A DNA stretch of 64,000 nt from assembly GCA_036496745.1 (NCBI GenBank), contig DASXKQ010000250.1, forward strand, positions 4,684-68,683, read 5' to 3'. The DNA is from Polyangiaceae bacterium (GTDB taxonomy: Bacteria; Myxococcota_A; Polyangia; Polyangiales; Polyangiaceae). Below, piece after piece: positions 1 through 64,000 of this stretch. How positions within the stretch are numbered: position 1 is the first letter of the stretch; every line of letters begins with the position of its first letter. The notes below the pieces were generated by a model. That model made no database searches. It saw only the letters and a program-made list of their open reading frames with translations, and had not been told where the DNA came from. Both the position numbers and the translations under genes were made by a program.

Positions 1-2613
1 CTCGACCCGCTCAAGCTCCAAGCTTCCGGGCTCACGGCGATCGACGTGCAGCGCGCGCTCGCGCTGCAGAACATCTCGGTGCCTGGAGGCGAGATCGACA
101 CCGGTCCGCAGCGGCTCGCGCTGCGGGTCGAAGGCCGTGTGCCCACGGTCCAGGCGGTGGGACGGATCGTCGTCCGCGAGTTCAAGGACCATGCGACGCG
201 CGTCGAAGACGTGGCGCGCGTGGAGGACGGCACCGAGGACGAAGCATCGTGGGCCTCCGAGGACGGCGCGCAGACCGTCGTGCTCTCGGTCCGTAAGCAG
301 TCCGGCGAAAATACGGTCTCGGTCGCTGACGCCGTACGCGCCCGCATTTCCCAAATCGAGAAGACGATTCCGGGAGTCGAGCTGCGCGTCGTGCGCGACA
401 ATTCGCAGTCGATCCGCACGAGCGTCAACGCCGTGCGTGAGCACTTGGTGCTGGGCGCAGTCTTTGCGGCCTTGGTCGTCTTGCTCTTTCTGGGCAACCT
501 CCGAGGCACGATCATCGCCGCGCTCGCTATTCCCATCTCCATCGTCGGTACGTTCGCGTTGATGTACGTGATCGGCTTCACGTTGAACATCATCACGCTG
601 CTCGCGCTTGCCCTCGCAGTAGGGATCGTGATCGACGACGCCATCGTCGTGCTCGAAAATATCGTGCGATTCATCGAAGAAAAGGGCTACAAGCCCTTCC
701 CCGCGGCGGTGCTCGCCACGCGTGATATCGGCCTCGCGGTGCTGGCAACGACGCTGTCGCTCATGGCCGTCTTTCTGCCGGTTGCCTTCATGAGCGGCAT
801 CGTCGGGCGATTCCTGCAGAGCTTCGGGATTACGATGGCGTTCGCCATCGCGGTCTCCTTGTTCGTGAGCTTCTCACTCACACCGATGCTCGCTGCTCGC
901 TGGCTCCCGGGACCGACAGCACCGGGAGAAGCGCGTAGGAAGAGCGGGCTCGAGCGGCTCGTGGAACGCCTCTATCGTCCGATCGAACACGCCTACTTTA
1001 GCGTGCTCAAATGGGTGATGAAGCGGCGCTGGGTCGTCGTCGTGGCCGCAGCGCTGACGATGGGTTCCTGCGTACCTCTGTCGGGCGCCATTCCCAAAGG
1101 GTTCCAACCCGAAAACGACACGGCCGAGTTCGAAGTGAACGTGCGCGCTCCGGAGGGAACGAGCCTCACGCAGACGCGCCTAATCGGCGAAGGGATCGCG
1201 CGCGAAGTCCGGCACCTGCCGGAGGTAGAACACACCTTGCTCACGATCGGCAACGACGCGCAGCAGACGCAGAACCGGGCGAACATCTACGTAAGGCTCG
1301 TGGACCCGAACGAGCGCAAGGCAAGTCAATTCCAAATCATGGATCGCGTGCGACGAGAGATCGTCGCGGGCGAGCCCAAAGACCTCCGCATCGACGTCTC
1401 CGTCTCTCAGCAGATCAGTACGGGTCAGTCGAGCGCCGCGGTCCAGTACACCATCGCCGGACCTGACTTGAACAAGCTCTCGCGCTACGCGGAACAGATC
1501 GTTACGCGCTTTGGCAAGGTTCGTGGCGCGGTCGACGTCGACTCCAATCTGATCGTCGGCAACCCCGAGCTCCGCGTTTCCGTGAACCGCGAGATTGCGG
1601 CCAACCTGGGTGTGAACGTCGTCGACGTCGCGAGCGCGCTACAGCTACTCGTCGGCGGTCTCAAGATCTCCTCCTTCGAGGAAGGCGGCGAGGACTATGA
1701 TATCCGCGCGCGAGCAGAGAAGACATACCGCGCCGACCTAGCCGGGCTGTCGCTGATGACGGTGCCGTCCAGTAAGGGAGCGCCGGTTCCATTGGCCTCG
1801 GTGGTCACTGTCCGGCGCACGACCGGCCCCTCCCAAGTCAATCGCCTCGCCCGCCAACGACAAGTGACGATCATGGCGAACGTCGCTCCCGGGTTCGGCC
1901 AGAGCACCGTGTCCGACGCGCTAAAAAAGATCATCGACGAACAGCACATGGCAGCTGGCTACTCCGCGAGCCCTGCGGGCTTCACGAAGGAGACGGGCCG
2001 CGTCGTCAGGGGCTTTCTGGTCGCCATCGGGATGAGCGCGATCTTCATGTATCTCGTGCTCGCGGCTCAGTTCGAATCGTGGCTTCACCCGGTCACGATC
2101 ATGTTGTCGCTGCCGCTCACCATCCCGTTCGCGTTGCTGTCGTTGCTCTTGTTTCACCAGGAGCTCTCGATCATGTCGGCGCTCGGCATCATCGTGCTGT
2201 TTGGCGTGGTGAAGAAGAACGCGATCTTGCAGATCGATCACACCAACCACCTGCGTTCGGCGGGGATGCCTCGAGACCAAGCGATCCTCGAGGCGAATCG
2301 GGATCGCCTCCGTCCGATCCTGATGACCACGCTCGCCTTCGTCGCCGGCATGATTCCGCTCCTGCTCTCGCGCGGCATCGGCGCGGGCTTGAACCGAGCG
2401 ATCGCGGGCGTGGTGGTAGGTGGACAGACCTTCTCGCTCGCGCTCACGCTGCTCGCCACCCCGGTCGCCTACTCGCTGTTCGACGACGCCATCGAATGGC
2501 GTGCGCGGCGCAAGAAGCGCGGCGACGAAGACCGGGGAGAACGCGATCTAGAAACGTTGGATTCAACGATGTCCGCGCCGTTGCACGGCGCCCCACCTGC
2601 GGAGCGATCATGA
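1..2613 (+). CDS. RND efflux permease, AcrB/AcrD/AcrF family (5'-partial; frame open from base 1)
   Basis: Proton-relay motifs [21 protein letters not shown] and RLRPILMTT; multiple TM helices; the frame reads [10 protein letters not shown]... from base 1. Confidence 0.95.
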
Positions 2614-3347
2614 ACAAAGTAGAGCTCGAGACGCGCGATGGCATGTGCCCGAGCCATGTGTTTCGTCCGGGCAACGCTGGCCCCTGGCCGGCGGTACTTG
2701 CATTCATGGACGGCCTCGGCATTCGCCCGGCGATGCTCGAGATCGGCGAGCGGCTCGCGTCGTACGGCTACTTCGTGCTCATGCCAGATCTCTTCTATCG
2801 GTCGGGTCCGTACGAACCAATGGATGCGCACACGACCTTCACGGATCCGGACAAGCGTAAGGTGCTGCTGGAGAAGTTCCTCGCACACGCGACCCAGGCG
2901 AACACCATGTCCGACACCCGCGCGTTCCTCGACTATCTCGAGGCGCAGCCCGACGTGAAGCCCGGGGGCGTCGGTACCACCGGCTACTGCATGGGTGGTC
3001 TGATGTCGCTCACCGCGGCGGGGACCTACCCGGGACGTGTCATCGCGGCAGCCTCCTATCACGGCGGTCGCCTCGCGACCGACGCGCCGGAAAGCCCCCA
3101 CCGCCTCGCGCACGAGATGAAGGCGCGTATCTACATCGCCGGCGCGATCGAAGATCAATCCTTCCCCGACGAGATGAAGGCCCGGCTCGAGCTGGCTCTA
3201 ACAGAGGCTGGGGTCGACCACACGATCGAGACTTATCCCGCAAAGCACGGCTGGGTACTGCGCGACACGCCCGTGTACGACGAGGCCTGCGCCGAGCGTC
3301 ACTGGCAGACGATGATCTCTCTATTCGACGCGAAGCTGAAGGCTTGA
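2610..3347 (+). CDS. Dienelactone hydrolase family protein
   Basis: Start [11 protein letters not shown] overlaps the RND stop (ATGA). Nucleophile motif GYCMGG, SYHGG, and C-terminal YPAKHGW. Confidence 0.9.
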
Positions 3348-3387
3348 CCTACGGGTCATTTTTTATGTTCATGGCGAAGGATCAACA

Positions 3388-4257
3388 GTGAATGCTCTAG
3401 ACTCCTACGCGGCGACTGCGCGCGCGTATGGCGAGCTCTCGCACCATGAAGAGGCAGTACTCGTTCACCGGTGGCGTGAGCATCAGGATCGCGCAGCGCG
3501 CGAGCGTCTGATCGGCGCTCATCTTCGCTACGTGCTTGCGTTGGCGTCCAGATACCGAGGCTATGGCGTTGCAATCGGCGAGCTGGTCGCCGAGGGTAGC
3601 TTCGGGTTGGTGCACGCGCTCGGGAAATTCGACCCCGATCGCGGCGTCCGGTTCGTGGGCTACGCCCGTTATTGGATTCGGGCGTATATGCTTCACTACG
3701 TTCTTCATTCTTGGACCATGGTCGGCGGAGGCTCTGGCGCACTACGCTCGAAGACGTTCTTCAAGCTGCGTCGCGCGCGTGTCCGCATTGCCAATCAGGT
3801 GGGTGACGGAGCACACGCGGACGAGTTGGTCGCAAGGGCGCTCGACATCTCGGTTTCCTCCCTGCGGTCCATGGAGTGGAGCCTGGCAGCTCGCGACGCT
3901 TCGTTGGATTCAGAGGTCTACGCGAATTCGCCAACTACTCTCGGAGAGACGCTACCCGCGGAGGGTCCGACTCAAGAGGATCGGTTGGCGAGTGCGGAGC
4001 TTGAGCGCTTGGCGCACGCGGCTGTTTTCACGGCGCTCCCGTCTCTGGATCGACGCGAACGCTACATCGTCGAAAACCGGCTGCTGGTCGTCGATGAGGA
4101 CGAGCTCTCGCTTGCGGAAATTGCCCGCAGGCTCGGCGTGTCGCGCGAGCGCGCGAGGCAGCTCGAAGCCCGAGCCAAAAAGAAGCTCAAGAAGCAGATC
4201 GTCGAGTCTGCTTACGGTGCTCGATTGCACGAATATTCTCTGTCGGGTGACAGATAA
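3388..4257 (+). CDS. RpoH/sigma-32-like RNA polymerase sigma factor (paralog 1)
   Basis: HLRYVLALASRYRGYG, ELVAEG..GL..A..KFDPDRGVRF..YA.YWIRA (region 2); FFKLRR (RpoH-box-like); LSLAEIARRLGVSRERARQLEARA (region 4.2). Confidence 0.9.
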   Translation: MNALDSYAATARAYGELSHHEEAVLVHRWREHQDRAARERLIGAHLRYVLALASRYRGYGVAIGELVAEGSFGLVHALGKFDPDRGVRFVGYARYWIRAYMLHYVLHSWTMVGGGSGALRSKTFFKLRRARVRIANQVGDGAHADELVARALDISVSSLRSMEWSLAARDASLDSEVYANSPTTLGETLPAEGPTQEDRLASAELERLAHAAVFTALPSLDRRERYIVENRLLVVDEDELSLAEIARRLGVSRERARQLEARAKKKLKKQIVESAYGARLHEYSLSGDR

Positions 4258-4294
4258 GAATCACCAAAGGAGGCGCAGAACCAGCAAACCAAGC

Positions 4295-4690
4295 TCAGGG
4301 AGCAAGGCAGAACACCGCCGTCGCGACGACGGCGATCGCGAGCCCTCTGAGCACGACTCGACGGGCCTGAGCTCTCACTTGACGGAGCTCGTTCGGATCG
4401 TCGATCGACTCCTCTCCGTTATCCATATTTCGGAGACCACGGCGCGCAAGCGCCACGCATGTCTTCTCCCGAACTTGCAACAGGCTCGTCCCCGCTGCCC
4501 AGAGCGGCAAGAAGGCGGTCACCCTCCAGGGTCGAGCAGCATGCGCTAGCAGTAAGGCCCCCGCCAGGAGCACCGCGATCGCCACGGCCGCGAGTCCGAA
4601 GTACATGCGCTCGGCGCGCTCATCTGGACCGATGTTTGCGACGCACACGCTCGCGCCGGATGGCTTTGTCTCACTCTGGCTCTGTTCCAT
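4295..4690 (-). CDS. Small integral membrane protein (NIG..ER...TCV type), function unknown
   Basis: 131-aa ORF with three hydrophobic stretches; NIGPDER and LQVREKTCV motifs. Confidence 0.65.
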   Translation of the reverse strand: MEQSQSETKPSGASVCVANIGPDERAERMYFGLAAVAIAVLLAGALLLAHAARPWRVTAFLPLWAAGTSLLQVREKTCVALARRGLRNMDNGEESIDDPNELRQVRAQARRVVLRGLAIAVVATAVFCLAP

Positions 4691-4875
4691 CCTATCTCCA
4701 TTGAGTCGGGCTCGACATTGCGCAACCCCAGCCTAACCGCTCGGAACAGACGCAGCCGGGGGAAGATCAGTCACTGTCCGAGCCAGCGTGCGGTCAGGCA
4801 CGCTGAAACCCTGACGCGATGAACTTCGCGCGAGCGTTGGGTGCAGAAAATGTGCGCGTGGCGCTTTGATCGGCC

Positions 4876-5784
4876 TCAGTCTTCCCTGCCGATGCTGATC
4901 GTGCAGGCGCCACTGTCGCCGAAGTTCAGCACTGCGGGGAATGAGCTCAAGTAGATATAGTCTTCGAGCGTCTGCGCTGCGGCGCTGCTCCCGCTCGCAG
5001 GGTAGCCACCCGTACTCGCGAGACTCGCAAGTGGAACCGCGGCGAGCTCGTCAAGGCTAACATCTCCGTCGTCATTGCCTGAGACGCTGTCGGCGGCCGC
5101 GATTGGATCGAAGCGGAGCTTTGCGAGCGACAGGTCGGTGTTGTCCTGAAACAGAGCTTCTCCGCGGACCACGAGGTTCAGGGTCGATGCGGCGTTTTCA
5201 GCCAGCAACACACCATGCATGGAGCTCGGATCCGCGCTTTGTCGACAGTCGCGGAAGCGGAGCTGCTGACGGAAAGCCCAGGAAAAGGTCTTGGTTGCTC
5301 CGGCCCGATCCGCATGACCTTGCACGAAGATGCTAGTGCCGCTCGGCCCGGCGTACTTGTCGGTGCCCGCCGTGCGCATGAACACGACGTCGCTCGTGCT
5401 GACCCCGCTTCCAGAAAGCGAGTCGTCTGCCGGGTTCACGAGCCCGAAGCCGAAATCACATTGCCCGAGCGCGAACGACTCGTTGACCTTCTGCGGCCCT
5501 GCCGTACTCATGTCGAGGACGCGGCTGTAGCTGGCTTCCGAATAGGTGGAGCAATTGGAGCCATCGAGTGAAACGTCCCCGATGCAGATCAGCAAACGAT
5601 CGTATGAAATCGACCAGCCGTCTTCCGTTGCTGAACTGGCGATGCCGTTCAGCACAGCGTCGCTCGCGCTCGCCGTCACCAGCAGGCTTTCCGGCGGCGG
5701 CCGTGTATCCTTGGGCAGGCAACCGACGACCGCGATACTCGAAAATATCAGGCACCAACAGAAGCGTTCGAGAAGGACTTTCAT
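4876..5784 (-). CDS. Cys-rich putative lipoprotein encoded downstream of the TonB-dependent receptor
   Basis: ATG at 5784 lies 2 nt after the receptor stop. Lipobox-like AVVGC; EF-hand-like segment GNDDGDVSLDE. Confidence 0.75.
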   Translation of the reverse strand: MKVLLERFCWCLIFSSIAVVGCLPKDTRPPPESLLVTASASDAVLNGIASSATEDGWSISYDRLLICIGDVSLDGSNCSTYSEASYSRVLDMSTAGPQKVNESFALGQCDFGFGLVNPADDSLSGSGVSTSDVVFMRTAGTDKYAGPSGTSIFVQGHADRAGATKTFSWAFRQQLRFRDCRQSADPSSMHGVLLAENAASTLNLVVRGEALFQDNTDLSLAKLRFDPIAAADSVSGNDDGDVSLDELAAVPLASLASTGGYPASGSSAAAQTLEDYIYLSSFPAVLNFGDSGACTISIGRED

Positions 5785-5786
5785 GA

Positions 5787-8063
5787 TTAGAACCCTGCCT
5801 CTACGCCGACACTGGGGATTGTGACGGGACCGATCGTGGAATTGCCAACAGTCTCTTTGCTCAAAGTCACGTTCATGACTTCGAGCACGAATGAGATCCA
5901 CGCTTTCTGGGTGAGCTGCCAGCGTTTCTCCAACCGAACGTCTACGCGGTAGAACGTCGGCTGTCGGTCGGGGTGACTTTGCGGTACGACAATCACGTTG
6001 TCCGCAGGCGGGCTCTTCGGCACCCCGGTGTAAAAGACCAAGCGTGAACCCGCTCGCCAGCGACGCCCCAGGTCATAGGCGAGAGCCGCGCTTGCCACGT
6101 GCGTTCGATCGAACGAGCTGGGGAATGTGTAACCGTCGATGGACCTCGTCGAGCGCGACAGCGTGTACGAAAGATAGCCGCCTAGCTTCTTCGTCAACCG
6201 CCGCCGAACGAAGAGTTCGAACCCGAACGCTTGACCTCTGCTGCGCTGGTCTAGTGGGTTGTCTACGCCAGCTGGCACAAGACTCAGCGCATCGGTCATG
6301 TTGAAGAAGGCGTTGTGGAACAATGTTGCCGTCGCCGTTATGTCGCTCGGTAAGTCAGCCTCGACACCGGCGCTGGTCTGGAAGGTGCTCTGCAACCCGC
6401 CCTGCAACTTGCCGGGCGTCAGCCCCGGGATGGGAACCACGAACGATGGCGGCTGGTGCGCCAGCCCATAGGCGTGAATGATGCGCACTTTTTTCGAGCT
6501 CTTGAAGCGCGCCGAAATCCGCGGATCGAGCGAAAGCGCGTTTGCGCCCCCGGAGCCATAGAGGTCCAGTCGCAGACCGGGTGTAACCTCTACCTCGGGG
6601 GTCGGATTCCACACGACATCGCTCCACGCGCCGACCGCGAGATCGGTGCGCGGTGGGAACAGATTGTTGAAGCGAATAGTCTCGGGATCCTCCGGGTCAG
6701 AGTAGGTGCGCGAGTCCGCCGTGTAGCCGTCGATGGTCGCGTCCGCTCCCGAGCGCAATAGAAGCTGTGAGCTCAGCTCATGATGAAACTCGGAACGAAC
6801 GCTGATCATCCGGTCCTGAGAGTTTCTCTGATCGCCGACCCGAGTTTGATCGTAGCCGAGTGTGACGTCGGTGCGGAGCGTGCTCGATTCTCCAAATCGG
6901 TGCTCGTAGCGGGCGTCCGCACGATAGAATTCGGAACCGAAAAGGACTGTGAGGATGTTGTTCTTGGTCTGGCCCACTAGGTCATAAGAGCCGAAGCTGA
7001 AAACGCTGACCCGATCGCGTGGCGTGATGTCGTAGCTGACCCTGGCTTGGTAGTCGTGGTAGGCGAGGTTGGTGGTGGGCGAGATCAGCGACACCAGAGC
7101 AGCTGTGTACGAATAGCGGCCGCCCAAGAGGACTGTGCCCTTGCCGTTGGCGAAGCCCGTCTCAGCCATGGCGCCCGCGTCGATGAGGCGAACATTCGCT
7201 TCGCCGTGAGTGTCTGTCCGTGGCTGCGTCACTTCACCTGAAACGATGCCGCCTGCGAATCGCCCGAACTGCGCTGGGTATCCGCCGGGATAAAGATCGA
7301 CGCGTTCGACCATCCCAGGGTGAACGATCGAAGGACCCAAGCCGACGTGATAGAGGTATGGGACGCGAACGCCATCCAGGAAGTAGCCAACGTTGCCGGG
7401 AGGCGCTCCGCGGATATAGAAAAACGGCAACCCAGACACGATGGGCGTGACGCCTGGAAGCGCTTCGATAGCGCGGAACGGGTCACCGAAAGCGCCGGGG
7501 AGCTGTCGCACTTCTGCGCGCGTGAACGACGAAACTGCCGGAGCGAGCCGAGCGCCTCGAACGTTGATCTCCACTGGCACGTCGGGGGCTTTGTTGATGA
7601 GCGTAGCGGGTTGGGTCGCTGACGGCGGCGCGGCGTTCTGTCCCGGCTCTGGCTCTGGAGGTGGCTCGGGTTCTGGTTTGGGCGCAACGAAGCGAACTTC
7701 AAAATGAATAACGGATGCGACTGGTTGATTGCGTCGCATTGCCGGATCAAAGCGCCATTGGAGTGCCGCGTGCTCGGCCGATGTGGAGAAGGGCTCGTCC
7801 ACCTGCAGGGCGTGGGCCGACCGCACCGTGCCATCCGCATTGATGGTGAGCGTGAGGACGACGACGGAGTCGCCCGTGGCGCCAGACGGGTAAGGCACGT
7901 CGGCCGATGAGGTCAGAGTCGGGGGCACGAGTGTGACGGAAGATGCGTTGTCGCTGGCCCGCGCCGGGGGTTCTTGGGCGCCGGCAATGGACCCGAAGGT
8001 CGCGATGGCGAACATCAGCGCCATTGACTGCCTCGCGAGCGAGGAACTTTGTTGATTGGACAT
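5787..8063 (-). CDS. TonB-dependent receptor with an N-terminal TonB_C domain
   Basis: Signal peptide (..GSIAGA), then a TonB_C-like domain (VPYP..VVVLTLTINADGTV..WRFDPA), Pro-rich linker, plug (QLPGAFGDPFRAIEALPGV..YIRG..YFLDG), barrel (TPGLRLD, DPRISARF) and terminal Phe. Confidence 0.9.
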   Translation of the reverse strand: MSNQQSSSLARQSMALMFAIATFGSIAGAQEPPARASDNASSVTLVPPTLTSSADVPYPSGATGDSVVVLTLTINADGTVRSAHALQVDEPFSTSAEHAALQWRFDPAMRRNQPVASVIHFEVRFVAPKPEPEPPPEPEPGQNAAPPSATQPATLINKAPDVPVEINVRGARLAPAVSSFTRAEVRQLPGAFGDPFRAIEALPGVTPIVSGLPFFYIRGAPPGNVGYFLDGVRVPYLYHVGLGPSIVHPGMVERVDLYPGGYPAQFGRFAGGIVSGEVTQPRTDTHGEANVRLIDAGAMAETGFANGKGTVLLGGRYSYTAALVSLISPTTNLAYHDYQARVSYDITPRDRVSVFSFGSYDLVGQTKNNILTVLFGSEFYRADARYEHRFGESSTLRTDVTLGYDQTRVGDQRNSQDRMISVRSEFHHELSSQLLLRSGADATIDGYTADSRTYSDPEDPETIRFNNLFPPRTDLAVGAWSDVVWNPTPEVEVTPGLRLDLYGSGGANALSLDPRISARFKSSKKVRIIHAYGLAHQPPSFVVPIPGLTPGKLQGGLQSTFQTSAGVEADLPSDITATATLFHNAFFNMTDALSLVPAGVDNPLDQRSRGQAFGFELFVRRRLTKKLGGYLSYTLSRSTRSIDGYTFPSSFDRTHVASAALAYDLGRRWRAGSRLVFYTGVPKSPPADNVIVVPQSHPDRQPTFYRVDVRLEKRWQLTQKAWISFVLEVMNVTLSKETVGNSTIGPVTIPSVGVEAGF

Positions 8064-8071
8064 GGCGGAAT

Positions 8072-8875
8072 TCAGCGGTCGAAATGCACATTCACGACGG
8101 TCGAGCCCGATGTTGGCATCCCGTCGTGATCCAGAGCTGGGTTCCAGCGCCTCTCGAGCGCACAGACCCGAGCCTGGCGAGCGAACCCGCTGCCAGGGTC
8201 TCGGACTACAACGATCTTCGTGGCGGTACCGGATACGTCGACGTTCACCTGGATCGTCACCACCGCGTGGTCGCGCTCCTCGGTGTCCGCCTCTGATGGG
8301 AAGGGACACTGCCACTCTGTGTTTCCGGCTACCCCAGGAGGTCGCGATCGATCGGGTCCGTGGTCAGGTCCTCCGGGCGGCAGCGAGGGGTTCCCATGTG
8401 GCGAGCCGCCAGCGAGTGGCCCCGTATGCGCCGCCCGAGTGTTGGTGCCCGCAGCGCTGGTCGATCCCCCAATGTAGCTCGTCGCGGTGCCGGTGACGAA
8501 TCCGTCAGTTAAGTCTACCGGTTCATTTGGATCCGGTACTTTGGTGAGGACGGCAGCCGCTTGCGCCGGTGGCGGGCTGCGCTCGCCCCTCGCAACTGCC
8601 TTGCTGGTTTTGGGCTCGGGTGCTTCCTCCGGCTTCGGCTGTTCAGGGGTGGGTGGCGGCTGTTCGGGCTTCGGAAGATCGATGTCGACGACCTCAGTCA
8701 CATCATCGATCTCGGACGCGCGCTGCTCGCTCGCGATGTTGCGTACACTCCAGGCGAGGGCAACGTGAAGGCTTGCAGCCAGCGCAACGCCCGCGCCGGC
8801 CCACTTGCGATCCTTCGCGTTCGCGCGGATCAGCACCGTGAGCGAATCGCCGCTCGGTTGGCTCGCCGCAAGCAT
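8072..8875 (-). CDS. tonB: Energy transducer TonB
   Basis: N-terminal TM with S-x-x-x-H-like AASLHVAL, Pro/Glu-rich spacer (PKPEQPPPTPEQPKPE), C-terminal TonB_C (CPFPSEA..VTIQVNVDVSG..WNPA). Confidence 0.88.
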   Translation of the reverse strand: MLAASQPSGDSLTVLIRANAKDRKWAGAGVALAASLHVALAWSVRNIASEQRASEIDDVTEVVDIDLPKPEQPPPTPEQPKPEEAPEPKTSKAVARGERSPPPAQAAAVLTKVPDPNEPVDLTDGFVTGTATSYIGGSTSAAGTNTRAAHTGPLAGGSPHGNPSLPPGGPDHGPDRSRPPGVAGNTEWQCPFPSEADTEERDHAVVTIQVNVDVSGTATKIVVVRDPGSGFARQARVCALERRWNPALDHDGMPTSGSTVVNVHFDR

Positions 8876-8877
8876 CG

Positions 8878-9321
8878 TTACTGAGGGCCCAATGCTCTCG
8901 CGGGCGTCGCGTCGGTAGGCACGACACCGAATCCGATTTTCGTGAGGCCCGCACGCCTCAGCAGATCGAGGACGTGCATGACCCGGCCATGCGGCACCGC
9001 GTTGTCGGCCTTGATCACGGCACGTAGGTCCGCATATTTGCTTGCTTCGCCTTGAGCGATCTCGAGTGCCGCATCGTCCGAAGGAAGCCAACGGCCGTTG
9101 GCTTGCGTCTTGCCGTCCGCGAACAGAACGATGCTGAATATCTCTTGCACGTCCTTGCCCGACATCGCCTTCGGAGGCTCGATGTTCATCGCTTTCGGCG
9201 ACACGATGAGTTTCGCTGTTACCATGAAAATAATCAGCAGTACGAGCGTGATGTCGACCAGCGGGGTGACGTTGATCCCAGTGATTGCCGAGCTGGGGGC
9301 GCGCCGAGTATCTCCAGCCAT
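8878..9321 (-). CDS. exbD: ExbD/TolR biopolymer transport protein
   Basis: INVTPLVDITLVLLIIFMVT and VIKADNAVPHGRVMHVLDLL..AG..KIG. Confidence 0.95.
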   Translation of the reverse strand: MAGDTRRAPSSAITGINVTPLVDITLVLLIIFMVTAKLIVSPKAMNIEPPKAMSGKDVQEIFSIVLFADGKTQANGRWLPSDDAALEIAQGEASKYADLRAVIKADNAVPHGRVMHVLDLLRRAGLTKIGFGVVPTDATPARALGPQ

Positions 9322-10046
9322 CACGCGCTCTCGCCGGCGGCCAGAGCAGGTACAATCGGTCGAACTGCGTTCTCGCCGGGCGCGGGCGCCGATTCAGGAC
9401 CAAGCGGGATGTGGGTGAGCACTACATGCCCGAGCGTATCCGCGTTGGCGACAACTGCTGCGACGAGCCCCTGAAAGTAGTTGAATACTGCCACCGCCGG
9501 AATTGCGACTAGGATGCCCACGGCCGTTGCGACCAACGCTTCCGCGATGGTGCTCATCACTCGCTCCGGCGCGAGGCCGGCTGCCGCGGCGGTTGCCGTG
9601 GCCACGCTCGGCGCAGAACCAAGAGCCTGAAACGCACCGACCACTCCGATCACCGTGCCGAGCAAACCGATAAATGGCGCGTTGTTCCCCAACGTGCCGA
9701 GGAACATGAGGTGTCGCTCGAGTCGTCCGCGCTCGAGCCCCGTCGCAGCCGCCATCGCCTCGGCTGCCGGTCGCGGTCCGCGAGCCCATTGCTCCAGGCC
9801 GGCGAGTGCAACCGCCGCCTCCACGCTTCGCGATCGAGCGAGGCGAGCACGGGCCCCTTCCAGATCGCGGGCGGCCAAGAGACGATGCAGATCAGCCAAT
9901 AAGGCCGCGATGTCGTCTCGTCGCGATAGAAAGAGACGTCCGCGCTCGATCATGATCCCGATCGAAACGATGCTGAGCCCGAACAAGAGCCACAACACCC
10001 ACGCTGCACCAGCGTTGACCATCACATCTTTGAGCCGTTCAACCAT
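9321..10046 (-). CDS. exbB: ExbB/TolQ/MotA proton channel protein
   Basis: LGTLGNNAPFIGLLGTVIGV and IAEALVATAVGILVAIPA. Start MVERLKD at 10046. Confidence 0.95.
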   Translation of the reverse strand: MVERLKDVMVNAGAAWVLWLLFGLSIVSIGIMIERGRLFLSRRDDIAALLADLHRLLAARDLEGARARLARSRSVEAAVALAGLEQWARGPRPAAEAMAAATGLERGRLERHLMFLGTLGNNAPFIGLLGTVIGVVGAFQALGSAPSVATATAAAAGLAPERVMSTIAEALVATAVGILVAIPAVAVFNYFQGLVAAVVANADTLGHVVLTHIPLGPESAPAPGENAVRPIVPALAAGESA

Positions 10047-10911
10047 TGCAAATCCTTTCGCCCACAGCGCTGTCTCCGAGGACGGGCAGTCGAGCGCGTA
10101 GTTTGTGCTTGGTGCGCACTTCGAGCTGCCGCGCGCGTTCCCGCGAGATGCCGAAGTGTCGCGCAATTTGCGCCAGTGATAGCTCCAATGCCGCGTCAGC
10201 CATCAAACGATGCTCGGCGATGTACCGCTCCCGCGGATCGAGTTCCGCGATGGCGCGTGCAATCGCACGGGCCAGACTTTCATGAAGCCGATGTTCGGAC
10301 AATCCCTGTTCAGGATTGTCGGCAGCGGGCAGGCGATCGATCAGCCGAATCGAGCCGGGATACTCCGAACCCGCGTCGAGGGAGATGTCACGACTGACCA
10401 CGCGCATCATCATTGTGCCTACTTCTTCAGTCGAAGTGCCGAGCCGTTCGGCCACCATCAGGTCCGCGGCTTCGCCCTCGCCGAGTGCATTGGCGGCCCG
10501 TATGCGCTCCCGACGGAGCTTGAAAAACACGCGCGAGCGCAGCGCGCCTCCGCCGCCTACCAGGCTCCACGACTTCAACACATGGCTGATAATGCAGGCG
10601 CGGATCCAGTGCGTCGCGTACGTCGCGAAACGCACGCCGCGTTCCGGGTCGAACTTGATCAGCGCCTGAGCGATTCCAAAATTACCTTCCGCGATCAGCT
10701 CACCCAGCGAAAGGCCGTAGCCGCGATACCTACGTGCTATCGCAACTACACAACGCAAATGTGCGCGCGCCAGGGTGTCTGCTGCGCCCGTGTCTCCGTC
10801 ATCCTTGTAGCGGCGCGCTAGCCCCAGCTCTTCCTCCCGCGTCAGCACCGGCGTCCGAATGGCCTCTGACAGGCAATCGACGAGGTCATGAGCGGCACGA
10901 CCTGGAGTCAT
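10039..10911 (-). CDS. RpoH/sigma-32-like RNA polymerase sigma factor (paralog 2)
   Basis: PVLTREEE (region 1.2), HLRCVVAIARRYRGYGLSLGELIAEGNFG, KFDPERGVRFATYATHWIRA, FFKLRR, SLAQIARHFGISRERARQLE. Its stop overlaps the exbB start. Confidence 0.92.
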   Translation of the reverse strand: MTPGRAAHDLVDCLSEAIRTPVLTREEELGLARRYKDDGDTGAADTLARAHLRCVVAIARRYRGYGLSLGELIAEGNFGIAQALIKFDPERGVRFATYATHWIRACIISHVLKSWSLVGGGGALRSRVFFKLRRERIRAANALGEGEAADLMVAERLGTSTEEVGTMMMRVVSRDISLDAGSEYPGSIRLIDRLPAADNPEQGLSEHRLHESLARAIARAIAELDPRERYIAEHRLMADAALELSLAQIARHFGISRERARQLEVRTKHKLRARLPVLGDSAVGERICNG

Positions 10912-11012
10912 TAACTTCGGCCTTTCGAGAATGAATGCGAAATCGCACACATATTCCGGTCCTATCAGACAGCGATCCCGCTCACCCTCACGTCCGCCGT
11001 CCACCGACGGAA

Positions 11013-11048
11013 CGTTCAAACAAAAGAAAAGATTCTCCTTTTTGAACG
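11013..11048. promoter_or_regulatory. Candidate operator: 8-bp inverted repeat CGTTCAAA-N20-TTTGAACG in the AT-rich divergent spacer
   Basis: Perfect inverted repeat read directly from the sequence, between the divergent sigma-2/TonB operon and the ECF operon. Function is inferred. Confidence 0.4.
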
Positions 11049-11083
11049 CCTGCCGGCCCGAAAGGCGGATAGAGATACGGCCG

Positions 11084-12025
11084 GTGAGTCTCATCCGACA
11101 CAACGCGCACGAACGAGCCCGCCGGCGGGCGAGTGCGCTGGCGTTCGGGTGCCAGGCATTCGTCGCCTCCCGTCTTGCTCACGCCGAGTGCCGCGTCGAT
11201 TTGGTTGAGCCCGTGAGTCCGGCCTGGCGGCATGCAGCGGTCGAGCTCCAACAGAAGTTCGAGACGGATCCCGGCGCGGGGAATTGCGCGAGTGTGGCCG
11301 TGGAAGCACGAGAGGGTGGGGTGAGGCTCACCTTCCAGACGCGCGACGGTCGTACCGTTCAGCGCCAAATCCAGGATCCCGTCGAGCTCATTCCGACCGT
11401 CGAGTCACTGAGCACTGAAGCTCCGCTGCCTTCTGCGCGGCTGCCGACCGGACCGGTCCCGGCGCTCGCTCCCGCGCCTGCCCACGCTCTTCCGGCGGCG
11501 CCGCCGTCCGATGTGCCGCGAGCCCCGTACGCCATCAATCCCGTCTATGGTGCGGAGCTAGGAGTACGGGCGGGCGCGGACCATCTCATCAGCCCCTGCA
11601 TCGGCCCATTCGGTGCGATACCGGTCGGGCCCTGGGAGCTTGGTATCCTGGCACGCTATGAGGGGCATTACGTCAGCACGCTCGGCGGTAATGAAGGCGC
11701 TCCCAAAACGGCCAGCTTGGCCTTCGGCGTAACAGCGGGTCGTCGCATCCCCATCGCGATGTTCGTGTTACGCGCCGGCGTGCTGGGCGTTCTGGCGGCT
11801 GTCCACGAGGATCATTACGCCGCAGTCGATCGAGATCGCGCCGAGGGTCGCCTCGGTGGGTTCGTGGGCTCCGTGTGGCCAGCGCACACGACCGTCCGCC
11901 TGCGTGCGGATTTGGCGTTCGAGGTCGTCCCGTACAGCATTGGGCACTCGGAGACGAACGCGACTGGAGCTTACAGTTTACCTTGGTGGGGCGTAGCGTC
12001 CACCGTAGGAGTGGAGCTCCAATGA
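11084..12025 (+). CDS. Putative secreted/outer-membrane partner of the ECF-FecR module
   Basis: Probable GTG start with a signal peptide ending LAHA; Pro/Ala linker; C-terminal alternating beta-strand pattern. Start site uncertain (ORF is open from 10931). Confidence 0.65.
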   Translation: MSLIRHNAHERARRRASALAFGCQAFVASRLAHAECRVDLVEPVSPAWRHAAVELQQKFETDPGAGNCASVAVEAREGGVRLTFQTRDGRTVQRQIQDPVELIPTVESLSTEAPLPSARLPTGPVPALAPAPAHALPAAPPSDVPRAPYAINPVYGAELGVRAGADHLISPCIGPFGAIPVGPWELGILARYEGHYVSTLGGNEGAPKTASLAFGVTAGRRIPIAMFVLRAGVLGVLAAVHEDHYAAVDRDRAEGRLGGFVGSVWPAHTTVRLRADLAFEVVPYSIGHSETNATGAYSLPWWGVASTVGVELQ

Positions 12026-12068
12026 GGAAGACGTTTTCTGCCCGACAGCAGCGCAGCCAGGAGCTTGC

Positions 12069-12643
12069 TTGAAACGCGCTCTGATCGCGCAGCCGCCGCA
12101 GTCGGACGCGGAGTTGGTCGTTCTGGTGGCCCAAGGCAATCTCGAAGCATTGGGCGAGTTGTTCGATCGCTACCAAGCTTTGGTTCGGCAGTTCGTCGCG
12201 CGTCTCGGCGTCAACATCGGCGACCTCGACGATCTCACCCAATCGACTTTTCTGGAAGTGATCCCCGCGGCTCCCCGTTTCGACACGGCGCTTCCCGTCA
12301 AGAATTGGCTATTCGGAATCGCTGTGATCCTCGTTCGTCGACATCGGCGCTCGTTGTCGCGTGCCGCAGCCAGACTTTTGACGTGGGGGCGCTTAACGTT
12401 TCCCGAAGCGTCGCCGTCGCCCGCGGCCGATTTCGACCGGGGTGAGGACCTGCGCCGCTTTCAAGCTGCGTTGAACCGTCTTTCGCCCAAGAAGCTCGAA
12501 GTATTCACGCTCGTGACGCTGGAGGGGTTCAGCAGTGAGGCAGTGGCGAGCATCCTCGATATCCCGGTCACCACCGTGCGCACGCGCGTCTTCACCACGC
12601 GAGGCTCGAGCTTCGCGCCTCCGTCGAGGAGGGGGAGCTATGA
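12069..12643 (+). pseudogene. ECF sigma-70 factor with an apparent frameshift near 12583-12593 (real lesion or assembly error)
   Basis: AGGAG then TTG start; SDAELV, LDDLTQSTF, WLFGIA, LSPKKLEVFTL..LEG, ILDIPVTTVRTR. The expected tail HHARLELRASVEEGEL* continues in another frame and ends in a TGA overlapping the anti-sigma ATG. Confidence 0.85.
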
Positions 12644-13761
12644 ATCGGAAAGCTTGCTCCAGGATTTGGCAAGTCGAGGCTGCGTTCGACGGCGGTCTGT
12701 CGCGCGCCGACACCGCTTCTTTCGAGCGGCATGCCGCGAGTTGCGAGGAGTGCTCCGTGGAGCGAGCAGCGCTCCTGCGACTGCAAGCGCTGGCCAAACG
12801 CCTCCCGAGCGTTCCAGACTCGCCGCTGCGCCGCCGCGGGCTCCACATCGAGGTCTTACGCCGCGCGAACGAATTGACGGTCGGCCCGCAGCGCCGCTGG
12901 GTTCCGCATCCGAGAGTTTGGGGGGCTCTTGCGTGCACGGTAGCCGCCCTATTTTTGGCGTTGCATCTCTCGGGTTGGCGTCGCTCAAGCGCCGTGTCCG
13001 CTGGGCCTTCGTTCGATTTGGTCGCGACGCCCCATAGCAACTGGCAGGTAAGTCAGCAGGGGCCGTCGCTCCGGCTCGCGCTGCAGAGCGGCTCATTCTC
13101 CTTCGCCGTCCGCAAGCTGAAGGCGGGTCAACGCTTCGTTCTTGCCCTGCCAGACGGCGAGCTTGAAGTGCACGGCACGCATTTCACGATAGATGTCAGC
13201 GAGAAACAGACTCGGCGCGTCGCTGTCCAAGATGGTGTCGTCACGCTGCGCTTTGCGGGGCAAACAGAGTTGACGTTGCGGGAGGGGGAGTCTTGGCCGC
13301 CCGCGTCCATCAGCAACGTTCCCCAGACGGCGGAGTCCGCGGCCGTCGGCTTGCCGCCCGGGCAAACCGCACTGCCCCTTGTGCTTGCACCGCGCTCAAC
13401 CGACCCAGCGCCGCCCCTGCACGGCAAGACCAGCGGCAATCCTGCGCCATCCGCAAACCTCGCTCTCACTAAACCCGCGGCTAGTGGGGACGCACCTGTA
13501 TCGAGCGCGGCGGAGGACTTTGCCCGAGCAATGGCCGTGTTCTCGCGTGGAGACTACGGCACGGCAGAGCCCCTCCTGAGCGCCTTCGAGGCGCGTTATC
13601 CGCACAGTGCGCACAATGAAGATGTACTGTTTCTGAGAGCGCTTGCGCGAGGCCGCCGCGGCGACCAGGTCGGAGCTCGCGCGTTAGCCGAAGAGTACGT
13701 TCGTCTCTATCCAAAGGGCTTCCGCGCGGAGGAGGCTCGGAAGATGGCTCGTGAGAATTGA
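12640..13761 (+). CDS. FecR-domain anti-sigma factor with zinc-binding HxxxCxxC and C-terminal TPR-like helices
   Basis: RHAASCEEC, a single TM, LQSGSFSFAVRK..QRFVL..ELEVHGTHFTI..VAVQDGVV (FecR), and a C-terminal helical repeat (FEARYPHS..EDVLFL..YVRLYPKG). Confidence 0.88.
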   Translation: MNRKACSRIWQVEAAFDGGLSRADTASFERHAASCEECSVERAALLRLQALAKRLPSVPDSPLRRRGLHIEVLRRANELTVGPQRRWVPHPRVWGALACTVAALFLALHLSGWRRSSAVSAGPSFDLVATPHSNWQVSQQGPSLRLALQSGSFSFAVRKLKAGQRFVLALPDGELEVHGTHFTIDVSEKQTRRVAVQDGVVTLRFAGQTELTLREGESWPPASISNVPQTAESAAVGLPPGQTALPLVLAPRSTDPAPPLHGKTSGNPAPSANLALTKPAASGDAPVSSAAEDFARAMAVFSRGDYGTAEPLLSAFEARYPHSAHNEDVLFLRALARGRRGDQVGARALAEEYVRLYPKGFRAEEARKMAREN

Positions 13762-13859
13762 TTGGGCCTCAAAACACCACGCTGTCCTCCGGACATGCGT
13801 CTGGCCTCAGCGACGCGCGTCCAGCACCTGTTGCGGTTCCCACACGCTTCTCGATAACG

Positions 13860-14340
13860 TCAGTGCCCGGCCCGGAAGATCGGCCACGCGATCTCCGTGC
13901 GCCACAACATGGAGTCCGAGGTATTGAAGCCGTCGACGAGATAGTACTCGCGCACAGGTCCATCGACGCCGACCTCGTGCTCGGCGACGTACGTGCCAAG
14001 CGCTGCGTACGTCCGATCCACATCCGTGTGAGCGAACCGCAATCGCCAGCTCGGCCGCGGGAACGACCAGCGGCCGCGTACGGCCCACGGCACTCGCCGT
14101 TCCCGCTGCGGACACAAAGACGGTCGCGTCGCCCTCTCCATTCATGAACACCTCGGTCGACCAGAGAGCGCCGGAGGGACCCGCCGCCTTCAAGCCCTGT
14201 GAGCGGAGCCCGTCGTAGAGCTCGGCTTAGCCGGGGTGCATCCAAGCCGCGACCTCCTGCACACGGATGCGATCCGAGAGATGGCAAGCGTAGAAGCTTG
14301 CGGCACGGCTCGTTGCTCCACAGCGATTCGTGCCACCGGC
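13860..14340 (-). pseudogene. Decayed GyrI-like effector-binding domain (MerR-family regulator C-terminus)
   Basis: Consecutive fragments in different frames: IAVEQRAVPQASTLAIS / DRIRVQEVAAWMHPG*AELYDGLRSQGLKAAGPSG..VVPAAELAIAV / HTDVDRTYAALGTYVAEHEVGVDGPVREYYLV..WRTEIAWPIF. No N-terminal HTH is present. Confidence 0.75.
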
Positions 14341-14505
14341 GCGGAGCCCGACGACCGCCGACGTTCAATCGTCGGCGACTCGTCGGCAGCCTTGACTGCG
14401 TTACTCAACAATCGCCGCGTTGCTGATCGGCGATGCCAACGATTTCGCTTCGGTGCACGAGGAGGGACTTGAACCCCCACGCCTTGCGGCGCCGGAACCT
14501 AAATC
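14340..14505. repeat. Direct repeat copy 1 (att-like): tRNA-Leu 3' 52 nt plus ~113 nt of downstream flank
   Basis: Matches 15967-16131 except for a 1-nt indel (gagcccgac vs gagccgac) and one substitution (ggcagcctt vs ggcaacctt). Confidence 0.95.
14454..14505 (-). other. Truncated tRNA-Leu 3' fragment (anticodon loop to discriminator); att remnant
   Basis: Identical to 16080-16131; lacks the D-arm and the 5' acceptor strand. Confidence 0.93.
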
Positions 14506-14518
14506 GGGGGCGCTTGGC

Positions 14519-14553
14519 GCGAACGGCTGCGAACGGCTGCGAACGGCTGCGAA
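14519..14553. repeat. Tandem 10-bp repeat (GCGAACGGCT x3.5)
   Basis: Read directly from the sequence; begins 13 bp inside the att fragment. Confidence 0.9.
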
Positions 14554-14579
14554 TGAGCGCATTTCTTGATCGCGGATGC

Positions 14580-14599
14580 GCTCGTTGGGGCTCGTTGGG
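14580..14599. repeat. Tandem 10-bp repeat (GCTCGTTGGG x2)
   Basis: Read directly from the sequence. Confidence 0.8.
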
Positions 14600-14637
14600 A
14601 GCGGTTGCCGACGATATTTCGACGATTGACAACGCCG

Positions 14638-14916
14638 TTAGGCGACCTGCAGAAGCTTCACCTTGAGGGCCTTCGACGCCTTCGCGAGAGTCGCCAGCGT
14701 GACACCCGTGTCGTGCGGGTCGAGCAGCCGGTGAACGACCGTGCGGCTGGTCCGCATGGCCTTGGCCAGCTCCACTTGGGTCATTTTTTGTCGCGTCATC
14801 GCTCGCTCGATCTTCGCGGCCAAGAGCTTCTTCTGAGTCAGAAGCTCGACCTCCTCGCGCTCGCCTAGTTCCTCGAAGAGTGAGTCGAGGGTCGAACCGA
14901 TGTACTTCTTCTTCAT
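14638..14916 (-). CDS. XRE/Cro-like HTH antitoxin (HigA-like)
   Basis: YIGSTLDSLFEE, MTQVELAKAMRTSRTVVHRLLDP..VTLATLAK. Starts 1 nt after the toxin stop. Confidence 0.88.
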   Translation of the reverse strand: MKKKYIGSTLDSLFEELGEREEVELLTQKKLLAAKIERAMTRQKMTQVELAKAMRTSRTVVHRLLDPHDTGVTLATLAKASKALKVKLLQVA

Positions 14917-14917
14917 G

Positions 14918-15268
14918 TTAGGTCTCCGCGTCTTTCATCCGTCGGCGAGCAAGATCGAGATCCGACTTGGGTGTCTTCTGGCTCTTCTTGTGGAAGCCGT
15001 GCAGGAGCACCATCGTGGAACGGTCCAAGCAGAACAGAACCCGATAGATGTTGCCGTCCAGGTTGCTGCGAACCTCGAATAGCCCCGCGCCGAACCCATC
15101 CACGAGAGGCTTGCCGATCGGCCACGACCATTGCACTTGACCGATGTCCGCCCCAATTTCTTTGCGAACCGCCGGAGACAGCGATCTGATCCAATCCCGA
15201 ACCGGCTCGTTGCCGGTCGGCGTTTGGTAGAATCTGCATTCGAGCGTCGGCTTCTTGCGTGCGGCCAC
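14918..15268 (-). CDS. Type II toxin, RelE/ParE superfamily (Gp49/HigB-like)
   Basis: FYQTPTGNEPVRDWI, GLFEVRSNL..IYRVLF, MVLLHGFHKKSQKTPKSDLDLARRR. Toxin-before-antitoxin gene order. Confidence 0.92.
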   Translation of the reverse strand: MAARKKPTLECRFYQTPTGNEPVRDWIRSLSPAVRKEIGADIGQVQWSWPIGKPLVDGFGAGLFEVRSNLDGNIYRVLFCLDRSTMVLLHGFHKKSQKTPKSDLDLARRRMKDAET

Positions 15269-15277
15269 ACTTCGCTG

Positions 15278-15306
15278 ATTGTACCGAAAAAGGTACAGAT
15301 ACGCAA
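15278..15306 (-). promoter_or_regulatory. Sigma70-type promoter of the TA operon (TTGCGT-N17-TACAAT) overlapped by the palindrome TGTACC-N6-GGTACA
   Basis: On the minus strand, -35 is at 15306-15301 and -10 at 15283-15278. The palindrome spans 15280-15297; the GTG start is at 15268. Confidence 0.75.
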
Positions 15307-15381
15307 GCGCGATCGGTCGATGACTCGTTGGAAACTCGCTGCGCCAAGCTCGAAGGCCTGCGCGATGATACTCTCTTGGGG

Positions 15382-15939
15382 ATGAGCGAGTCGCGGGAAA
15401 TCCAGCTCATAGGCGATGCGCACGTGCGGCCGTTGCGCGATGACGAGGTAGACGAGGCGTACGGCGTCTACCTCGAAGCGGTGGGATGGCTGCGGTGCGC
15501 TGGCATTCGACAGTGGATGACGGCGATGCCGCGAGCGCGCTTCGACGCTCGGCAAGATCATGACGAGAACTTCGGGTGGTTCGTTAGCGGAGAGCTCGCG
15601 GCGATTTTCTCGATCGTCCGAGAGGTGACGGCGCACTGGCAACACGTGCTCGCGGGCGATGAGCCGCGCCCTTGGCTGAGCACACTCGTCATGGCAGCTC
15701 CATTTCGCGGTTCCGGCCTCGGAGCGTATGTAGTGACAAGCGCGCTCAAGGTGCTGCATGCGCAGGGGGAACCGACCGCGTATTTGGATTGTTCGGACGC
15801 TGGATTCTTGCCGGATTTCTACCAGCGACTCGGCTTCCGAGTGCTCGATCGCAAGAGCGTCACGTACGCGAGCGGCGACACCTATCCAATGGTGCTCATG
15901 AGTCGGAACCTTGACAACTTGGCTCATCCCGCTGCATGA
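15382..15939 (+). CDS. GNAT family N-acetyltransferase
   Basis: Motif A (LSTLVMAAPFRGSGLG) and motif B (YLDC..LPDFYQRLGF). Confidence 0.85.
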   Translation: MSESREIQLIGDAHVRPLRDDEVDEAYGVYLEAVGWLRCAGIRQWMTAMPRARFDARQDHDENFGWFVSGELAAIFSIVREVTAHWQHVLAGDEPRPWLSTLVMAAPFRGSGLGAYVVTSALKVLHAQGEPTAYLDCSDAGFLPDFYQRLGFRVLDRKSVTYASGDTYPMVLMSRNLDNLAHPAA

Positions 15940-15966
15940 GCTCATCCCCGAGCTCAACAAATTGAA

Positions 15967-16131
15967 CGCGGAGCCGACGACCGCCGACGTTCAATCGTCG
16001 GCGACTCGTCGGCAACCTTGACTGCGTTACTCAACAATCGCCGCGTTGCTGATCGGCGATGCCAACGATTTCGCTTCGGTGCACGAGGAGGGACTTGAAC
16101 CCCCACGCCTTGCGGCGCCGGAACCTAAATC
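15967..16131. repeat. Direct repeat copy 2 (overlaps the intact tRNA-Leu 3' half)
   Basis: See copy 1. Contains the nested hairpin CCGACGA-CC-GCCGACG-TTCAAT-CGTCGGC-GAC-TCGTCGG (15974-16012). Confidence 0.95.
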
Positions 16132-16161
16132 CGGTGCGTCTGCCAATTCCGCCACTCGTGC
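16080..16161 (-). tRNA. trnL-TAG: tRNA-Leu (anticodon TAG); CCA not encoded
   Basis: GCACGAG/CTCGTGC acceptor stem, TGGCGGAATTGGCAGACGC D-arm, CCGGA-TTTAGGT-TCCGG anticodon arm, long variable arm CGCC-GCAA-GGCG, and GGTTCAAGTCC T-arm. Confidence 0.97.
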
Positions 16162-16260
16162 CAGCATGTTTGCCGTCCGCGTTAGGGGTACCGCGACGAA
16201 CGCGGCTCGTCCACCGCTATCGATTGCGGAGATTCACGTGGGTTCGCTCGTGGGCGCCGC

Positions 16261-16617
16261 TTACTCGACACCGAGTAGTTCGACTTCGAACAGGAGCGTC
16301 GCGTTCGGCGGGATCACGCCGCCCGCGCCGCGCGCGCCGTAGCCGAGTTCAGGCGGAATCAAGAGCGTGCGTTTGCCGCCGATGTTCATCGACGCCACGC
16401 CCTCGTCCCAGCCGCGAATGACGCGCCCTTTGCCGAGCGGGAACGAGAAGGGTCGCCCACGGTCGAGCGAGCTGTCGAATTTGGTGCCCTTAACGCCGTC
16501 TTGCCAGAGCCAACCGGTGTAGTGCATCACGCAGGTCTGACCCGCCTGCGGTGCTGCGCCACTACCTACCAACGTGTCTTCGTAGCCGAGCCCGCTCGGG
16601 CTTGTCGTCATCGCCAT
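16261..16617 (-). CDS. FKBP-type peptidyl-prolyl cis-trans isomerase
   Basis: [57 protein letters not shown]. Confidence 0.97.
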
Positions 16618-16697
16618 CAGCTCCCCTTATCACCGTGGTGCTGCGGCAGAAAGGTGCGCTTGCAAAGGCCCGGACACCATGGTCGATTCCGTCGCCC

Positions 16698-17138
16698 ATG
16701 TCGGACGCGCGCCCTTCATTGGCTGAGCTGGTGAGGCTCGCGCTCGGGGTTCGCTTCTTGCGCTTCGCGGTCGTGGGCACGAGCAACGCCATCCTGAGCT
16801 TCGCCGTGTTTTGGCTCGTATTCCATGAGCTGCCCGCGCTCTCGGCGCGCGCCGGCATCGCGCAACTTTCGAGCTACGCCATCGGCACGGGCTGGAGCTA
16901 TTTCTGGAACCGACGCTGGACGTTCGCGAGCAATCAGAACGTGGCGCGCGAAGCCACCCGCTTTGTCGCGCTGCAGGGCATCTTTGCAGGGCTGAGCTCG
17001 CTCCTAATGTACCTGGCGGTCGACCGTTCTGGGCTGCCCAAAGTCGAGTCTTGGCTCATGGTCATCGCGCTGGTCACGATCCTCAACTTCTTTTTTTCGC
17101 GCTATTGGGTTTTCAAGCCGCCCGCGGCGCACGCGTGA
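16698..17138 (+). CDS. GtrA family protein (putative polyprenyl-phosphate-sugar flippase)
   Basis: RFLRFAVVG, SYFWNRRWTF, LNFFFSRYWVF; about 146 aa with 4 TMs. Confidence 0.92.
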   Translation: MSDARPSLAELVRLALGVRFLRFAVVGTSNAILSFAVFWLVFHELPALSARAGIAQLSSYAIGTGWSYFWNRRWTFASNQNVAREATRFVALQGIFAGLSSLLMYLAVDRSGLPKVESWLMVIALVTILNFFFSRYWVFKPPAAHA

Positions 17139-17143
17139 ATCAC

Positions 17144-18295
17144 TCAGCGGAGCGCGAGTGCGACTTGCTCGCAGATCAGAGCCACATCAGAGCTCGCGAG
17201 CCCGGGATGAAACGGCAGCGTTACGACTCGCTCCGAGTACTGCTCCGTGAGCGGCAGCGACCTCGCTGTCCCGCCGGCAAGGCTCACGTAGTGTGAGAAG
17301 CGATGGATGGGCGGGTAGTGGATACTCGATTGAATCCCGGCGTCGCGCAGTGCCTGCATGAACGCTCGTCGATCGACGCCCGCGGCCAGCACGATCGGCA
17401 GCAAATGGCGTGCGCCCGGCGCGGGCTCGGCGGAAAACGGCAAACCGAGCTTGGGATGCCCCGCGAGTGCCGCGACGTAGTCCGAGAACACGCGGTCACG
17501 CTCGCGATTGTGGCGCTCGAGCTTACCGAGCTGCGCAAGACCGACGGCCGCGGTCAACTCGGGCATGCGGAAATTGTAGCCCAATCCGACCACGTCGTAG
17601 CTGAACGAGTGGCCCTTCATGCGATCCCAGGAGAGCGAAGTCATCCCGTGTGAACGGCGGAGCTTCAGGTCGGCGAACAGATCGGCGTCGTCGGTCGTGA
17701 GCATGCCGCCCTCGCCGGCCGGTAGATTCTTGTTCGCGAAGAAGCTGAAGCAACCGATGTCGCCCAACGTGCCGCACATGCGGCCGTTGACGCGGCTGCC
17801 GACCGAGTGCGCCGCGTCCTCGATCACGCGCAGCGCCTCGGCCCCGCCGAGCGCGCGAATGCCCATGACGTCGCAAGGGTAGCCCGCGTAGTGCATGGGG
17901 ATCACCGCGCGAGTCTTGTCGGTCATCACGGCGCGCACCGTCGCGGGCGTCATCAGCGGCCGCTCTAGCGACTCGATCTCGGCAAAAACGGGCGTAGCGC
18001 CCACGTACAGCACCGCGTTCGCCGTCGCCACGAAGCTCAGCGAGGGCACGATCACTTCGTCACCCGGACCGATGCCAGCGGCCAACATCGCCAGATGCAA
18101 TGCGGCGGTGCAATTGGCCGCCGCCAGCGCGAACCGCGCGCCGATGTACTCTGCGAAGCGCTGCTCGAACTCGCCCGTGCGCGGTCCCTGAGACAGCCAC
18201 TTGGAGCGAATGACCTCGAGCACCGCGCGCTCCTCCGTCTCGTCGAAATCGACGTCGGAGAGCATGTAACGAGGCGTGCTTGGGTTGGCTGTCAT
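17144..18295 (-). CDS. DegT/DnrJ/EryC1/StrS PLP-dependent sugar aminotransferase
   Basis: NCTAALHLA, VPSLSFVATAN, VIEDAAHS, FSFFANKNL..GEGG (PLP lysine), GYNFRM. Confidence 0.95.
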   Translation of the reverse strand: MTANPSTPRYMLSDVDFDETEERAVLEVIRSKWLSQGPRTGEFEQRFAEYIGARFALAAANCTAALHLAMLAAGIGPGDEVIVPSLSFVATANAVLYVGATPVFAEIESLERPLMTPATVRAVMTDKTRAVIPMHYAGYPCDVMGIRALGGAEALRVIEDAAHSVGSRVNGRMCGTLGDIGCFSFFANKNLPAGEGGMLTTDDADLFADLKLRRSHGMTSLSWDRMKGHSFSYDVVGLGYNFRMPELTAAVGLAQLGKLERHNRERDRVFSDYVAALAGHPKLGLPFSAEPAPGARHLLPIVLAAGVDRRAFMQALRDAGIQSSIHYPPIHRFSHYVSLAGGTARSLPLTEQYSERVVTLPFHPGLASSDVALICEQVALALR

Positions 18296-18358
18296 GGCAA
18301 ATGATCCCTGGGTTTCTGTCGAGTACGGCGGGCACTCACACGCAAGGCGTGAATTCGC

Positions 18359-19321
18359 TCAGCGCCGTTCGGTCGGCGGCTTGAGCAGCCGCGCGCGCTC
18401 GTAGCGCTGCAGCTCCTCCAACATCCGGCGATTGACGCTCAGCAGATCACCCAAAATGGCAAGTAGCGCGATCAAGAAACCTGCGATGAGCAGCACCGCC
18501 GTCAGGATCAGCGACTGCACGTGGCCGCTGCCTCGACCCTCGGCGTAATAGGCGAGAAAGCGCGCCGCGATTGTCACGCCGCACAAGAGCGGTACGAGGC
18601 TCACGCTCAAGAAAAAGCGCAACGGTTTGTAGACCACGAAAATCCGAAAAATGGTGAAGATCGAGCGGCGCACGTAGCTGGAAATGCTCTTCACCAAGCG
18701 CGACGGGCGGAGCTCGCCGTTCACGCGGATCGGCACGGATAAAATATTCATGTTCCGCTGTCCGGCCTGGATAATCGTCTCCAGTGTGTAGCTGTAGCGG
18801 CTGAACACGTTGAGCGTCAGGGCCACCTCACGCGACATGGCCCGGAATCCGCTCGGCGCGTCTCGCACGTCCGTGCCGCTCACCAGGCGTACGACCCGAC
18901 TGCCGAGGCGCTGCAGCAGCTTTTTGATCAAGGAAAAGTGCTCGATGCTCTCGATCGGGCGTTCGCCAATCACGAATTCCGCACGGCCGTCGAGGATCGG
19001 CCGCACGAGCTTCTCGATGTCCTGACCGTTGTACTGATTGTCGGCGTCCGTGTTGACGATGATGTCCGCGCCGCGCTCGAGGCAAGCATGAATGCCGAGC
19101 ATGAACGCCTGCGCCAAGCCGCGGTTGTGCGTAAAGCCGACGACGTGGTGCACGCCGTTCTCGCGAGCCACGCGCACGGTGTCGTCGCTGCTCCCGTCGT
19201 TGATCACGAGCAGCTCGAGCTCGTCGATCCCGGCAATCTGCTTTGGCAAATCAGCGAGCGCAATCGCAAGCGTTTGCGCCTCGTTGAAGCACGGTATTTG
19301 GATGATGAGCTTCATGCTCAA
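18359..19321 (-). CDS. GT2 glycosyltransferase (polyprenyl-phosphate glycosyltransferase type)
   Basis: IQIPCFNEA, INDGSSD, VNTDADNQY, DAPSGFRA; two C-terminal TMs. Confidence 0.92.
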   Translation of the reverse strand: MSMKLIIQIPCFNEAQTLAIALADLPKQIAGIDELELLVINDGSSDDTVRVARENGVHHVVGFTHNRGLAQAFMLGIHACLERGADIIVNTDADNQYNGQDIEKLVRPILDGRAEFVIGERPIESIEHFSLIKKLLQRLGSRVVRLVSGTDVRDAPSGFRAMSREVALTLNVFSRYSYTLETIIQAGQRNMNILSVPIRVNGELRPSRLVKSISSYVRRSIFTIFRIFVVYKPLRFFLSVSLVPLLCGVTIAARFLAYYAEGRGSGHVQSLILTAVLLIAGFLIALLAILGDLLSVNRRMLEELQRYERARLLKPPTERR

Positions 19322-20025
19322 TCCGGCAAAATACGCTCACGCAGAGCTTGAAACGTGTTCTGCGCGTCTTCGTAGTCGCTCGGGCGACCGATATCGAGCC
19401 AAATTCCCTCGAAAGGCACGGCGCGCACCGGCTCGCCTTGCGCGAGCAGAACCTTGATCAGCATCGGGAAATCAAAATATTGCTGATCCGGGATGTGCTG
19501 CAGGACGGTCTTGTTGAGCGCGTACACGCCCATGCTCACGTCGTACGAGTACGTGGGTTTTTCGATGTAGTCCGTCACTTTGCCGCTCGGCTCCGAGACG
19601 AGCACCCCCAAATCCACGTTGACCTTCTTTTTGAAGGCGGAGATCGACACGCGCGCGCCGCTCGCTACGTGCTCTCGAAAGAAGTTCGCGTAGTCGAGGT
19701 CCGTGAGCACGTCTCCGTTCATGAGCAAAAAATTCTCGGGCAAGGACTCGACTAGTTTGAGGGGGCCGATCGTGCCGAGCGGCTTGTCCTCCCGCACGTA
19801 GCGCACGGGCAGACCGAGACGCTGCCCGTCACCCAAGAAGGCGATCATGAGTTCTGCCAGGTGACCGACCGAGACCGTTGCCTCCGTCACGCCCGCGCGA
19901 GCCAGCTGTTTGAGCACGATCTCGATGATGGGCTTGTCGCCGATCGGAACCAATGGCTTCGGAAACGTGACGGTATACGGGTAGAGCCGCGTGCCCTTGC
20001 CGCCTGCCAAGATGATCGCTTTCAT
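19318..20025 (-). CDS. Sugar-1-phosphate nucleotidyltransferase
   Basis: MKAIILAGGKGTRLYPYTVTFPKPL, PLGTIG, LMNGDVLTD, WLDIGRP. Confidence 0.95.
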   Translation of the reverse strand: MKAIILAGGKGTRLYPYTVTFPKPLVPIGDKPIIEIVLKQLARAGVTEATVSVGHLAELMIAFLGDGQRLGLPVRYVREDKPLGTIGPLKLVESLPENFLLMNGDVLTDLDYANFFREHVASGARVSISAFKKKVNVDLGVLVSEPSGKVTDYIEKPTYSYDVSMGVYALNKTVLQHIPDQQYFDFPMLIKVLLAQGEPVRAVPFEGIWLDIGRPSDYEDAQNTFQALRERILPD

Positions 20026-20093
20026 GAACCGAACACCACCGACATTCGGCAATCCCTCGCGCAAGGTTAGCGCAGGGTCAAGCCAAAACCCAT

Positions 20094-21038
20094 CTAATCA
20101 GCGGCGCCACGCAGCTCGCGCGCCAAAAGCAAGCCGAGCGCACCGAGAACCGCCTCGCATGCCATGTAGATAACCCGCGTGAGCAGCGGCAAAACGAGCG
20201 CTGCCTCTCTGCCCACGATCGTATCGAGCATGAAGAGTATCGCGCCCTCGCGCACCCCGATGCCACCGGGCACGATGAAGGCCAGAAGTGCAATGGTCCA
20301 GCCGGCGCCCATCGAGCTACCGACGAGCAGCATATCGGTCACGGAGCCCCCGTTAGCGAACGCCAGCCAGGCAGCAACGCCGCCCACGCCGGCCAACGTC
20401 CAATTGAACAGGTAGATCGCGACCAAGCCTAACATTTGCCTAACGGACGGCAGCCGCCAGCTCGCCGGCATGGGTCGGCGCAGAATGCGCATCGTCCCTT
20501 TTAGAACACGCGGCCACCATTGGTAGCTCGCTAGGCCCGTACACGCCACGACCAGCGGAATCAGCGCCAGGGCCTCGGTCGTATGGTCCGCGCGCTCGAA
20601 ACCATAGAGCCCGAGAAACAGCGCGCCCGTCAAAAAACCGGTGTTGATGGCGACCGCCACGCACACGAGGTTCGCCTGAATCAGCGACTCCGCCTCCAGG
20701 CCGTTGCGCGTGGCGCGCTCGATTTGGGACACCAACGCCCAGACTCGGCCCGGCAAGTACTTCAGGAGCGAGCTCACATTGTAAAGCGCGACGGCGCGGG
20801 GCAGCGTGAGCAAATGCGGACGCGCGGCGGTCGCGCGGTACGCGCGTTGAATCGAGACCGTATCCAAGAAGAAGGCCGACAGGTTGACGACGAACGATAC
20901 GGCCAACCAACCCAAACGCAGATGCAGCGAAGCGCGCGAAATTTCGCGCCACTCGCCGAGGCCGGCACGCACGAAAATGACGATAGCCGCGACGATGGCT
21001 GCAGCGCTGGCTAGCGCGCGCAGGCGTGACCAACGCAT
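20094..21038 (-). CDS. UPF0104/LPG-synthase-TM flippase-like membrane protein (1)
   Basis: LLKYLPGRVW and FIVPGGIGVREG; about 8 TMs. Confidence 0.85.
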   Translation of the reverse strand: MRWSRLRALASAAAIVAAIVIFVRAGLGEWREISRASLHLRLGWLAVSFVVNLSAFFLDTVSIQRAYRATAARPHLLTLPRAVALYNVSSLLKYLPGRVWALVSQIERATRNGLEAESLIQANLVCVAVAINTGFLTGALFLGLYGFERADHTTEALALIPLVVACTGLASYQWWPRVLKGTMRILRRPMPASWRLPSVRQMLGLVAIYLFNWTLAGVGGVAAWLAFANGGSVTDMLLVGSSMGAGWTIALLAFIVPGGIGVREGAILFMLDTIVGREAALVLPLLTRVIYMACEAVLGALGLLLARELRGAAD

Positions 21039-21046
21039 GGGTATCG

Positions 21047-22003
21047 TCAGCCCCCGCCGGACAGCACGAGCTTCAGGCCGAGTTGCGCCAGGGGATTACC
21101 GACGAAATAAATGCCGTACGTGTGTTCTTTGGCACCGAAGGATTCTTTGAACTTCTTGACGCCCGCGAGCTTGCCACTCGAACCAAAATTGACGCATTTC
21201 ACGCCGCTCTCGATGGAGTGTTTGATCAAGTCCGCGTGCAACAGGTCGTTGCTGCGTGTGTTCGAGAGCGCCTTGTCCATCCCTCCGAACCAGCCAAAGT
21301 AGTAGTTTCGAAAACGCAGCATGATCAGCGCGGCCGCCGGACGATCCTTGTCGTAGGCGACTCGACACTCCAGAAAGGGCCGCTCGGCGTAGCGTAGGAA
21401 AAAATCGAGGTCGTAGCGCGGCGTGTCGCGTCCCCAGCGCACGTTCGACAGCGCGTACAGCCGATAGAAGTCCCGCACCAATTCCGGCGAACGCCCGACG
21501 CGAATCTCGATCTTGTTCTGCTGCGCGCGCTTGATGTTCTTGCGCATCTTGTGCTCGAAGCTCTTGGCGAGAACGTCCGCCCAGACCCGTCCTTCGGTAT
21601 CGACGATGTGCGCGTAAGAAGCCGACACCGGCGCGGCGGGCAGCCCGTCCAACACCCCTTGAGAAAATGGGTTTTGGAATACGATGCCCATCCCCAGATG
21701 CTTCCTGACCGCCTGCATGATCGCGCCGTAACTTGGAGCGTCCATGCCCTGCGCGGGCAGCACGCCGCCGTAGAGCCCGAACGGCAAGCTCAGCGCCACT
21801 GGATAAACCTTGAACACTCTGCGCGCGAGCAGCGGCACCACGTACCGACCGCGCTCGCTCTCCACGTGCACGGACACATTGCGGAACTTGAGCACCGCAG
21901 CTGAGGTCTCCACGAAATCCCAATCGAGTTCGCTGAAATCGCGCTGCGCCAAAATCTCGTTGAAATCGGCCTCGGTCGCCGTTCGCACTTTGAGCACGAC
22001 CAC
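21047..22003 (-). CDS. GNAT/FemAB-like (Acetyltransf_6) acyl or aminoacyl transferase
   Basis: SLPFGLYGG, HKMRKNIKRA, NDLLHADLIK..FGSS..GVKKFKESFGA. Confidence 0.85.
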   Translation of the reverse strand: MVVLKVRTATEADFNEILAQRDFSELDWDFVETSAAVLKFRNVSVHVESERGRYVVPLLARRVFKVYPVALSLPFGLYGGVLPAQGMDAPSYGAIMQAVRKHLGMGIVFQNPFSQGVLDGLPAAPVSASYAHIVDTEGRVWADVLAKSFEHKMRKNIKRAQQNKIEIRVGRSPELVRDFYRLYALSNVRWGRDTPRYDLDFFLRYAERPFLECRVAYDKDRPAAALIMLRFRNYYFGWFGGMDKALSNTRSNDLLHADLIKHSIESGVKCVNFGSSGKLAGVKKFKESFGAKEHTYGIYFVGNPLAQLGLKLVLSGGG

Positions 22004-22836
22004 TACCGCCCCTTCACGATCATGAGCCCCTGATCGAGCCAGCGCTGTGACGGCAAGCGCAGCCCTCCGGTCGCTCGGTACCAGGCGTCGTCCAGGGCGA
22101 CGAACGACGGGACGAGCTTGCGTAACCCGGCAATCGGCAACCGGCCGAGAAGGGCCAGCCCCCGATAGAATGGACCGTGCATGACGAAGCCGTCGGTTTT
22201 GCGAAGCCAGGCCGGGCCACTCCTGGAACCGAACGCCTCACTGAGCGCCGAGGCAGGACGGTGGCGCTTGTAAATCTCACCGCTGGGTAACGCCTCGTCG
22301 ATTTGCTCTTCAGAAACCTGTTCGATCAAGATGATCTTTCCGCCCGGCCTCGAGACGCGATCGAGCTCGCGGGCCGTCCGCGCGAGGCTTTGTTCGTCGA
22401 CGATATGTTGAATCACCCAAATCGCGATCACACAATCGAACGTGCCGTCATCGAACGGCAGCCTATCGCCATCATAGTGGGCAAAAAGCCGCGCAGGGCG
22501 CTCGCCTGTGTGCCGTTTTGCGCCATCAATCATCTTTTGCGAGCGGTCGACGCCGAAGTATTGCAGGCGGTCGAAAAGACTCCAGCAAGCCAGCCGCCCG
22601 ACGCCGCAACCGAAGTCGAGCACTTTGGCGCCCGGAGCGAGCGCCGTGAGCTCCGCTGCGAGCAAACGCTGGTCGATTAGATCGACATACGCGGCCTTGA
22701 GTCCGCTGCGATCCCCAGGCGAGATCACGCTGTTGAAATTCACGTCCGCAGTGGCGCGCTCGTCCCACATGCTGGTGACGGCCTCGGAGCGGCGCAAGAG
22801 ACCTCGCAGCCGGCCGATCACCGTGGCCTCGACCAT
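22003..22836 (-). CDS. Class I SAM-dependent methyltransferase
   Basis: VLDFGCGVG, FGVDRSQKM, LPFDDGTFD..VIQHI, RVSRPGG. Confidence 0.9.
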   Translation of the reverse strand: MVEATVIGRLRGLLRRSEAVTSMWDERATADVNFNSVISPGDRSGLKAAYVDLIDQRLLAAELTALAPGAKVLDFGCGVGRLACWSLFDRLQYFGVDRSQKMIDGAKRHTGERPARLFAHYDGDRLPFDDGTFDCVIAIWVIQHIVDEQSLARTARELDRVSRPGGKIILIEQVSEEQIDEALPSGEIYKRHRPASALSEAFGSRSGPAWLRKTDGFVMHGPFYRGLALLGRLPIAGLRKLVPSFVALDDAWYRATGGLRLPSQRWLDQGLMIVKGR

Positions 22837-23837
22837 CCCGCGGGGAAGCTCGAGCGCGCCCGAGCCGGGCGCTGTTCGAATTCACGCTCGCGAAATAGCG
22901 CGAAGCGCTCTCGCTCGCTGTCGTGGAAAAGCAGCAGATCGAAATACCGCCGCCGCTCGAGCGCAAACGCGACGAGCTCGTCGATGCGCCGCACGTCGTC
23001 GGTCCTCAATGCAGCGACCTCATCCCCGAGCGAGCTGTAGATCAGGGAGTCGAGGTAGCCGAGCCGCGCCAGGAACGGAAAAATGCTGGCCGGGTCCTCA
23101 CCGACGGCGCGCAAATGCCGGGGCGAAAACTCGAAAAAAAGCGCGGGGCGAGCGTTTGCGAGCAAGTTCGAGGCGCCGCGCAGGACCTTGAAGTCGTAGC
23201 CGTCGGTGTCGCATTTGAGTAGCCCGACGTCCTTGAACGCCGGGTGCTTGGCGGCGACCAAGGCGTCCAACGTCCAAACCGGCACGCGATCGGACTCGCT
23301 TCCGCCTTCGGCGATGAACGACGTGCCCGAGTTTCCGGCATTGGGGCGGAGCTCTACCGGCGCGGGCGTCCCATCACCCGTGTCACTTAGTAGGCACTTC
23401 TCCCAAACGATCGTGGAGCCGCCGTCGCGCGTGATGGTCACCGCGTTCTCGCGCAGGAAAGGCAGAAATCGCTCGTCCGCTTCAATCGCGAGAAAGTCGG
23501 CGGGCACTTCATCGTTCAGTAGCGCGATCGAGTCCCCGATGTTGGCCCCGACATCGATTGTCTTGAGCCGCGCAGCCTGTCCCAGAAAGGCGCCGAGACG
23601 GGGCAGCGCCGTGTCGTACGACGGGTACATTCCGCGATACAGCGGGAGATTGTGGGAAAACGGCATCCGCAACCTCTGTTTGCCGAGCGGGACCGTCACC
23701 GGCGGGTCGGAAAAAATGGAGACCGCGCGTTTGAGGCGCGGCGAGAGGAGACCGATGCCGCGGCCGAGCGCGCGCGACGCCCTGCTCTCGCTCTGGAGGC
23801 AGCGTAGCGTCAGCGCATAGAAGGCTTGGCCGAACAT
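22818..23837 (-). CDS. FkbM family methyltransferase
   Basis: IDVGANIGD, VWTLD, LLKCDTDGYDFKVLRG, LFFEF. Confidence 0.9.
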   Translation of the reverse strand: MFGQAFYALTLRCLQSESRASRALGRGIGLLSPRLKRAVSIFSDPPVTVPLGKQRLRMPFSHNLPLYRGMYPSYDTALPRLGAFLGQAARLKTIDVGANIGDSIALLNDEVPADFLAIEADERFLPFLRENAVTITRDGGSTIVWEKCLLSDTGDGTPAPVELRPNAGNSGTSFIAEGGSESDRVPVWTLDALVAAKHPAFKDVGLLKCDTDGYDFKVLRGASNLLANARPALFFEFSPRHLRAVGEDPASIFPFLARLGYLDSLIYSSLGDEVAALRTDDVRRIDELVAFALERRRYFDLLLFHDSERERFALFREREFEQRPARARSSFPAGWSRPR

Positions 23838-23971
23838 CTCAACGTGACCGGACTACCTTCATCGAAAGTTTCCGTGTTCGAGCATAGTCGACCGCGCGTC
23901 GCAAGCACCTTTCGCTCGACCGGGCGTCTAGCATTTGCGCCCGTGCCAATCGGCGGTAAAGAGGGAACCTC

Positions 23972-25618
23972 ATGCAGGATTTAGGTGGTATTTCGGGGTC
24001 CTCGGTGGCAGCGCCGAGCCCCGGACATGCCGCGCAACGCGCGTCCCCGACCTCCTCCAGCTTTCTGCGAGCGGATGTTCAGGATCTCTTTTTGTTGCTG
24101 GCCATGGTCAGCCTGTGTTGGGTTCGCCGCGTCGCCACACTGCAGCCGGTAAATCCCGGCGGAGACGTCGTCGAGAAGTGGGAGTTCGTTCGGCAGTGGT
24201 TCTATGGGAACCATTTTGCGCACGGCGAGTGGTCGCACCACATGACGCGTTGGGGCGTCAACGTCCTCGCTTACCTGGACCAGGCGCTATTCGGGCACGG
24301 GCTCAGGGCCTACTACATCGTGCCGATCGGCGCGTGCCTGGTGCAAGTCGCGTTCGTCTTCGGTTGCGCGTTGCGGCTCTCTGGGCGCACGGCAGCGGTG
24401 ATCGCCGCCACGATGCTGATCTACGCGCCCATGATGGCAACCGCCGGCTCTCAGCTATTGCCGGACCTGTTCACCGGCACGTATGGGATCATCGCGCTCT
24501 ATCTGTTGCTCTGTTACGCCGACGCAAAACCACCCGCGCGCACGCGCTGGCTGATCGCCTCGGCGGTCGTTTGCTTCTTGGGGTACCTGGCCAAAGAGAC
24601 GATGGTCTTCTTTTTTCCGGGTTTCTTGCTGGCGATCTGGCTGCTCGGGCGGAGGCTGCCGGATCTCGCCGTGTTCGGCATCGTGCTGGCGGCAGGGCTC
24701 GTGCTCGAATGCCTCGCATACCGCTTGTTCACGGACTACCCGAGCCGCCTGGCCATCGTGCGCCTCAGTCACGGTGGCGACGGAGTTCCGACCACGACCT
24801 TTCTCGAACTCTTCGAACGCTACGACAACCTGGACGCGGGTTGGGTGCGCGCATTCTACTTCTTCATCGCGGCGTTCTGCGGCGTGTTCGCCTTCCGCCG
24901 AGACTCGGCTTCTCGCGCCGTACTCGCGGTGGTTGGAAGTTTTCTGTTTTTTCTCACGTTCCTCGTGCGCGGCTGGAATCCGATGCTCCTCTGGCACCGC
25001 TTCCAACCGCGCTACTTCGATCCGTGCGCCCCATTCGTCGAGCTCATAAACGGCCTATTTTTGGCGATGACTCTCCAGCAAGTGCTCGCTCAGTTGAGTC
25101 CCGGTTCGTTGCTGGCCCGGCTGGCGGGGCAGCAACGACTCGGCCTCGGTCTGGTCCTAACCTTGGCGAGCATATTCGGCGTCCTGGAGTACTCGTCATT
25201 CCGCAGGGACTATGCGGGCCACCCCTTCAAGCTGGGGCCCGCGATGGCGGGGCTCGCCAACAATACCTATCGTCGTAACCTTCCGCTCTATTCACGCCAA
25301 CCGGCAACCGGCGGCGGCAGCAAGGAATACTACGACCGCGATCTGCACACGCTCTACGGCGTGTACATGGACGTCAACCTGCTCGTACGTGACGGCCTGC
25401 TCCCGCACTTCGACACGATTAAGCAGGTCTATCGCAGGTACACGTATTTGGTCCGCGACCCCGATGTCTACAGTCCCGCCAAGTTTACCCAATTGATCAG
25501 CAACGGCTGCGGGGTCGAGATCCGGGAGCGGCGCGACAACTTCAGCATGACCCCGATGATGAACCTGCCGGGCTATTGCGACGATCTGCTGGCGCAACAG
25601 CTGCCCGACACGGAGTAA
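23972..25618 (+). CDS. GT-C-fold (GT39/ArnT/PMT-like) polytopic glycosyltransferase (1)
   Basis: About 10 TMs; acidic first loop PGGDVVEKW; SQLLPD; YLAKET; soluble C-terminal domain. Confidence 0.75.
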   Translation: MQDLGGISGSSVAAPSPGHAAQRASPTSSSFLRADVQDLFLLLAMVSLCWVRRVATLQPVNPGGDVVEKWEFVRQWFYGNHFAHGEWSHHMTRWGVNVLAYLDQALFGHGLRAYYIVPIGACLVQVAFVFGCALRLSGRTAAVIAATMLIYAPMMATAGSQLLPDLFTGTYGIIALYLLLCYADAKPPARTRWLIASAVVCFLGYLAKETMVFFFPGFLLAIWLLGRRLPDLAVFGIVLAAGLVLECLAYRLFTDYPSRLAIVRLSHGGDGVPTTTFLELFERYDNLDAGWVRAFYFFIAAFCGVFAFRRDSASRAVLAVVGSFLFFLTFLVRGWNPMLLWHRFQPRYFDPCAPFVELINGLFLAMTLQQVLAQLSPGSLLARLAGQQRLGLGLVLTLASIFGVLEYSSFRRDYAGHPFKLGPAMAGLANNTYRRNLPLYSRQPATGGGSKEYYDRDLHTLYGVYMDVNLLVRDGLLPHFDTIKQVYRRYTYLVRDPDVYSPAKFTQLISNGCGVEIRERRDNFSMTPMMNLPGYCDDLLAQQLPDTE

Positions 25619-25714
25619 CGAGCTTCGCAACATGAACGCCATTGGCGAACACTCCGTGCCTGTCCCCGCCACGCCGCTCGCCACCGGCCCGCAACTCACC
25701 AGTATCCTCGGCCG

Positions 25715-26692
25715 GTGAGCATGCCGCCCAAGAAAAGGACGCGCGTTGTCGTCGCGCTCGTGCGCTCGCTGCTCGTCGTCGTCGCCCTCGGATACGTCGC
25801 CTACATCGTGAGGCGCGACCTGCCACACTTGTTGCCGCGCATCCTGCCGCTCAGCCCGGAGCGCGCCGGCTGGCTGTGCTTGTCAACCATTCTGCTTGCG
25901 ATCTGTCCACTGTTGTCGATCGGCGTATTCCGGGTGCTCGTCCAACGCTACGGGGACCAGCCCGTGCGTTATCGTGATTGTTTGAAGCTCGTGCTGCTCT
26001 CGAACCTATTGCGACACTTGCCTGGCCGCTTCTTCGGCGTCGCTTACCAGGTCACGACACCGCTGCCCGGCGTCAACGCAGCGAACATGCTGCGCGTGAA
26101 CGTCGAGCAGATGCTGATGTCGCTAGCCGGTAACACGATCGCTGCCGGCGGCATCCTGTGGTTCGGTGGTGGTCATCTCGTAGCCGGGGCGCTCCTGTTC
26201 CTAGCCGCCGCCCCCGCCATGGTGCTGATGCTCAACGCGCGCCTGCCTGGTCCCCTGCGAGAATGGCTGCGGGAGAACGGTCCGGAGCGCCTGCGCAAGC
26301 TCGCGATCGACGAGCCGCGGATCGTTCGCCTGCGTTCATTCTGGCTCGCGGCGCTCTTGAACCTGAGCTCATGGGCGCCTTACTTGCTTGCATGGCATTT
26401 GCTCTCGCGCGTGTTTCCCATGCTCGGCGATCAACCGCTCGCGTTGCTCGGAGCGTCCTATTCGATTGGCTGGGCGGCGGGCACGCTCTCGCTGATCACG
26501 CCGAGCGGCCTCGGCGTGCGCGAAGCAGTTTTTTTGCTGGTCAGCCCTGCGCGCGCCACGACCGAAGCGCTCGCGCTAATCACCATCTTTGGTCGTGTCT
26601 GGCAGCTGCTCGGCGACGTTGTCGCCTGGCTTTTGTTCGCCACCTTCTTACCGGCCCTGCTCGTGAAGCCGAACAGGACGGTGAGCAGTTGA
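25715..26692 (+). CDS. UPF0104/LPG-synthase-TM flippase-like membrane protein (2)
   Basis: NLLRHLPGRFFG and LITPSGLGVREA. Confidence 0.85.
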   Translation: MSMPPKKRTRVVVALVRSLLVVVALGYVAYIVRRDLPHLLPRILPLSPERAGWLCLSTILLAICPLLSIGVFRVLVQRYGDQPVRYRDCLKLVLLSNLLRHLPGRFFGVAYQVTTPLPGVNAANMLRVNVEQMLMSLAGNTIAAGGILWFGGGHLVAGALLFLAAAPAMVLMLNARLPGPLREWLRENGPERLRKLAIDEPRIVRLRSFWLAALLNLSSWAPYLLAWHLLSRVFPMLGDQPLALLGASYSIGWAAGTLSLITPSGLGVREAVFLLVSPARATTEALALITIFGRVWQLLGDVVAWLLFATFLPALLVKPNRTVSS

Positions 26693-26705
26693 ACGACGGA
26701 GTCGC

Positions 26706-27410
26706 GTGGCCTGGCTGAGACCGCCAGCGTTCGACGAGCGCGGCTGCAACGTGCTCGATCCAGCCGATCGCTTCGGGATCAAGAGCGATTTCGTGACCCT
26801 GATTCAACACGAAACATTGCGCTCGCACTTACCGCGAGCCGAGCCAGGAGCCGTCGCGGCCGACGTGGGATGCGGCTACGGTCGGCACGCGGGCCTCGTG
26901 CGCTCGCTCGGCTACACGACCATCGGCATCGACCCCGACGCACGCTTCCTCGAGCTCGCACGACACGCCGTGCCCGACGTCGAATTTCGACTCGGAGCTT
27001 TGCCCGACTTGCCGATCGCGTACGAGAGCTGCGATCTGCTTACGATGCTCAGCCTGTGGCGTCCGCTACATCAGCTTGGAGAAACTCGCAAAGCAGTTGG
27101 CGCGGCGCGCTACGTGAAGCCAGGCGGAACGATCGCGATGATCGAGAACATCCGGGCACGCCCGCACCCGCTATTCGTCGAGGAGCGGACCATTCTCGAT
27201 TGGGCGCGCGGCGAGGAACTCGAGCTCACCTTGCGACTGCCATTTCGCCAGGGTCGTCGCCTGTATCTATATTTGATGATGACCGGTCTCTTCCCTCGCA
27301 GCCTGCTGCCCGCGATCGCACGCCGCGAAGCGGCGCAGATGGCCAGAAGGCGCGCCCTCCCGCGCAGCAGCTATTGTAACGTACTCTTCTTGTTCAAAAA
27401 GCCGGGGTGA
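26706..27410 (+). CDS. Class I SAM-dependent methyltransferase
   Basis: ADVGCGYG, IGIDPD, RYVKPGG. Confidence 0.85.
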   Translation: MAWLRPPAFDERGCNVLDPADRFGIKSDFVTLIQHETLRSHLPRAEPGAVAADVGCGYGRHAGLVRSLGYTTIGIDPDARFLELARHAVPDVEFRLGALPDLPIAYESCDLLTMLSLWRPLHQLGETRKAVGAARYVKPGGTIAMIENIRARPHPLFVEERTILDWARGEELELTLRLPFRQGRRLYLYLMMTGLFPRSLLPAIARREAAQMARRRALPRSSYCNVLFLFKKPG

Positions 27411-27420
27411 TCATGCCGTC

Positions 27421-28725
27421 CTACTGTCCCACGGTCCGACGGACGAGCTTGCCGCCCACGCGACGCACCCACGCACGCTGCACGAATCCCCAAGGCGACG
27501 AGTGCATCGCCGTGTAGTCGGCGCGCTTGAGCAGGCCTAGCGCGGTGCCAAACGACGAGCTGCGCGAGCCGTAGTTTCCGGACGCAGCCGCGAGCAAGAG
27601 CAGTTCGGCGCTGATCCAAGTGCGCTGCACCGGCGGTTGTGAAAATCCATTACCGTTCGCTTCCCGGTCGCACAACGTCGCCCAGGTGAAGGCTGCCAGG
27701 GGACGGCCGGCGATTCGCGCCAGCGCGACTTGCAGCCACGCGCGTGGGTTGCATTCCAGAACGCGCCACGCTCCTGACGAGTCCTTCAAAAAGGGGAACT
27801 CGGCAAGACCTTCGAGACCCAAGGCCTCGGCCAGCCGTCGGCCCGCGAGATCGATCTCCGGGTCGACGCGAGTTTCCAGCCAACAGCCGGTGCCGCCCAC
27901 GCGCGGGTGCTTCCAGCGTTCGACCGCCGAAATTTGTCGTATTTGGCCGTGCTTGCTGCGGGCCACCCAGGCGACGGCCTCGCCTTCGGGCGGCGTCTGC
28001 AAGCGCTCTTGCACCAGCCACGCATCGGAGAAAGACCAATTCGCGGTAAGGGCCGCGGAAAGCTCCGCCGGCGACGCATAGGCGCTCGCGGCAAGCAGCT
28101 TGCGGCCGCTGGTGTCGAGCGCGAGCTGCGCGCGAAATGGCTTGAGCGTGGGCTTGATCACGACGTCGGTGCCGAGCTCGTCGAACGCTTCACGCAGTTC
28201 GCGCGGGTGGCGAATCGTCACGCTACGCGGACATAGATCGGCGAGCCCGTTCGCCCGCAAGAAATCGAAGAACTCCGCTTTGTCGAGCCCGCCCGAACGC
28301 AACGCCGTGGCGCGCGGGATTCGGAGTACATGCTCGACAACAGAGCGGTGTTCCAAGAGCAATCGAAGCGTCGCGTCGTCCGTGGCAAACACGGGCAGCG
28401 CGCTCCCCGCGCGCTCGGCCAATGGCGAAGCAAAGCGCAGGATGGCAGCGAGCGCGCTCTGCGACGACGCCGGCCACTCAACCCGCTCGTATGCGACCAG
28501 CTCGGGGACCCCCGCCAAGACGCTGTTCTGCCCGAACGAGATCAACGCGAAGGGAACACCGCAAGCCGCGAGCTCCTCGGCCAGCGACACGCTGACGACT
28601 TCGGACCCTGCGCTGAGCAGAAGCGCCGGCACCGTAGGGTCCGGGTATCGATGATCGAATGAGTGCATCGCTGATGCGAATCTATCGGAGCTGCCACTTA
28701 GACCATGTCTTTGCGCGGTTTCCAA
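27421..28725 (-). CDS. ATP-grasp carboxylate-amine ligase (polysaccharide-cluster type); alternative start at 28668
   Basis: FATDD, LDKAEF, VVIKP, WLVQERL, VLECNPRAW. Confidence 0.8.
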   Translation of the reverse strand: METAQRHGLSGSSDRFASAMHSFDHRYPDPTVPALLLSAGSEVVSVSLAEELAACGVPFALISFGQNSVLAGVPELVAYERVEWPASSQSALAAILRFASPLAERAGSALPVFATDDATLRLLLEHRSVVEHVLRIPRATALRSGGLDKAEFFDFLRANGLADLCPRSVTIRHPRELREAFDELGTDVVIKPTLKPFRAQLALDTSGRKLLAASAYASPAELSAALTANWSFSDAWLVQERLQTPPEGEAVAWVARSKHGQIRQISAVERWKHPRVGGTGCWLETRVDPEIDLAGRRLAEALGLEGLAEFPFLKDSSGAWRVLECNPRAWLQVALARIAGRPLAAFTWATLCDREANGNGFSQPPVQRTWISAELLLLAAASGNYGSRSSSFGTALGLLKRADYTAMHSSPWGFVQRAWVRRVGGKLVRRTVGQ

Positions 28726-28825
28726 CGAATAGGAACCACCGTTCGTCGAGTAACAGCTCTCGGACGCGAGCGTTGGACGTCCGCTGATTCTGGACTCCTA
28801 CGCTGGAGCCAGCTAGGCATAGTGG

Positions 28826-30415
28826 ATGCGCTTCGGCCTTGGCATTCGGCCCCGATTTGCCGATTGCTGGCGCCAAAACCGCGTTGATTGCGCATTCGTT
28901 TTCGCACTGAGCGCGCTCTTCTTGCTTGTTCACCTGCTGAACGCGGAACCTGTCGAGCTTCTGGGCGACGCCTTTTACAAGTGGTTTTTCGTCCGGCAGT
29001 GGTCGCACATAAATAATTTTTCGCACTCGAGCTGGGACCACCACATGGCGCGAGCTGGCGTCAACCTGCTCGCGTATCTCGCCCAGCGCGTGTTCGGCCC
29101 CAACTGGAAAGCCTACTACGTCGCGCCGATGGCGATGGCCACGCTCCAGGTTCCGTTCGTTTACGCGATCGGCAAGCGGCTCTCGGGACGATTCGGTGGG
29201 ACGCTGGGCGCGCTGCTGCTGATCTATTTCCCGACGACGTTTCGTTCTGCATCGCAGCTCTTGCCCGACGGTTTCGTCGGCACCTACGCGTTGATTGCTG
29301 CCTACCTGTTCCTGCGCTCGCTCGACGCCGGAGACGCCGCGCGGCGCCGCTGGCTGCTCGCGAGTAGCTGCGCGTCATTTCTCGCTTACTTGGCGAAAGA
29401 GACGGCTCTCTTCTTCGTGCCAGGCTTCTTGCTTGCGGTGTTCCTCGCGCGTCGCGCGTGGCGCGACGTGCTTCACTACCTCGCGCCGCTCTGCGTCGGG
29501 ATCGCGCTCGAGTCCTGCTTTTACGCGTTGTTTACCAGCTACCCACATCGCTACGCGATCGTGACACACAACGCGTACGCGACAGACGTGTTTACGGTGA
29601 GGTCGTTCTTCGAGCTGTTCGACCGCTACTCAAATCCCAATTTCCCGGACTGCCTGAAATTCCTGTTGTCCTTTTTCCTCGCGAGTTCGCTCGGCTTGCT
29701 CGCCTTCGGTCGCCGACGTCAGACCTTGCTCTTCTTGTTGATCGCGCTGAGCCAGCTTTTCAATCTGACATTTGCGCTCAAGAGCTTGCGCCCGCTCGTA
29801 CTCTGGCAAGGGTTCGACTCGCGCTACGTGGAGTCGGTCGTTCCATTTGCGATCGCAGCCACGGGCGCATTCATTGGCGTGGGCTGTAAGTCGCTCTGGG
29901 AGCAGTGCCAAGGCCGGCACTGGCAACGTGTGCTGGCTCTCTTGACCCGCCAGCAATCGCGCGCGGTCGTGGCGCTGTGCTTGACCCTAGCCATGCTGTC
30001 TTGGGCCTGGGTAGGCCCCCGGCAATGGGCCGGCTTTGAGCAGGACGCGACGCAAGCCGCTCTCGTGCGCGACACCTACCAGCGCAATCTTCCTATTTTG
30101 ACGCACCACAAGGAGCGCGAAGTCGCCGTCGTGTATTCGGTGTTGCTGCCCGACGATCTGCTGCTGCGCGACGGAGCCCTGCCCGACTTCCAAGCCACGG
30201 TGCTCGGCCATGGGGATCTCATCTATCTCGTGCGCGATCCAACTCTGTATGACGATGCCATGGTCACCCGGCTCGAACGATCGCCGTGCGTGCTGGAGGT
30301 CTCGCCGAACGATCGCTTTCTGGCGATGACACCAAGCAGACCTTTGCCTCCGCACTGCGACAATCTGCTCGCGGTGCTGCAGGAGAGAGCCCGCGCACGC
30401 GCCTCACATCAATAG
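28826..30415 (+). CDS. GT-C-fold polytopic glycosyltransferase (2), paralog of 23972..25618
   Basis: LLGDAFYKWFFVRQW, HHMARAGVN, SQLLPDGFVGTY, YLAKET, TYQRNLP. Confidence 0.75.
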   Translation: MRFGLGIRPRFADCWRQNRVDCAFVFALSALFLLVHLLNAEPVELLGDAFYKWFFVRQWSHINNFSHSSWDHHMARAGVNLLAYLAQRVFGPNWKAYYVAPMAMATLQVPFVYAIGKRLSGRFGGTLGALLLIYFPTTFRSASQLLPDGFVGTYALIAAYLFLRSLDAGDAARRRWLLASSCASFLAYLAKETALFFVPGFLLAVFLARRAWRDVLHYLAPLCVGIALESCFYALFTSYPHRYAIVTHNAYATDVFTVRSFFELFDRYSNPNFPDCLKFLLSFFLASSLGLLAFGRRRQTLLFLLIALSQLFNLTFALKSLRPLVLWQGFDSRYVESVVPFAIAATGAFIGVGCKSLWEQCQGRHWQRVLALLTRQQSRAVVALCLTLAMLSWAWVGPRQWAGFEQDATQAALVRDTYQRNLPILTHHKEREVAVVYSVLLPDDLLLRDGALPDFQATVLGHGDLIYLVRDPTLYDDAMVTRLERSPCVLEVSPNDRFLAMTPSRPLPPHCDNLLAVLQERARARASHQ

Positions 30416-30509
30416 TCGGCAATCGCAGCATTGACGGTCCCGCCGACCCACTCTGACTCGCCCGACGGCACTGGCCCGTGCTAGAGCCGGACTCGCACGG
30501 TCGCCTTCG

Positions 30510-32135
30510 ATGAGCCTGCTTTCGACGCTTTGGCGCAGCCTCCGTGGGCGCTGGCCCGATTGGGCTTTCTTGGCACTAGGCGGCGCCCTGCTCGCGTTCG
30601 TGTGCTGGGAAGCTTGTTGCGTGCGCGTGATCACGCACAGCCCGAACGCCGACTATTGGGAGCACGCCGCCGTGTTGCGCGCGTTGATGCAGAGCTTGCT
30701 ACATCCTGGGAACCCCCAGCTCGTCAGCGGCGCCACCTCAGCACGCTATGGGCCGCAGTTCGTGCTCGTGGCACTGCTGGCGCGCGCCGCGCACACAGAC
30801 GCGCTGGGCGCGATGAGCATTGCCGCGATGCTCGATGTCGTGCTGCTCCTACTCGGCATCTACGTCTTCTTTCGACGATACTTCGACGAACCGATCGCGA
30901 GCGTGTACGGGCTGCTCGTTATGTTGACGAGCTGGTGGGTCGGGTTCCGCTTTTCCAACGTCTATCAGCTGACCGTCTTGCCCAGCGTGGCCAGCTATCC
31001 GTCGAGCACCGCCCTCGCTCTCTGCTTGCTTGGTCTCGCATTGGAGCTCGGCGTCCTGCGCCGGCGCGTGCGAAAGCCCCTCGGCCTGTGCCTGCTCGGC
31101 CTTTGCCAGGCAATGACGTTCATCGTCCATCCGCTCACGGCGATGATCTTCATCGCCGGCTCCGGCTTGCTCTGCGTGAGCGAGCCTCACGTCGAACGAC
31201 GACTCCGGTTCGAGGTACTCGGCGCGAGCGCCGCCGGCCTCGCGCTATCGCATTTTTGGCCGTATTTTTCGCCTTGGCGTGTGCTGCTCGGTGGCTCGGG
31301 GTTCAGCGCTCATTGGCTCGAGCGGAGCGTGCAGGCGGCAACGACTCGTAGCCTCGCCGACTATCGTCACACCTTCTACGATCTTCCGGCGGTGCTTCGT
31401 TTGCTCGGGTTGTCCTTCCTCGGCCTGCTGGCTCTGCCTTATTTTTTCCTGCGCCGCGCGCGATGGTTCGTCGGATTCGGTGCACTTTTGATGCTCGTGC
31501 CCTACGCCGTCAACGCGCGCATTGAAATTCCGCTCGGCCACCGATTTCTGTTGCTCGCAATTTTCTATCTGCAAGTCGCCTGTGTCTGGCTTCTACTGTG
31601 CTTGACCCCAGGCTCGAGACTCGGCTCGACACGGCTCGCGCGCGGTGTTCCGCGCGTGCTCGGAATACTCGCAATCGCCACCCTGCTAACGCCCTTCGTC
31701 ATCCACAACGTGTGGCTGGCGAATCACGAAATTAGCCCATTTTCGCGACGCGCCAAGAACGGGCCAACCCCGATCGTCCGTTACGCGCGCGCCGCCGCAG
31801 AGATCGCCGGGCCGGGGGCCGTCGTCCTAGCCGATCCCGTAGTGTCCTGGCCGCTGCCAGCGTTTGGACTCAAAGTGTTGGTGCTCAATCACGACAACCC
31901 GTTCGTCGCAGACGAACCGGAACGAGATTGGGCCGTGAGCCGGTTCTTGAGCGACGCCAGCCCACAAGAGCGCGAGCAAATCATCGAGCGCTATCAGGTG
32001 ACTCACGTGGTCCTGCGCCGCGAGCCACGCGGCTCGCTGCGCGATTTTTTGGCGAACTCCCCGCGGCAGCCGCTGCCCGCAGGCTATATCCTGTTTGCGT
32101 TGCCGAGCAGACCACGACAGCCGTACCGTCCATGA
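30510..32135 (+). CDS. GT-C-like polytopic membrane protein (3)
   Basis: First loop NADYWEH, about 11 TMs, soluble C-terminal domain ending IIERYQVTHVV. Confidence 0.65.
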   Translation: MSLLSTLWRSLRGRWPDWAFLALGGALLAFVCWEACCVRVITHSPNADYWEHAAVLRALMQSLLHPGNPQLVSGATSARYGPQFVLVALLARAAHTDALGAMSIAAMLDVVLLLLGIYVFFRRYFDEPIASVYGLLVMLTSWWVGFRFSNVYQLTVLPSVASYPSSTALALCLLGLALELGVLRRRVRKPLGLCLLGLCQAMTFIVHPLTAMIFIAGSGLLCVSEPHVERRLRFEVLGASAAGLALSHFWPYFSPWRVLLGGSGFSAHWLERSVQAATTRSLADYRHTFYDLPAVLRLLGLSFLGLLALPYFFLRRARWFVGFGALLMLVPYAVNARIEIPLGHRFLLLAIFYLQVACVWLLLCLTPGSRLGSTRLARGVPRVLGILAIATLLTPFVIHNVWLANHEISPFSRRAKNGPTPIVRYARAAAEIAGPGAVVLADPVVSWPLPAFGLKVLVLNHDNPFVADEPERDWAVSRFLSDASPQEREQIIERYQVTHVVLRREPRGSLRDFLANSPRQPLPAGYILFALPSRPRQPYRP

Positions 32136-33583
32136 AGCGCGTTTTCTCGAACGTGCCCGAGTGGGCTTGGGTCGCGCTCGGCGCGCTCGTGGCTTTCGTG
32201 GTCTACGCGTCTTGCCGCTTGCCCGGTTTCGGGGAGCAAGACTCGGCGCGCCTCGCCGAAGACTCCGTGCTCTGGCACTTCGCCCGCTCCGTCGCGATCG
32301 ACGACTTCGACTATCGGCTGCGCACGAGCCCGCTCTACATCCATTTCATCAAGGTCGCGCTCGACGTCGGCCTGCCGATCCGGCGCGTGCCCGCGCTGAT
32401 GAATTGGTTCGGAGCTTTCATGAGCGGCGTGTGCCTTGCGGGGCTCTACTACCTGTTCAAGGTATTTTCCGAGCGCGCACTGGCCGCCACCGCGGTCGCC
32501 CTGTGCGCGCTGACGCCCGGCTTCTGGGTCTGCAGTATCTACGGCATCCCTACGATTCCAGGGTTGACGCTGTGGGTGCTTTCAGCTCTCGCGTTCGCGC
32601 GCGCTTGCACGCTCGAGCGTTGGCGAGACCCGAAGTTTACGGCGTTCGTCATACTGAGCGGCCTGCTCGGGTTTCTCGCGCTGTCGCTGAAAGCCGACCT
32701 GATTTTATGCAGTGGGCTCTTTCTCGCCCTGGCGCTCAAACAGCGAGGCCGGCGGCTCTTCCTGATGGCGACCGCCGCGGCGACAGTGACCACGGCGCTC
32801 GGCGCATCGCTTCTCTACACGCACGCAATCTCCAGCACCCACTCCGCGTTCGGCCACGAATCACAACGACAGTCTCTGTCCGACTTTTCATCGGGCTGGA
32901 GCACGCGCTTCCCATTCGACGTCGACTACTTGCTGAACGCCAACAACAGCGCGACCATCACGCACGCCGCCGGCAGCGTGCTGTTCGCGACGATGGCCGT
33001 CGCCGTATTGAGCGGCCTATTGGCAGGCGGAAAGTCAGCCCAGATCGCGCGAGCCGCCACGCTGGCGGCAGTTCCCACGATCCTGTTCTGGGGGCTCAAG
33101 TCCGGCAACTCGGCGCGTCACAACGTGCCGGCTTTGCCACTGCTCGTGCTCGCGGCATGCAACCTATTTTTCGTAGCTACGGGCAGCGCTGCACGAGCGC
33201 GGCTCTTGGTCGCACTCGTGCTCCTCTTTTCATGTCTCGACACGACGGGTCGCGGGTCGGTCGTGCCTCCCGCGAATCTGCAGCTCTTGACGCAGCAGCT
33301 GCACACCTCGAGCCATCAGCTGCACCAGAGCGCCCGCGATTTTTTGCGCCAGCCCGGCCCGCGAAAGGCGCTGATCGAGGGCTACCTCAGTGCCTACGAC
33401 GAGTTCGAAGCCTTCGCGCTCGAAGGCCGCCTGCGCTTCGACCCGGTCGCCATGGAAATCACGCGCGAACCCGACCAGCACATTCGGCTCGTGCACGTGC
33501 GGGACTCCGGGGACGCACGTCGCCGCGCACAAGCTTTGCGCGACGAGGGTTGGCAGGTTTTCTCACTGCAGTACAAGCTGTAG
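32132..33583 (+). CDS. GT-C-like polytopic membrane protein (4)
   Basis: ATGA overlap with the previous gene; first loop GFGEQDSARL; LSLKADL; about 11 TMs. Confidence 0.65.
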   Translation: MKRVFSNVPEWAWVALGALVAFVVYASCRLPGFGEQDSARLAEDSVLWHFARSVAIDDFDYRLRTSPLYIHFIKVALDVGLPIRRVPALMNWFGAFMSGVCLAGLYYLFKVFSERALAATAVALCALTPGFWVCSIYGIPTIPGLTLWVLSALAFARACTLERWRDPKFTAFVILSGLLGFLALSLKADLILCSGLFLALALKQRGRRLFLMATAAATVTTALGASLLYTHAISSTHSAFGHESQRQSLSDFSSGWSTRFPFDVDYLLNANNSATITHAAGSVLFATMAVAVLSGLLAGGKSAQIARAATLAAVPTILFWGLKSGNSARHNVPALPLLVLAACNLFFVATGSAARARLLVALVLLFSCLDTTGRGSVVPPANLQLLTQQLHTSSHQLHQSARDFLRQPGPRKALIEGYLSAYDEFEAFALEGRLRFDPVAMEITREPDQHIRLVHVRDSGDARRRAQALRDEGWQVFSLQYKL

Positions 33584-33614
33584 TACTCAGCCGCGGCAGG
33601 CCCGGCAAACGTGG

Positions 33615-34601
33615 CTACAGATTGTAGATTTCCGCCTTGTAGGCTTCTAGGTGCTCCCCTAACCATGCCGCGCTGAGCTCGAGCCCGCGATCGAGAGAAT
33701 GGCGGGGCGCCCAACCAAAGAGCGCCGCGGCGCGCGAATTGTCCGCCCACAAGCGCTCAACCTCGCTGCGTGCCGGCCGCTTGCGCTGATCTTCGCTCAC
33801 GACTCGCAGCTCTTTGCCCACTATTTTCCCAATCTTCTCGATCAGGTCTCCGATCGAAATCTCACTATTGGTACCGAGATTGACGACCTGGCCGAGCGCC
33901 GCGTCGCAGTCCGCGATCGATACGAACCCTTCGACGGTGTCTTTGACGAAGGTAAAATCACGCGTGGGGTGAATGGATCCCACGCGAATCTCGGACTTTC
34001 CATCGAGCGCTTGCACCATCACGGTCGGAATCACGGCGCGCGCGGATTGGCGCGGGCCGAACGTATTGAACGGCCGCAAGATCGCCACCGGCAACCCGAA
34101 GGCATAGTGAAAGCTCAACGCGAGTTGATCCGCCCCGATCTTGGTCGCTGCATACGGCGATTGCCCGACCAGCGGATGCTGTTCGGTGATCGGCACGAAC
34201 TGAGCCGTGCCGTACACTTCACTCGTGGACGTGACGATCAAGCGCCGCACGTCGTTGCGACGCGCGGCCTGCAAGACGTTGTGCGTACCGAACACGTTCG
34301 TTTCCAAATAGGAGGATGACGCGTGGTAGGAGTAGGGAATCGCGATCAGCGCGGCCAGGTGGAGCACGGTGTCAACGCCGCGCACGGCTTGTTCCACGCG
34401 CTCAGCGTCGCGGATGTCGCCTGGAAACACCTCGATGCTCGCGCGGACAGGCTTCGGAAGATCTTCGAGCCAACCCCAGGAGTTGAACGAGTTGTAGAGT
34501 ACGAACGCTCGCACCTGTGCGCCGAGCTCGACTAGGCGCTCGACCAGGTGACTCCCAATGAAGCCTTCACTGCCGGTGACGAGGACCCTACGACCTTTCA
34601 T
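33615..34601 (-). CDS. NAD-dependent nucleotide-sugar 4,6-dehydratase (extended SDR, LegB-like)
   Basis: VTGSEGFIGSHL, YNSFNSWGWL, HLAALIAIPYSY, TSTSEVYG, YAATK, RPFNTFGPRQS. Confidence 0.93.
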   Translation of the reverse strand: MKGRRVLVTGSEGFIGSHLVERLVELGAQVRAFVLYNSFNSWGWLEDLPKPVRASIEVFPGDIRDAERVEQAVRGVDTVLHLAALIAIPYSYHASSSYLETNVFGTHNVLQAARRNDVRRLIVTSTSEVYGTAQFVPITEQHPLVGQSPYAATKIGADQLALSFHYAFGLPVAILRPFNTFGPRQSARAVIPTVMVQALDGKSEIRVGSIHPTRDFTFVKDTVEGFVSIADCDAALGQVVNLGTNSEISIGDLIEKIGKIVGKELRVVSEDQRKRPARSEVERLWADNSRAAALFGWAPRHSLDRGLELSAAWLGEHLEAYKAEIYNL

Positions 34602-34640
34602 TTCGTGGCATTTACCCGGGCGAGATCAGCGCCGCAAGCT

Positions 34641-35777
34641 TCATCGTCGAATCAGCGCCTCGAGTCGTGCGGTGAGTTTGGGCGCGGCGCTCTCGAACGC
34701 CAGTTCCGCGAGCAACTCGGAACGCAGCGCGGCATTCGTTGCGACGGGCGCCCGCATGAAGCCACGGATTTTTCGGGCGAGCTCGGGCGCGTCGCCGGCG
34801 GGGATCGTTTCACCGAGTTGGTAGAGTCGCGTGAGATCGCCCATGTCGCCGACGTCGCTAACGATCAAGGGCAAGCCGTATTGCAGCGCCTCGCTCATCA
34901 CGATCGGAATGCTCTCCGAGCGCGACGGAATTACGACGCAGTCGCAGTGCGCGTAGGCGTCGGCGAGCTCGTCGTTGTCGAGCCGTCCTCGAAACTGAAC
35001 TTGGTCCGTGAGCTCTGCGGCCACAATCGCGCGTTTTAGCTCGGGCGTTTGTTCGCCGTCCCCCACGATATCGAAACGAAAATCCTCACCTTTGAGCTCG
35101 CTCAGTGCGCGGATCAAGACGTCCGTCCCCTTCACGTGCGCGTGCCGCCCGACGTAGAGAAAGCGTGCGCGTCCTTCGACGCTAGGCGTGCGGGCGCGCG
35201 GCAGTAGAGCCCGGAACGTCGGCAAGAACTCGCACTCCTTGCCTGCGAGCTCCGAAAAGTCACGCGCCAAGCGGTGACCGTCGGCGTACAGCTGACCCGC
35301 TCGACTCGCGATGCTCCGAATCAGCCTGCGAACGACGGGATTGCTTTTGTACTTGTTGAGATCCGAGCCGAGCGCCCACAGCGCGTACGGCACGCGACTC
35401 CGGTGGAGGATCTGATCCAGGAGCAGGTAGATGCCGGAAGGGATCACCCACGCGCACAAAAAGACGTCGATACCGCGGCTCTGGCGCAGCGCGCGAACGT
35501 GGCGTACGCCGCTCTCGAGCAACGAGACCGCCGAGAATAGCCCGCTCGGGCTCGAAAAGCTGAGCTCCGCCAGGCGCGGTCCGAGCGCACGCCACGGAAA
35601 CCAAGTGACGTCGAGCCCGGCCAACGGCGGCGTCGGGTGGAGAACGCGGGCCTGCGTGAGGACACACACCTCGTGACCAAGCGCTTGTAGAATGCGAATC
35701 GCGTCCACTAGAAAGTGAGCGTGCGTGTGATCACTCGGCTCAGCCGGAAAGGTGCTGGTAGTGAGGCAGATCTTCAT
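34641..35777 (-). CDS. GT4 family glycosyltransferase
   Basis: FLYVGR..VKG and the EX7E motif SESIPIVMSE. Confidence 0.9.
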   Translation of the reverse strand: MKICLTTSTFPAEPSDHTHAHFLVDAIRILQALGHEVCVLTQARVLHPTPPLAGLDVTWFPWRALGPRLAELSFSSPSGLFSAVSLLESGVRHVRALRQSRGIDVFLCAWVIPSGIYLLLDQILHRSRVPYALWALGSDLNKYKSNPVVRRLIRSIASRAGQLYADGHRLARDFSELAGKECEFLPTFRALLPRARTPSVEGRARFLYVGRHAHVKGTDVLIRALSELKGEDFRFDIVGDGEQTPELKRAIVAAELTDQVQFRGRLDNDELADAYAHCDCVVIPSRSESIPIVMSEALQYGLPLIVSDVGDMGDLTRLYQLGETIPAGDAPELARKIRGFMRAPVATNAALRSELLAELAFESAAPKLTARLEALIRR

Positions 35778-35837
35778 CTCGCCGCCAGAGCCTTAGCGTA
35801 GCCTTGGAAGTAAAAACAAGGGCTGCTAGCTCACGAA

Positions 35838-36204
35838 TCAGCCAACTCGAGCCAAGGCGAGCACGCGCTCCCCGAGCGCGAGCGAAGCCGTCAAGCCGGG
35901 CGACTCGATACCGTACAGATTGACGAGGCCCCCTGTGCCGTGATCGCTCGGACCCTGCAGCACGAAATCTTGCACGGGCGACCCGGCGGGACCGAGCTTC
36001 GGGCGAATGCCGGTGTAGCCGGGCACGAGCGTGCCTGGGGCGAGGCCGGGGAAATAGCTACGAATGGCGCGATAGAACGAGTCCGCGCGCGCGTCGCCAC
36101 GATGAGCTTGCCGATGCGCTGGTGTGCCGCGCCGGCGCTCGCGCCGTATTCATACAACCGCCGCCCACGACCAGCACATCGAGCTCCAGACTTGAGTCGC
36201 TCAT
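35838..36204 (-). pseudogene. Internally deleted FAD-dependent oxidoreductase (LhgO/L-2-hydroxyglutarate oxidase-like)
   Basis: Three collinear pieces in three frames: MSDSSLELDVLVVGGG / [18 protein letters not shown] / [44 protein letters not shown]. Confidence 0.88.
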
Positions 36205-36230
36205 CGACGAGCGGTCGTAGCACGGAAATT

Positions 36231-37226
36231 CTATGGCTCGATCTTGCTTGGGCGCGCGTGCACGGTGAAGAGCCGCAGCAACGCTGTCCCGACAGCGCAT
36301 GCAGCCACGTCGGCGACCAAGAACCACACGCGCATGAAAACGGCGAGGAGGGCGACCGCCTCGCGGGCCACGCCGGGGGGGCTGAGCAGCACGAAGACGG
36401 CCTCGCGGACCCCGACACCTCCCGGCGTGACGAACGCGACGATACCGGCGACCCAGGCCAACACGTAGGACGCCGCGAGCGCCAACAGAGGTTGGCCCTC
36501 GAGCAGCGGAAACGCTCGCGCGAGCCAATGCCACGCGAGCAGGTACGGCAGCCAACCCAGCAACGTGAGTGTCGCTACCGACCAGAGCGCAGGCGCATTC
36601 AGACGGCCCGCTGCCGGGAACTGCAGGAATTTGCGCAATGAGCGCGGGCCGCGCGCCTCCAATCCACGCAGCAAACCGCTTGGCACGCGCACTTGCAGAG
36701 CGAGCACCATCGCGGGCAAAGCGAGCGCTATCAGGCCCACGCCACGCGCTGCTTCGCCGCGCTCCAGGTAGAGCACGCCGGAGGCCGCGATCGAGCTACC
36801 CACGATGGACGTAGCCAGTTGTTCGACGTTCACGCGCAGCATGCCGGCGCCGCTCAGACCGGGCAGCGGCTTGCTCACCTGATACGCGATGCCGAAGACG
36901 CGCCCCGGCAAGTAGCGCAGCAAATTGGTCACCAAAACCAATTGCAAGCACGCGTGATACTCGAGCGCGACCCCACTATAACGACGCGCCAAGATCCGAA
37001 ACACGACGACGTTGACGAGGATCCCGCACTCGAGCAGCAAAGAGCACAGAGCGAGCCAGCCCGCTCTAGCCACGCTGAAGGGCGATACGTACGGCAATAC
37101 GCGCGGCAAATCGCTGCGCGCGACGTACACGACGTACGCCGCCGCGCACACACCCAGCAGAAACCGCAACGCGACGAGTAGCGGGCGCGACGAAAAGGGC
37201 GTTTTCGGAGTCGTCGCTTTGGCCAT
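36231..37226 (-). CDS. UPF0104/LPG-synthase-TM flippase-like membrane protein (3), paralog of 25715..26692
   Basis: NLLRYLPGRVFGIAYQV, MLRVNVEQ, FVTPGGVGVREA. Confidence 0.85.
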   Translation of the reverse strand: MAKATTPKTPFSSRPLLVALRFLLGVCAAAYVVYVARSDLPRVLPYVSPFSVARAGWLALCSLLLECGILVNVVVFRILARRYSGVALEYHACLQLVLVTNLLRYLPGRVFGIAYQVSKPLPGLSGAGMLRVNVEQLATSIVGSSIAASGVLYLERGEAARGVGLIALALPAMVLALQVRVPSGLLRGLEARGPRSLRKFLQFPAAGRLNAPALWSVATLTLLGWLPYLLAWHWLARAFPLLEGQPLLALAASYVLAWVAGIVAFVTPGGVGVREAVFVLLSPPGVAREAVALLAVFMRVWFLVADVAACAVGTALLRLFTVHARPSKIEP

Positions 37227-37230
37227 TTTG

Positions 37231-38190
37231 CTAGCGTCGCGACGCGCGACGAAGCTCGGCAAGTACCGCCAGCATATCGTCCGGCATCGGCTGCTCGAAG
37301 CGCAGCGGGCGCTCGGTCTCCGGATGATTGAAGCCGAGCTCCTGCGCGTGGAGCATCAGCCGCGGGGCGGGCAAGAGAGTGCCACGGAATCCCTTGCTGT
37401 AAACGCGCTCGCCGAGCAGCGGGTGGCCGGCTTCGGCCAGCTGAATACGAATCTGGTGCGTGCGCCCAGTCTCCAGACGACACTCGAGCAAGCTTGCTTG
37501 CGCGAGCGATTCGAGCACCTGGACGTGCGTGGTCGCGACGCGGCCGAGCTTCGGGTTGTCGGTCGAGCCGCGGCGGCCGTCGCCGCGATCGGGCACGAGG
37601 CGCGTGGTGAATGTACGCCTCTCGAGCTTGCCGTGCGCGATCGCGCGGTAGCGCCGGTGCACGGTGTGAAAGCGAAATTGGTTTTTGAGCGCGCGCTTTG
37701 CGGCGAGTGTGCGCGCAAAAACGACCAGGCCGGACGTCTCCTTGTCGATGCGATGCACGACGCCGAGCGGCGCCTCGCGGCGGCCGCGCTGCGTGGTACC
37801 CGAAGGGGTGCCGAGCTCGGCGCGCACGAGCTCCGACAACGTGCCGGGCTCGTCTTTGTACGGAACAGTGCTGATGCCGGCTGGCTTTTGCACGACCACC
37901 ACGTGCGCGTCGACGTACACGAATGCTCCGCGCGGCAGCACGGAACTCTGCTCGCGCCGCCTGGCGGTCATCGAGATCTCGATCCTTGCGCCGGCGCGCA
38001 CGCGCCGCTGTGGGTTTCGTTCCGGCTCACCGTCGACGCTTACCTTGCCGGTTTCGACCAAGCGGCGCACTTCGGCCCAGCTTGCGCCCGGGTGTGCAGT
38101 GCGCAGCACGCGGTCGAGCAGTTGCTCCGTTTGCCCCTCGGGCGCGACGATCCGCGTGTCGCGAAAGAGCACGCGCGCCGAACCGCTCAC
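37231..38190 (-). CDS. RluA family pseudouridine synthase
   Basis: S4-like N-terminus, VVQKPAG, VHRIDKETSG (catalytic Asp), LETGRTHQIR, LMLHA. Confidence 0.95.
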   Translation of the reverse strand: MSGSARVLFRDTRIVAPEGQTEQLLDRVLRTAHPGASWAEVRRLVETGKVSVDGEPERNPQRRVRAGARIEISMTARRREQSSVLPRGAFVYVDAHVVVVQKPAGISTVPYKDEPGTLSELVRAELGTPSGTTQRGRREAPLGVVHRIDKETSGLVVFARTLAAKRALKNQFRFHTVHRRYRAIAHGKLERRTFTTRLVPDRGDGRRGSTDNPKLGRVATTHVQVLESLAQASLLECRLETGRTHQIRIQLAEAGHPLLGERVYSKGFRGTLLPAPRLMLHAQELGFNHPETERPLRFEQPMPDDMLAVLAELRRASRR

Positions 38191-39149
38191 CTGCGCGTGC
38201 TCCAGCGCGGCTTGACGTGCACCTTGAGCACGTCTCCGTAGAGCACGATCTGCGCGCAATGATCCATCTTGTCGTTGCCGGCGTAGCCACGCACGTGAAA
38301 GTTCGCCTTGCTGTAGCGCAAGATCAGATCCATTCCGGCCGGCCCTGTGCCGTGCACCGCGTGCGGCGTACCGCCAACCTCATGAATCAAGTAACTCGCC
38401 GTTTCGGTCGTGGACGCGTAGTCGGGCGGAATGATCGACGAATGGCTGACGAACATCAGGCGATCACCGCTGGCCGCCAGCTTCGCGAAGGCGGTGAACG
38501 GCGCGATCTGTTGACCGTTGATGGCCGGCCCCGTGTACCCGCAGTGTAAGCCGTCGAGTAGGATCACGGTGTCTACGCGCTTTTTCGCGTAGTCCTGACC
38601 CAGTATCCATTGTAGAGCGCCGTAGCCCGCGCTCCACGCGCTCAGGCCGATGAGCCGCGCGTGCGCGCTGTCGCGCCCTGCCTTCTTTGCGACCGCTCGC
38701 TCGATGCTGTCGACCAGCCGCGGAAACACGTCAGGCGCCTGGAAAGCCGTCTCATACGAACCCGAGCCGAGGCCGAGATCGATGCCGACGAGCACGGCGC
38801 GATCCATGACCTTGACCCATTCTTTGCGCGCGGGCTCGTGGCCGTGAAAATGGATCATCACGTCGAAGTCGCCGTTGCTCTTCACTCCGCCCTGGAGCGG
38901 CATGATGAACTGGCCCATGTTGATGCCCTGTTCCCAATGACCGTAATTGCCGAAGCCGGGGTCGGGCGTGTCGCACGGGTTGATTCCGCGCTCCTCCGCC
39001 GTTTTCTGCACCTGCGTTTCCGGCGCGGGCTTTGGAGCCACGAACGGTGCCGGAGGCTGCTCAGCGCGTAGCTCGACCACCGGAGCGATGCCGAGCAACG
39101 AGCCTACCAGCAAGCACGAGCGCCAGAGCCGCACGTCGAACCCTATCAC
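38187..39149 (-). CDS. Secreted alpha/beta-hydrolase-like protein
   Basis: Signal peptide; MIHFHG, AWSAGYG (nucleophile elbow), ILLDGLH, DHC. Confidence 0.6.
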   Translation of the reverse strand: MIGFDVRLWRSCLLVGSLLGIAPVVELRAEQPPAPFVAPKPAPETQVQKTAEERGINPCDTPDPGFGNYGHWEQGINMGQFIMPLQGGVKSNGDFDVMIHFHGHEPARKEWVKVMDRAVLVGIDLGLGSGSYETAFQAPDVFPRLVDSIERAVAKKAGRDSAHARLIGLSAWSAGYGALQWILGQDYAKKRVDTVILLDGLHCGYTGPAINGQQIAPFTAFAKLAASGDRLMFVSHSSIIPPDYASTTETASYLIHEVGGTPHAVHGTGPAGMDLILRYSKANFHVRGYAGNDKMDHCAQIVLYGDVLKVHVKPRWSTRR

Positions 39150-39150
39150 C

Positions 39151-40266
39151 TCACGCTGGCTCTTGCTGCGTGCTGCAGTGGATCGTGCCGAGCCCGAGCA
39201 CGAAATCCGTGGAATGGATACCGACCACGCGCCGCCCAGGAAACAACTCGGACAAGATGCCCAGGGCGCGGCGATCTTGTGCGTCGTTGAAGGTGGGCAC
39301 GAGCACCACGCCGTTGCCTATGTAGAAATTGGCGTAGCTCGCCGGCAACCGCTGCTTCGCGAACGCCACGGGTGACGGCATCGGCAGCGAAATCACTTCG
39401 AGCTTGCGACCATGCGCGTCGCGCGCGCCGCGCAGCCGCTCGGCGGCCGCCGCGAGCACGCGGTGATTCGGATCACGACGATTGTCCTCGCGCGCGAGCA
39501 CGATCTTTCCGGGCGCTACGAAACGACAAAAATCGTCGATGTGACCCGCGGTGTCGTCGCCCGCGATGCCGCGTTCGAGCCAAAGCACTTTTTCTGCGCC
39601 CAAATACTCGCGCAAGACGAGCTCGCTGCCCGCCTTGCCGACCTCGCGGTTGCGCGCTTGGCGCCCGTCGAGCAGGCACTCTTCAGTCGCGAGCAGGGTG
39701 CCCTCGCCGTCGACGTCGATCGCGCCGCCCTCGAGCACGAAGCGCCGCGCGCGGCCACCCACCGCGGTTTCCGGCAGCGCTATCGGCAAATCCTGGGCAA
39801 GCGCGACGGCCAGGCCCGCCTGCTCGTCGCGGCGATGATTGGGGTAGCGGCCCCAGCCGTTGAAGCGCCACTTCACGAGCGCGCGCTCGCGCCGCTTGCC
39901 GCGGCCGCGCGTTACGAACAGCGGCAGAAAATCGCGCGTCCAAGAGCGATCGGTCGGACAACGAAAAAAATCGACGCGCGACGAGTCCACGCCGGCCTTC
40001 GAGAACGCCTGCTTCGCCAGCTTTTCACCGCCGGCATTCGAGACGATCAGTCGCACGCGTTCGTGCTCCTGCAGCTGCCGCGCGATCTCGGCGAACACCC
40101 AGGGTATGGCCGCGAATTTCCCCGGCCAGTCTTTGGGCTCGTGCGGCCAGGCCAGCCAGGTCGCGGCGTGCGGCTCCCACTCGGCAGGCATCCGAAAACC
40201 GCGCGCCGACGGCGCATGTTGAACCTGCGGCCGCTGCTCGGTCGAGCGTCGCGCGCGCGACTTCAT
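39151..40266 (-). CDS. aguA: Agmatine deiminase
   Basis: RMPAEWEPHAATWLAWP, SWTRD, WRFNGWG, LEGGAIDVDGEG, DDTAGHIDD, PASYANF, GLGTIHCSTQQEP. Confidence 0.95.
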   Translation of the reverse strand: MKSRARRSTEQRPQVQHAPSARGFRMPAEWEPHAATWLAWPHEPKDWPGKFAAIPWVFAEIARQLQEHERVRLIVSNAGGEKLAKQAFSKAGVDSSRVDFFRCPTDRSWTRDFLPLFVTRGRGKRRERALVKWRFNGWGRYPNHRRDEQAGLAVALAQDLPIALPETAVGGRARRFVLEGGAIDVDGEGTLLATEECLLDGRQARNREVGKAGSELVLREYLGAEKVLWLERGIAGDDTAGHIDDFCRFVAPGKIVLAREDNRRDPNHRVLAAAAERLRGARDAHGRKLEVISLPMPSPVAFAKQRLPASYANFYIGNGVVLVPTFNDAQDRRALGILSELFPGRRVVGIHSTDFVLGLGTIHCSTQQEPA

Positions 40267-41150
40267 TGCTTGCGATCCGAAAAGCGCGCGGTCAAATCGC
40301 CATAGGCATCGATGCGGCGGTCGCGGAAAAACGGCCAGTTCTGGCGTACCCACTCCGAACGCGCCAGGTCGCACTCAACGACCAACACTTCTTCCAGCTC
40401 GCCGGCCTCAGCCAGCACCACGCCGAATGGATCGCACACGAACGAGTGCCCCCAAAAATCCAATCCCCCGTCGGGCGGCCCTTCGTGCCCCACGCGGTTG
40501 ACGGCGATCACGAACACGCCGTTGGCGATCGCATGACTGCGCTGCATGGTTTGCCAGGCGGACAGTTGAGCCGCGCCGAATTCGGCTTTTTCCTTGGGAT
40601 GCCAACCGATCGCCGTCGGATAGACGAGCAGCTGTGCACCTTGCATCGCGGTGAGCCGCGCCGCCTCCGGATACCACTGGTCCCAGCAAATGAGCGTGCC
40701 GAGGTTTCCCACGGGCGTTTCAATGCTGCGAAAGCCGAGATCGCCGGGTGTGAAATAGAACTTCTCGAGAAACAGCGGATCGTCCGGAATATGCATCTTG
40801 CGGTACACGCCGAGCGTGTCCCCGTCCGGCCCGACGACGGCCAGGCTATTGTGATAGAGGCCGGCCGCTCGCCGCTCGAAGATCGGAACCACCACGCTGA
40901 CCGCGCACGCTTTGGCCACCTGAGCCATTGCTTGCACGGTCGGGCCGTCGAGCGGTTCAGCGAGTTCGAAGAACGCGGTGTTTTCTTCCTGACAAAAGTA
41001 GGGAGACGCAAAGAGCTCTTGCAGGCAGACGAGCCTCGCCCCCCGCTTGGCCGCGTCGCGGATCAACGCGCTCGTGCGCTCGATATTTTCCTGCTTGTCC
41101 GGCCCGGCCGTGGTCTGCACGAGGCCGATCGTGATTTTGCTCGCCGTCAT
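40263..41150 (-). CDS. aguB: N-carbamoylputrescine amidase (carbon-nitrogen hydrolase)
   Basis: Catalytic triad LQELF / YRKMHIPDDP / LICWDQWYPE; YPTAIGW; adjacent to aguA. Confidence 0.9.
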   Translation of the reverse strand: MTASKITIGLVQTTAGPDKQENIERTSALIRDAAKRGARLVCLQELFASPYFCQEENTAFFELAEPLDGPTVQAMAQVAKACAVSVVVPIFERRAAGLYHNSLAVVGPDGDTLGVYRKMHIPDDPLFLEKFYFTPGDLGFRSIETPVGNLGTLICWDQWYPEAARLTAMQGAQLLVYPTAIGWHPKEKAEFGAAQLSAWQTMQRSHAIANGVFVIAVNRVGHEGPPDGGLDFWGHSFVCDPFGVVLAEAGELEEVLVVECDLARSEWVRQNWPFFRDRRIDAYGDLTARFSDRKQ

Positions 41151-42106
41151 GGCTTCGTTCCTAATGGGTCCGCGGTCCGCTCGCCAATCAAAAACCTCGG
41201 CCGGTTCTTCAATATTTCGTAAATCTTGCCGAGATACGTGCCCACGATGCCGAGCAGCACGAACAAGACGCCGAACATGAGCGACATGAAGGTCATCACC
41301 GACGCCCAGCCCGTGATCGTGTGACCCGAGAGATAGCGATAGACAATGTAAGCGAGTTCACAAGCTGCGAACGCGCTCGTCAAAAACCCAACCCAAATGC
41401 CGAGCCGGAGCGGCAGGAGCGAGAAGGAGAGCAAAGCGCCAGACGCGAAGCGCAGCATCTTGGGCAAGGTGTACTTGGAGACGCCCGAGTGACGCTCAGC
41501 CACCTGGTACGGCAGCGTCGCCGTCGGCAGGCCAAGCCAGCTCACCATCCCGCGTAGAAAGAGATCGGCGTCGCCCATCTCGCGCAGCGCCGCGACGGCG
41601 CTCGTATCCAGCAAACGGAAATCGGAGTTGCCCGCTGCCAGGCCGATCCCGGTCAGACGCGAGAACACGCGATAAAATTGACGAGAGGTCGTGCGCTTGA
41701 ACCAGGACACGCGCGCATCGTCGATGCGCTGCGTGCCGACGACTTTGTAGCCGCTGCGCCAAGTCGAGAGCATCTCCGGGATCAGCGCCGGTGGGTGCTG
41801 CAGATCCCCATCCAAGCTGACCACGGCGCGGCCGCGCGCGTCGTACAACCCCGCCAAGAGCGCGTGCTGATGACCGAAGTTCCGAGCCAAGCGTAGCCCG
41901 CGCACGCTGGGCCGCGTCTGTGCTTGCTCCTGGATCCGAGACCACGTCTGATCCCCGCTGCCGTCGTCGACGAGCACGATCTCGAACGGGATGCCCAGCG
42001 GGTCGACGACTGCCACGATGGCGTCCACGAGCGCTGCGACGTTGCCCTGTTCATTGTACATGGGCGACACCACCGACAGCTCGACGGACTCTCGACTTGC
42101 GGTCAT
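41147..42106 (-). CDS. GT2 polyprenyl-phosphate glycosyltransferase (GtrB/YkcC-like)
   Basis: SPMYNEQ, VDDGSGD, RNFGHQ.ALLAG, LDGDLQHPP, SDFRLLD, FLRGM; two C-terminal TMs. Confidence 0.93.
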   Translation of the reverse strand: MTASRESVELSVVSPMYNEQGNVAALVDAIVAVVDPLGIPFEIVLVDDGSGDQTWSRIQEQAQTRPSVRGLRLARNFGHQHALLAGLYDARGRAVVSLDGDLQHPPALIPEMLSTWRSGYKVVGTQRIDDARVSWFKRTTSRQFYRVFSRLTGIGLAAGNSDFRLLDTSAVAALREMGDADLFLRGMVSWLGLPTATLPYQVAERHSGVSKYTLPKMLRFASGALLSFSLLPLRLGIWVGFLTSAFAACELAYIVYRYLSGHTITGWASVMTFMSLMFGVLFVLLGIVGTYLGKIYEILKNRPRFLIGERTADPLGTKP

Positions 42107-42185
42107 CGTGACCCGACGTTTCGTAGCATTTCTAGGCGACGTACGGTCCGTGATATAGCCGGCGTGGAGAGGCGTCCTGCAAAAC

Positions 42186-43895
42186 TTGGCGGAAAGCAAG
42201 CTCGGCCAGCGCCTCGAACTCGGGCTCGTGGCGCTGTCCTGTCTGCTCTTCGCGGCGAGCTACGGCTTCAACTACGGCGTCGACAATCAGGTCGTCTACC
42301 TGCTCAAATCGCTGACCCTCGTCGATCGCGGTTTGCTGCGCGCCGATTGGTATACGTCGCACGCAACGCAGTACCACCCGACGTTCGCCTATCTGGGAGC
42401 GCTGCTGCTCTGGCTCCGTCGGGACGGTTGGGCCATCGCGATCGCGCAGTCTGCGATCATCGCGCTCGGGACGTTCGTCATCTACGGCATCGTGCGCGCC
42501 GTCGCGGGCGTGCGCCACGCGCTGGTCGCATTTTGGCTGCTCTTGGCCGTGCTGTTCGTCACGCGCACCTCGAGCGTGATGGTCAGCTACATCTTCGATT
42601 TCATCTTGCAACCCTCGACGCTCGGCAGCCTGGGCTTGCTGGGCGCCATGTACTATTTCATCGAGGAGCGCTGGCTCGCGTCGGGGATCTGCCTTGCCGG
42701 CAGCGGCGCGTTTCACGTCAACTACTTGGTGCTGGGCTACCCGGTTTTCGGGCTCGCGCAGCTCGCGCTCGGCACGCGCGGGCTGTGGGAGCGCCTCAAA
42801 TTGCAGTTCGGCCCGCTCGTGTTGGTGACCATCGCGGTCTCGCCCATGTTGCGCAAGAGCGCGTCAGCGCGTGGCCTCGAACAGGCGCAGCAGATCCTGT
42901 TCAGCGTGCGCTCGCCGCACCACTATTCACCGGGCACGCACGAACGAAACTTCATGCCGCCCGCGGCCTACGCGTTGTTCGGCATCGGCGCGGGTTGGCC
43001 TATTTTGCGCTCTGCGCCCGGCAAGCGCTTGGGTGCGCTGCTGGCCGGTTTCTCGGCCGTCGTTTGGACCGGCACTTTGCTCACGACCTGGATTTGGGTG
43101 CCGCGCGTTGCGCAGTTGTTCGTCTGGCGGTTCGCGCCGTTCGCGGATTTGCTCAATCAGATCCTCGCGACCTCCGCGCTCGCGCAACTGATCGCGAGAC
43201 CCGCGCGTGGCAAGCTTCATCCACCCGCTCTCCTCGGCGCGTGCTTCATTGCTGTGGCCGTGCTCGGTCTCTTCCTGAAAGATCACGAAGACGCTCCGCT
43301 GCCGCGGCTCGCGCTGGCGTACCTCGCGCTCGGCTTGCTCGTATATTGCCTCGACGTCGGCTTGGATTTGCTCACGCAGCGCGTGCCTGAGCGGCTGCTT
43401 GTCCGCGTGCGCAGCGTGCTGGCGTGGGCGGGTGTCCCGTTCGCGCTCGTCGCTCTCACGTTCAGCGCGCGTCCCAAGCTGCAAACAATCGCCGAACGTT
43501 CCACGCTGCTCAACCCGCGCAACGACGCAACGCACGACCTGTACGGCTGGCTCGCGAACAGCTCGCCGCGCGACGCGATATTTCTCACGCCACCCGACAT
43601 CGAGGGCATGCGCCTGCTCGGCAAACGCGCAATCGTGGTCGACTGGAAAGCCGCGCCGATCTTGCCCCGCGATCTGCTCGAGTGGTACGCGCGCATCAGC
43701 GCTGTCACGGGTCGAGCCGTATCGGGCTCGCGCGATCTGGCCGGCTACCCCGCGCTCTCGCTCGCGCAAGTTTTGGAGGTGGCGCACCGTTACGGCGCGA
43801 GCTTCGTCGTCGAACGCCGGCAACACGCCGGCCGCCTGAGCGAGCTCGCGGTCGTCTATCAGAATCCGGGCTACATCGTATTCCGGATGCCGTAG
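42186..43895 (+). CDS. GT-C-like polytopic membrane protein (5), DUF6798-like
   Basis: First loop YGVDNQ, AFHVNY, RSPHHY, C-terminal FLTPP..MRLLGKRAIVVDWKA. Confidence 0.7.
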   Translation: MAESKLGQRLELGLVALSCLLFAASYGFNYGVDNQVVYLLKSLTLVDRGLLRADWYTSHATQYHPTFAYLGALLLWLRRDGWAIAIAQSAIIALGTFVIYGIVRAVAGVRHALVAFWLLLAVLFVTRTSSVMVSYIFDFILQPSTLGSLGLLGAMYYFIEERWLASGICLAGSGAFHVNYLVLGYPVFGLAQLALGTRGLWERLKLQFGPLVLVTIAVSPMLRKSASARGLEQAQQILFSVRSPHHYSPGTHERNFMPPAAYALFGIGAGWPILRSAPGKRLGALLAGFSAVVWTGTLLTTWIWVPRVAQLFVWRFAPFADLLNQILATSALAQLIARPARGKLHPPALLGACFIAVAVLGLFLKDHEDAPLPRLALAYLALGLLVYCLDVGLDLLTQRVPERLLVRVRSVLAWAGVPFALVALTFSARPKLQTIAERSTLLNPRNDATHDLYGWLANSSPRDAIFLTPPDIEGMRLLGKRAIVVDWKAAPILPRDLLEWYARISAVTGRAVSGSRDLAGYPALSLAQVLEVAHRYGASFVVERRQHAGRLSELAVVYQNPGYIVFRMP

Positions 43896-43967
43896 AGCCA
43901 AGCGAGCGTCACTCGGCCTTGCTCGACGAACGGCTCTAGGGCACCTTGCGGCTTGGACGCGCTGGCC

Positions 43968-44969
43968 ATGACACCGAGCCATCCGAAGCTATCGTTCGTG
44001 ATCCCGTTTCTGAACGAGGAAGCGACGCTCCGCGAGCTGTTCGAAAAAATAGCGCAAGCCGTACAACCCCTACTCACGAAGTCGGACGACTTCGAGGTGA
44101 TCCTGGTCGACGACGGCAGCACCGACGGTTCGTTGGCCGAGGCGGAGCGCCTGGTGCTCGAGCATCCGCAAGTGCAGCTGCTCGAGCTCCAGGGAAATTT
44201 CGGAAAAAGCGCGGCGCTCGCAGCTGGTTTTGGCGCCGCGCGCGGCCACATGGTGTTCACGCTCGACGCGGATCTACAGGACGATCCCAAGGAGATCCCG
44301 CGTTTCGTGGCCAAGCTCGAGGAAGGCTTCGATTTGGTCTCCGGCTACAAACTGAAGCGGAACGACCCGATCTCCAAGGTGGTCCCTTCGCGCGTCTTCA
44401 ATCTACTCGTGCGCGTGACGACCGGTGTGAAGCTCCACGACGTCAATTGCGGCTTCAAGGCGTACCGCGACGTGGTGCTCAAGAACGTGCGCCTGTACGG
44501 CGAGCTACATCGCTTCATCCCCGTGCTCGCGCACTGGAAGCGCTATCGGATCAGCGAGATCCCTATCGAGCACCATGCGCGGCGCTTTGGGGCGAGCAAG
44601 TTCGGCGGCGGGCGCTTCTTCCGCGGCTTGATGGATCTCTTGACGGTCGTCTTTCTGCTGCGCTACGGGCGGCGGCCGGCGCATTTCTTCGGCGCGCTCG
44701 GCATGCTGACGCTCAGCGTGGGCGTCGCTCTGGGCATGTATTTGACGGTGATTTGGTGCATGGGCCAATCGATCGGCCACCGCCCATTGTTGATCCTGGC
44801 CGTGCTGTTGATCGTGGTCGGCGTTCAGATCTTGGCAACCGGTTTGATCGCCGAGCTGATCGTGCATTTGGCGCGCACTGACCTGCCCTACGTGCTCAAG
44901 CGCGAAATCCGTCACGAGGCGCCCCTGCGCGAAACCAGCGAACGCCTACCGAGCGTGATCGCGCGCTGA
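43968..44969 (+). CDS. GT2 polyprenyl-phosphate glycosyltransferase (ArnC-like)
   Basis: VIPFLNEE, VDDGSTD, NFGKSAAL, LDADLQDDP, HDVNCGFKAY, LYGELHRFIP. Confidence 0.93.
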   Translation: MTPSHPKLSFVIPFLNEEATLRELFEKIAQAVQPLLTKSDDFEVILVDDGSTDGSLAEAERLVLEHPQVQLLELQGNFGKSAALAAGFGAARGHMVFTLDADLQDDPKEIPRFVAKLEEGFDLVSGYKLKRNDPISKVVPSRVFNLLVRVTTGVKLHDVNCGFKAYRDVVLKNVRLYGELHRFIPVLAHWKRYRISEIPIEHHARRFGASKFGGGRFFRGLMDLLTVVFLLRYGRRPAHFFGALGMLTLSVGVALGMYLTVIWCMGQSIGHRPLLILAVLLIVVGVQILATGLIAELIVHLARTDLPYVLKREIRHEAPLRETSERLPSVIAR

Positions 44970-44970
44970 T

Positions 44971-45894
44971 CTAGCGGCCAGCACCGCGTAACGCGAGCCA
45001 GACACCCACGTCCGCGAGCAGCGACGCCGCTCGCGACGCCACGGCGATGGCAAGAGCCGGGGCCACGCCGAACGTCGACGCAAGAGCCATCGACAGGATC
45101 GACTCACGCACGCCGACACCGGCCGGCGCAGCCAGCGCAATGAAGCCACCCACGGTGGCGAGCGCGTAGAACCCAGAGCCGCTCACCGCGAGCGAGCTCG
45201 GCGCGCCGAACGCGAGGCTCAAGAGCACGCCATGCACGAGCCAGGTCAACCAATACGCGAGGTGCATCAGCGGCAGCGCGACGGGGAGCAGCGGACCTCG
45301 GCCGTCCACGCTCAAGGCCCGCCGCAGAAATCCCGGCAATCGAGCGCGATCGAGCGCGACCAACACCAGCAGGCCGAGCGCAAACAGCGCCAAGAGCACG
45401 AGCGAGAGAGAGCCGAGCCGGCTTTCGTCCAGCGCGGCGTGATCGAACCCGAGCAACGCCGAAAAACCGACCGCGCCGCCAACCGCCGTCCACGACAGCA
45501 TCTCGAAGCCGACGGACGAGCCCACGAGCAGCGCGGGCACGCCGAGCCGCTCAGCGCCGGCGATACGCACTAGCGGCAACCCGACCATGCCGGGGGTGTA
45601 ACGCGCGAGCTGTGAGTCCATGTATAGAGCGAGCGCAATCTTGCGCGGCACCCGCTGACCCGTGATTCGCTCGAGCAAGGCGATCCAGCCACGGCCCTGG
45701 ATCAGGCAGCCGAACGCGAGCGGCAAGATCGACGCGAACGCGAGCGGCCAGCTGAGTGAAACGCGCGTGCTCCGCCAGCGCTGCGTCAGGCGCCACGCCG
45801 CATACGCGACGAACGCGATCGCCACCGTCATCAACAGCGGTCGGAGCCTGCGCTTGGCGCGAGCCAGACCTGAAGCCTGTTTTACAGCTGCCAA
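44971..45894 (-). CDS. UPF0104/LPG-synthase-TM flippase-like membrane protein (4); start uncertain (TTG 45894 or ATG 45832)
   Basis: QLARYTPG and APAGVGVRES; about 8 TMs. The upstream part of the 570-aa ORF is a shadow of the DUF2079 gene. Confidence 0.8.
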   Translation of the reverse strand: MAAVKQASGLARAKRRLRPLLMTVAIAFVAYAAWRLTQRWRSTRVSLSWPLAFASILPLAFGCLIQGRGWIALLERITGQRVPRKIALALYMDSQLARYTPGMVGLPLVRIAGAERLGVPALLVGSSVGFEMLSWTAVGGAVGFSALLGFDHAALDESRLGSLSLVLLALFALGLLVLVALDRARLPGFLRRALSVDGRGPLLPVALPLMHLAYWLTWLVHGVLLSLAFGAPSSLAVSGSGFYALATVGGFIALAAPAGVGVRESILSMALASTFGVAPALAIAVASRAASLLADVGVWLALRGAGR

Positions 45895-47882
45895 TCCGCC
45901 ATCAACTGTGCGTTTTGCGACGGATCGAGACCGCGCTTCAGCAGCGCAAATTCGCCGACGCGCTTGAGCACGCCGTACTCGCCGTTCTGGAGGGCCGCCG
46001 TGAGCGTCTGCTTGGTGTGCGAGAGCTTGAGCTCCTTGCCCGACGCGATCAGGTACTCTGCTCCGTGCGGGCCCGTGCGCATCGCGTACATGTTGACGCG
46101 CGACGACAGGTGCGGGCCAATCGTCTCGGTAGCCGCCACCGAGGCATCCTTCGGGATCATCACCATCAGCGACTGGAGCTGCGCGAAACGCGCGATCTCC
46201 GCGTCCGAGATCGTGAACTCGAGATACGAGTAGCCCGCCTTGAACGAGTTCGGGCGGCGTGAAAACGCGCCGTAGTTGTAGGTGAGCACGAGCGAGGCGC
46301 ACACCATGGTGGCCGCAGCCGCGTGCATGCGAGGCACCCCCAGCAAAGACTCGCGCTTGATCGCCGCGAGCGCGAGCGGCGTAGCCAGGAACAGGTACGG
46401 CGCCCAGTGCATCACGTAGTGAAACGAGTACAGCGTGGGTGGGTCGTAGTCCGTGACGAGCAGCGTCAGCAGTAGACCCGGCAAGAACGCCACCCAAAGA
46501 TACCAACGGCGCGCCGGCAAGAACGCGACCGGCAAGAGCAGGTGCAAGAGATAGATCAGCTTGCGCTCGATGACGATCTTCGACCAGACGAAGAGTGGGT
46601 TCGTGAGCAAGGTCTTGATTACGCTTCGGTAACCCTTCTCTCCCTCCGCCCAGAGCGTCTTGTACATGTTCGGGTACCACCACTCGCCTGCTTCATCCAT
46701 CAGGTAAAAGCGCAGGTACACGAAGTAAGCGAGCGACCCGACGAGCAGCGCGAGGCCGGCACGCGGTCGATAGCCGGTCAGCAGAAAGTAAGCACCGACG
46801 ATGGCGACGCCGATCGGCACGTCTTCACGGAGCAGCACGGCGGCGGCCGCTGATAGACCGCACACCCACCAGCGCTCGTACTCCGCCGCCCAGACCAAGA
46901 GCAGAATAAAGAACGCCGCGATCGGCACGTTCTGGAACTCCGAAAAGTTCGCGCTGTGTAGCGGGTAGTAGCAGAGAAAGACCAGGCTTATCAGCGCCGC
47001 CATCCACTCCGATACGTAACGCCGCGCGAAACCAAACAGCGGCAATGCGCTCGAGCCGAGCAACACCGTTTGCAAGACGAGCAGCGTCTCCGGCCGCGGC
47101 ACGAGCGCGTAGATCGGCAGGAAAATGTAGGTGCCGAACTTGGCGTGGTTCGCCAGATACTTTCCCGGGTCGGACGGGAAGACCACTGTGCTCTGCAGGA
47201 ACTTGCCGTGCAGCCCGCCGTAGATCAGGTTGTTGTTGATCGAGAGATCGAAGTTGTGCGTGCGCAGCTTGTAGTGCCAGCGCACCAGAAAAAAACTCAT
47301 GAACAGCACGTAGGCAACGACCGCAGCGAGCACGACCCAGAGCGGTCCGCGCGCCCGCACTTGCTGCGGAATCGGCTCGAGCACGCCCTGCCACCACTCT
47401 CGCACCGCGCTCGGGGCTTCACACAGTGCACGAAATACCAAGCGTTCGGCGACGAGCGAGCCGAGCAGCACGACGAGCAATAGGTCGTCTTGGCGGTTCT
47501 GCCAGGGTTTGTAACGGAACACGAGCGGCAACAGCGGCAGCAGCAGGAGTGGCGATAAAAACCACAGCCATTGTTCGCAAAGCGCCCAACCGTGTCCGCG
47601 CCGACGCATCCAATACAGCGTGCCGCCCACAGTGAGCGCCCCGACGAAGCTGCTCCCGACGTACGCCCAAACCAAGCGCATGCGCTGGCCTGGGTCAGGC
47701 AACGTGTTGCTGATCAAGAACTCCGCAACCCAGTGTGAGCGGAAGGCGAACTCGAACCACATCACGGCTGCGCCGAGTAGGAGCCCGCCGAGAACGACCG
47801 AGCGACTCGCGATGCCCCACGGGTTTTCGAGCAGATTGGCGGGCGACTTTGCCGCCTTTTCCGGGCCAGTCATCGGGCGCAA
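45882..47882 (-). CDS. DUF2079-like GT-C membrane protein (6)
   Basis: THNFDLSINNN, NHAKF, PETLLVLQ, FSEFQ, LLREDV, HYVMHW. Confidence 0.75.
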   Translation of the reverse strand: MRPMTGPEKAAKSPANLLENPWGIASRSVVLGGLLLGAAVMWFEFAFRSHWVAEFLISNTLPDPGQRMRLVWAYVGSSFVGALTVGGTLYWMRRRGHGWALCEQWLWFLSPLLLLPLLPLVFRYKPWQNRQDDLLLVVLLGSLVAERLVFRALCEAPSAVREWWQGVLEPIPQQVRARGPLWVVLAAVVAYVLFMSFFLVRWHYKLRTHNFDLSINNNLIYGGLHGKFLQSTVVFPSDPGKYLANHAKFGTYIFLPIYALVPRPETLLVLQTVLLGSSALPLFGFARRYVSEWMAALISLVFLCYYPLHSANFSEFQNVPIAAFFILLLVWAAEYERWWVCGLSAAAAVLLREDVPIGVAIVGAYFLLTGYRPRAGLALLVGSLAYFVYLRFYLMDEAGEWWYPNMYKTLWAEGEKGYRSVIKTLLTNPLFVWSKIVIERKLIYLLHLLLPVAFLPARRWYLWVAFLPGLLLTLLVTDYDPPTLYSFHYVMHWAPYLFLATPLALAAIKRESLLGVPRMHAAAATMVCASLVLTYNYGAFSRRPNSFKAGYSYLEFTISDAEIARFAQLQSLMVMIPKDASVAATETIGPHLSSRVNMYAMRTGPHGAEYLIASGKELKLSHTKQTLTAALQNGEYGVLKRVGEFALLKRGLDPSQNAQLMADWQL

Positions 47883-47966
47883 GCATTACCACGAGCGACT
47901 CGGCTGCGCGCCGACTCGAGCAAACCTGGAGGCTCCTAGCGCCGTCCCCGAGCGGCGCGTACGCTA

Positions 47967-50900
47967 TTGGCAGTGATTCGCCGTCCGCTGTCCCGCTTCT
48001 GCCTGGCCGCCTTGCTCGCGGTCTGCTCGGCGGAGACTGCCCACGCTGAGTTCAACCCGCTCGGACGGAGCAAAAAGAGGCCGAGCCCACCGGCGCCGAC
48101 GACCACTCCGAGTAAGCCACGAGCTGCGAGCCCCGCCCCGAGCCCCGCGGCCGTCCCCAAAGCCGCCGAAAAACCGAAGGAAGCGAGCGGGCCGAGCAGC
48201 GAGGCTTTGATCGCCCGCTATATGGGCATCGTGCTCGCGCAACCGGGCGCGGACTTTCCATTGCAGCGGCTGATTGAACTCTACCGCGAGCGGGACGGCA
48301 AGCTCGACGGGCTGCTCGCCGATCTGGACCAGCGCGTCGCCTCCGCCGGCGGCTCGCACTACGCCGCGCTGATTGCACGCGCCGGCATCGAAAAATTCGA
48401 TGGGCACCCGGAGCGAGCGCAAGCCTCCTACGAGCGCGCGATCGGCGAGGAACCCAAGAACGCCATCGCGATCCTGGCGCTGGCGCGCATGCTGAACGAA
48501 CGCGGCGACAAGCAGCAAGCTCGCCAACGCTTCGAGCAAGCCATGCCCGCGATCAAAGACGATGCCGAGCACGAGCAGGTGCTGCGCACGCTGCTCGGCT
48601 TGTGCCTCGATCTCAAGGACTTCGACGCCGCCAAGCGCATGCACGAGGAGCTCGTCAAGCGTTCGAACGGTTCGTTTTTCGTGCGCGCCGAACTCGGTCG
48701 AGAGCTGCTCGCGCGCGGGGACTACCAGCGCGCCGCAGCGGAGTACAAGCTCGTCGTGCGCGCCGCGAGCGGCGACAATCGCGTGCTCGCGCCGGCTTTG
48801 CGTGACTACGGCAAGGCTCTCGCGAAGCTCGGCAAGACCGAGGAGGCATTGACCGAGCTGCGACGCGCGCGCGACCTGGCCGGTGAGTCCGGAGTGCGAC
48901 GCGAAGTCGGGGATGCGATCGTCGAAATTTATCGCAACGAGGAGCGGCTCCCGCAGCTGATCAGCGAGCTCGAGAAGCAAAATAGCTCACAACCCGACGC
49001 GCTGCGCACGCTCGGCGCGCTGTACGAAGAAACCGGGCAGGTGGAAAAGGCGATCGCCATGTATCGCCGCGTACTGCAGAGCGACGCCAAGGATCTCTCG
49101 ACGCACCTGCGCGTCGTGCATTTGCTGGAAGTGCGCGGCGATCTCGATCAAGCCATCGCCGAATACGACGCGTTGATTCGCGCCGCGCCGCGCAACCCGG
49201 ATTTCGTCTTCCGCATGGCGGAGGCGTTGATCGCGCGGGGTGATCGCAAGCGCGCGCTGGAGCGGCTGCAAGAGCTGGAGGCTCGCTCGGGCAACGACGA
49301 AGAAACTCTGACGGCGCTCGTCGACTTCTACGAGCGCGTCGAGGAAAAGTCGCACGCGCTCGCGCTGCTGCAGCGTCTAGCCGCGGGCGGAGCGGCGGAC
49401 CCCGAACACTTGGTGGAACTCGGTGCGCGCTATTGGCAAGAGGGCGACAAGAAAAAGGCGCTCGCCACCTGGCAGCGCATCAAGCTGGTCGTGCCGGATC
49501 GCGCGCGTGCGCTGTCGATGCTGGGCGAAATTTACCTCGAGCACGACATGCCTGCTGAAGCGCTGCAGGCCTTGGCGGAGGCGGTAAAAATAGCGCCGAA
49601 GCAGGCGCGCTACCGCAAAGCATACGCGCTCGCGCTCGAGCGCAGCAGCTCGTCGACCGCCACTCGCGAACAACGCTCCGCGCAGTTCGACGAGGCGCGC
49701 AAGATCTGGGAGCAACTCCTGCACGACGCGAGCGCCGACGCGAACCTCGCGCGCGAGGCCCGCCAGCACATCGTGAGTTTGTGGAGCTTGGACGGCCAGC
49801 TCGCCGCGCGTCTGCCCGGCCTCGAGGGCCGACTCAAGCAAACTCCCCCTGATCTGGAAGCCGGACGCTTGCTGGCGGAGGCGGATTTCAGATTGCGCCG
49901 CTACGCCGACGCCGAGCGCGTCTTGCGGCGCGTCACCGACGCGGCGCCCAGCGACGTCGAAAGCCTGCTCGCGCTCGAGCGAGTGTTCGGCCTCGAGCGC
50001 AAGCTGAAGGACGCGATTGCCGTGCTCGAAAAGCTGACGCACGCCGACCCCAAGCGCGCCCGCGAGTACTACCAACGCATGGCCAGCAACGCGGCCGAGC
50101 TCTATCAAGACGACGAGGCGGTGGCCTATGCCGCGCGCGCGGTCGAGCTCAGTCCCGACGACGCGGAGGGGCACAAGAAGCTCGGCGAGATGTATCGCAA
50201 GCGCCAAGACGTCCGCCGTTCGATCGGCGAATTTCGCCAAGCCATCACCAAGAACGACCGCTTATTTCCGGTCTATTTGGAGCTCGCCGAGCTGCTGCTC
50301 GGTGAGGGCTCCACGGACGAGGCCGACCTGCTGCTGCGCCGCGTGATTCGGGCCTCGCCGGACGAAGAGCTCGTCGCGCAAGCGGCGCGCCTCAGCATGC
50401 AGGTGAATCTCGGCAAGGGCACGCTCGAGTCGCTCGAACACGACCTGTTGCCGCTCGCGCTGAACAACCCCGAGCGCGGCATCTACCGCCGGCTCTTGCT
50501 CGAGATCTACGGCGCGATCGCCTATCCACTGCTCGAGCAAGCCAAGAGCTCGGACGCGCGCGAGGCGGACGCGGCGCGCGCCGCGCTCGATCGCGTCGGA
50601 GAACGCGCCGTCAAGCCGCTGCTCGACGCCCTGTCCGACGCGCGCGAGGCAGAGCAAGAGGTCGCAATCAGCCTACTCGGGCACGTGCGCAATCGCAGCG
50701 CGGGACCGGCGCTCTTCTCGTACGCGATCGGCACGCAGGACGAGACCTTGCGCGCTCGCGCGATGATCGCCGTCGGCATGCTGCGCGATCCGGCGCTGTT
50801 GCCCCGCTACCAGTCGCTGCTCGTCACGTCCGGTCACGCCGTGGCCGATGACGCGGATCCCGTCGTGCTAGCCGCCGCCTGGGGCGTCGCGCGCCTACAC

Positions 50901-52070
50901 GCGCCGCAGGCGCAGCGGTTACTCTCTGAGCTGGCGGACAGCGAAGCACCGAATCTTGCAGCGCTCGGCCTGCTCGGTCTCGGCGCGCTCGGCGGGCGCG
51001 TCGCGCTGCCCCAGATCACGCGCGCGCTGGAGAGTAGCGCCGCCGGTCCGCTGCCGCGCGCCGCAGCAGCTTTTGCGCTCGGTGAGCTGGGCCAAACGAG
51101 CGAAAGTGAGCTGCTCGGTGAGCTCACGCGCAGCACGGACGTGACGCTGCGCAGCAGCGCCTTGCTCGCGCTCGCGCGGCTCAACGCCCCATCGGCGCCG
51201 CGCGCGATTGCAGACGCGTTGGTCAGCGGCGACCCTGTGCTGGCGCCGGCGGCCGCGGACGCCGCGCTGATCTGGTCGACACACGAATACCGCCGAGCGC
51301 GCGAAGTCTTGCCAGCCCCTGCCGGAATGGTCGACGTACGCGCGGTCCTCGACGGCTTGCGACCGGCGGGCTACGGCAAAGACGAGCGGGTCGCCGCGCT
51401 CGACAAGCTCGCGCCGACCTTGAGCGAGGCGTGCGTCGCCGCGGCACAGGCCTCGCCCGAGCGCGCGCGCGCCGTCGCCGAGCTCCTGTTAGGCGATCTC
51501 GGCAAGCCACCCTTTGGAGCGCTGCTCGATCCCGCACAATCGGCGCAGGCGAGCGCGCACGGACTCGAACTCAGTCATCGCATTGGAGCCGAGCTCGTGC
51601 CGACCTTCATCGGTCTCTCCAAACACCTTTCGGTCGACGTTCGCTTGTTCGCACTGCGCTTTCTGGCCGGCCGTGAAGAGGACGCCGCACGCGCGGCGCT
51701 TGCCGCCGCCCTGGGCGACGCGCGTGGTGAGGTGCGCAGGGCCGCCCTGGGCGCACTCGGGCCGCGCGATGTCGCGGCACGCGCGGTCATCGCGCGCTTG
51801 CTTCAAACCGAGTCGGACTGGGCGCTACGCGCGGCGGCGGCCGAAGCGCTCGGCAGAATCGCCGAGAAATCGGCTGATCCTGCGACATTTGCCGCGCTCG
51901 AAACCAGTGCCGAGCATGATCCATATGCCCTCGTGCGAGAAGCCGCGCTGCCAGCCCTGGTTCACGTCAATCCCGCGCGCGCCCGCGAAGTCTTGGCTCA
52001 TAGTCATGACAGCGACCCCGAACCCAGGGTAAAAGCGCGGGCAGCTGCTCTGCTCGACGAGCTCCGATGA
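47967..52070 (+). CDS. Large secreted TPR + HEAT-repeat protein
   Basis: Signal peptide ending AHA; many TPR-like helix pairs; C-terminal HEAT/PBS-lyase-like repeats (VRRAAL, LRAAAAEAL, VREAAL). Confidence 0.85.
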   Translation: MAVIRRPLSRFCLAALLAVCSAETAHAEFNPLGRSKKRPSPPAPTTTPSKPRAASPAPSPAAVPKAAEKPKEASGPSSEALIARYMGIVLAQPGADFPLQRLIELYRERDGKLDGLLADLDQRVASAGGSHYAALIARAGIEKFDGHPERAQASYERAIGEEPKNAIAILALARMLNERGDKQQARQRFEQAMPAIKDDAEHEQVLRTLLGLCLDLKDFDAAKRMHEELVKRSNGSFFVRAELGRELLARGDYQRAAAEYKLVVRAASGDNRVLAPALRDYGKALAKLGKTEEALTELRRARDLAGESGVRREVGDAIVEIYRNEERLPQLISELEKQNSSQPDALRTLGALYEETGQVEKAIAMYRRVLQSDAKDLSTHLRVVHLLEVRGDLDQAIAEYDALIRAAPRNPDFVFRMAEALIARGDRKRALERLQELEARSGNDEETLTALVDFYERVEEKSHALALLQRLAAGGAADPEHLVELGARYWQEGDKKKALATWQRIKLVVPDRARALSMLGEIYLEHDMPAEALQALAEAVKIAPKQARYRKAYALALERSSSSTATREQRSAQFDEARKIWEQLLHDASADANLAREARQHIVSLWSLDGQLAARLPGLEGRLKQTPPDLEAGRLLAEADFRLRRYADAERVLRRVTDAAPSDVESLLALERVFGLERKLKDAIAVLEKLTHADPKRAREYYQRMASNAAELYQDDEAVAYAARAVELSPDDAEGHKKLGEMYRKRQDVRRSIGEFRQAITKNDRLFPVYLELAELLLGEGSTDEADLLLRRVIRASPDEELVAQAARLSMQVNLGKGTLESLEHDLLPLALNNPERGIYRRLLLEIYGAIAYPLLEQAKSSDAREADAARAALDRVGERAVKPLLDALSDAREAEQEVAISLLGHVRNRSAGPALFSYAIGTQDETLRARAMIAVGMLRDPALLPRYQSLLVTSGHAVADDADPVVLAAAWGVARLHAPQAQRLLSELADSEAPNLAALGLLGLGALGGRVALPQITRALESSAAGPLPRAAAAFALGELGQTSESELLGELTRSTDVTLRSSALLALARLNAPSAPRAIADALVSGDPVLAPAAADAALIWSTHEYRRAREVLPAPAGMVDVRAVLDGLRPAGYGKDERVAALDKLAPTLSEACVAAAQASPERARAVAELLLGDLGKPPFGALLDPAQSAQASAHGLELSHRIGAELVPTFIGLSKHLSVDVRLFALRFLAGREEDAARAALAAALGDARGEVRRAALGALGPRDVAARAVIARLLQTESDWALRAAAAEALGRIAEKSADPATFAALETSAEHDPYALVREAALPALVHVNPARAREVLAHSHDSDPEPRVKARAAALLDELR

Positions 52071-52621
52071 AGCCTCGCCACACGAACCTCGCTGCTCACC
52101 GCGCGCTACTCGGGCTGACTCTTTTGCTCGCGGGTTGTCGCGATCTCTCGCACTTCGACAGCAAACCGGGCTCGGCATATTGCGGCGCAATCATCGGTAC
52201 GCCGGATTTCCAAGACGGCTTGATCGCCGCCGGACAGCCGCCGAGCCTGACCCTGAAGCTCACGCTCGACACGGGGAAATTGAACAGCGAGCCCGGCGTT
52301 CTCTCCAGCAACGACAAAGCGACCGGGCTCTGCTCGAGCACCGGTGATCCGCTTTTTCAGGATGCGCCGCTGCGCGCCATCCCGCAGATCGACCACGACG
52401 TTTTGTCGACGATGAGTTTTGGTGAGGGGCACGATCACGATTTTTTTACCTGGGTCGACTCACGCTGCCAGGGTCCGTTTCTCGCGTTGGTTTCGCTGAT
52501 GCGCAACGATCAGGTCGAGGTACGATTGTTCAAGCCCGGACCGATCGACGCCACGGGCGCCAATCGCTCCGGCTTCGGCGTGTTCCCGTTGAGCTCACAG
52601 CCCCACGGCTGCGGCTTCTGA
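52067..52621 (+). CDS. Putative lipoprotein
   Basis: Lipobox LLAGC; ATGA overlap with the TPR gene. Confidence 0.75.
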   Translation: MKPRHTNLAAHRALLGLTLLLAGCRDLSHFDSKPGSAYCGAIIGTPDFQDGLIAAGQPPSLTLKLTLDTGKLNSEPGVLSSNDKATGLCSSTGDPLFQDAPLRAIPQIDHDVLSTMSFGEGHDHDFFTWVDSRCQGPFLALVSLMRNDQVEVRLFKPGPIDATGANRSGFGVFPLSSQPHGCGF

Positions 52622-52626
52622 AAATC

Positions 52627-53706
52627 ATGCAGCTCGTGCTCGGCATCGAAACCTCGTGCGATGAGACCGCGGCCGCGCTCGTCACCGGTTCGGGCGAGGT
52701 CGTAGCGGACGCAGTGCACAGCCAGATCCAAGTGCACGCGCCGTACGGAGGCGTGGTCCCGGAACTCGCGTCCCGCGATCACCTGCGCAACGTGCGACCG
52801 GTGATCCAAGAGACCTTCACCCGCGCCGGCGTGCGACCAAGTGAGATCGACGGTATCGCGGTCACCTGCCGGCCCGGTCTCACCGGGGCGCTGCTGGTGG
52901 GCGTGCAGAGCGCGCAAGGCCTGAGCTTCGCGCTCGACAAGCCCGTGGTCGGCGTCGATCACTTGCTCGGGCATTTGCTGGCCGTTTTCTTGCGCTTTCC
53001 AGGCGCTGCGAGCGAACAGCCGCCCAGCTACCCGTTCGTGGCGTTGCTAGCCTCCGGTGGGCACACAGCCCTCTACCGCGTGGGCAGCGCGCACGTGGCA
53101 GACGTGCACGAGCTCGGCGCAACGCGCGACGACGCCGCCGGAGAAGCCTTCGACAAGGTCGCCAAACTGCTCGGCTTGGGCTACCCGGGCGGCCCCGTGA
53201 TCGATCGCCTCGCCAAGGAAGGAAATCCGGACACCATCGAGCTGCCTTGGCCCATGCGGCGACGCGATTCGCTCGAGTTCAGCTTCTCTGGGCTCAAGAC
53301 CAACATGCTGCGCTGGGTGCAAGACCACGGCTTGCCGGGCGACGATCAGACGCTGCGCGACGTATGCGCGGCCTTCCAACGCCGTGTGGTCGACACGTTG
53401 ATCGCGAAGGCGCTCGTCGCGTGCCAACGGGAGGGCGCGCGCACGCTGGTGCTCGCCGGCGGAGTCGCCGCCAATCGTGAGCTGCGCGCGCGCAGCGCCG
53501 AGCAGGCTGCACCGCTCGGCATCCGCGTGGTCGTACCGCCTTTCAAGGCTTGCACCGACAACGCCGCGATGATCGCCTACGCCGGCTTGAGTCGGCTCGC
53601 GCGCGGTGAAAACGACAGCGGCAAGCTCACGGTGAGCCCACACACTCTCTTGCCGCAGAGCACGCGCAAGGGGCGCGGACGGCGCGGCGAAGCCGTCCAA
53701 GATTGA
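52627..53706 (+). CDS. tsaD: tRNA N6-threonylcarbamoyladenosine transferase TsaD
   Basis: GIETSCDETA, GGVVPELASR, SGGHT, TRDDAAGEAFDK, GYPGGP, FSFSGLKT, GGVAAN, CTDNAAMIA. Confidence 0.97.
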   Translation: MQLVLGIETSCDETAAALVTGSGEVVADAVHSQIQVHAPYGGVVPELASRDHLRNVRPVIQETFTRAGVRPSEIDGIAVTCRPGLTGALLVGVQSAQGLSFALDKPVVGVDHLLGHLLAVFLRFPGAASEQPPSYPFVALLASGGHTALYRVGSAHVADVHELGATRDDAAGEAFDKVAKLLGLGYPGGPVIDRLAKEGNPDTIELPWPMRRRDSLEFSFSGLKTNMLRWVQDHGLPGDDQTLRDVCAAFQRRVVDTLIAKALVACQREGARTLVLAGGVAANRELRARSAEQAAPLGIRVVVPPFKACTDNAAMIAYAGLSRLARGENDSGKLTVSPHTLLPQSTRKGRGRRGEAVQD

Positions 53707-53712
53707 TCGAAA

Positions 53713-56118
53713 ATGGGGCTCGCTGAACGCGGGATCGCGGGACTGCGCACACGGTGGCGTGAGGGCGCTGCGGCGCTGCTCCTGGTCGCCGGGGTCGCGC
53801 TGTTCGCCGCTGTGGGCAACCAGCACTATCCGATCGCCGACTGGCTGTTCTGGCACTATGCCGTGTATTGGCTGGCTTCGCTCGCCTGCGTGGTCGCCTG
53901 CTTCGGCATCGGCTCGGCAAGCCTGCGCGCTCTAGGACTGCGTGGCCTGCGCACCTTGGAGCACTTGAGCCTAGCCTTCGCCCTGGGCTTGTTCGAGTTC
54001 GAGCTTGCCATGTTCTTGCTCGGTGCACTGCACCTTTATCGAGCGGTTCTGTTCTTCACGCTGCCGATCGGGCTAGTCGTCGTGAGCTTCAACGAGCTCC
54101 GCTCACTCTGGTCACACCTTCGCCGGCGCGAACGTCGACTCGCGCGCTACCGGCCGCCACTCGGCAGCGCGGGCGCGCTCGCGCTCGCATTCGGTTTCGT
54201 GGGACTGCTCGCCGTCTACTTCATGATCTTGTCGCCGGAAAACGTCGAGTTCGACTCGCGTTGGAAGCATCTCGCGCTCGCCGAGGACTACGTTTCCTTC
54301 GGCGGTATTCGGCCGTTGATGGAGGGCTGGATGTTCGACGCGCGCCCTCATTTCACGAGCTACCTCTACGCCTGGGCGTTTCTGCTGCCGAAAAGCAGCC
54401 TCTTCGATCGCATGCTGCTGTCGGCGCACTTGGAGTTCGTGGCGTTTTTGGTAACGACGCTGGTCGGCATTCCGGCACTCGTCCGCCGACTGGCACCGCG
54501 CGCCGATCCCCGCGTCGTGTGGGCGGCGCGCTTCCTATTTCCCGGTGTGCTGCTTTATGACAGCAGCCTCGCGGCCGGCGCCGATCATTTCGGCGCAATG
54601 TACGGCGTTCCGATCTGCCTAGCGACGTTGTTCGCGTGGCGGGCGCTCTCGGCGCGCTGGTGCGTATTGCTCGGAGCCCTACTCGCAGCGGCGACACTCG
54701 TAAAAGAGACGACCGCGCTCTTGCTCGTACCGATCCCTGTGATCGCGATCGCCGTTCGACTCGGAGTGCTGCAGGTGCGTGCGTTCCGCGCACCGAAAAC
54801 CGGCGACCTGTTCGCGCTGATGCGCGGCCCGTTGTTCGCCGCGGCGACCGCGCTGCTGTGCAGTGCGCCGCTCTGGCTCACCAATTGGCTTTGGCACGGC
54901 GACCCGCTATATCCGGCGCTCAACCGCTATCTTTCGCCGCGTCCTTGGACCAGTGAATCCGCGTACAAACTCAAGTGGGCGTATGAAGAGGCGAACCTGT
55001 GGCAGCCTTCCCATGATCTATCTGGGCTCCTCAGCTCGCTGAAAGCGCTCGCCACCTTTTCGTTTCTGCCGAACGACTGGTCCAGTTTTCACGGCAAGAC
55101 CCCCGTCTTCGGCTCGCTGTTCACCCTGCTCATTCCGGCGCTGCTTTTTTGTCGCGCGCGCTTGCGGCTATGGCTCGTGATCGGTTGGGTGCACGCGGCC
55201 ATTTTTTGTTGGTTTTGGATTCACCACCAAGATCGCTACTTGCAAGGCATTCTGCCGTTGATGACGGCCGCGACCTGCGCGGCCGTACTGGTCGTCTGGC
55301 GAACGGGGCTCGCGGCGCGCTGCGCGCTTTCGGCGCTGATTGGGCTCCAGGTCGTGTGGGGTGGGGACGTCTACTTCATCCAAACGCACCCCCTCGCAAA
55401 ATCACCGCTCAAGAAGAGCATCGATCTGCTGTCGGCGGGTTTCGAGCGCAAATACGAACAACGTTTTTCGATTCAAGAGGCATGGCAGCAAGTAGCGCGC
55501 GTACTCCCGAAGCGCTCCCGGGTCGTCGTCCACGACGAGAACAACCACCTTGGCCTCGAGGCGCAGGTGGTCATGGATCGCTTTCCGTTCGAATACGGCA
55601 TCAGCTACGGCTTGCAACAAACGCCGGCGGACGTGTTTCGCCTGTACCGAAGCCTGGGCGCGACGCACATCTTGTGGAACCAACGCAGCAAGGGCACCGA
55701 CTCGCTCGCCGGGGACATCATGTTCTGGGACTTCGTGATCCGGCGCGCGCCGAGCCTCGGGATTTTCGGCAGCACGCATCTATCCAAAATGCCAGATGCC
55801 GCACCCGCCGCCCCGTTCAACCCGACCGTGGCAGTCTTTCCCTGTCCGGGCTCGTACCCTGCGGGGTTTTATCGCGTGTCGGATCTACGCGTGCCGGTAT
55901 ACGGGCCGCAGAGCTCGCTTTTCCCCGCCGCGCCGCGCGCGCCCTTGGGCCCCGATTGGCCGAGCGCCCTCGAAAAAACCAGCGAGATCGTCGTCGCCGA
56001 TCTGCGCTGCTTTCAAGACGCGGCCAGACTCACAGCGCTCGGCTACGAGAAGATCGTGGACCGCGGTCACCCGCCAGGCACGCGCGGTCAAGACTATTCG
56101 CTTTGGCTCAAGCACTGA
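53713..56118 (+). CDS. GT-C-like polytopic membrane protein (7)
   Basis: About 15 TMs; loop EFDSRWKHL; LVKET; GDPLYP; QDRY; soluble C-terminus. Confidence 0.65.
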   Translation: MGLAERGIAGLRTRWREGAAALLLVAGVALFAAVGNQHYPIADWLFWHYAVYWLASLACVVACFGIGSASLRALGLRGLRTLEHLSLAFALGLFEFELAMFLLGALHLYRAVLFFTLPIGLVVVSFNELRSLWSHLRRRERRLARYRPPLGSAGALALAFGFVGLLAVYFMILSPENVEFDSRWKHLALAEDYVSFGGIRPLMEGWMFDARPHFTSYLYAWAFLLPKSSLFDRMLLSAHLEFVAFLVTTLVGIPALVRRLAPRADPRVVWAARFLFPGVLLYDSSLAAGADHFGAMYGVPICLATLFAWRALSARWCVLLGALLAAATLVKETTALLLVPIPVIAIAVRLGVLQVRAFRAPKTGDLFALMRGPLFAAATALLCSAPLWLTNWLWHGDPLYPALNRYLSPRPWTSESAYKLKWAYEEANLWQPSHDLSGLLSSLKALATFSFLPNDWSSFHGKTPVFGSLFTLLIPALLFCRARLRLWLVIGWVHAAIFCWFWIHHQDRYLQGILPLMTAATCAAVLVVWRTGLAARCALSALIGLQVVWGGDVYFIQTHPLAKSPLKKSIDLLSAGFERKYEQRFSIQEAWQQVARVLPKRSRVVVHDENNHLGLEAQVVMDRFPFEYGISYGLQQTPADVFRLYRSLGATHILWNQRSKGTDSLAGDIMFWDFVIRRAPSLGIFGSTHLSKMPDAAPAAPFNPTVAVFPCPGSYPAGFYRVSDLRVPVYGPQSSLFPAAPRAPLGPDWPSALEKTSEIVVADLRCFQDAARLTALGYEKIVDRGHPPGTRGQDYSLWLKH

Positions 56119-56133
56119 ACGCGCCAAGCGCGA

Positions 56134-57969
56134 CTAGCGCTTGTGGGCGACTTTGCCTTTGTCGGCTGTTTTGCTGGCGACCTTCTTGGACGCGCCCTTG
56201 TCGCTCTCGCTGATCAGGAACTCGACGTAATCACGCCGCAAACGCACCCGGTAAGCCGGCACCTCGTCGCGAAACTTGAACGTGACCTCGGCGCCGGCGT
56301 TGCTGTTCGATGTGTGCACGGTCTTCACGCGCGGGTCGCGCTTGGCAATCGCGCCGCCCTGTTCCATCACCTTGCGCCCTGGGATCACCACGACAAAGCC
56401 CGTCGGCTGAATGACGCCTTGCAACTTCGAGCCGTCACCGTCGAGGCGCAAACGATAGATCGTGGGCGTGTGGATTTTACCGTGTCCCCAAGCCGCTACG
56501 TTTTCGGGCTTGCCGCCCGCCTTGTCGGCGGACTCGCTAGCCTTGTGCGAATCGTCGCCACCTTCATCGGAGAAGGCCTCGTCGTCGCCGGCCGACGGCG
56601 CAGCGAGCTTGGCCGCCGCGCGCTCCGAAGCCTCCACGCCCGCCGCTTCCGGCGACGGCGATAGCGGAGCAGGCTCCATCGTCGCCATCGGAGTCGGTCC
56701 AAACAGCGGAACGTTCGCCGTCGGCGCGCCCGACGCCAGATCCGACGCGGGCGGCGTCGCGCTCAACGGCGCGCCGGTCGAAGGAGGGAGCGCGGCCGCG
56801 GCGGCCGTCGCGCCGGCAGCCTGGCCCGGCGGTGCGGAGCGGTGAGCGGCGAGCGCAGTGACCGTCGCAAGCAGCACGACGCCCGAGGCGCCCAGGATCA
56901 GCTTCTTGTGCATCGGCTTCAGCTTGCTCGCGGAGATCTCGGCGCTCGAGCCCGATTGAGGTCGCAGGCGATGCCCTTCACCGGGCTGCGCGGAGCTCGG
57001 CGGCGGCGAGGTCTTGCGCAGCTTCGGCGCACTGTTGCCGCGGCGCGTGAGTTCGAGAACCTTGGCCGACGCACCCTTGAACAATTCGCCGAATCCAACG
57101 GCGGCGCGCCCCGAGAACTTGGCGAACGATTGTCCCGCGCTCTTCATCGCTTCACCCGCGTTGGTTGCGGCGAGGCTCAAGCGACCGCGCATTGCGGCCG
57201 CGTCCGCATCCTCGTCATCGGCGTCGTTAGGCTCGGCCGAGGCCACGTCGGCGCTGGTGGTCACCGCATCCCCTGAGATTTTGAAGCCGCGCACCGGCTC
57301 ACGCTCGACGCCGGTCACGCTCGGCTCCGGCGTGGAGTCTTCGACACCCTCGAAGCGCAGCTGCACGACCAACTGGGGCACGTTCGACGTGGGATCGATC
57401 GCAACGCTCACGCCGTCGATGTGCGCGTTGCGGCGCCCACCCTGCTCGAGGTCCTCGACTTCCAAGCGACGGCCGACTTTGAGGAACTCGAGGTTCGAGC
57501 CGACTTGCACCTTCTGGGTGCCGCTCTCGCGTACACGCGCTTTCATCGGCGAGCCGAGGCCTTCGATGTGCAAGCGCACGCGCGAGCCGACTTCAGCCTG
57601 GCTGACCGTGTCTTCCGGCTCGGGCTCGCTCGCGGCGCGCGCTCCCTCGCACAGATCGCGCAACGCCCCGACGCTCCCACTGTCCAGCGCCGTGAACTCG
57701 ACTCCGAACTCGCCGCCGCGGCTGCCCTCGTGGCGCCACGCGACGCGGCCTTCGACCACGATCTCGCGGCCTTCTTCCTCGAAGCGGCACACGAGCGGAG
57801 CGCCCTGATCCGGCAGGTAGGCCGTGCGCAAATGCATGCCACGCGCGCTCACGTCGACCGCTTCGGCTTCGAACGCGGGGATCCCCGGCTCGTTCCCGCA
57901 CACTTCGACCAACGTCTCGACCGGCACTCGACCCGCGCCCTGGGCGCGGCGCTCTTGGATTTCACTCAT
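56134..57969 (-). CDS. PilZ-domain bitopic membrane protein (alternative start at 58026)
   Basis: ERR...RVP and DVSARG (PilZ motifs), a second beta-rich domain, low-complexity linkers, one TM, and a small periplasmic C-terminal beta domain. Confidence 0.8.
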   Translation of the reverse strand: MSEIQERRAQGAGRVPVETLVEVCGNEPGIPAFEAEAVDVSARGMHLRTAYLPDQGAPLVCRFEEEGREIVVEGRVAWRHEGSRGGEFGVEFTALDSGSVGALRDLCEGARAASEPEPEDTVSQAEVGSRVRLHIEGLGSPMKARVRESGTQKVQVGSNLEFLKVGRRLEVEDLEQGGRRNAHIDGVSVAIDPTSNVPQLVVQLRFEGVEDSTPEPSVTGVEREPVRGFKISGDAVTTSADVASAEPNDADDEDADAAAMRGRLSLAATNAGEAMKSAGQSFAKFSGRAAVGFGELFKGASAKVLELTRRGNSAPKLRKTSPPPSSAQPGEGHRLRPQSGSSAEISASKLKPMHKKLILGASGVVLLATVTALAAHRSAPPGQAAGATAAAAALPPSTGAPLSATPPASDLASGAPTANVPLFGPTPMATMEPAPLSPSPEAAGVEASERAAAKLAAPSAGDDEAFSDEGGDDSHKASESADKAGGKPENVAAWGHGKIHTPTIYRLRLDGDGSKLQGVIQPTGFVVVIPGRKVMEQGGAIAKRDPRVKTVHTSNSNAGAEVTFKFRDEVPAYRVRLRRDYVEFLISESDKGASKKVASKTADKGKVAHKR

Positions 57970-58141
57970 GACAGCCTCCGCAATGGTCTCACCGCGAACC
58001 GCGCGGTGAGACTCCTCGCTTTCCACTCGAGTAAGTGAGGGGCCCGGATTTGGCCAACTTTGTCGCGCTCGAGCGCTCCGCGCGCCACAAAGCCCCGCAA
58101 ATCTTTACACGGAGCCGCGCGCGACACATCATCCGCCGTTC

Positions 58142-59119
58142 ATGGCGCTGACGGTCGTGGTCCGCTCTGGCGACCTCAAGTCTCAAGCGGCCATCACCTT
58201 CGACGCCCCGCGTATCGTGATCGGTCGAGGTGACGGCTGCGAGGTCCGCCTGCCGGATCCGAGCGTGAGCCATCGTCACGCTTCGATCCGTCAACGCGGC
58301 ACGGACTACGTGCTGATCGACGAAGGCAGCACCAACGGCACGTTCGCCGGCCCCGTGCGGCTCTCGCCGCAAGCGCCGCGGGTGATTCGCTCCGGCGATT
58401 TGATCCGCGTCGGGCGAGTTTGGCTCGAGCTCAGCGTGTCGCAAGTGCCTCCCACCCAGAATCCCGGGCTTGCCACCAAGGAGATCGCGCTGCTGCTGGT
58501 CGCGAGCTCCCTGTCCGACGAAGGCGAACTGGTTGCGCCCCGTGTGACGGTAAAAGCGGGGCCGGACGCAGGCAAAGAGCTGGTGCTCTCCGAGTTCGAC
58601 CGCAGCTACGTCGTGGGCCGCGCAGCGAACGCCGACTTATCACTCAGCGACAACGACAGCTCCCGACGTCACGTCGAGCTGATTCGGCGCGGGACGCAGG
58701 TCTTCGTGCGCGAGCTCGGCTCCAAAAATGGGGCGTTGCTCGGCGGGACCTTGATCGAGAGTGGCCGCGACACCGCGTGGCCCGTTCGTCTGAGTCTGAC
58801 GATTGGAGCCAGCGAGCTCGTCTACGAAGATCCGGTGCTCGCCGCCTTGGTCGAGATCGAAGCCGGCAGCGACGAGCGCATGCGCGATGACGATTCAATC
58901 GATCCGCCGACCGTCGACGCGGGAGTGATGCTCGGCGCGCCGCACGCCGAGCCTCTGGCGACCGGGGACGTTGCCGCGCCGCCTCCGCGCGCCTCGCGCC
59001 GGCCAGCCCCGAAGGGGCCGCGCACCGGGTTTCGCTGGGTCGATCTGTCGATCGCCCTGGTGGCGCTGACCGTGATCGGCCTCAGTTTGCTCGGCCTCAG
59101 TTGGCTGTTCAAGAACTGA
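58142..59119 (+). CDS. Double FHA-domain membrane protein
   Basis: IGRG..CEVRLPDPSVSHRHA..DEGSTNGT and VGRA..DSSRRH..ELGSKNG; C-terminal TM. Confidence 0.92.
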   Translation: MALTVVVRSGDLKSQAAITFDAPRIVIGRGDGCEVRLPDPSVSHRHASIRQRGTDYVLIDEGSTNGTFAGPVRLSPQAPRVIRSGDLIRVGRVWLELSVSQVPPTQNPGLATKEIALLLVASSLSDEGELVAPRVTVKAGPDAGKELVLSEFDRSYVVGRAANADLSLSDNDSSRRHVELIRRGTQVFVRELGSKNGALLGGTLIESGRDTAWPVRLSLTIGASELVYEDPVLAALVEIEAGSDERMRDDDSIDPPTVDAGVMLGAPHAEPLATGDVAAPPPRASRRPAPKGPRTGFRWVDLSIALVALTVIGLSLLGLSWLFKN

Positions 59120-59148
59120 GCTAGTGTCCCGAGTCCTTGATTTATTCC

Positions 59149-61101
59149 ATGAATCAACGCGCGCTCAGGGGTAGATCCCCCGCTGTGTCGACGCCGAGAA
59201 ATCGCTTCGTGTGCGCGCTGCTCGTGCTCATCGGCTGCGCTCCCAATCGACCGTTGCCGGCGCAACCCGTCATGCGCACGAGCCCACCGATACAGCCTGT
59301 GTCCGCGCCTGCGCTCGTGCCCGCTGCGGACACGCTCAATCCGTGGAGCTCGCTGCCGATCGACGAAGAACCCGACAGCTTTCGCTTCGCCGTCGTGACC
59401 GATCGCACGGGTGGACACCGCGGAGACGTGTTCGAGCAAGGCGCACAGAAAGTGCAGCTGCTGAAGCCGGACTTCGTGATGAGCGTCGGCGATTTGATCG
59501 AGGGCTATACCAAAGACAGCGCGGAGATCAGCAAGGAATGGGACGAATTCCAGCAGACTGTCGGTCGCTTCGGCGCTCGCTTTTACTATGTGCCCGGCAA
59601 TCACGACCTCTCGAATCCGGTGATGGCCGACCAGTGGCGCCAGCGCTTCGGCGCGTCTTACTATCACTTCGTCTATCGCAACGTGCTGTTTCTGTGTCTG
59701 AACACGGAGGACGGCGAACCCAACCATTTGAGCGACGAACAGCTCGCCTACTTTCAACGCACGCTCGCGGAGTACCCGCTCGTGCGCTGGACGTTGCTGT
59801 TCATGCATCGCCCGCTCTGGGCTCAAAAAGAAGGCGACCGCGGGCGGCTCGAGTTTCAACGCGTCGAGGAGTTACTGCAAGGGCGACCGTACACCGTATT
59901 CGCAGGGCATTTTCACAACTACGAAAAGTATCTCAGAAATCAGCAACGCTACATCATCCTCGCCACCACCGGCGGCGCCAGCGCTTTGCGCGGCACGCTA
60001 TTCGGTGAGTTCGACCACGTCGCCTGGGTGACGATGACCAAAGAGGGGCCGCGCATCGCCAATCTCCTGCTCTCGGGTATCGAGGACGAAGACGTACGCA
60101 CCGAGCAGTCGCGTGATAAGGTCGAGAGCTACGAGCGCAACTTCCACATCGGCGTGGAAAACGTGTATCTGAATGCTCTGCGCGTCGCGGGCGCAACGAG
60201 CAAGCTCTCGATCCAAAACGGCACGCCGAGCGCGGTCGCCGTGCAGGCTGCGTTCGGACCGAGTGGAGCGCTCGAGCCGAGCCCGCATGCCGTGCAAATC
60301 ATGCTCCAGCCCGGGCAAAAGCAAGTGTTGCCGATCGCGATCAAGCTCGATCGACCCACGCCGATCACGGACCTGCACGCGGTGCCGTTCGCGTGGTCGG
60401 CCGTCTTTGACACGCAGGGCCCGCCGCCCATGAAGTTCTCCGGTTTGATGGATTTCGTGGTGAGCCCGCTGCACGATTTCACGCGGCAACGGACGCCGAT
60501 CGTGGTCGATGGGCGCTTGTCCGAGTGGGGCAAGCTCGCGCACTCGGCTGTCCATTCGGCTCAGGTCTTGGGTGCCGAATCTTGGTCGGGGCCGCTCGAC
60601 CTGCACTACGACTTCGATCTCCGCTACGACGACGAGAACCTGTACATCGCTGTCAACGTCACGGACGATCACGTCGCGAGCGTGAAGGATCGTCCCCCGT
60701 GGGAACAGGACGGCCTCGAGCTCATGCTCGATCCGCGCGACGACCCGGAACGCGCGAACGACCGCCGAGACTATGGCGAGACCTGGCGCGACTACGCTTA
60801 TCTCGCCTTCAGTCCTGCCCAAACGCGCGAGCAAATGGCGGTCTGGGAGGCCGAGAAGATCCCGACTGGAGTCACCTTCGCGTGTCTACCGACTGTGGCG
60901 GGCTACGCGGCGGAAATCCTGATACCGAATCGCGTGCTCGACGCCTTGCGCCGTCAAGGCAAGTACGACCTCTTGCGCTTCAATCTCGCCGTCCACGACG
61001 CCGAGGAGCCGGGCGGCCCGAGCACCGTGTTTTGGTGGCAGCCGGATTGGCATCTCGACGCGAACGTGCCTGGCTCCGGCACGTTCCGAAGAAAACCGTG
61101 A
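59149..61101 (+). CDS. Calcineurin-like metallophosphoesterase lipoprotein with a C-terminal CBM9/DOMON-like domain
   Basis: Lipobox-like VLIGC; VTDRTG, VGDLIEG, PGNHD, FMHRP, AGHFH; C-terminal IVVDGRLSEW..YDDENLYIAVNVTDD..DGLEL..YAAEILIP. Confidence 0.85.
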   Translation: MNQRALRGRSPAVSTPRNRFVCALLVLIGCAPNRPLPAQPVMRTSPPIQPVSAPALVPAADTLNPWSSLPIDEEPDSFRFAVVTDRTGGHRGDVFEQGAQKVQLLKPDFVMSVGDLIEGYTKDSAEISKEWDEFQQTVGRFGARFYYVPGNHDLSNPVMADQWRQRFGASYYHFVYRNVLFLCLNTEDGEPNHLSDEQLAYFQRTLAEYPLVRWTLLFMHRPLWAQKEGDRGRLEFQRVEELLQGRPYTVFAGHFHNYEKYLRNQQRYIILATTGGASALRGTLFGEFDHVAWVTMTKEGPRIANLLLSGIEDEDVRTEQSRDKVESYERNFHIGVENVYLNALRVAGATSKLSIQNGTPSAVAVQAAFGPSGALEPSPHAVQIMLQPGQKQVLPIAIKLDRPTPITDLHAVPFAWSAVFDTQGPPPMKFSGLMDFVVSPLHDFTRQRTPIVVDGRLSEWGKLAHSAVHSAQVLGAESWSGPLDLHYDFDLRYDDENLYIAVNVTDDHVASVKDRPPWEQDGLELMLDPRDDPERANDRRDYGETWRDYAYLAFSPAQTREQMAVWEAEKIPTGVTFACLPTVAGYAAEILIPNRVLDALRRQGKYDLLRFNLAVHDAEEPGGPSTVFWWQPDWHLDANVPGSGTFRRKP

Positions 61102-61209
61102 ACGGCCCCGCCGCGACAAGCGCACCCGTTGACGAGCGATCAGACCTGCGTCCGCGCCGTGCTTGACAGCGCAGCCTATTTTGGCTGGGCTTCTGCCCGG
61201 AGGTCATGC

Positions 61210-61713
61210 ATGAAAAGCGCGCGAGTCCTGGTCATCCTGTCGATCCTACTACCGGCCTGCGGCCATTCCGTCGCGCTCGCGCCAGAAGCGAAAGACGTCG
61301 AGCTCATTCACGAGAGCGAGCGACCGCTACATTGCAAGATGCTCGGCAAGATCAATGGTGAGTCCCGCGCCAGCGATGAGAAGGTCGCGCGCGAAGGCGC
61401 CGAAAATGACTTTCGCAATCACGCCGCGGAACTCAAGGCCAATTTCGCGATGATCGACAATGAGCGTGGCGGCAAGGTCGGCACCAGTTCGGAGATTGAA
61501 TCCTTCATCGGCGGCAAGGCGCTCGCATGCGAAACCGAAGCGATGGAAGAGGCGAAGGAAAAAGCCGAAGCCAAAGCCAAAGAGCAGAAGGAGCTCGATG
61601 ACGCCAAGCGCGAGGAGCAAGAAAAAGAGGATCGCGCTGAAAAAGACGACAAGAAAAAGGGCGACAAGGACGACGACGACAAGAAGAGCAAGAAGAAGAG
61701 CAAGGACGACTAG
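61210..61713 (+). CDS. DUF4156-like lipoprotein with a charged low-complexity tail
   Basis: Lipobox LLPAC; CKMLG..G..AENDFRNHAAELKAN..GKALAC; Lys/Asp/Glu-rich C-terminus. Confidence 0.75.
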   Translation: MKSARVLVILSILLPACGHSVALAPEAKDVELIHESERPLHCKMLGKINGESRASDEKVAREGAENDFRNHAAELKANFAMIDNERGGKVGTSSEIESFIGGKALACETEAMEEAKEKAEAKAKEQKELDDAKREEQEKEDRAEKDDKKKGDKDDDDKKSKKKSKDD

Positions 61714-61729
61714 TGAGCGCTGCCCCGCT

Positions 61730-61958
61730 ACAAACTACGGTCCCAGGGCGCTGGGCGGACTGAGCATTGGCCACATCTCAACCTCAACCAGCAGCATTCC
61801 TGGGGCGCCGGGGCAAAGCCCCGCAACGTGACACATCGGGCCCGGAACACCAGATCGCGGAGCGGAACTGATAACAAGACCCAACGCGAGCCGGCGAACC
61901 CGGCGCATGCTTCGTAGCGGCTCGCGGAAGTCGCCCAACTTGGTGCGTGCGACTACAC
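61730..61958 (-). ncRNA. Candidate structured small RNA between convergent genes
   Basis: Promoter-like TTCAAG-N17-TAGGTT (61993-61965) followed by several stem-loops. I do not recognise a known Rfam family. Confidence 0.3.
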
Positions 61959-62229
61959 CCAAATAACCTACTTTTTTAGCACTACTGCTTGAAATTTGAG
62001 ATTTTCTCGAGAATTTCGCGACTTTCGGAGTGAGCTCTGGGCTTGCTTCGAGGTCCTGCGATCGAGGCGGGCCGTGTGCGAAACGGGCTCTGGTCCACCA
62101 CTTCGGGTGCCACGGGGCGCGGTCGCCCAGTTTTTGTTTTCTTGGGTCTCGCCTCCCTTTGCCGATCGGGGCGCTTCGACGCACCCGAAGGGGTGAGATC
62201 TGATCGTCCCAAAGTCTGAAGCGGTAGTG

Positions 62230-64000
62230 TTAGTGATCCTTGGGACCCTCGTCGTATGAGCGTGGCCGGTACTTTTTCGGCACGCCCGAGTTGAGCGTGC
62301 CGTTGTAGACGAGATCGCTCGCCAGAAACGCCAGCCAACTGCCCGGATACTTGTCGCCTAAATCGAGGAGCTCGTCTTTGTGAGCAAGCGCGCCCTTTTC
62401 GTCCCATAAGCACTGCAGCGCGAGCGCGATCAAGTTGGAGTCGTTGGGCGCGAGCTCGAAACCGCGCACGTAGTGAGGAAACGCCTCTTCCGGTCGGTGC
62501 ATGCGGCACAGAGTGTCCCCGTAGTACACGTGCGCCATCGCCCACTGCGGGGCTAGCCGCACGGCCTCCGCGTTGATCGCCAAGCGTTCGGACAGCTTGC
62601 CGCGCGCGCCGAGCATCACGGAGTAGTTGAGTTGTGCTTTCGCGCTGAGCGGCGCGGCATTGCGAGTGGACCGCCAAAACATCAGGTCGTCGGTGTAGTC
62701 GATGGCGTGCGATCGCGCTTGGATGACTTGTACGGCGAAGAACGCGACAGCTATGCGAACGGGCAATCGTCCCCGTGCGCGCTCGAGCAGCAAGGCGAGC
62801 GCGCTCGACGAGCCGAGCACCGGCAAATACCAAAAGCGCTCGGCCCGCACCGTGGGCAAGAGTACCGGGATGTTGGAGTGTGGAAAGTACGCGACAGGCA
62901 GCCAAACCAGCGCCACCCCCAACAGCACGAGCGAGCTCGTCTCGAACCGCAACGACTCGGCGAGCCCATCACCGGCGACTCGGCGCCGAACCCGGCTCTC
63001 GCGCACGAGTGCCGCGACCCACAACGCAACTCCGCACAAGGGAGGCACCACGAGCAGGGCGCCTCCGAGCACGCTACCCGGGAAGAGCAGACTCTTGGGC
63101 ACCGGTTCTTGGGCGAACGAGTAGTCCCCACTGAGCGTCCACGGGAATACTACCTGGCCGAAGCCGCGCGCGTAAACGCGCAGCGCGCCTGCCACGCGAT
63201 GAGGGAAGTCCGCGTCCACTAGCGGATTGTTGATCGCGTCGTGCGGCAACTGTGGCTGTTGAAACCAGTGCAAGAACGCCACGAACCCGCGGGAAAATGC
63301 GGTGCCCCCGGGCAATGCGGAAACGGGCGAGCTGCCATCGGCAACCGGGTAGAAGTGTTTGCGCACGAGCGTGTAGACGACGAGCGCGGCGGTCGCCATC
63401 ACGAAGCAAATAAGAGCGCGCAGGAAGCGCAGCGGGGTTTTGGAGTGAAAGAGCGGCGCGCTCAGCAAGGCTGCCCAAGGCAGGAGCGGCAGCGTCACGA
63501 GCACGCTCTCTTTGCTGAAGAGGCCGAGTAAGCACGTCGCGAATACGACCGCCGGCATGGCCAGCAGAGAGCGGCGCAAGGCGTGGAGTCCCAGCAGCAC
63601 GAACAGCCCGGCCAACACGTCGGCAATCCCGACCACACCGGTAACGGCTTCCGTCAACACGGCGCTGCTCAGAAAGCACGCGCCTGCCAACCAGCCCGCC
63701 GCGCGCCGGCGCGTGATCGCGAACACGAAGCCCGCGAGCAGCGCCGCGTTCGCCGCGTGTACCACGACGTTCACGCAGTGGTGCAAGAATGGCTCATGGC
63801 TCACGTACCAGAGCGCGCGCCAGATCAAGTCGGGCAGCGGTCGATAGGAGCCGATGCTGCGCGTCGGCGGCAACCCCCAGAAATCCACCTTGAACGCGTG
63901 CCAGATGGGCCCGGCTTTGCCGTTGACGAATGGATTGGCGAGCAGCGCCTCTTGCTCGTCGAAGATGTAATTCGAGAGCGGGCTGCGCACGAAAATCAGC
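62230..64000 (-). CDS. TMTC-like (DUF1736) GT-C protein O-glycosyltransferase with TPR (8); 5'-partial
   Basis: YIFDEQ, SYRPL, HHCVNVVVHA, TEAVTGVVG.ADVL, FSKES, LSGDYS, AERFWYLP, then TPR helices. Confidence 0.85.
   Translation of the reverse strand, partial: LIFVRSPLSNYIFDEQEALLANPFVNGKAGPIWHAFKVDFWGLPPTRSIGSYRPLPDLIWRALWYVSHEPFLHHCVNVVVHAANAALLAGFVFAITRRRAAGWLAGACFLSSAVLTEAVTGVVGIADVLAGLFVLLGLHALRRSLLAMPAVVFATCLLGLFSKESVLVTLPLLPWAALLSAPLFHSKTPLRFLRALICFVMATAALVVYTLVRKHFYPVADGSSPVSALPGGTAFSRGFVAFLHWFQQPQLPHDAINNPLVDADFPHRVAGALRVYARGFGQVVFPWTLSGDYSFAQEPVPKSLLFPGSVLGGALLVVPPLCGVALWVAALVRESRVRRRVAGDGLAESLRFETSSLVLLGVALVWLPVAYFPHSNIPVLLPTVRAERFWYLPVLGSSSALALLLERARGRLPVRIAVAFFAVQVIQARSHAIDYTDDLMFWRSTRNAAPLSAKAQLNYSVMLGARGKLSERLAINAEAVRLAPQWAMAHVYYGDTLCRMHRPEEAFPHYVRGFELAPNDSNLIALALQCLWDEKGALAHKDELLDLGDKYPGSWLAFLASDLVYNGTLNSGVPKKYRPRSYDEGPKDH

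Follow-up and report, generated by a model that had tools for sequence, protein, structure and literature searches.

In an uncultured Polyangiaceae bacterium, a 1.6-kb islet of toxin–antitoxin and acetyltransferase genes occupies a leucine tRNA gene. It is probably a non-autonomous, integrase-deleted derivative (CIME) of a group of tRNA-Leu(TAG)-specific integrative islands from an uncultured Polyangiaceae genus, here named family A. The data show for this family a predicted attP in which a P arm is followed by the core (the anticodon stem-loop), the tRNA 3' half, and a P' arm, together with an integrase gene that is oriented towards the tRNA and whose 3' end falls inside the arm-type repeats of the P' arm or shortly after them. 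Of this layout, the islet keeps both arms, the duplicated tRNA half, and the last 33 integrase codons, fused to the 3' end of a GNAT gene. Because these codons hold the position and orientation typical of the family, the islet is interpreted as an integrase-deleted derivative that retains both att arms.

Anatomy of the Islet

The window, which is the whole stretch of 64,000 nucleotides that was analysed, lies on a contig from a metagenome assembly (JGI) and belongs to a 7.05-Mb MAG that is 98% complete. A repeat search of the window yielded a direct repeat of 165 nt with 98% identity (14348–14512 and 15974–16138), which by alignment is longer (14340–14505 and 15967–16131; 165/166 nt). Both copies differ by one 1-nt indel and one substitution (G at 14390, A at 16016), and their unbroken identity (14391–14505/16017–16131) extends up to ...AAATC, where the anticodon loop begins on its 5' side. 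Past this breakpoint, five of the next seven bases are still identical.

The right-hand copy runs into an intact tRNA-Leu(TAG) on the minus strand (16078–16161), recognized by ARAGORN and by Rfam (RF00005, 53.9 bits); these programs detected one tRNA-Leu(TAG), and Rfam gave no match besides the tRNA. The repeat boundary falls within this gene at 16131/16132, and under the integrase model the 5' part of the tRNA (16132–16161) would be host-derived, while its 3' part (16078–16131) would have been supplied by the element (attL). The left-hand copy contains a displaced tRNA 3' half (14452–14505, minus strand; tRNA positions 31–84), representing the core side of attR, with all of its 54 nt identical. 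Integrative elements that target tRNA genes are delimited by direct repeats consisting of the full tRNA and a partial 3' copy, with the break at the anticodon or the T loop; here, the displaced half breaks at the anticodon loop.

ARAGORN, Rfam, and the repeat alignment thus confirm the tRNA-Leu(TAG) islet with two repeat copies that had been described in an earlier sequence-only reading of this DNA, although some of its measures need to be corrected: the duplicated tRNA part comprises 54 nt rather than 52, and the arm that follows both copies 104–112 nt rather than about 113. In a search of the whole MAG, the second copy of the tRNA half plus arm scored E = 5e-79, and the arm sequence was not found beyond the two copies of the window. 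The genes between the repeats encode a HigB/Gp49 toxin, an XRE antitoxin, and a GNAT protein, all of them intact, and no integrase domain, excisionase, or transfer gene was found among these three (ORF list, Pfam).

To the left of the islet, a decayed coding sequence on the minus strand (13762–14339) was delimited from the ORF list and GC3 between the older arm and an ECF anti-sigma gene. It exhibits one in-frame stop and one frameshift, has no Pfam match, and its C-terminal part resembles an effector-binding fold; it represents either a leftover of an island or a host gene undergoing decay. The region shows no significant protein or DNA similarity to an integrase, and a by-eye 'DAIRE' resemblance was dropped.

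Arms of the Attachment Site

The P' arm of the islet, on the attL side (15967–16077, minus strand; repeat copy 2), includes the conserved block GATTGTTGAGT as well as a tandem pair of 11-bp arm-type repeats, GCCGACGAGTC and GCCGACGATTG, at 15991–16011. In the second P' arm copy (14340–14451, minus strand; repeat copy 1), both arm-type repeats are present along with ~17 codons from the 3' end of the integrase gene; this copy is interpreted as what is left of an older family A element. On the attR side, the P arm (14506–14631, minus strand), defined from the sequence and its inverted repeats I1 and I2, carries three sets of 10–11-bp repeats: 3.5 units of GCAGCCGTTC beside the core (14517–14553), two of CCCAACGAG (14580–14599), and an arm-type pair (14609–14629) that is inverted relative to the P' arm. 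A motif search with the 21-nt double motif gave three matches in 64 kb against none expected, one in each copy of the P' arm and one, inverted, in the opposite arm.

These arms are not exclusive to the islet. Its P arm aligns over ~125 nt with those of the MAGs G020, G058, and G022, including one block of 46 nt with 98% identity to G020 and 32 nt with 100% identity to G058; the homology breaks off sharply ~10 nt before the unrelated cargo. In 10 other MAGs, copies of tRNA-Leu(TAG) are likewise followed by homologous P' arms. The search for the arm with different cargo in other genomes, which the sequence-only reading had proposed, was successful, as the same arms enclose other genes in G022, G020, G058, and G051 (AbiE; islands of 7–22 kb). 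With this result and the integrase family described below, the outcome that the sequence-only reading had named as its refutation did not arise. At least two arm families are present at the tRNA-Leu(TAG) loci of the genus.

The arm had also been described as structured. The copy of the window does fold with z = -3.6; however, no conserved fold exists among 12 homologous arms, whose consensus energy is only -2.2 kcal/mol, with no helix over the conserved blocks. A conserved RNA structure is therefore ruled out by this alignment.

The Integrase Remnant and the Family A Islands

A feature that bears on the origin of the islet is a remnant of a family A tyrosine integrase at 15920–16021 (plus strand), consisting of the last 33 codons, WLIPLHELIPELNKLNAEPTTADVQSSATRRQP, and the stop, which was detected by tblastn and colinear alignment. 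It converges on the tRNA, its stop lies just beyond the arm-type repeats, and its last codons overlap them. The first ~19 codons match the C-termini of family A integrases, with 12/19 identities to the G020 integrase fragment (tblastn, E = 4e-5), E = 7e-4 against the G051 integrase (tblastn), and E = 5e-4 to 4e-3 by blastn and nhmmer, in a short match (19–23 codons) whose significance rests on the small search space and on positional agreement. DNA and protein alignments place the remnant colinear with G020, G051, G043, and G042. Identity between the two arm copies starts within it, at the codons AEP. Moreover, the last ~7 GNAT codons read the remnant in another frame, which points to a deletion junction at about 15915–15920.

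The islet has no tyrosine recombinase (PF00589) of its own beside the att site, where only the 33-codon remnant is left, and, judged by its sequence, it is a derivative rather than an autonomous integrative element. The absence of an integrase domain had been correctly noted in the earlier reading, for which the integrase 3' end was out of sight. Since these last codons abut the arm, the dedicated minimal satellite that had been proposed gives way to a deletion derivative of a larger island, which was the fallback considered at the time.

The integrase family specific for tRNA-Leu(TAG), which had been recommended as a target for searches, is represented by full-length proteins in two other Polyangiales MAGs, G051 and La2, in the same position and orientation and beside the same arm and tRNA. 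In the full family A element of G051, the tRNA and the P' arm are succeeded by a convergent integrase of 375 aa (PF00589) and by 21.6 kb of cargo, and a P arm with a partial tRNA closes the element; in La2 the second full-length integrase is accompanied by the P' arm and tRNA-Leu(TAG). Truncated integrases occupy the same place in G020 and G042, G043 retains the integrase 3' end at a contig end, and in G058 a distal arm relic adjoins an integrase pseudogene fragment. The islands thereby form a size series, from 21.6 kb with an intact integrase (G051) through 7 kb with a 142-aa fragment (G020) to 1.6 kb with a 33-codon stump in the window. Among the islands examined, only those of G004, G010, and G051 have an intact integrase, and those of G017, G020, G042, and G058 have integrase pseudogenes. 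The integrase of G004 and G010, which precedes a partial tRNA, is 51–52% identical to the family A integrase fragment; it was rejected as the cognate enzyme for the arms of the islet on account of its different att type and unmatched flanks.

tRNA-Leu(TAG) is a genus-wide hot spot. At least 16 of the 47 congeners carry two to seven copies of the tRNA half, mostly bounding small toxin–antitoxin or Abi islets without an integrase, and all partial copies in the genus begin at tRNA positions 23–47, mostly 27–33. The same architecture appears in the independent MAGs G022, G004, and G003. The earlier proposal that tyrosine-integrase recombination in the anticodon loop placed the islet is supported.

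Proposed Origin of the Islet

According to the preferred reading, a full family A element would have integrated by strand exchange in the anticodon loop, bringing in its own tRNA 3' half and P' arm and displacing the previous ones by 1.6 kb. An internal deletion would then have taken out the integrase and other genes, sparing the GNAT gene and HigB/XRE, whose post-segregational killing would favour the retention of the pair. As the displaced copy also has a P' arm, the repeat measures ~165 nt rather than ~55 nt, and as this left copy also holds integrase 3' codons, the tRNA is expected to have been followed by the stump of an earlier family A element before the insertion. The length of the repeat, which had been considered unusual in itself, is thus best explained by insertion beside an older relic of the same family, and not by an unusually long attP/attB identity requirement. 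Some findings count against this scheme, among them the shortness of the integrase-remnant match. The two repeat copies are 98% identical, compared with 76–86% for the arms of different species, so the 'older' stump has to come from a close relative that integrated earlier or to have undergone gene conversion. Apart from the 17 shared codons, no significant trace of an integrase was found in the left flank, and a parent element carrying GNAT plus HigBA was found nowhere.

Excision of a 1,626-bp circle, or co-excision with a newcomer, could occur if a family A integrase arrived. The release of a circle that leaves the tRNA intact, as had been envisaged, is formally possible, since both att arms are retained. 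Several results speak against mobilization in trans: the 98%-complete source MAG has no cognate integrase, the islet was found in no other genome, assembly, or metagenome contig, and neither empty-site nor 1.6-kb circle junctions were found in exact-pattern scans of metagenome contigs, a low-power approach that demands exact matching and in which rare forms are not assembled. An identity look-up of the XRE protein returned the 90-kb source contig only, with no alternative context. As no family A integrase is present in the MAG, the islet would at present be a fixed passenger.

Cargo Genes

The toxin gene (14918–15268, minus strand) encodes a 116-aa HigB/RelE-type protein (Gp49/DUF891) that spans the full PF05973 model (1–90/90; 81.8 bits, E = 4e-23) and shows a weak TIGR02683 RelE/ParE match. 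It is located upstream of the gene of its antitoxin, a 92-aa XRE/HigA-type HTH protein (14638–14916, minus strand) with weak matches to HTH_26 (22.2 bits, barely over the 22-bit cut-off) and HTH_3 (21.7 bits, below the 23-bit cut-off), whose start abuts the toxin stop (14916/14918). In HigBA systems, the gene of a small RelE/HigB-fold toxin lies directly upstream of, and is coupled to, the XRE antitoxin gene. HigB and XRE have this type II toxin–antitoxin layout and constitute a putative HigBA module. HigB homologues with 74–75% protein identity occur in other contexts in G024 and G004, and a 96%-identical fragment of the XRE is found elsewhere in the same genome, at C190.

The GNAT-family acetyltransferase (15382–15939, plus strand; start at 15328 in the JGI gene call) was identified by PF00583 (E = 6e-6), and has no specific NCBIfam or PADLOC family match. 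GNAT toxins of the AtaT/TacT/KacT type are paired in one operon with an adjacent RHH/DUF1778 antitoxin. The GNAT gene of the islet is solitary, divergent from HigB, and has no small partner ORF; with no partner and no PADLOC or specific NCBIfam match, its assignment as a toxin of this type or as a known defence gene was discarded.

Alternative Explanations

An active mini-satellite, in which the 1.6-kb unit is mobilized in trans as a circle by the family A integrase of another element and the arms are under selection for mobility, is an unlikely alternative. It overlaps with the deletion-derivative reading, to which it adds ongoing mobility as a unit, and this addition is doubtful. No part of the two arms is missing, the three repeat sets and both cores being present; the three cargo genes are intact, and the conservation of the arms is block-wise (46 nt at 98% to G020 next to much less similar arm sequence), which points to selection on binding sites rather than to neutral decay. 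Many other integrase-less islets of 1–3 kb in the genus combine conserved arms with different toxin–antitoxin or Abi cargo, and up to seven tRNA-half copies accumulate in one genome. However, a mobile unit fits poorly with the restriction of this cargo and its arms to a single genome of the genus and a single assembly, with a nearly complete MAG that encodes no cognate integrase, with metagenome contigs where no empty-site or circle junction was detected (a low-power test), and with an out-of-frame integrase stump fused to GNAT, which resembles a deletion accident.

A quite unlikely extension of this idea considers the tRNA-Leu(TAG) locus as an integron-like accretion array of short toxin–antitoxin and Abi cassettes, shuffled in trans by integrases encoded elsewhere or by transient helpers. 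Each cassette might then be bounded by a tRNA half and conserved arm sites of at least two arm families, and it is equally doubtful that the 1.6-kb HigBA–GNAT unit would be a still-mobile cassette of a defence or addiction 'library' instead of dead debris. Integron cassettes end in attC, an imperfect palindrome, and IntI, with attI, stands at the head of their array. By analogy only, the locus resembles chromosomal integron arrays in its tandem, short, mostly promoter-proximal and often toxin–antitoxin units, each ended by a conserved recombination site, and in a recombinase located outside the units. Unlike integrons, there is no IntI-type integrase beside the array and there are no attC hairpins, the sites being tRNA halves and arms; no conserved hairpin was found in the alignment of the arms, and in the window no integrase adjoins the tRNA. 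The integrase stumps within the units indicate that they arose by decay and not as cassettes.

It is very unlikely that the arm is native chromosomal sequence from downstream of tRNA-Leu(TAG), captured into the family A attP, so that one integration into a virgin site would give the 165-nt repeat with no need for an earlier relic. The arm does follow the full tRNA directly in G014, G021, G054, and G043, and the most distal partial copy in G009, and it diverges between species to a similar extent (76–86%) as the neighbouring FKBP gene (74–80%). Nevertheless, the 3' end and stop of the integrase are located inside both window copies and inside the arms of G020, G051, G042, and G043, which makes that part element sequence by origin. 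In G058, the distal arm relic has a fragment of an integrase pseudogene as its neighbour. No more than about 10 of the 47 congeners yielded the arm, and the arm-type motif recurs, inverted, in the P arm of the element.

Finally, an integrase-free origin by tandem duplication, Campbell-type insertion of a circle through the 165 nt of homology, or a two-strain assembly chimera is extremely improbable: although ~165 nt at 98% suffices for RecA-dependent recombination and the contig was assembled from a metagenome, the repeat stops precisely at the anticodon loop like the partial copies of other genomes, the bases that follow the break imitate the anticodon stem, which would be expected of an attP core, and integrase-bearing islands have homologous P arms. 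In addition, the copies differ at two positions and their 115 nt of exact identity are resolvable by a large-k assembly graph, and independent MAGs (G022, G004, and G003) share the architecture.

Comparison with Known Systems

The integrase-deleted derivative is an ordinary kind of relic, the remnant of a family of islands of roughly 20 kb, with unusually clear attachment-site anatomy. Its interest lies in the dissection of this site at the sequence level, which comprises the core, three sets of 10–11-bp arm repeats, and an integrase stop codon that falls among the arm-type repeats or directly after them. The decay series from 21.6 kb to 1.6 kb illustrates how addiction modules outlive their mobile elements, and how toxin–antitoxin and abortive-infection genes accumulate and persist at a single tRNA gene. 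If the small units were mobilizable in trans, they would represent a natural cassette system distinct from integrons; if not, they would be textbook island decay, mainly useful for annotating relics in MAGs.

Lambda Int, P4/L5-type systems, and the preference of integrases for sublocations within tRNA genes are the natural references for the site. As in lambda-type attP and anticodon-loop integrases, the core is at the anticodon stem-loop, the tRNA 3' half of the element restores the gene, and the predicted arm sites are tandem repeats with 10–11-bp spacing, ~100 nt on each side of the core, and inverted between arms. Blocks of att identity usually measure 15–60 nt, whereas that of the islet reaches ~165 nt, which is attributed to the older relic and not to the needs of the integrase. 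Also unlike lambda-type attP, the predicted arm-type repeats contain the integrase stop codon or immediately precede it. Phage satellites of the PICI or P4 type hold their own integrase as well as genes for replication, packaging hijack, or helper sensing; the islet, whose only genes are HigB, XRE, and GNAT, was not assigned to them.

Arrays of partial tRNAs with degenerated elements have been described in the tycheposon islands of Prochlorococcus (bioRxiv 10.1101/2020.12.28.424599). Like these, the loci of the genus hold elements and remnants with partial copies of a single tRNA between them and with dispersed integrase fragments, the newest insertions being closest to the tRNA. They differ in integrase family and host, in an excess of integrase-less units over integrase-bearing ones, and in their cargo, which is mainly devoted to toxin–antitoxin and abortive-infection functions (HigBA, HicAB, AbiE, Fic, PIN, and DUF6036-type nucleotidyltransferases) and not to nutrient acquisition.

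The closest parallel is offered by CIMEs, first described, along with the tandem accretion of integrative elements, for the ICESt1-related elements of Streptococcus thermophilus and reviewed in PMC5704250. Unlike those described, the islet resides in an uncultured myxobacterial (Polyangiaceae) lineage, no conjugation module was recognized in the examined parts of its parent islands, and recombination is assigned to the anticodon loop, with long arms of 110–125 nt, and mobilization is predicted. Like CIMEs, the islet lacks integration, excision, and transfer genes, retains attL and attR, and seems to have decayed from an autonomous element of the same att specificity; it forms a tandem with further decayed elements at the 3' part of a tRNA gene, and its mobilization would depend on the arrival of an element with matching specificity, which would either carry it along or act on it.

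Anatomy of the islet

The only tRNA gene in the window is a tRNA-Leu(TAG) (16078–16161, minus strand; Rfam, 53.9 bits), and a repeat search of the window recovered a direct repeat pair at 14348–14512 and 15974–16138 (165 nt, 98% identity), which on alignment reaches 14340–14505 and 15967–16131 with one substitution and one 1-nt indel. Read in the tRNA orientation, each copy consists of the 3'-terminal 54 nt of the tRNA (positions 31–84) and then an arm of ~110 nt (P' arm). Unbroken identity ends where the anticodon loop begins on its 5' side, beyond which the left copy reads CCCGA versus CCGGA; it is still anticodon-stem-like, as in an attP core. The copies enclose an XRE HTH gene (14638–14916, minus), a HigB/Gp49 toxin gene (14918–15268, minus; PF05973, 81.8 bits) and, divergent from the latter, a GNAT gene (plus, ending at 15939; PF00583) that matched none of the defence and toxin families. 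Apart from small numerical differences, this is how the sequence-only reading had described the repeats, the break in the tRNA and the cargo. That assembly produced the two-copy repeat is unlikely, because the copies differ at two positions and are exactly identical over just 115 nt, and because independent metagenome-assembled genomes (MAGs) show the same architecture. The rest of the 7.05-Mb, 374-contig MAG holds no further arm copies. Neither a conserved RNA fold, in the alignment of homologous arms, nor an Rfam match was found for the arm.

Elsewhere in the same genome, a fragment of 253 nt (C190:923–1198, L030) is 96% identical to the XRE 5' half and the HigB 3' end of the window. This fragment, with no tRNA nearby, is located between genes for an OsmC-like protein and a glycoside hydrolase, and is a decayed second copy of the toxin–antitoxin module. 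Intact XRE/HigB homologues lacking the GNAT occur in two congeners (G024:C932 and G004:C96; 76% DNA identity). Next to the islet, a decayed ORF (13762–14339, minus) is interrupted by a TAA in frame (near 14228) and by a frameshift (near 14141). It has no Pfam match; its C-terminal part (13860–14141) resembles by eye the MerR/AraC-fused effector-binding domains, and the ORF could represent either debris of the island or a host gene in decay.

Attachment arms and integrase of the element family

Homologues of the P' arm were found in 10 other MAGs, with two invariant blocks: GATT(C/G)TTGAGT and two tandem 11-bp repeats, (G/C)CCGACG(A/T)T(A/T)T. The sequence preceding the displaced tRNA half (P arm, 14506–14631) is alignable over ~125 nt with the island P arms of three congeners, G020, G058 and G022; a 46-nt block shares 98% identity with G020, a 32-nt stretch matches G058 at 100%, and this homology stops ~10 nt short of unrelated cargo. 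In the P arm, the double 11-bp repeat of the P' arm recurs the other way round. The 64 kb contain three matches to the 21-nt motif CGACGA-N5-CGACGATTGA (0.00 expected): one in each P' copy and an inverted one in the P arm. Between the P-arm motif and the core lie two more sets of 10–11-bp repeats, CCCAACGAG (two copies) and GCAGCCGTTC (3.5 copies); in the alignment, the former pair is kept in relatives and the core-proximal GCAGCCGTTC repeat varies in copy number. These arms define an element family with its own integrase (family A).

A full family-A element is visible in G051, a 100%-complete MAG, in the order tRNA-Leu(TAG), P' arm, integrase, cargo (21.6 kb, AbiE included), P arm and partial tRNA. 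The integrase is of the tyrosine type (PF00589, 375 aa) and convergent, its stop codon lying inside the putative arm-type repeats. A second full integrase (80% identity), with the same arm and tRNA, is present in another Polyangiales MAG, La2. Truncated integrases occupy the equivalent site in G020 and G042, and in G043 the 3' end of an integrase is left at the edge of a contig. Paralogues of this clade (46–57% identity) lie beside other tRNAs (Leu-TAA, Leu-CAA, Phe and Lys). Both things that the sequence-only reading had envisaged in other genomes thus exist: integrases targeting tRNA-Leu(TAG), full-length in G051 and La2, and the arm with other cargo, such as AbiE in G022 and G051. The 16.9-kb family-A island of G058 (C1; L032/L036/L037) bears IS21-like (istA/istB) and IS3-like insertions (joined coordinates 41166–45395); it has blocks of genes in common with the element of G051, without the integrase end.

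Integrase stump and origin of the long repeat

The family integrases match window positions 15920–15988 by tblastn. The stump reads WLIPLHELIPELNKLNAEP in the window and WLVNLHEHIPEFKNSNAEP in the G020 fragment (12/19 identities, E = 4e-5); against the G051 integrase, E = 7e-4. Its strand and position are those of the integrase end in full elements, and DNA-level searches agree (E = 5e-4 to 4e-3). The reading frame runs on uninterrupted for 33 codons, up to a TGA (16019–16021) just beyond the putative arm-type repeats. Since integrase similarity ends upstream of 15920 and the last ~7 codons of the GNAT read the stump in another frame, the integrase appears to have been lost by a deletion with its junction at ~15915–15920. 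G051, G020 (7 kb, with a 142-aa integrase fragment) and the window islet would then form a decay series. The "deletion relic of a larger island" that the sequence-only reading had kept as a fallback is, with this stump at 15920–16021, the better reading.

The identity between the repeat copies starts within the stump, at codons AEP, and therefore the left copy holds element-derived sequence and not just tRNA flank. The simplest account is that, before the present element integrated, a previous family-A element had already left its stump at the tRNA. G058 likewise has a distal arm relic beside an integrase pseudogene fragment, and in G022 an AbiE islet lies, as in the window, between two copies of tRNA half plus arm. 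The weakness of this account is that the copies are 98% identical, versus 76–86% between species, so that it needs gene conversion or else an earlier element that was closely related. That the arm is instead native sequence captured into attP is improbable.

tRNA-Leu(TAG) as a hot spot in the genus

The genus comprises 47 MAG species, which public records label Polyangiaceae or Polyangiales. By a 50-nt pattern, 16 of the 47 genomes hold at least two copies of the tRNA 3' half, with a maximum of seven in one, and BLAST added more diverged copies. All partial copies begin at tRNA positions 23–47, mostly 27–33, in the anticodon stem-loop, and are mostly spaced 1–3 kb apart, with some islands of 5–22 kb. 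The annotated cargo is mainly addiction and abortive-infection genes: AbiEi/AbiEii (G022, G020, G014 and G051), HicA with a MerR–HicB fusion (G024), Fic (G007) and a probable PIN fragment read from the sequence by eye, with no Pfam hit (G023). A DUF6036-like nucleotidyltransferase of ~190 aa recurs (a cluster of 12 members). Integrases are rare; among the islands examined, they are intact in G004, G010 and G051 only, and pseudogenes in G017, G020, G042 and G058.

The largest array, in G048, has six tRNA-Leu(TAG) 3' halves on one contig (C90:42014–60667), 1.0–10.2 kb apart, and a seventh on another; in this 99%-complete MAG, neither tRNA-Leu(TAG) integrase type has a close relative. The tRNA has two variants genus-wide, GGCGCC...GGCGTG and GGTACC...GGTGTG, which differ at a compensated pair of the variable arm, and in every genome the partial copies share the variant of the resident full gene, which argues for exchange within sublineages, or homogenisation. 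In G003 (C66, L019, 3888–5455), the outermost 3' end of the tRNA (GGCTCAAGTCCCTCCTCGTGCAC) is present in several copies of 19–21 nt, interspersed with a ~85-nt unit downstream of full and partial tRNA alike, a local tandem amplification of the tRNA end.

Other att types occur at the same tRNA. Arm family B has a highly conserved ~47-nt P arm (GCGAAATCCGCNTTTCGCTACATCTCGCGGCATCTCGATACACGCCA) directly before tRNA-Leu(TAG) halves starting at position 26–27, in at least six congeners, with three in tandem in G024 (L017, G024:C20, 558–4339; also L018, L020, L021, L024 and L028). These units of 1–2.3 kb hold neither an integrase nor a conserved P' arm, and their cargo varies (HicAB, a PAS histidine kinase, a Fic protein, a DUF6036-like nucleotidyltransferase); the nucleotidyltransferase gene is often convergent on the tRNA half, within ~20 nt. 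In a third type (L023, G004:C3, 3012–4442; G010:C709:2071–3494), a full-length integrase (open frame of 543–548 aa, 76% identity between the two) reads straight into a tRNA-Leu(TAG) half starting at position 33. The G004 sequence after this half is nearly identical to that following the full tRNA in G009. The layout resembles either an unsplit attP or elements in tandem.

Mobility and comparison with known elements

The anatomy of the att sites, the integrase of the family and the stump left by the deletion are demonstrated. The islet would have arisen by integration through strand exchange in the anticodon loop and a later internal deletion, with HigBA kept through addiction. The satellite mobilised in trans of the sequence-only reading is supported in part, by the complete attL and attR and the existence of an integrase family, but the deletion stump and the lack of a cognate integrase weigh against it. 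Three negatives argue against current mobility: no match to the family-A integrase was found in the MAG of the islet, where the closest match to the related G004-type integrase is 46% identical; the same islet was found in no other genome of the genus or metagenome contig searched; and exact-pattern scans of metagenome contigs, which have low power, returned no empty-site or circle junctions.

The islet is a genuine relic of integration whose att sites can be read unusually well. Both attL and attR being complete, an incoming element that brings a family-A integrase could cause a 1,626-bp circle to be excised or the islet to be co-mobilised, which is the behaviour described for cis-mobilizable elements (CIMEs) (PMC5704250). 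The islet is probably a new member of this already known kind: a product of CIME-type decay, lying in an accretion array of tRNA islands.

Follow-up and report, generated by a model that had tools for sequence, protein, structure and literature searches.

Periplasmic glycosylation by three-component systems is well established (PMC11127046) and the examples include the GtrB/GtrA/Gtr* glucosylation of O-antigen, CsbB/GtcA/YfhO, PpgS/Rv3632/Rv3779, PgfS/PgfM1/PgfM2 and C. youngae GT136 (PMC11127046, PMC8035078). In archaea a UPF0104 protein has already been predicted to act as a flippase beside an AglD-like GT2 and a PMT/STT3-like enzyme (Makarova et al. 2015, PMC5898192), and UPF0104 is also found fused to the AglD GT2 with PMT/STT3-like genes neighbouring (PMC5898192), but this flippase role is itself a prediction only. 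The characterised UPF0104 relatives, the MprF flippase domain, GpgF (P. aeruginosa GlcN-PG) and HexF (C. difficile), have been tied to the translocation of phospholipids or glycolipids, not polyprenyl-P-sugars. Two other pathways offer a comparison, namely the Arn pathway (ArnB, ArnC, ArnT), which places L-Ara4N on lipid A, and the mycobacterial decaprenyl-P-sugar cascades (Emb, AftA-D, MptA/B, PimE), in which arabinan and mannan are built by GT-C enzymes acting in sequence.

The window analysed here, a stretch of 64,000 nucleotides, comes from the MAG of an uncultured soil myxobacterium (Polyangiaceae), and the analysis covered positions 16.5-64 kb, where several probable modules are packed into about 50 kb. 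The tally for this region is eight polytopic proteins, three GT2 enzymes, one GtrA and four UPF0104-like proteins. It resembles the three-component systems in that GT2 synthases with C-terminal TM helices, candidate flippases and GT-C enzymes are encoded together, and in that polymer export genes are not required, but it differs in that UPF0104/MprF-domain proteins, and not GtrA, SMR or MATE proteins, make up four of its five candidate flippases, in having many GT-C enzymes per GT2 with several modules aggregated, and in its GT-C families, which are DUF2079, DUF6798-PMT_2 and a family without a Pfam model. The archaeal AglD/UPF0104 set is a similar triad of a DPMS/AglJ-like GT2, a predicted flippase and a GT-C, but the present genes are bacterial, separate rather than fused, multiplied four-fold and accompanied by GtrA. 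The preliminary description had proposed a single, undescribed combinatorial system. The claim of an undescribed kind of system does not hold, given that the three-component scheme is established (PMC11127046) and a UPF0104 flippase had been predicted in archaea (PMC5898192), and neither does that of unity, since housekeeping and other genes are interspersed (RluD, agmatine deiminase, N-carbamoylputrescine amidase, TsaD and PilZ/FHA genes). As judged by sequence comparison the region is two layers, a strain-specific insert at 16.2-37.2 kb and a genus-conserved core that makes up the remainder. The 21-kb insert runs from tRNA-Leu/GtrA to RluD, its left landmark being a tRNA-Leu(TAG) gene located with ARAGORN (16078..16161, minus strand), and is recognised as such because in one relative (G020) the same tRNA-Leu lies only 115 bp from RluD. 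Its cargo is four GT-C genes, three UPF0104 genes, GT2a, an amino-sugar pathway and tailoring enzymes, and the core comprises GT2b, a DUF6798-GT-C with GT2c, DUF2079 with a UPF0104 gene, GTC801 and GTC661.

Open reading frames were present at the starts reported for all eight polytopic proteins, each with between 7 and 11 predicted TM helices and each with its early acidic motif (GGD, LGD, NAD, EQD, VDN, NFD, EFD and FDE). The suggestion that about eight are GT-C-like is borne out for five (23972, 28826, 30510, 45882 and 42186), two by Pfam PMT_2 matches, two by AlphaFold models with PDB matches and one through its orthologues; 32132 and 53713 have sub-threshold PMT_2 matches and 62230 has no direct GT-C match. 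GTC1 (23972..25618, plus strand) and GTC2 (28826..30415, plus strand) are PMT_2-family transferases that score 33.0 and 41.2 bits, above the Pfam cut-off of 26.1 bits, and are 38% identical; the top homologues of GTC2 in the genus are only ~40% identical and patchily distributed. GTC2 lies in one operon with GTC3 (30510..32135, plus strand) and GTC4 (32132..33583, plus strand), the reading frames of the latter two overlapping by 4 nt. GTC3 gave no match in a Pfam scan and represents a family without a Pfam model, but its AF2 model (pLDDT 92.7) has the GT-C_A fold, with Foldseek matches to STT3, DPY19, AglB, ArnT, AftA and PglB (TMq up to 0.60) and with D48 and E51 conserved after TM1. The DUF2079 protein (45882..47882, minus strand; PF09852 164 bits) was also modelled (pLDDT 95.2), and its best 24 Foldseek matches in the PDB are all GT-C enzymes. 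The comparison with GT-C structures that had been proposed was thus run on these two proteins, and their significant PDB matches are GT-C enzymes exclusively, with AftA, AftB, AftD and Emb among them. The protein at 42186..43895 (plus strand) is a PMT_2-like GT-C with a C-terminal DUF6798 domain (58.8 bits), and PMT_2 is matched by 10 of 12 orthologues (best E 3e-6). GTC4 (PMT_2 21.1 bits, E 4e-4) and the 801-aa GTC801 (53713..56118, plus strand; 20.3 bits, E 7e-4) are weakly assigned on these sub-threshold matches as probable GT-C enzymes; GTC801 starts 6 nt after TsaD and elsewhere in the genus is placed between GT2c and UPF0104-DUF2079. GTC661 (62230..64000, minus strand, the gene extending to window-equivalent 64215) is a polytopic protein and candidate GT-C in which TM1 is followed by an invariant IFDEQE motif and the C-terminus is TPR-like. 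The Pfam scan of this protein gave no match to a GT-C family, but its family HMM picks up a paralogue which itself matches PMT_2 below threshold. Homologues of GTC661 are variously named TPR protein or protein O-mannosyl-transferase in some sources.

The three GT2 enzymes that had been described as carrying C-terminal TM segments do so, with two such helices each, and align full length to ArnC, PgfS or AglJ models. GT2a (18359..19321, minus strand) is an AglJ/PpgS-like polyprenyl-phosphate glycosyltransferase by its profile matches and is found in relatives at 72-77% identity adjoining varying GT-C genes. GT2b (41147..42199, minus strand) is PgfS/ArnC-like (PgfS 220 bits, ArnC 147 bits, each full length), and GT2c (43953..44969, plus strand), which is ArnC/PgfS/AglJ-like, scores 165 bits against ArnC over positions 7-295 of the 316 in the model and is 80-84% identical in close relatives. 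There are only these three donor genes for eight or nine GT-C enzymes. The candidate polyprenyl-P-sugar flippases consist of one GtrA-family small membrane protein (16551..17138, plus strand; PF04138 78.2 bits against a cut-off of 26.1), which adjoins RluD in relatives, and the four UPF0104-like proteins, and both counts agree with the preliminary description. The 7-TM copy at 20094..21038 (minus strand) lies inside the NTP-transferase/GT2a/DegT sugar-activation operon; that at 25715..26692 (plus strand) follows GTC1 directly, with a gap of 96 nt, and is 49% identical to the copy at 36231..37262 (minus strand), which is upstream of GT4 and LegB; and that at 44971..45894 (minus strand) lies directly downstream of DUF2079. 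None of the four reaches the PF03706 cut-off of 33.4 bits, the best being the 36231 copy (26.1 bits over 3-292 of 302 model positions) and the other three having no Pfam match, and a search with a profile of the window copies did not find MprF structures. Their membership of the family is nevertheless supported at sequence level by mutual BLASTP links and by orthologues that match PF03706; in an alignment of 20 sequences (the four copies and 16 orthologues of 44971) 12 matched it, with a best E of 5.6e-15. Two further, canonical PF03706 genes in the same genome lie 2-6 kb from PMT_2 genes.

The remaining genes of the insert point to an amino sugar. A sugar-1-phosphate nucleotidylyltransferase (19318..20064, minus strand; PF00483 138 bits) overlaps GT2a by 4 nt, a LegB-type NAD-dependent NDP-HexNAc 4,6-dehydratase is encoded at 33615..34601 (minus strand; TIGR04180 486 bits against a cut-off of 475) and a DegT/PseC/ArnB-type aminotransferase (17144..18295, minus strand; PF01041 364 bits) is the final gene of a seven-gene operon. 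Together these three should, to judge from their families, yield an NDP-4-amino-4,6-dideoxy-HexNAc-type sugar. Putative tailoring enzymes are a FemAB/GNAT-type (Acetyltransf_6) acyl- or aminoacyl-transferase (21047..22003, minus strand) identified by profile matches, two methyltransferases within 22003..23837 (minus strand; Methyltransf_11 at 22003-22836 and an FkbM family member at 22818-23837), a third methyltransferase (26706..27410, plus strand) and an ATP-grasp-like ligase with a weak match (27421..28725, minus strand; PF15632 E 0.0015, PRK06849 E 1e-8), and there is also a cytoplasmic GT4 (GT-B) glycosyltransferase (34641..35777, minus strand; PF00534 108 bits). As far as can be told from genes alone, the Arn pathway is similar in having a DegT-type aminotransferase producing an NDP-amino sugar, an ArnC-like GT2 acting on undecaprenyl phosphate and a PMT_2/ArnT-like GT-C for periplasmic transfer. 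However, ArnA, ArnD and ArnE/F are absent here, the equivalog scores are all far below the Arn cut-offs (for the DegT protein PseC gave 323 bits and ArnB 281, neither reaching its equivalog cut-off), acyl/aminoacyl and methyl tailoring enzymes are additional, and the LegB-type dehydratase predicts a 4-amino-4,6-dideoxy-HexNAc rather than Ara4N.

The reported pairings of GT-C genes with UPF0104 and with GT2 recur in relatives. DUF2079 and UPF0104 are adjacent at 25 of the 31 loci with enough flanking sequence, but in a phylum survey only 2 of ~33 DUF2079 genes were near a Pfam-detectable PF03706 gene, a count that divergent copies like those of the window would escape. Six loci of the GTC3 family were examined, and each carries a candidate flippase no more than 10 kb away, PF03706 in four cases and GtrA in two; at four of the six a GT2 gene is adjacent. 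One relative has the order DUF2079-GT2-GTC3-UPF0104-GT2c-DUF6798-UPF0104 in about 12 kb, a set of GT4, SDR, GTC3-family and UPF0104 genes is recurrent in other genomes, and an unrelated metagenome contig carries a GT2 / UPF0104-GT-C arrangement with overlapping genes.

It is scarcely credible that we are dealing with a conventional O-antigen or EPS locus whose polytopic proteins serve as Wzy polymerases or WaaL ligases, even though the insert is hypervariable between species and contains nucleotide-sugar genes. In keeping with the preliminary description, no Wzx, Wzy (Wzy_C), Wzz (PCP), OPX (Wza), ABC export, WbaP or WecA (phosphoglycosyltransferase) Pfam family was found in the ~45 ORFs scanned, which span 16.5-64 kb and a further 18 kb of contig, and neither modelled protein folds as Wzy or WaaL, both matching STT3, ArnT, DPY19 and Aft enzymes instead; this reading is disfavoured. 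Very improbable, too, is a largely fortuitous co-location in a GT-C-rich genome. GT-C richness is phylum-wide (3-40 PMT_2 matches per Myxococcota genome) and the interspersed housekeeping genes would fit, but the clustering exceeds chance, because this contig, at 1.35% of the genome, carries 6 of the 20 PMT_2 matches found genome-wide, and all four UPF0104 paralogues of this type and the sole GtrA detectable by tblastn are here; furthermore, the same families remain linked across the genus, in shuffled order.

Two further readings were weighed. It is unlikely that the GT-C enzymes act in sequence, building a whole extracytoplasmic glycan or protein-linked oligosaccharide from polyprenyl-P-monosaccharides, for which cytoplasmic polymerisation and export genes would therefore not be needed. 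The eight or nine GT-C genes with no Wzx/Wzy/ABC genes, the shared operon of GTC2, GTC3 and GTC4, the structural matches to AftA, AftB, AftD and Emb and the travelling of GT-C genes as a super-cluster in relatives all favour it, and the mycobacterial cascades likewise have many GT-C enzymes using lipid-P-monosaccharide donors outside the membrane. Those cascades differ in that the present host is Gram-negative and has no DPPR synthase or DprE genes here; moreover, no enzyme that would form a primer or an anchor was recognised, and the GT-C set differs strongly among species of the one genus, a pattern more in line with decoration or serotype-like diversity than with an essential polymer. It is also rather improbable that the UPF0104 proteins, like MprF, GpgF and HexF, translocate membrane lipids modified by the neighbouring GT4 or GT2 enzymes and are not donor flippases for GT-C, the co-location then reflecting a general envelope-remodelling neighbourhood. 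The characterised relatives do work with lipid-modifying enzymes, PF03706/COG0392 genes there lying beside lipid-modifying glycosyltransferases, the 36231 copy is upstream of GT4 and LegB, and GT4, SDR and UPF0104 lie beside GTC3 homologues where a GT2 is not adjacent. Set against this, one UPF0104 gene is embedded between sugar-activation genes and GT2a, two directly follow GT-C genes, the metagenome contig joins GT2, UPF0104 and GT-C in overlapping genes, archaeal AglD is this domain fused to a Dol-P-sugar-type GT2, and no aminoacyl-PG synthase (domain) or deacetylase was found in the ORFs of the region. With GT-C and ArnC-like GT2 enzymes as its partners, UPF0104 would have a polyprenyl-P-sugar as its cargo rather than a phospholipid.

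The reading that we consider probable is that several three-component glycosylation modules of the Gtr/Arn type lie close together here and do not form one machine. Points against it are the small number of GT2 donors for so many GT-C enzymes, the interspersed housekeeping genes, the sub-threshold scores of the UPF0104 copies, the lipid cargo of their characterised relatives, the low DUF2079/PF03706 count of the phylum survey, the weak GT-C assignments of 32132 and 53713 and the mere candidate status of 62230. The donor/flippase/transferase logic proposed earlier is supported, in that GT2 enzymes of the appropriate type and candidate flippases adjoin one another or share operons. The observations themselves concern protein folds, family membership, the neighbours of each gene and how far these are conserved. 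A GT2 of the ArnC/GtrB/AglJ type, held by its two C-terminal TM anchors, would transfer the monosaccharide of a nucleotide sugar to polyprenyl phosphate, the presumed donor lipid, at the cytoplasmic face of the membrane; in the insert the cytoplasmic sugar route may include tailoring of the predicted sugar by the FemAB/GNAT protein, the ATP-grasp protein and the three methyltransferases. GtrA or one of the four UPF0104 paralogues, for which flipping is inferred, would move the lipid-P-sugar to the periplasmic leaflet, and GT-C-fold enzymes would transfer the sugar to putative periplasmic acceptors by means of the conserved acidic residue in the first periplasmic loop. The acceptors that the preliminary description had put forward, namely proteins, lipid A or other lipids, are conjectural. 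The three-part scheme itself is known, and it is unusual that its flippases are likely to be related to the lipid-flippase domain of MprF; what is new here is a GT-C family without a Pfam model, the recurrent linkage of GT2, UPF0104 and GT-C genes in bacteria, and their local density.

The eight polytopic proteins singled out in the preliminary description, encoded at 23972 (GTC1), 28826 (GTC2), 30510 (GTC3), 32132 (GTC4), 42186 (a DUF6798 protein), 45882 (DUF2079), 53713 (GTC801) and 62230 (GTC661), are each predicted to have 7-11 TM helices, and the acidic motifs attributed to them were found in all eight, shortly past an early TM helix. Their description as some eight GT-C-like transferases holds for the proteins at 23972, 28826, 30510, 42186 and 45882, is matched by sub-threshold signals for two others and is unproven for 62230. 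In a Pfam scan the PMT_2 cut-off was passed by 23972 and 28826, orthologues of the DUF6798 protein matched PMT_2 (10 of 12) or PTPS_related (two), and 32132 and 53713 gave sub-threshold PMT_2 matches only. GTC3 had no match in the Pfam scan and its 96 homologues are nearly all unnamed Polyangiaceae proteins lacking Pfam domains. An AlphaFold model of GTC3 built from 48 of these homologues (pLDDT 92.7) was compared with the PDB using Foldseek, and all 21 significant matches (E <= 0.001) were GT-C enzymes, among them yeast and human STT3, DPY19, AglB, ArnT, AftA, AftB and PglB, with TMq values of up to 0.60. The AF2 model of DUF2079, for which 61 diverse homologues served as input (pLDDT 95.2), likewise had GT-C enzymes as all of its 24 best Foldseek matches. 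Residues D48 and E51 of GTC3, immediately past TM1, are conserved at a level of at least 90%, D212 of DUF2079 is nearly invariant, and on a predicted topology both proteins show the N-terminal TM module and the acidic residue in the first periplasmic loop that characterize GT-C_A. The GT-C relationship of the modelled proteins was recovered by fold comparison only; when GTC2, DUF2079, GTC3 and UPF0104 were searched against the PDB by sequence and by profile, no meaningful relative emerged. On the evidence of the predicted structures a GT-C fold is now assigned to two families, DUF2079 and a Polyangiaceae family not covered by any Pfam model; a literature search found no paper on DUF2079 and none connecting myxobacteria with GT-C enzymes.

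The position of 62230 is less clear. Its family has an invariant IFDEQE motif, and the family HMM links it to a paralogue whose own PMT_2 match is weak and sub-threshold; among 21 family members there was no Pfam GT-C match, and weak TPR matches were all that was seen. Comparison with three GT-C alignments by hhalign was not significant, but hhalign among the GT-C family alignments was also non-significant where the fold is common to both members of a pair, and the method is therefore of no use in judging 62230. A ninth GT-C gene lies just past the window (window-equivalent 71250-72680; L001:9934-11364, + strand), with a PMT_2 score of 34.5 bits and 57% identity in one relative, and overlaps the end of a gene for a ParA-like/DnaJ/HTH protein.

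C-terminal TM segments had been noted in the three GT2 enzymes, GT2a (18359), GT2b (41147) and GT2c (43953), and two such helices are predicted for each. Since their alignments with the ArnC, PgfS or AglJ models are full-length but score below the equivalog cut-offs, they are placed in the polyprenyl-phosphate glycosyltransferase group, with their sugars unspecified. The candidate flippases are one GtrA (78 bits) and four UPF0104-like proteins (20094, 25715, 36231 and 44971), numbers that agree with the preliminary description, the four being linked to each other by BLAST at 26-49% identity. The protein at 36231 scores 26.1 bits against PF03706 (cut-off 33.4), covering positions 3-292 of the 302 in the model, and the other three copies have no Pfam match. 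In an alignment of 20 sequences, made up of the four window copies and 16 orthologues of 44971, 12 matched PF03706 (best E 5.6e-15). MprF was not recovered by a UPF0104 profile search of the PDB. To our knowledge, no flipper of polyprenyl- or dolichyl-phosphate monosaccharides has been proven in any domain of life, and flipping by GtrA has only been inferred. UPF0104 is not an established flippase type of three-component systems. It has been predicted to act as a flippase in archaeal glycosylation, where it occurs as a fusion with the AglD GT2 and adjoins PMT/STT3-like genes (Makarova et al. 2015, PMC5898192). PplT is the name given to the domain in a 2022 preprint, which also listed its glycosyltransferase fusions, and in GpgF and HexF it is associated with glycolipids. 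No paper tying bacterial UPF0104 to GT-C enzymes was found in the literature search, and a check of the 150 closest representatives of DUF2079 gave no UPF0104-DUF2079 fusion.

An important consideration is whether these genes lie together more often than would be expected. The source genome comprises 7.05 Mb (65% GC) in 374 contigs, the window being positions 4684-68683 of a 95-kb contig, and ORFs were picked by third-position GC and scanned against Pfam and NCBIfam. This contig, 1.35% of the genome, carries six of the 20 PMT_2 matches and all four of the divergent UPF0104 paralogues; the single GtrA detected by tblastn is on it as well. The clustering of glycosylation genes exceeds chance. 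GT-C richness itself is found phylum-wide, with 3-40 PMT_2 matches per Myxococcota genome. The pairing of GT-C with UPF0104 genes noted earlier is borne out by the adjacency of DUF2079 and UPF0104 in 25 of the 31 loci with enough flanking sequence. Six contigs carrying GTC3 homologues were inspected for neighbours: a PF03706 gene lay within 3 kb in four of them and GtrA 5-6 kb off in the remaining two, and a GT2 gene was immediately upstream in four. On one metagenome contig the order was GT2, UPF0104 and then GT-C, with start/stop overlap, and two of the GTC3-homologue contigs carried GT4, SDR, GTC3, UPF0104 and methyltransferase genes, mirroring the right end of the insert described below. 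Linkage of the GT2, UPF0104 and GT-C families is thus real, as judged from independent loci. The source genome has two more canonical PF03706 genes, 2-6 kb from PMT_2 genes on two other contigs (C33 and C220). DUF2079, a GTC801-like gene, a GT2c-like gene and PMT_2 are grouped on contig C201, and DUF2079 adjoins a GT2b-like gene on contig C155. At the scale of Myxococcota adjacency of DUF2079 and PF03706 is rare (two of about 33 genes), but this comparison is insensitive because the Pfam model misses three of the four window UPF0104 copies and the fourth falls short of the cut-off. The DUF2079/UPF0104 pairing is either lineage-specific or masked by UPF0104 divergence.

The preliminary description had treated the region as one system, but it consists of several modules with other genes lying among them: RluD, a secreted protein, agmatine deiminase, N-carbamoylputrescine amidase, a 1367-aa TPR/HEAT protein, TsaD, PilZ, FHA and a phosphoesterase. 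A block in which TsaD, a lipoprotein and TPR stand beside DUF2079 and UPF0104 is kept genus-wide at 55-69% identity; next along, in a subset of genus genomes, come GT2c, DUF6798, GT2b, GT2a, GTC4 and GTC3, and a different subset has GTC801 instead of DUF6798. In one relative DUF2079, GT2, GTC3, two intervening genes and UPF0104, then GT2c and DUF6798, then a further UPF0104 are packed within about 12 kb beside TsaD/TPR, and from this compact arrangement the core genes can be regarded as a super-cluster that is shuffled and dispersed in the present genome. Other genes are of narrower distribution. The syntenic regions of five relatives lack counterparts of DegT, nucleotidylyltransferase, FemAB, the methyltransferases, ATP-grasp, GT4 and the remaining three UPF0104 copies, and LegB is represented there by distant SDR homologues only (26-31% identical), and the best homologues of GTC2 in the genus are about 40% identical and patchy. 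In relative G020 only 115 bp separate the tRNA-Leu gene (16078-16161 in the window) from RluD, the gap between them holds only GT2a and a PMT-family GT-C in relative G003, and in two other loci the distance from GtrA to RluD is 27 bp (L067) and about 1 kb (L069). Window 16.2-37.2 kb is therefore considered to be a 21-kb strain-specific insert in a plastic site; its GC content is slightly under the genome mean. A classic tRNA-integrated island was considered and rejected, since no att-like tRNA repeats were found bounding the insert and the sole partial copy of tRNA-Leu (14452-14505) borders another small islet, which lies on the opposite side of the tRNA from the insert.

This partial copy is a 54-nt exact match lying 1.6 kb from the intact gene, and relatives have one to three similar copies. 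It appears that tRNA-Leu is an integration site in repeated use, separate from the glycosylation insert. A 21-kb insertion with two GH5 cellulases, a CE2/GDSL esterase, a DUF1552 protein and a PhyH-Rieske oxygenase lies between the RluD-adjacent gene and aguA in G020 (L016:14465 to L017:15539) and illustrates the plasticity of the neighbourhood. Agmatine deiminase and N-carbamoylputrescine amidase, of polyamine metabolism, are encoded at 39151-41150 (- strand), and in the window as in the rest of the genus their genes are always flanked by GT2, GT-C and UPF0104 genes, aguB and GT2b overlapping by 4 nt in the window; this embedding may reflect synteny alone or a functional link. At 59137-61101 (+ strand) there is a gene for a metallophosphoesterase bearing a CBM9 carbohydrate-binding domain, which is missing from the syntenic region of the five relatives, and in relative G015 a CBM9 protein adjoins GT2a.

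The part of the earlier interpretation that is supported is its GT2/flippase/GT-C logic, whereby polyprenyl phosphate would be charged with sugar by the ArnC-like GT2 enzymes, the lipid-linked sugar flipped by GtrA or a UPF0104 paralogue, and the sugar then transferred in the periplasm by the GT-C enzymes. Gene order and tight spacing in the insert define a seven-gene operon (FkbM-type methyltransferase, methyltransferase, FemAB, UPF0104, NTP-transferase, GT2a and DegT), and the insert also encodes a LegB-type dehydratase (486 bits, cut-off 475). Together these should yield a sugar of the NDP-4-amino-4,6-dideoxy-HexNAc type, which would then be N-acylated or aminoacylated, and methylated. GT2a would put it on the lipid, and once flipped it would serve GTC1-4. 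In the TPR/HEAT protein (47967-52070, + strand), divergent from DUF2079 and 84 bp from it, a signal peptide precedes a Pro/Ala/Ser/Thr-rich linker of about 50 aa, a layout kept in many orthologues with a readable N-terminus whilst the linker sequence varies; the protein could be an O-glycosylation acceptor or scaffold. A more ambitious and rather improbable proposal is a Gram-negative counterpart of the lipid-P-monosaccharide line of the ER lumen and mycobacteria, in which UPF0104 paralogues would be donor-specific flippases feeding particular GT-Cs and a glycan would be built, rather than decorated, on periplasmic acceptors, the TPR/HEAT protein being one candidate.

Comparison with known pathways limits what can be claimed as new. 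Three-component periplasmic glycosylation is well described (PMC11127046; PMC8035078), and the overall scheme, presented in the preliminary description as the best candidate for an undescribed system, was already known (PMC11127046, PMC5898192). As in the Gtr/Arn-type systems, there are GT2 enzymes with a C-terminal membrane anchor (three genes) and GT-C genes adjacent to GT2 genes, but four of the five candidate flippases are UPF0104-like rather than GtrA, SMR or MATE proteins. An Arn pathway was rejected on scores (ArnB 281 against a cut-off of 631, ArnC at most 165 against 529), and ArnA, ArnD and SMR genes were absent from the Pfam-scanned ORFs. Of a legionaminic acid pathway LegB passes its cut-off, but the pathway was rejected: the LegC-like protein scores 233 against 420, and a hydrolysing epimerase, nonulosonate synthase and CMP-transferase are absent from the window. 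Membership of the MprF system was rejected as well, the system not being matched as a family. A Wzx/Wzy- or ABC-dependent O-antigen or EPS locus was also rejected: in line with the preliminary description, Pfam scans of about 45 ORFs covering 16.5-64 kb and the next 18 kb gave no match to families of the Wzx, Wzy, PCP, OPX, ABC or phosphoglycosyltransferase kind. The preliminary description had held that WaaL or Wzy folds, with Wzx or ABC export encoded nearby, would speak for such a locus, and this objection falls because none of the tested proteins resembles WaaL or Wzy. Its observation as a whole is confirmed.

In this genome and its uncultured Polyangiaceae genus, paralogues of the MprF flippase domain recur beside ArnC-like GT2 and GT-C genes, and there are consequently several natural gene sets in which MprF-type flipping of polyprenyl-P-sugars could be tested. 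The main value of the region lies in this natural test set for the MprF-type flippase idea and in the fold assignments for DUF2079 and the Pfam-less GT-C family. The comparisons also show a hotspot beside tRNA-Leu at which envelope glycosylation genes are exchanged between species, and its variation is probably relevant to surface diversity in myxobacteria as it bears on phage, predator-prey interactions or kin recognition.
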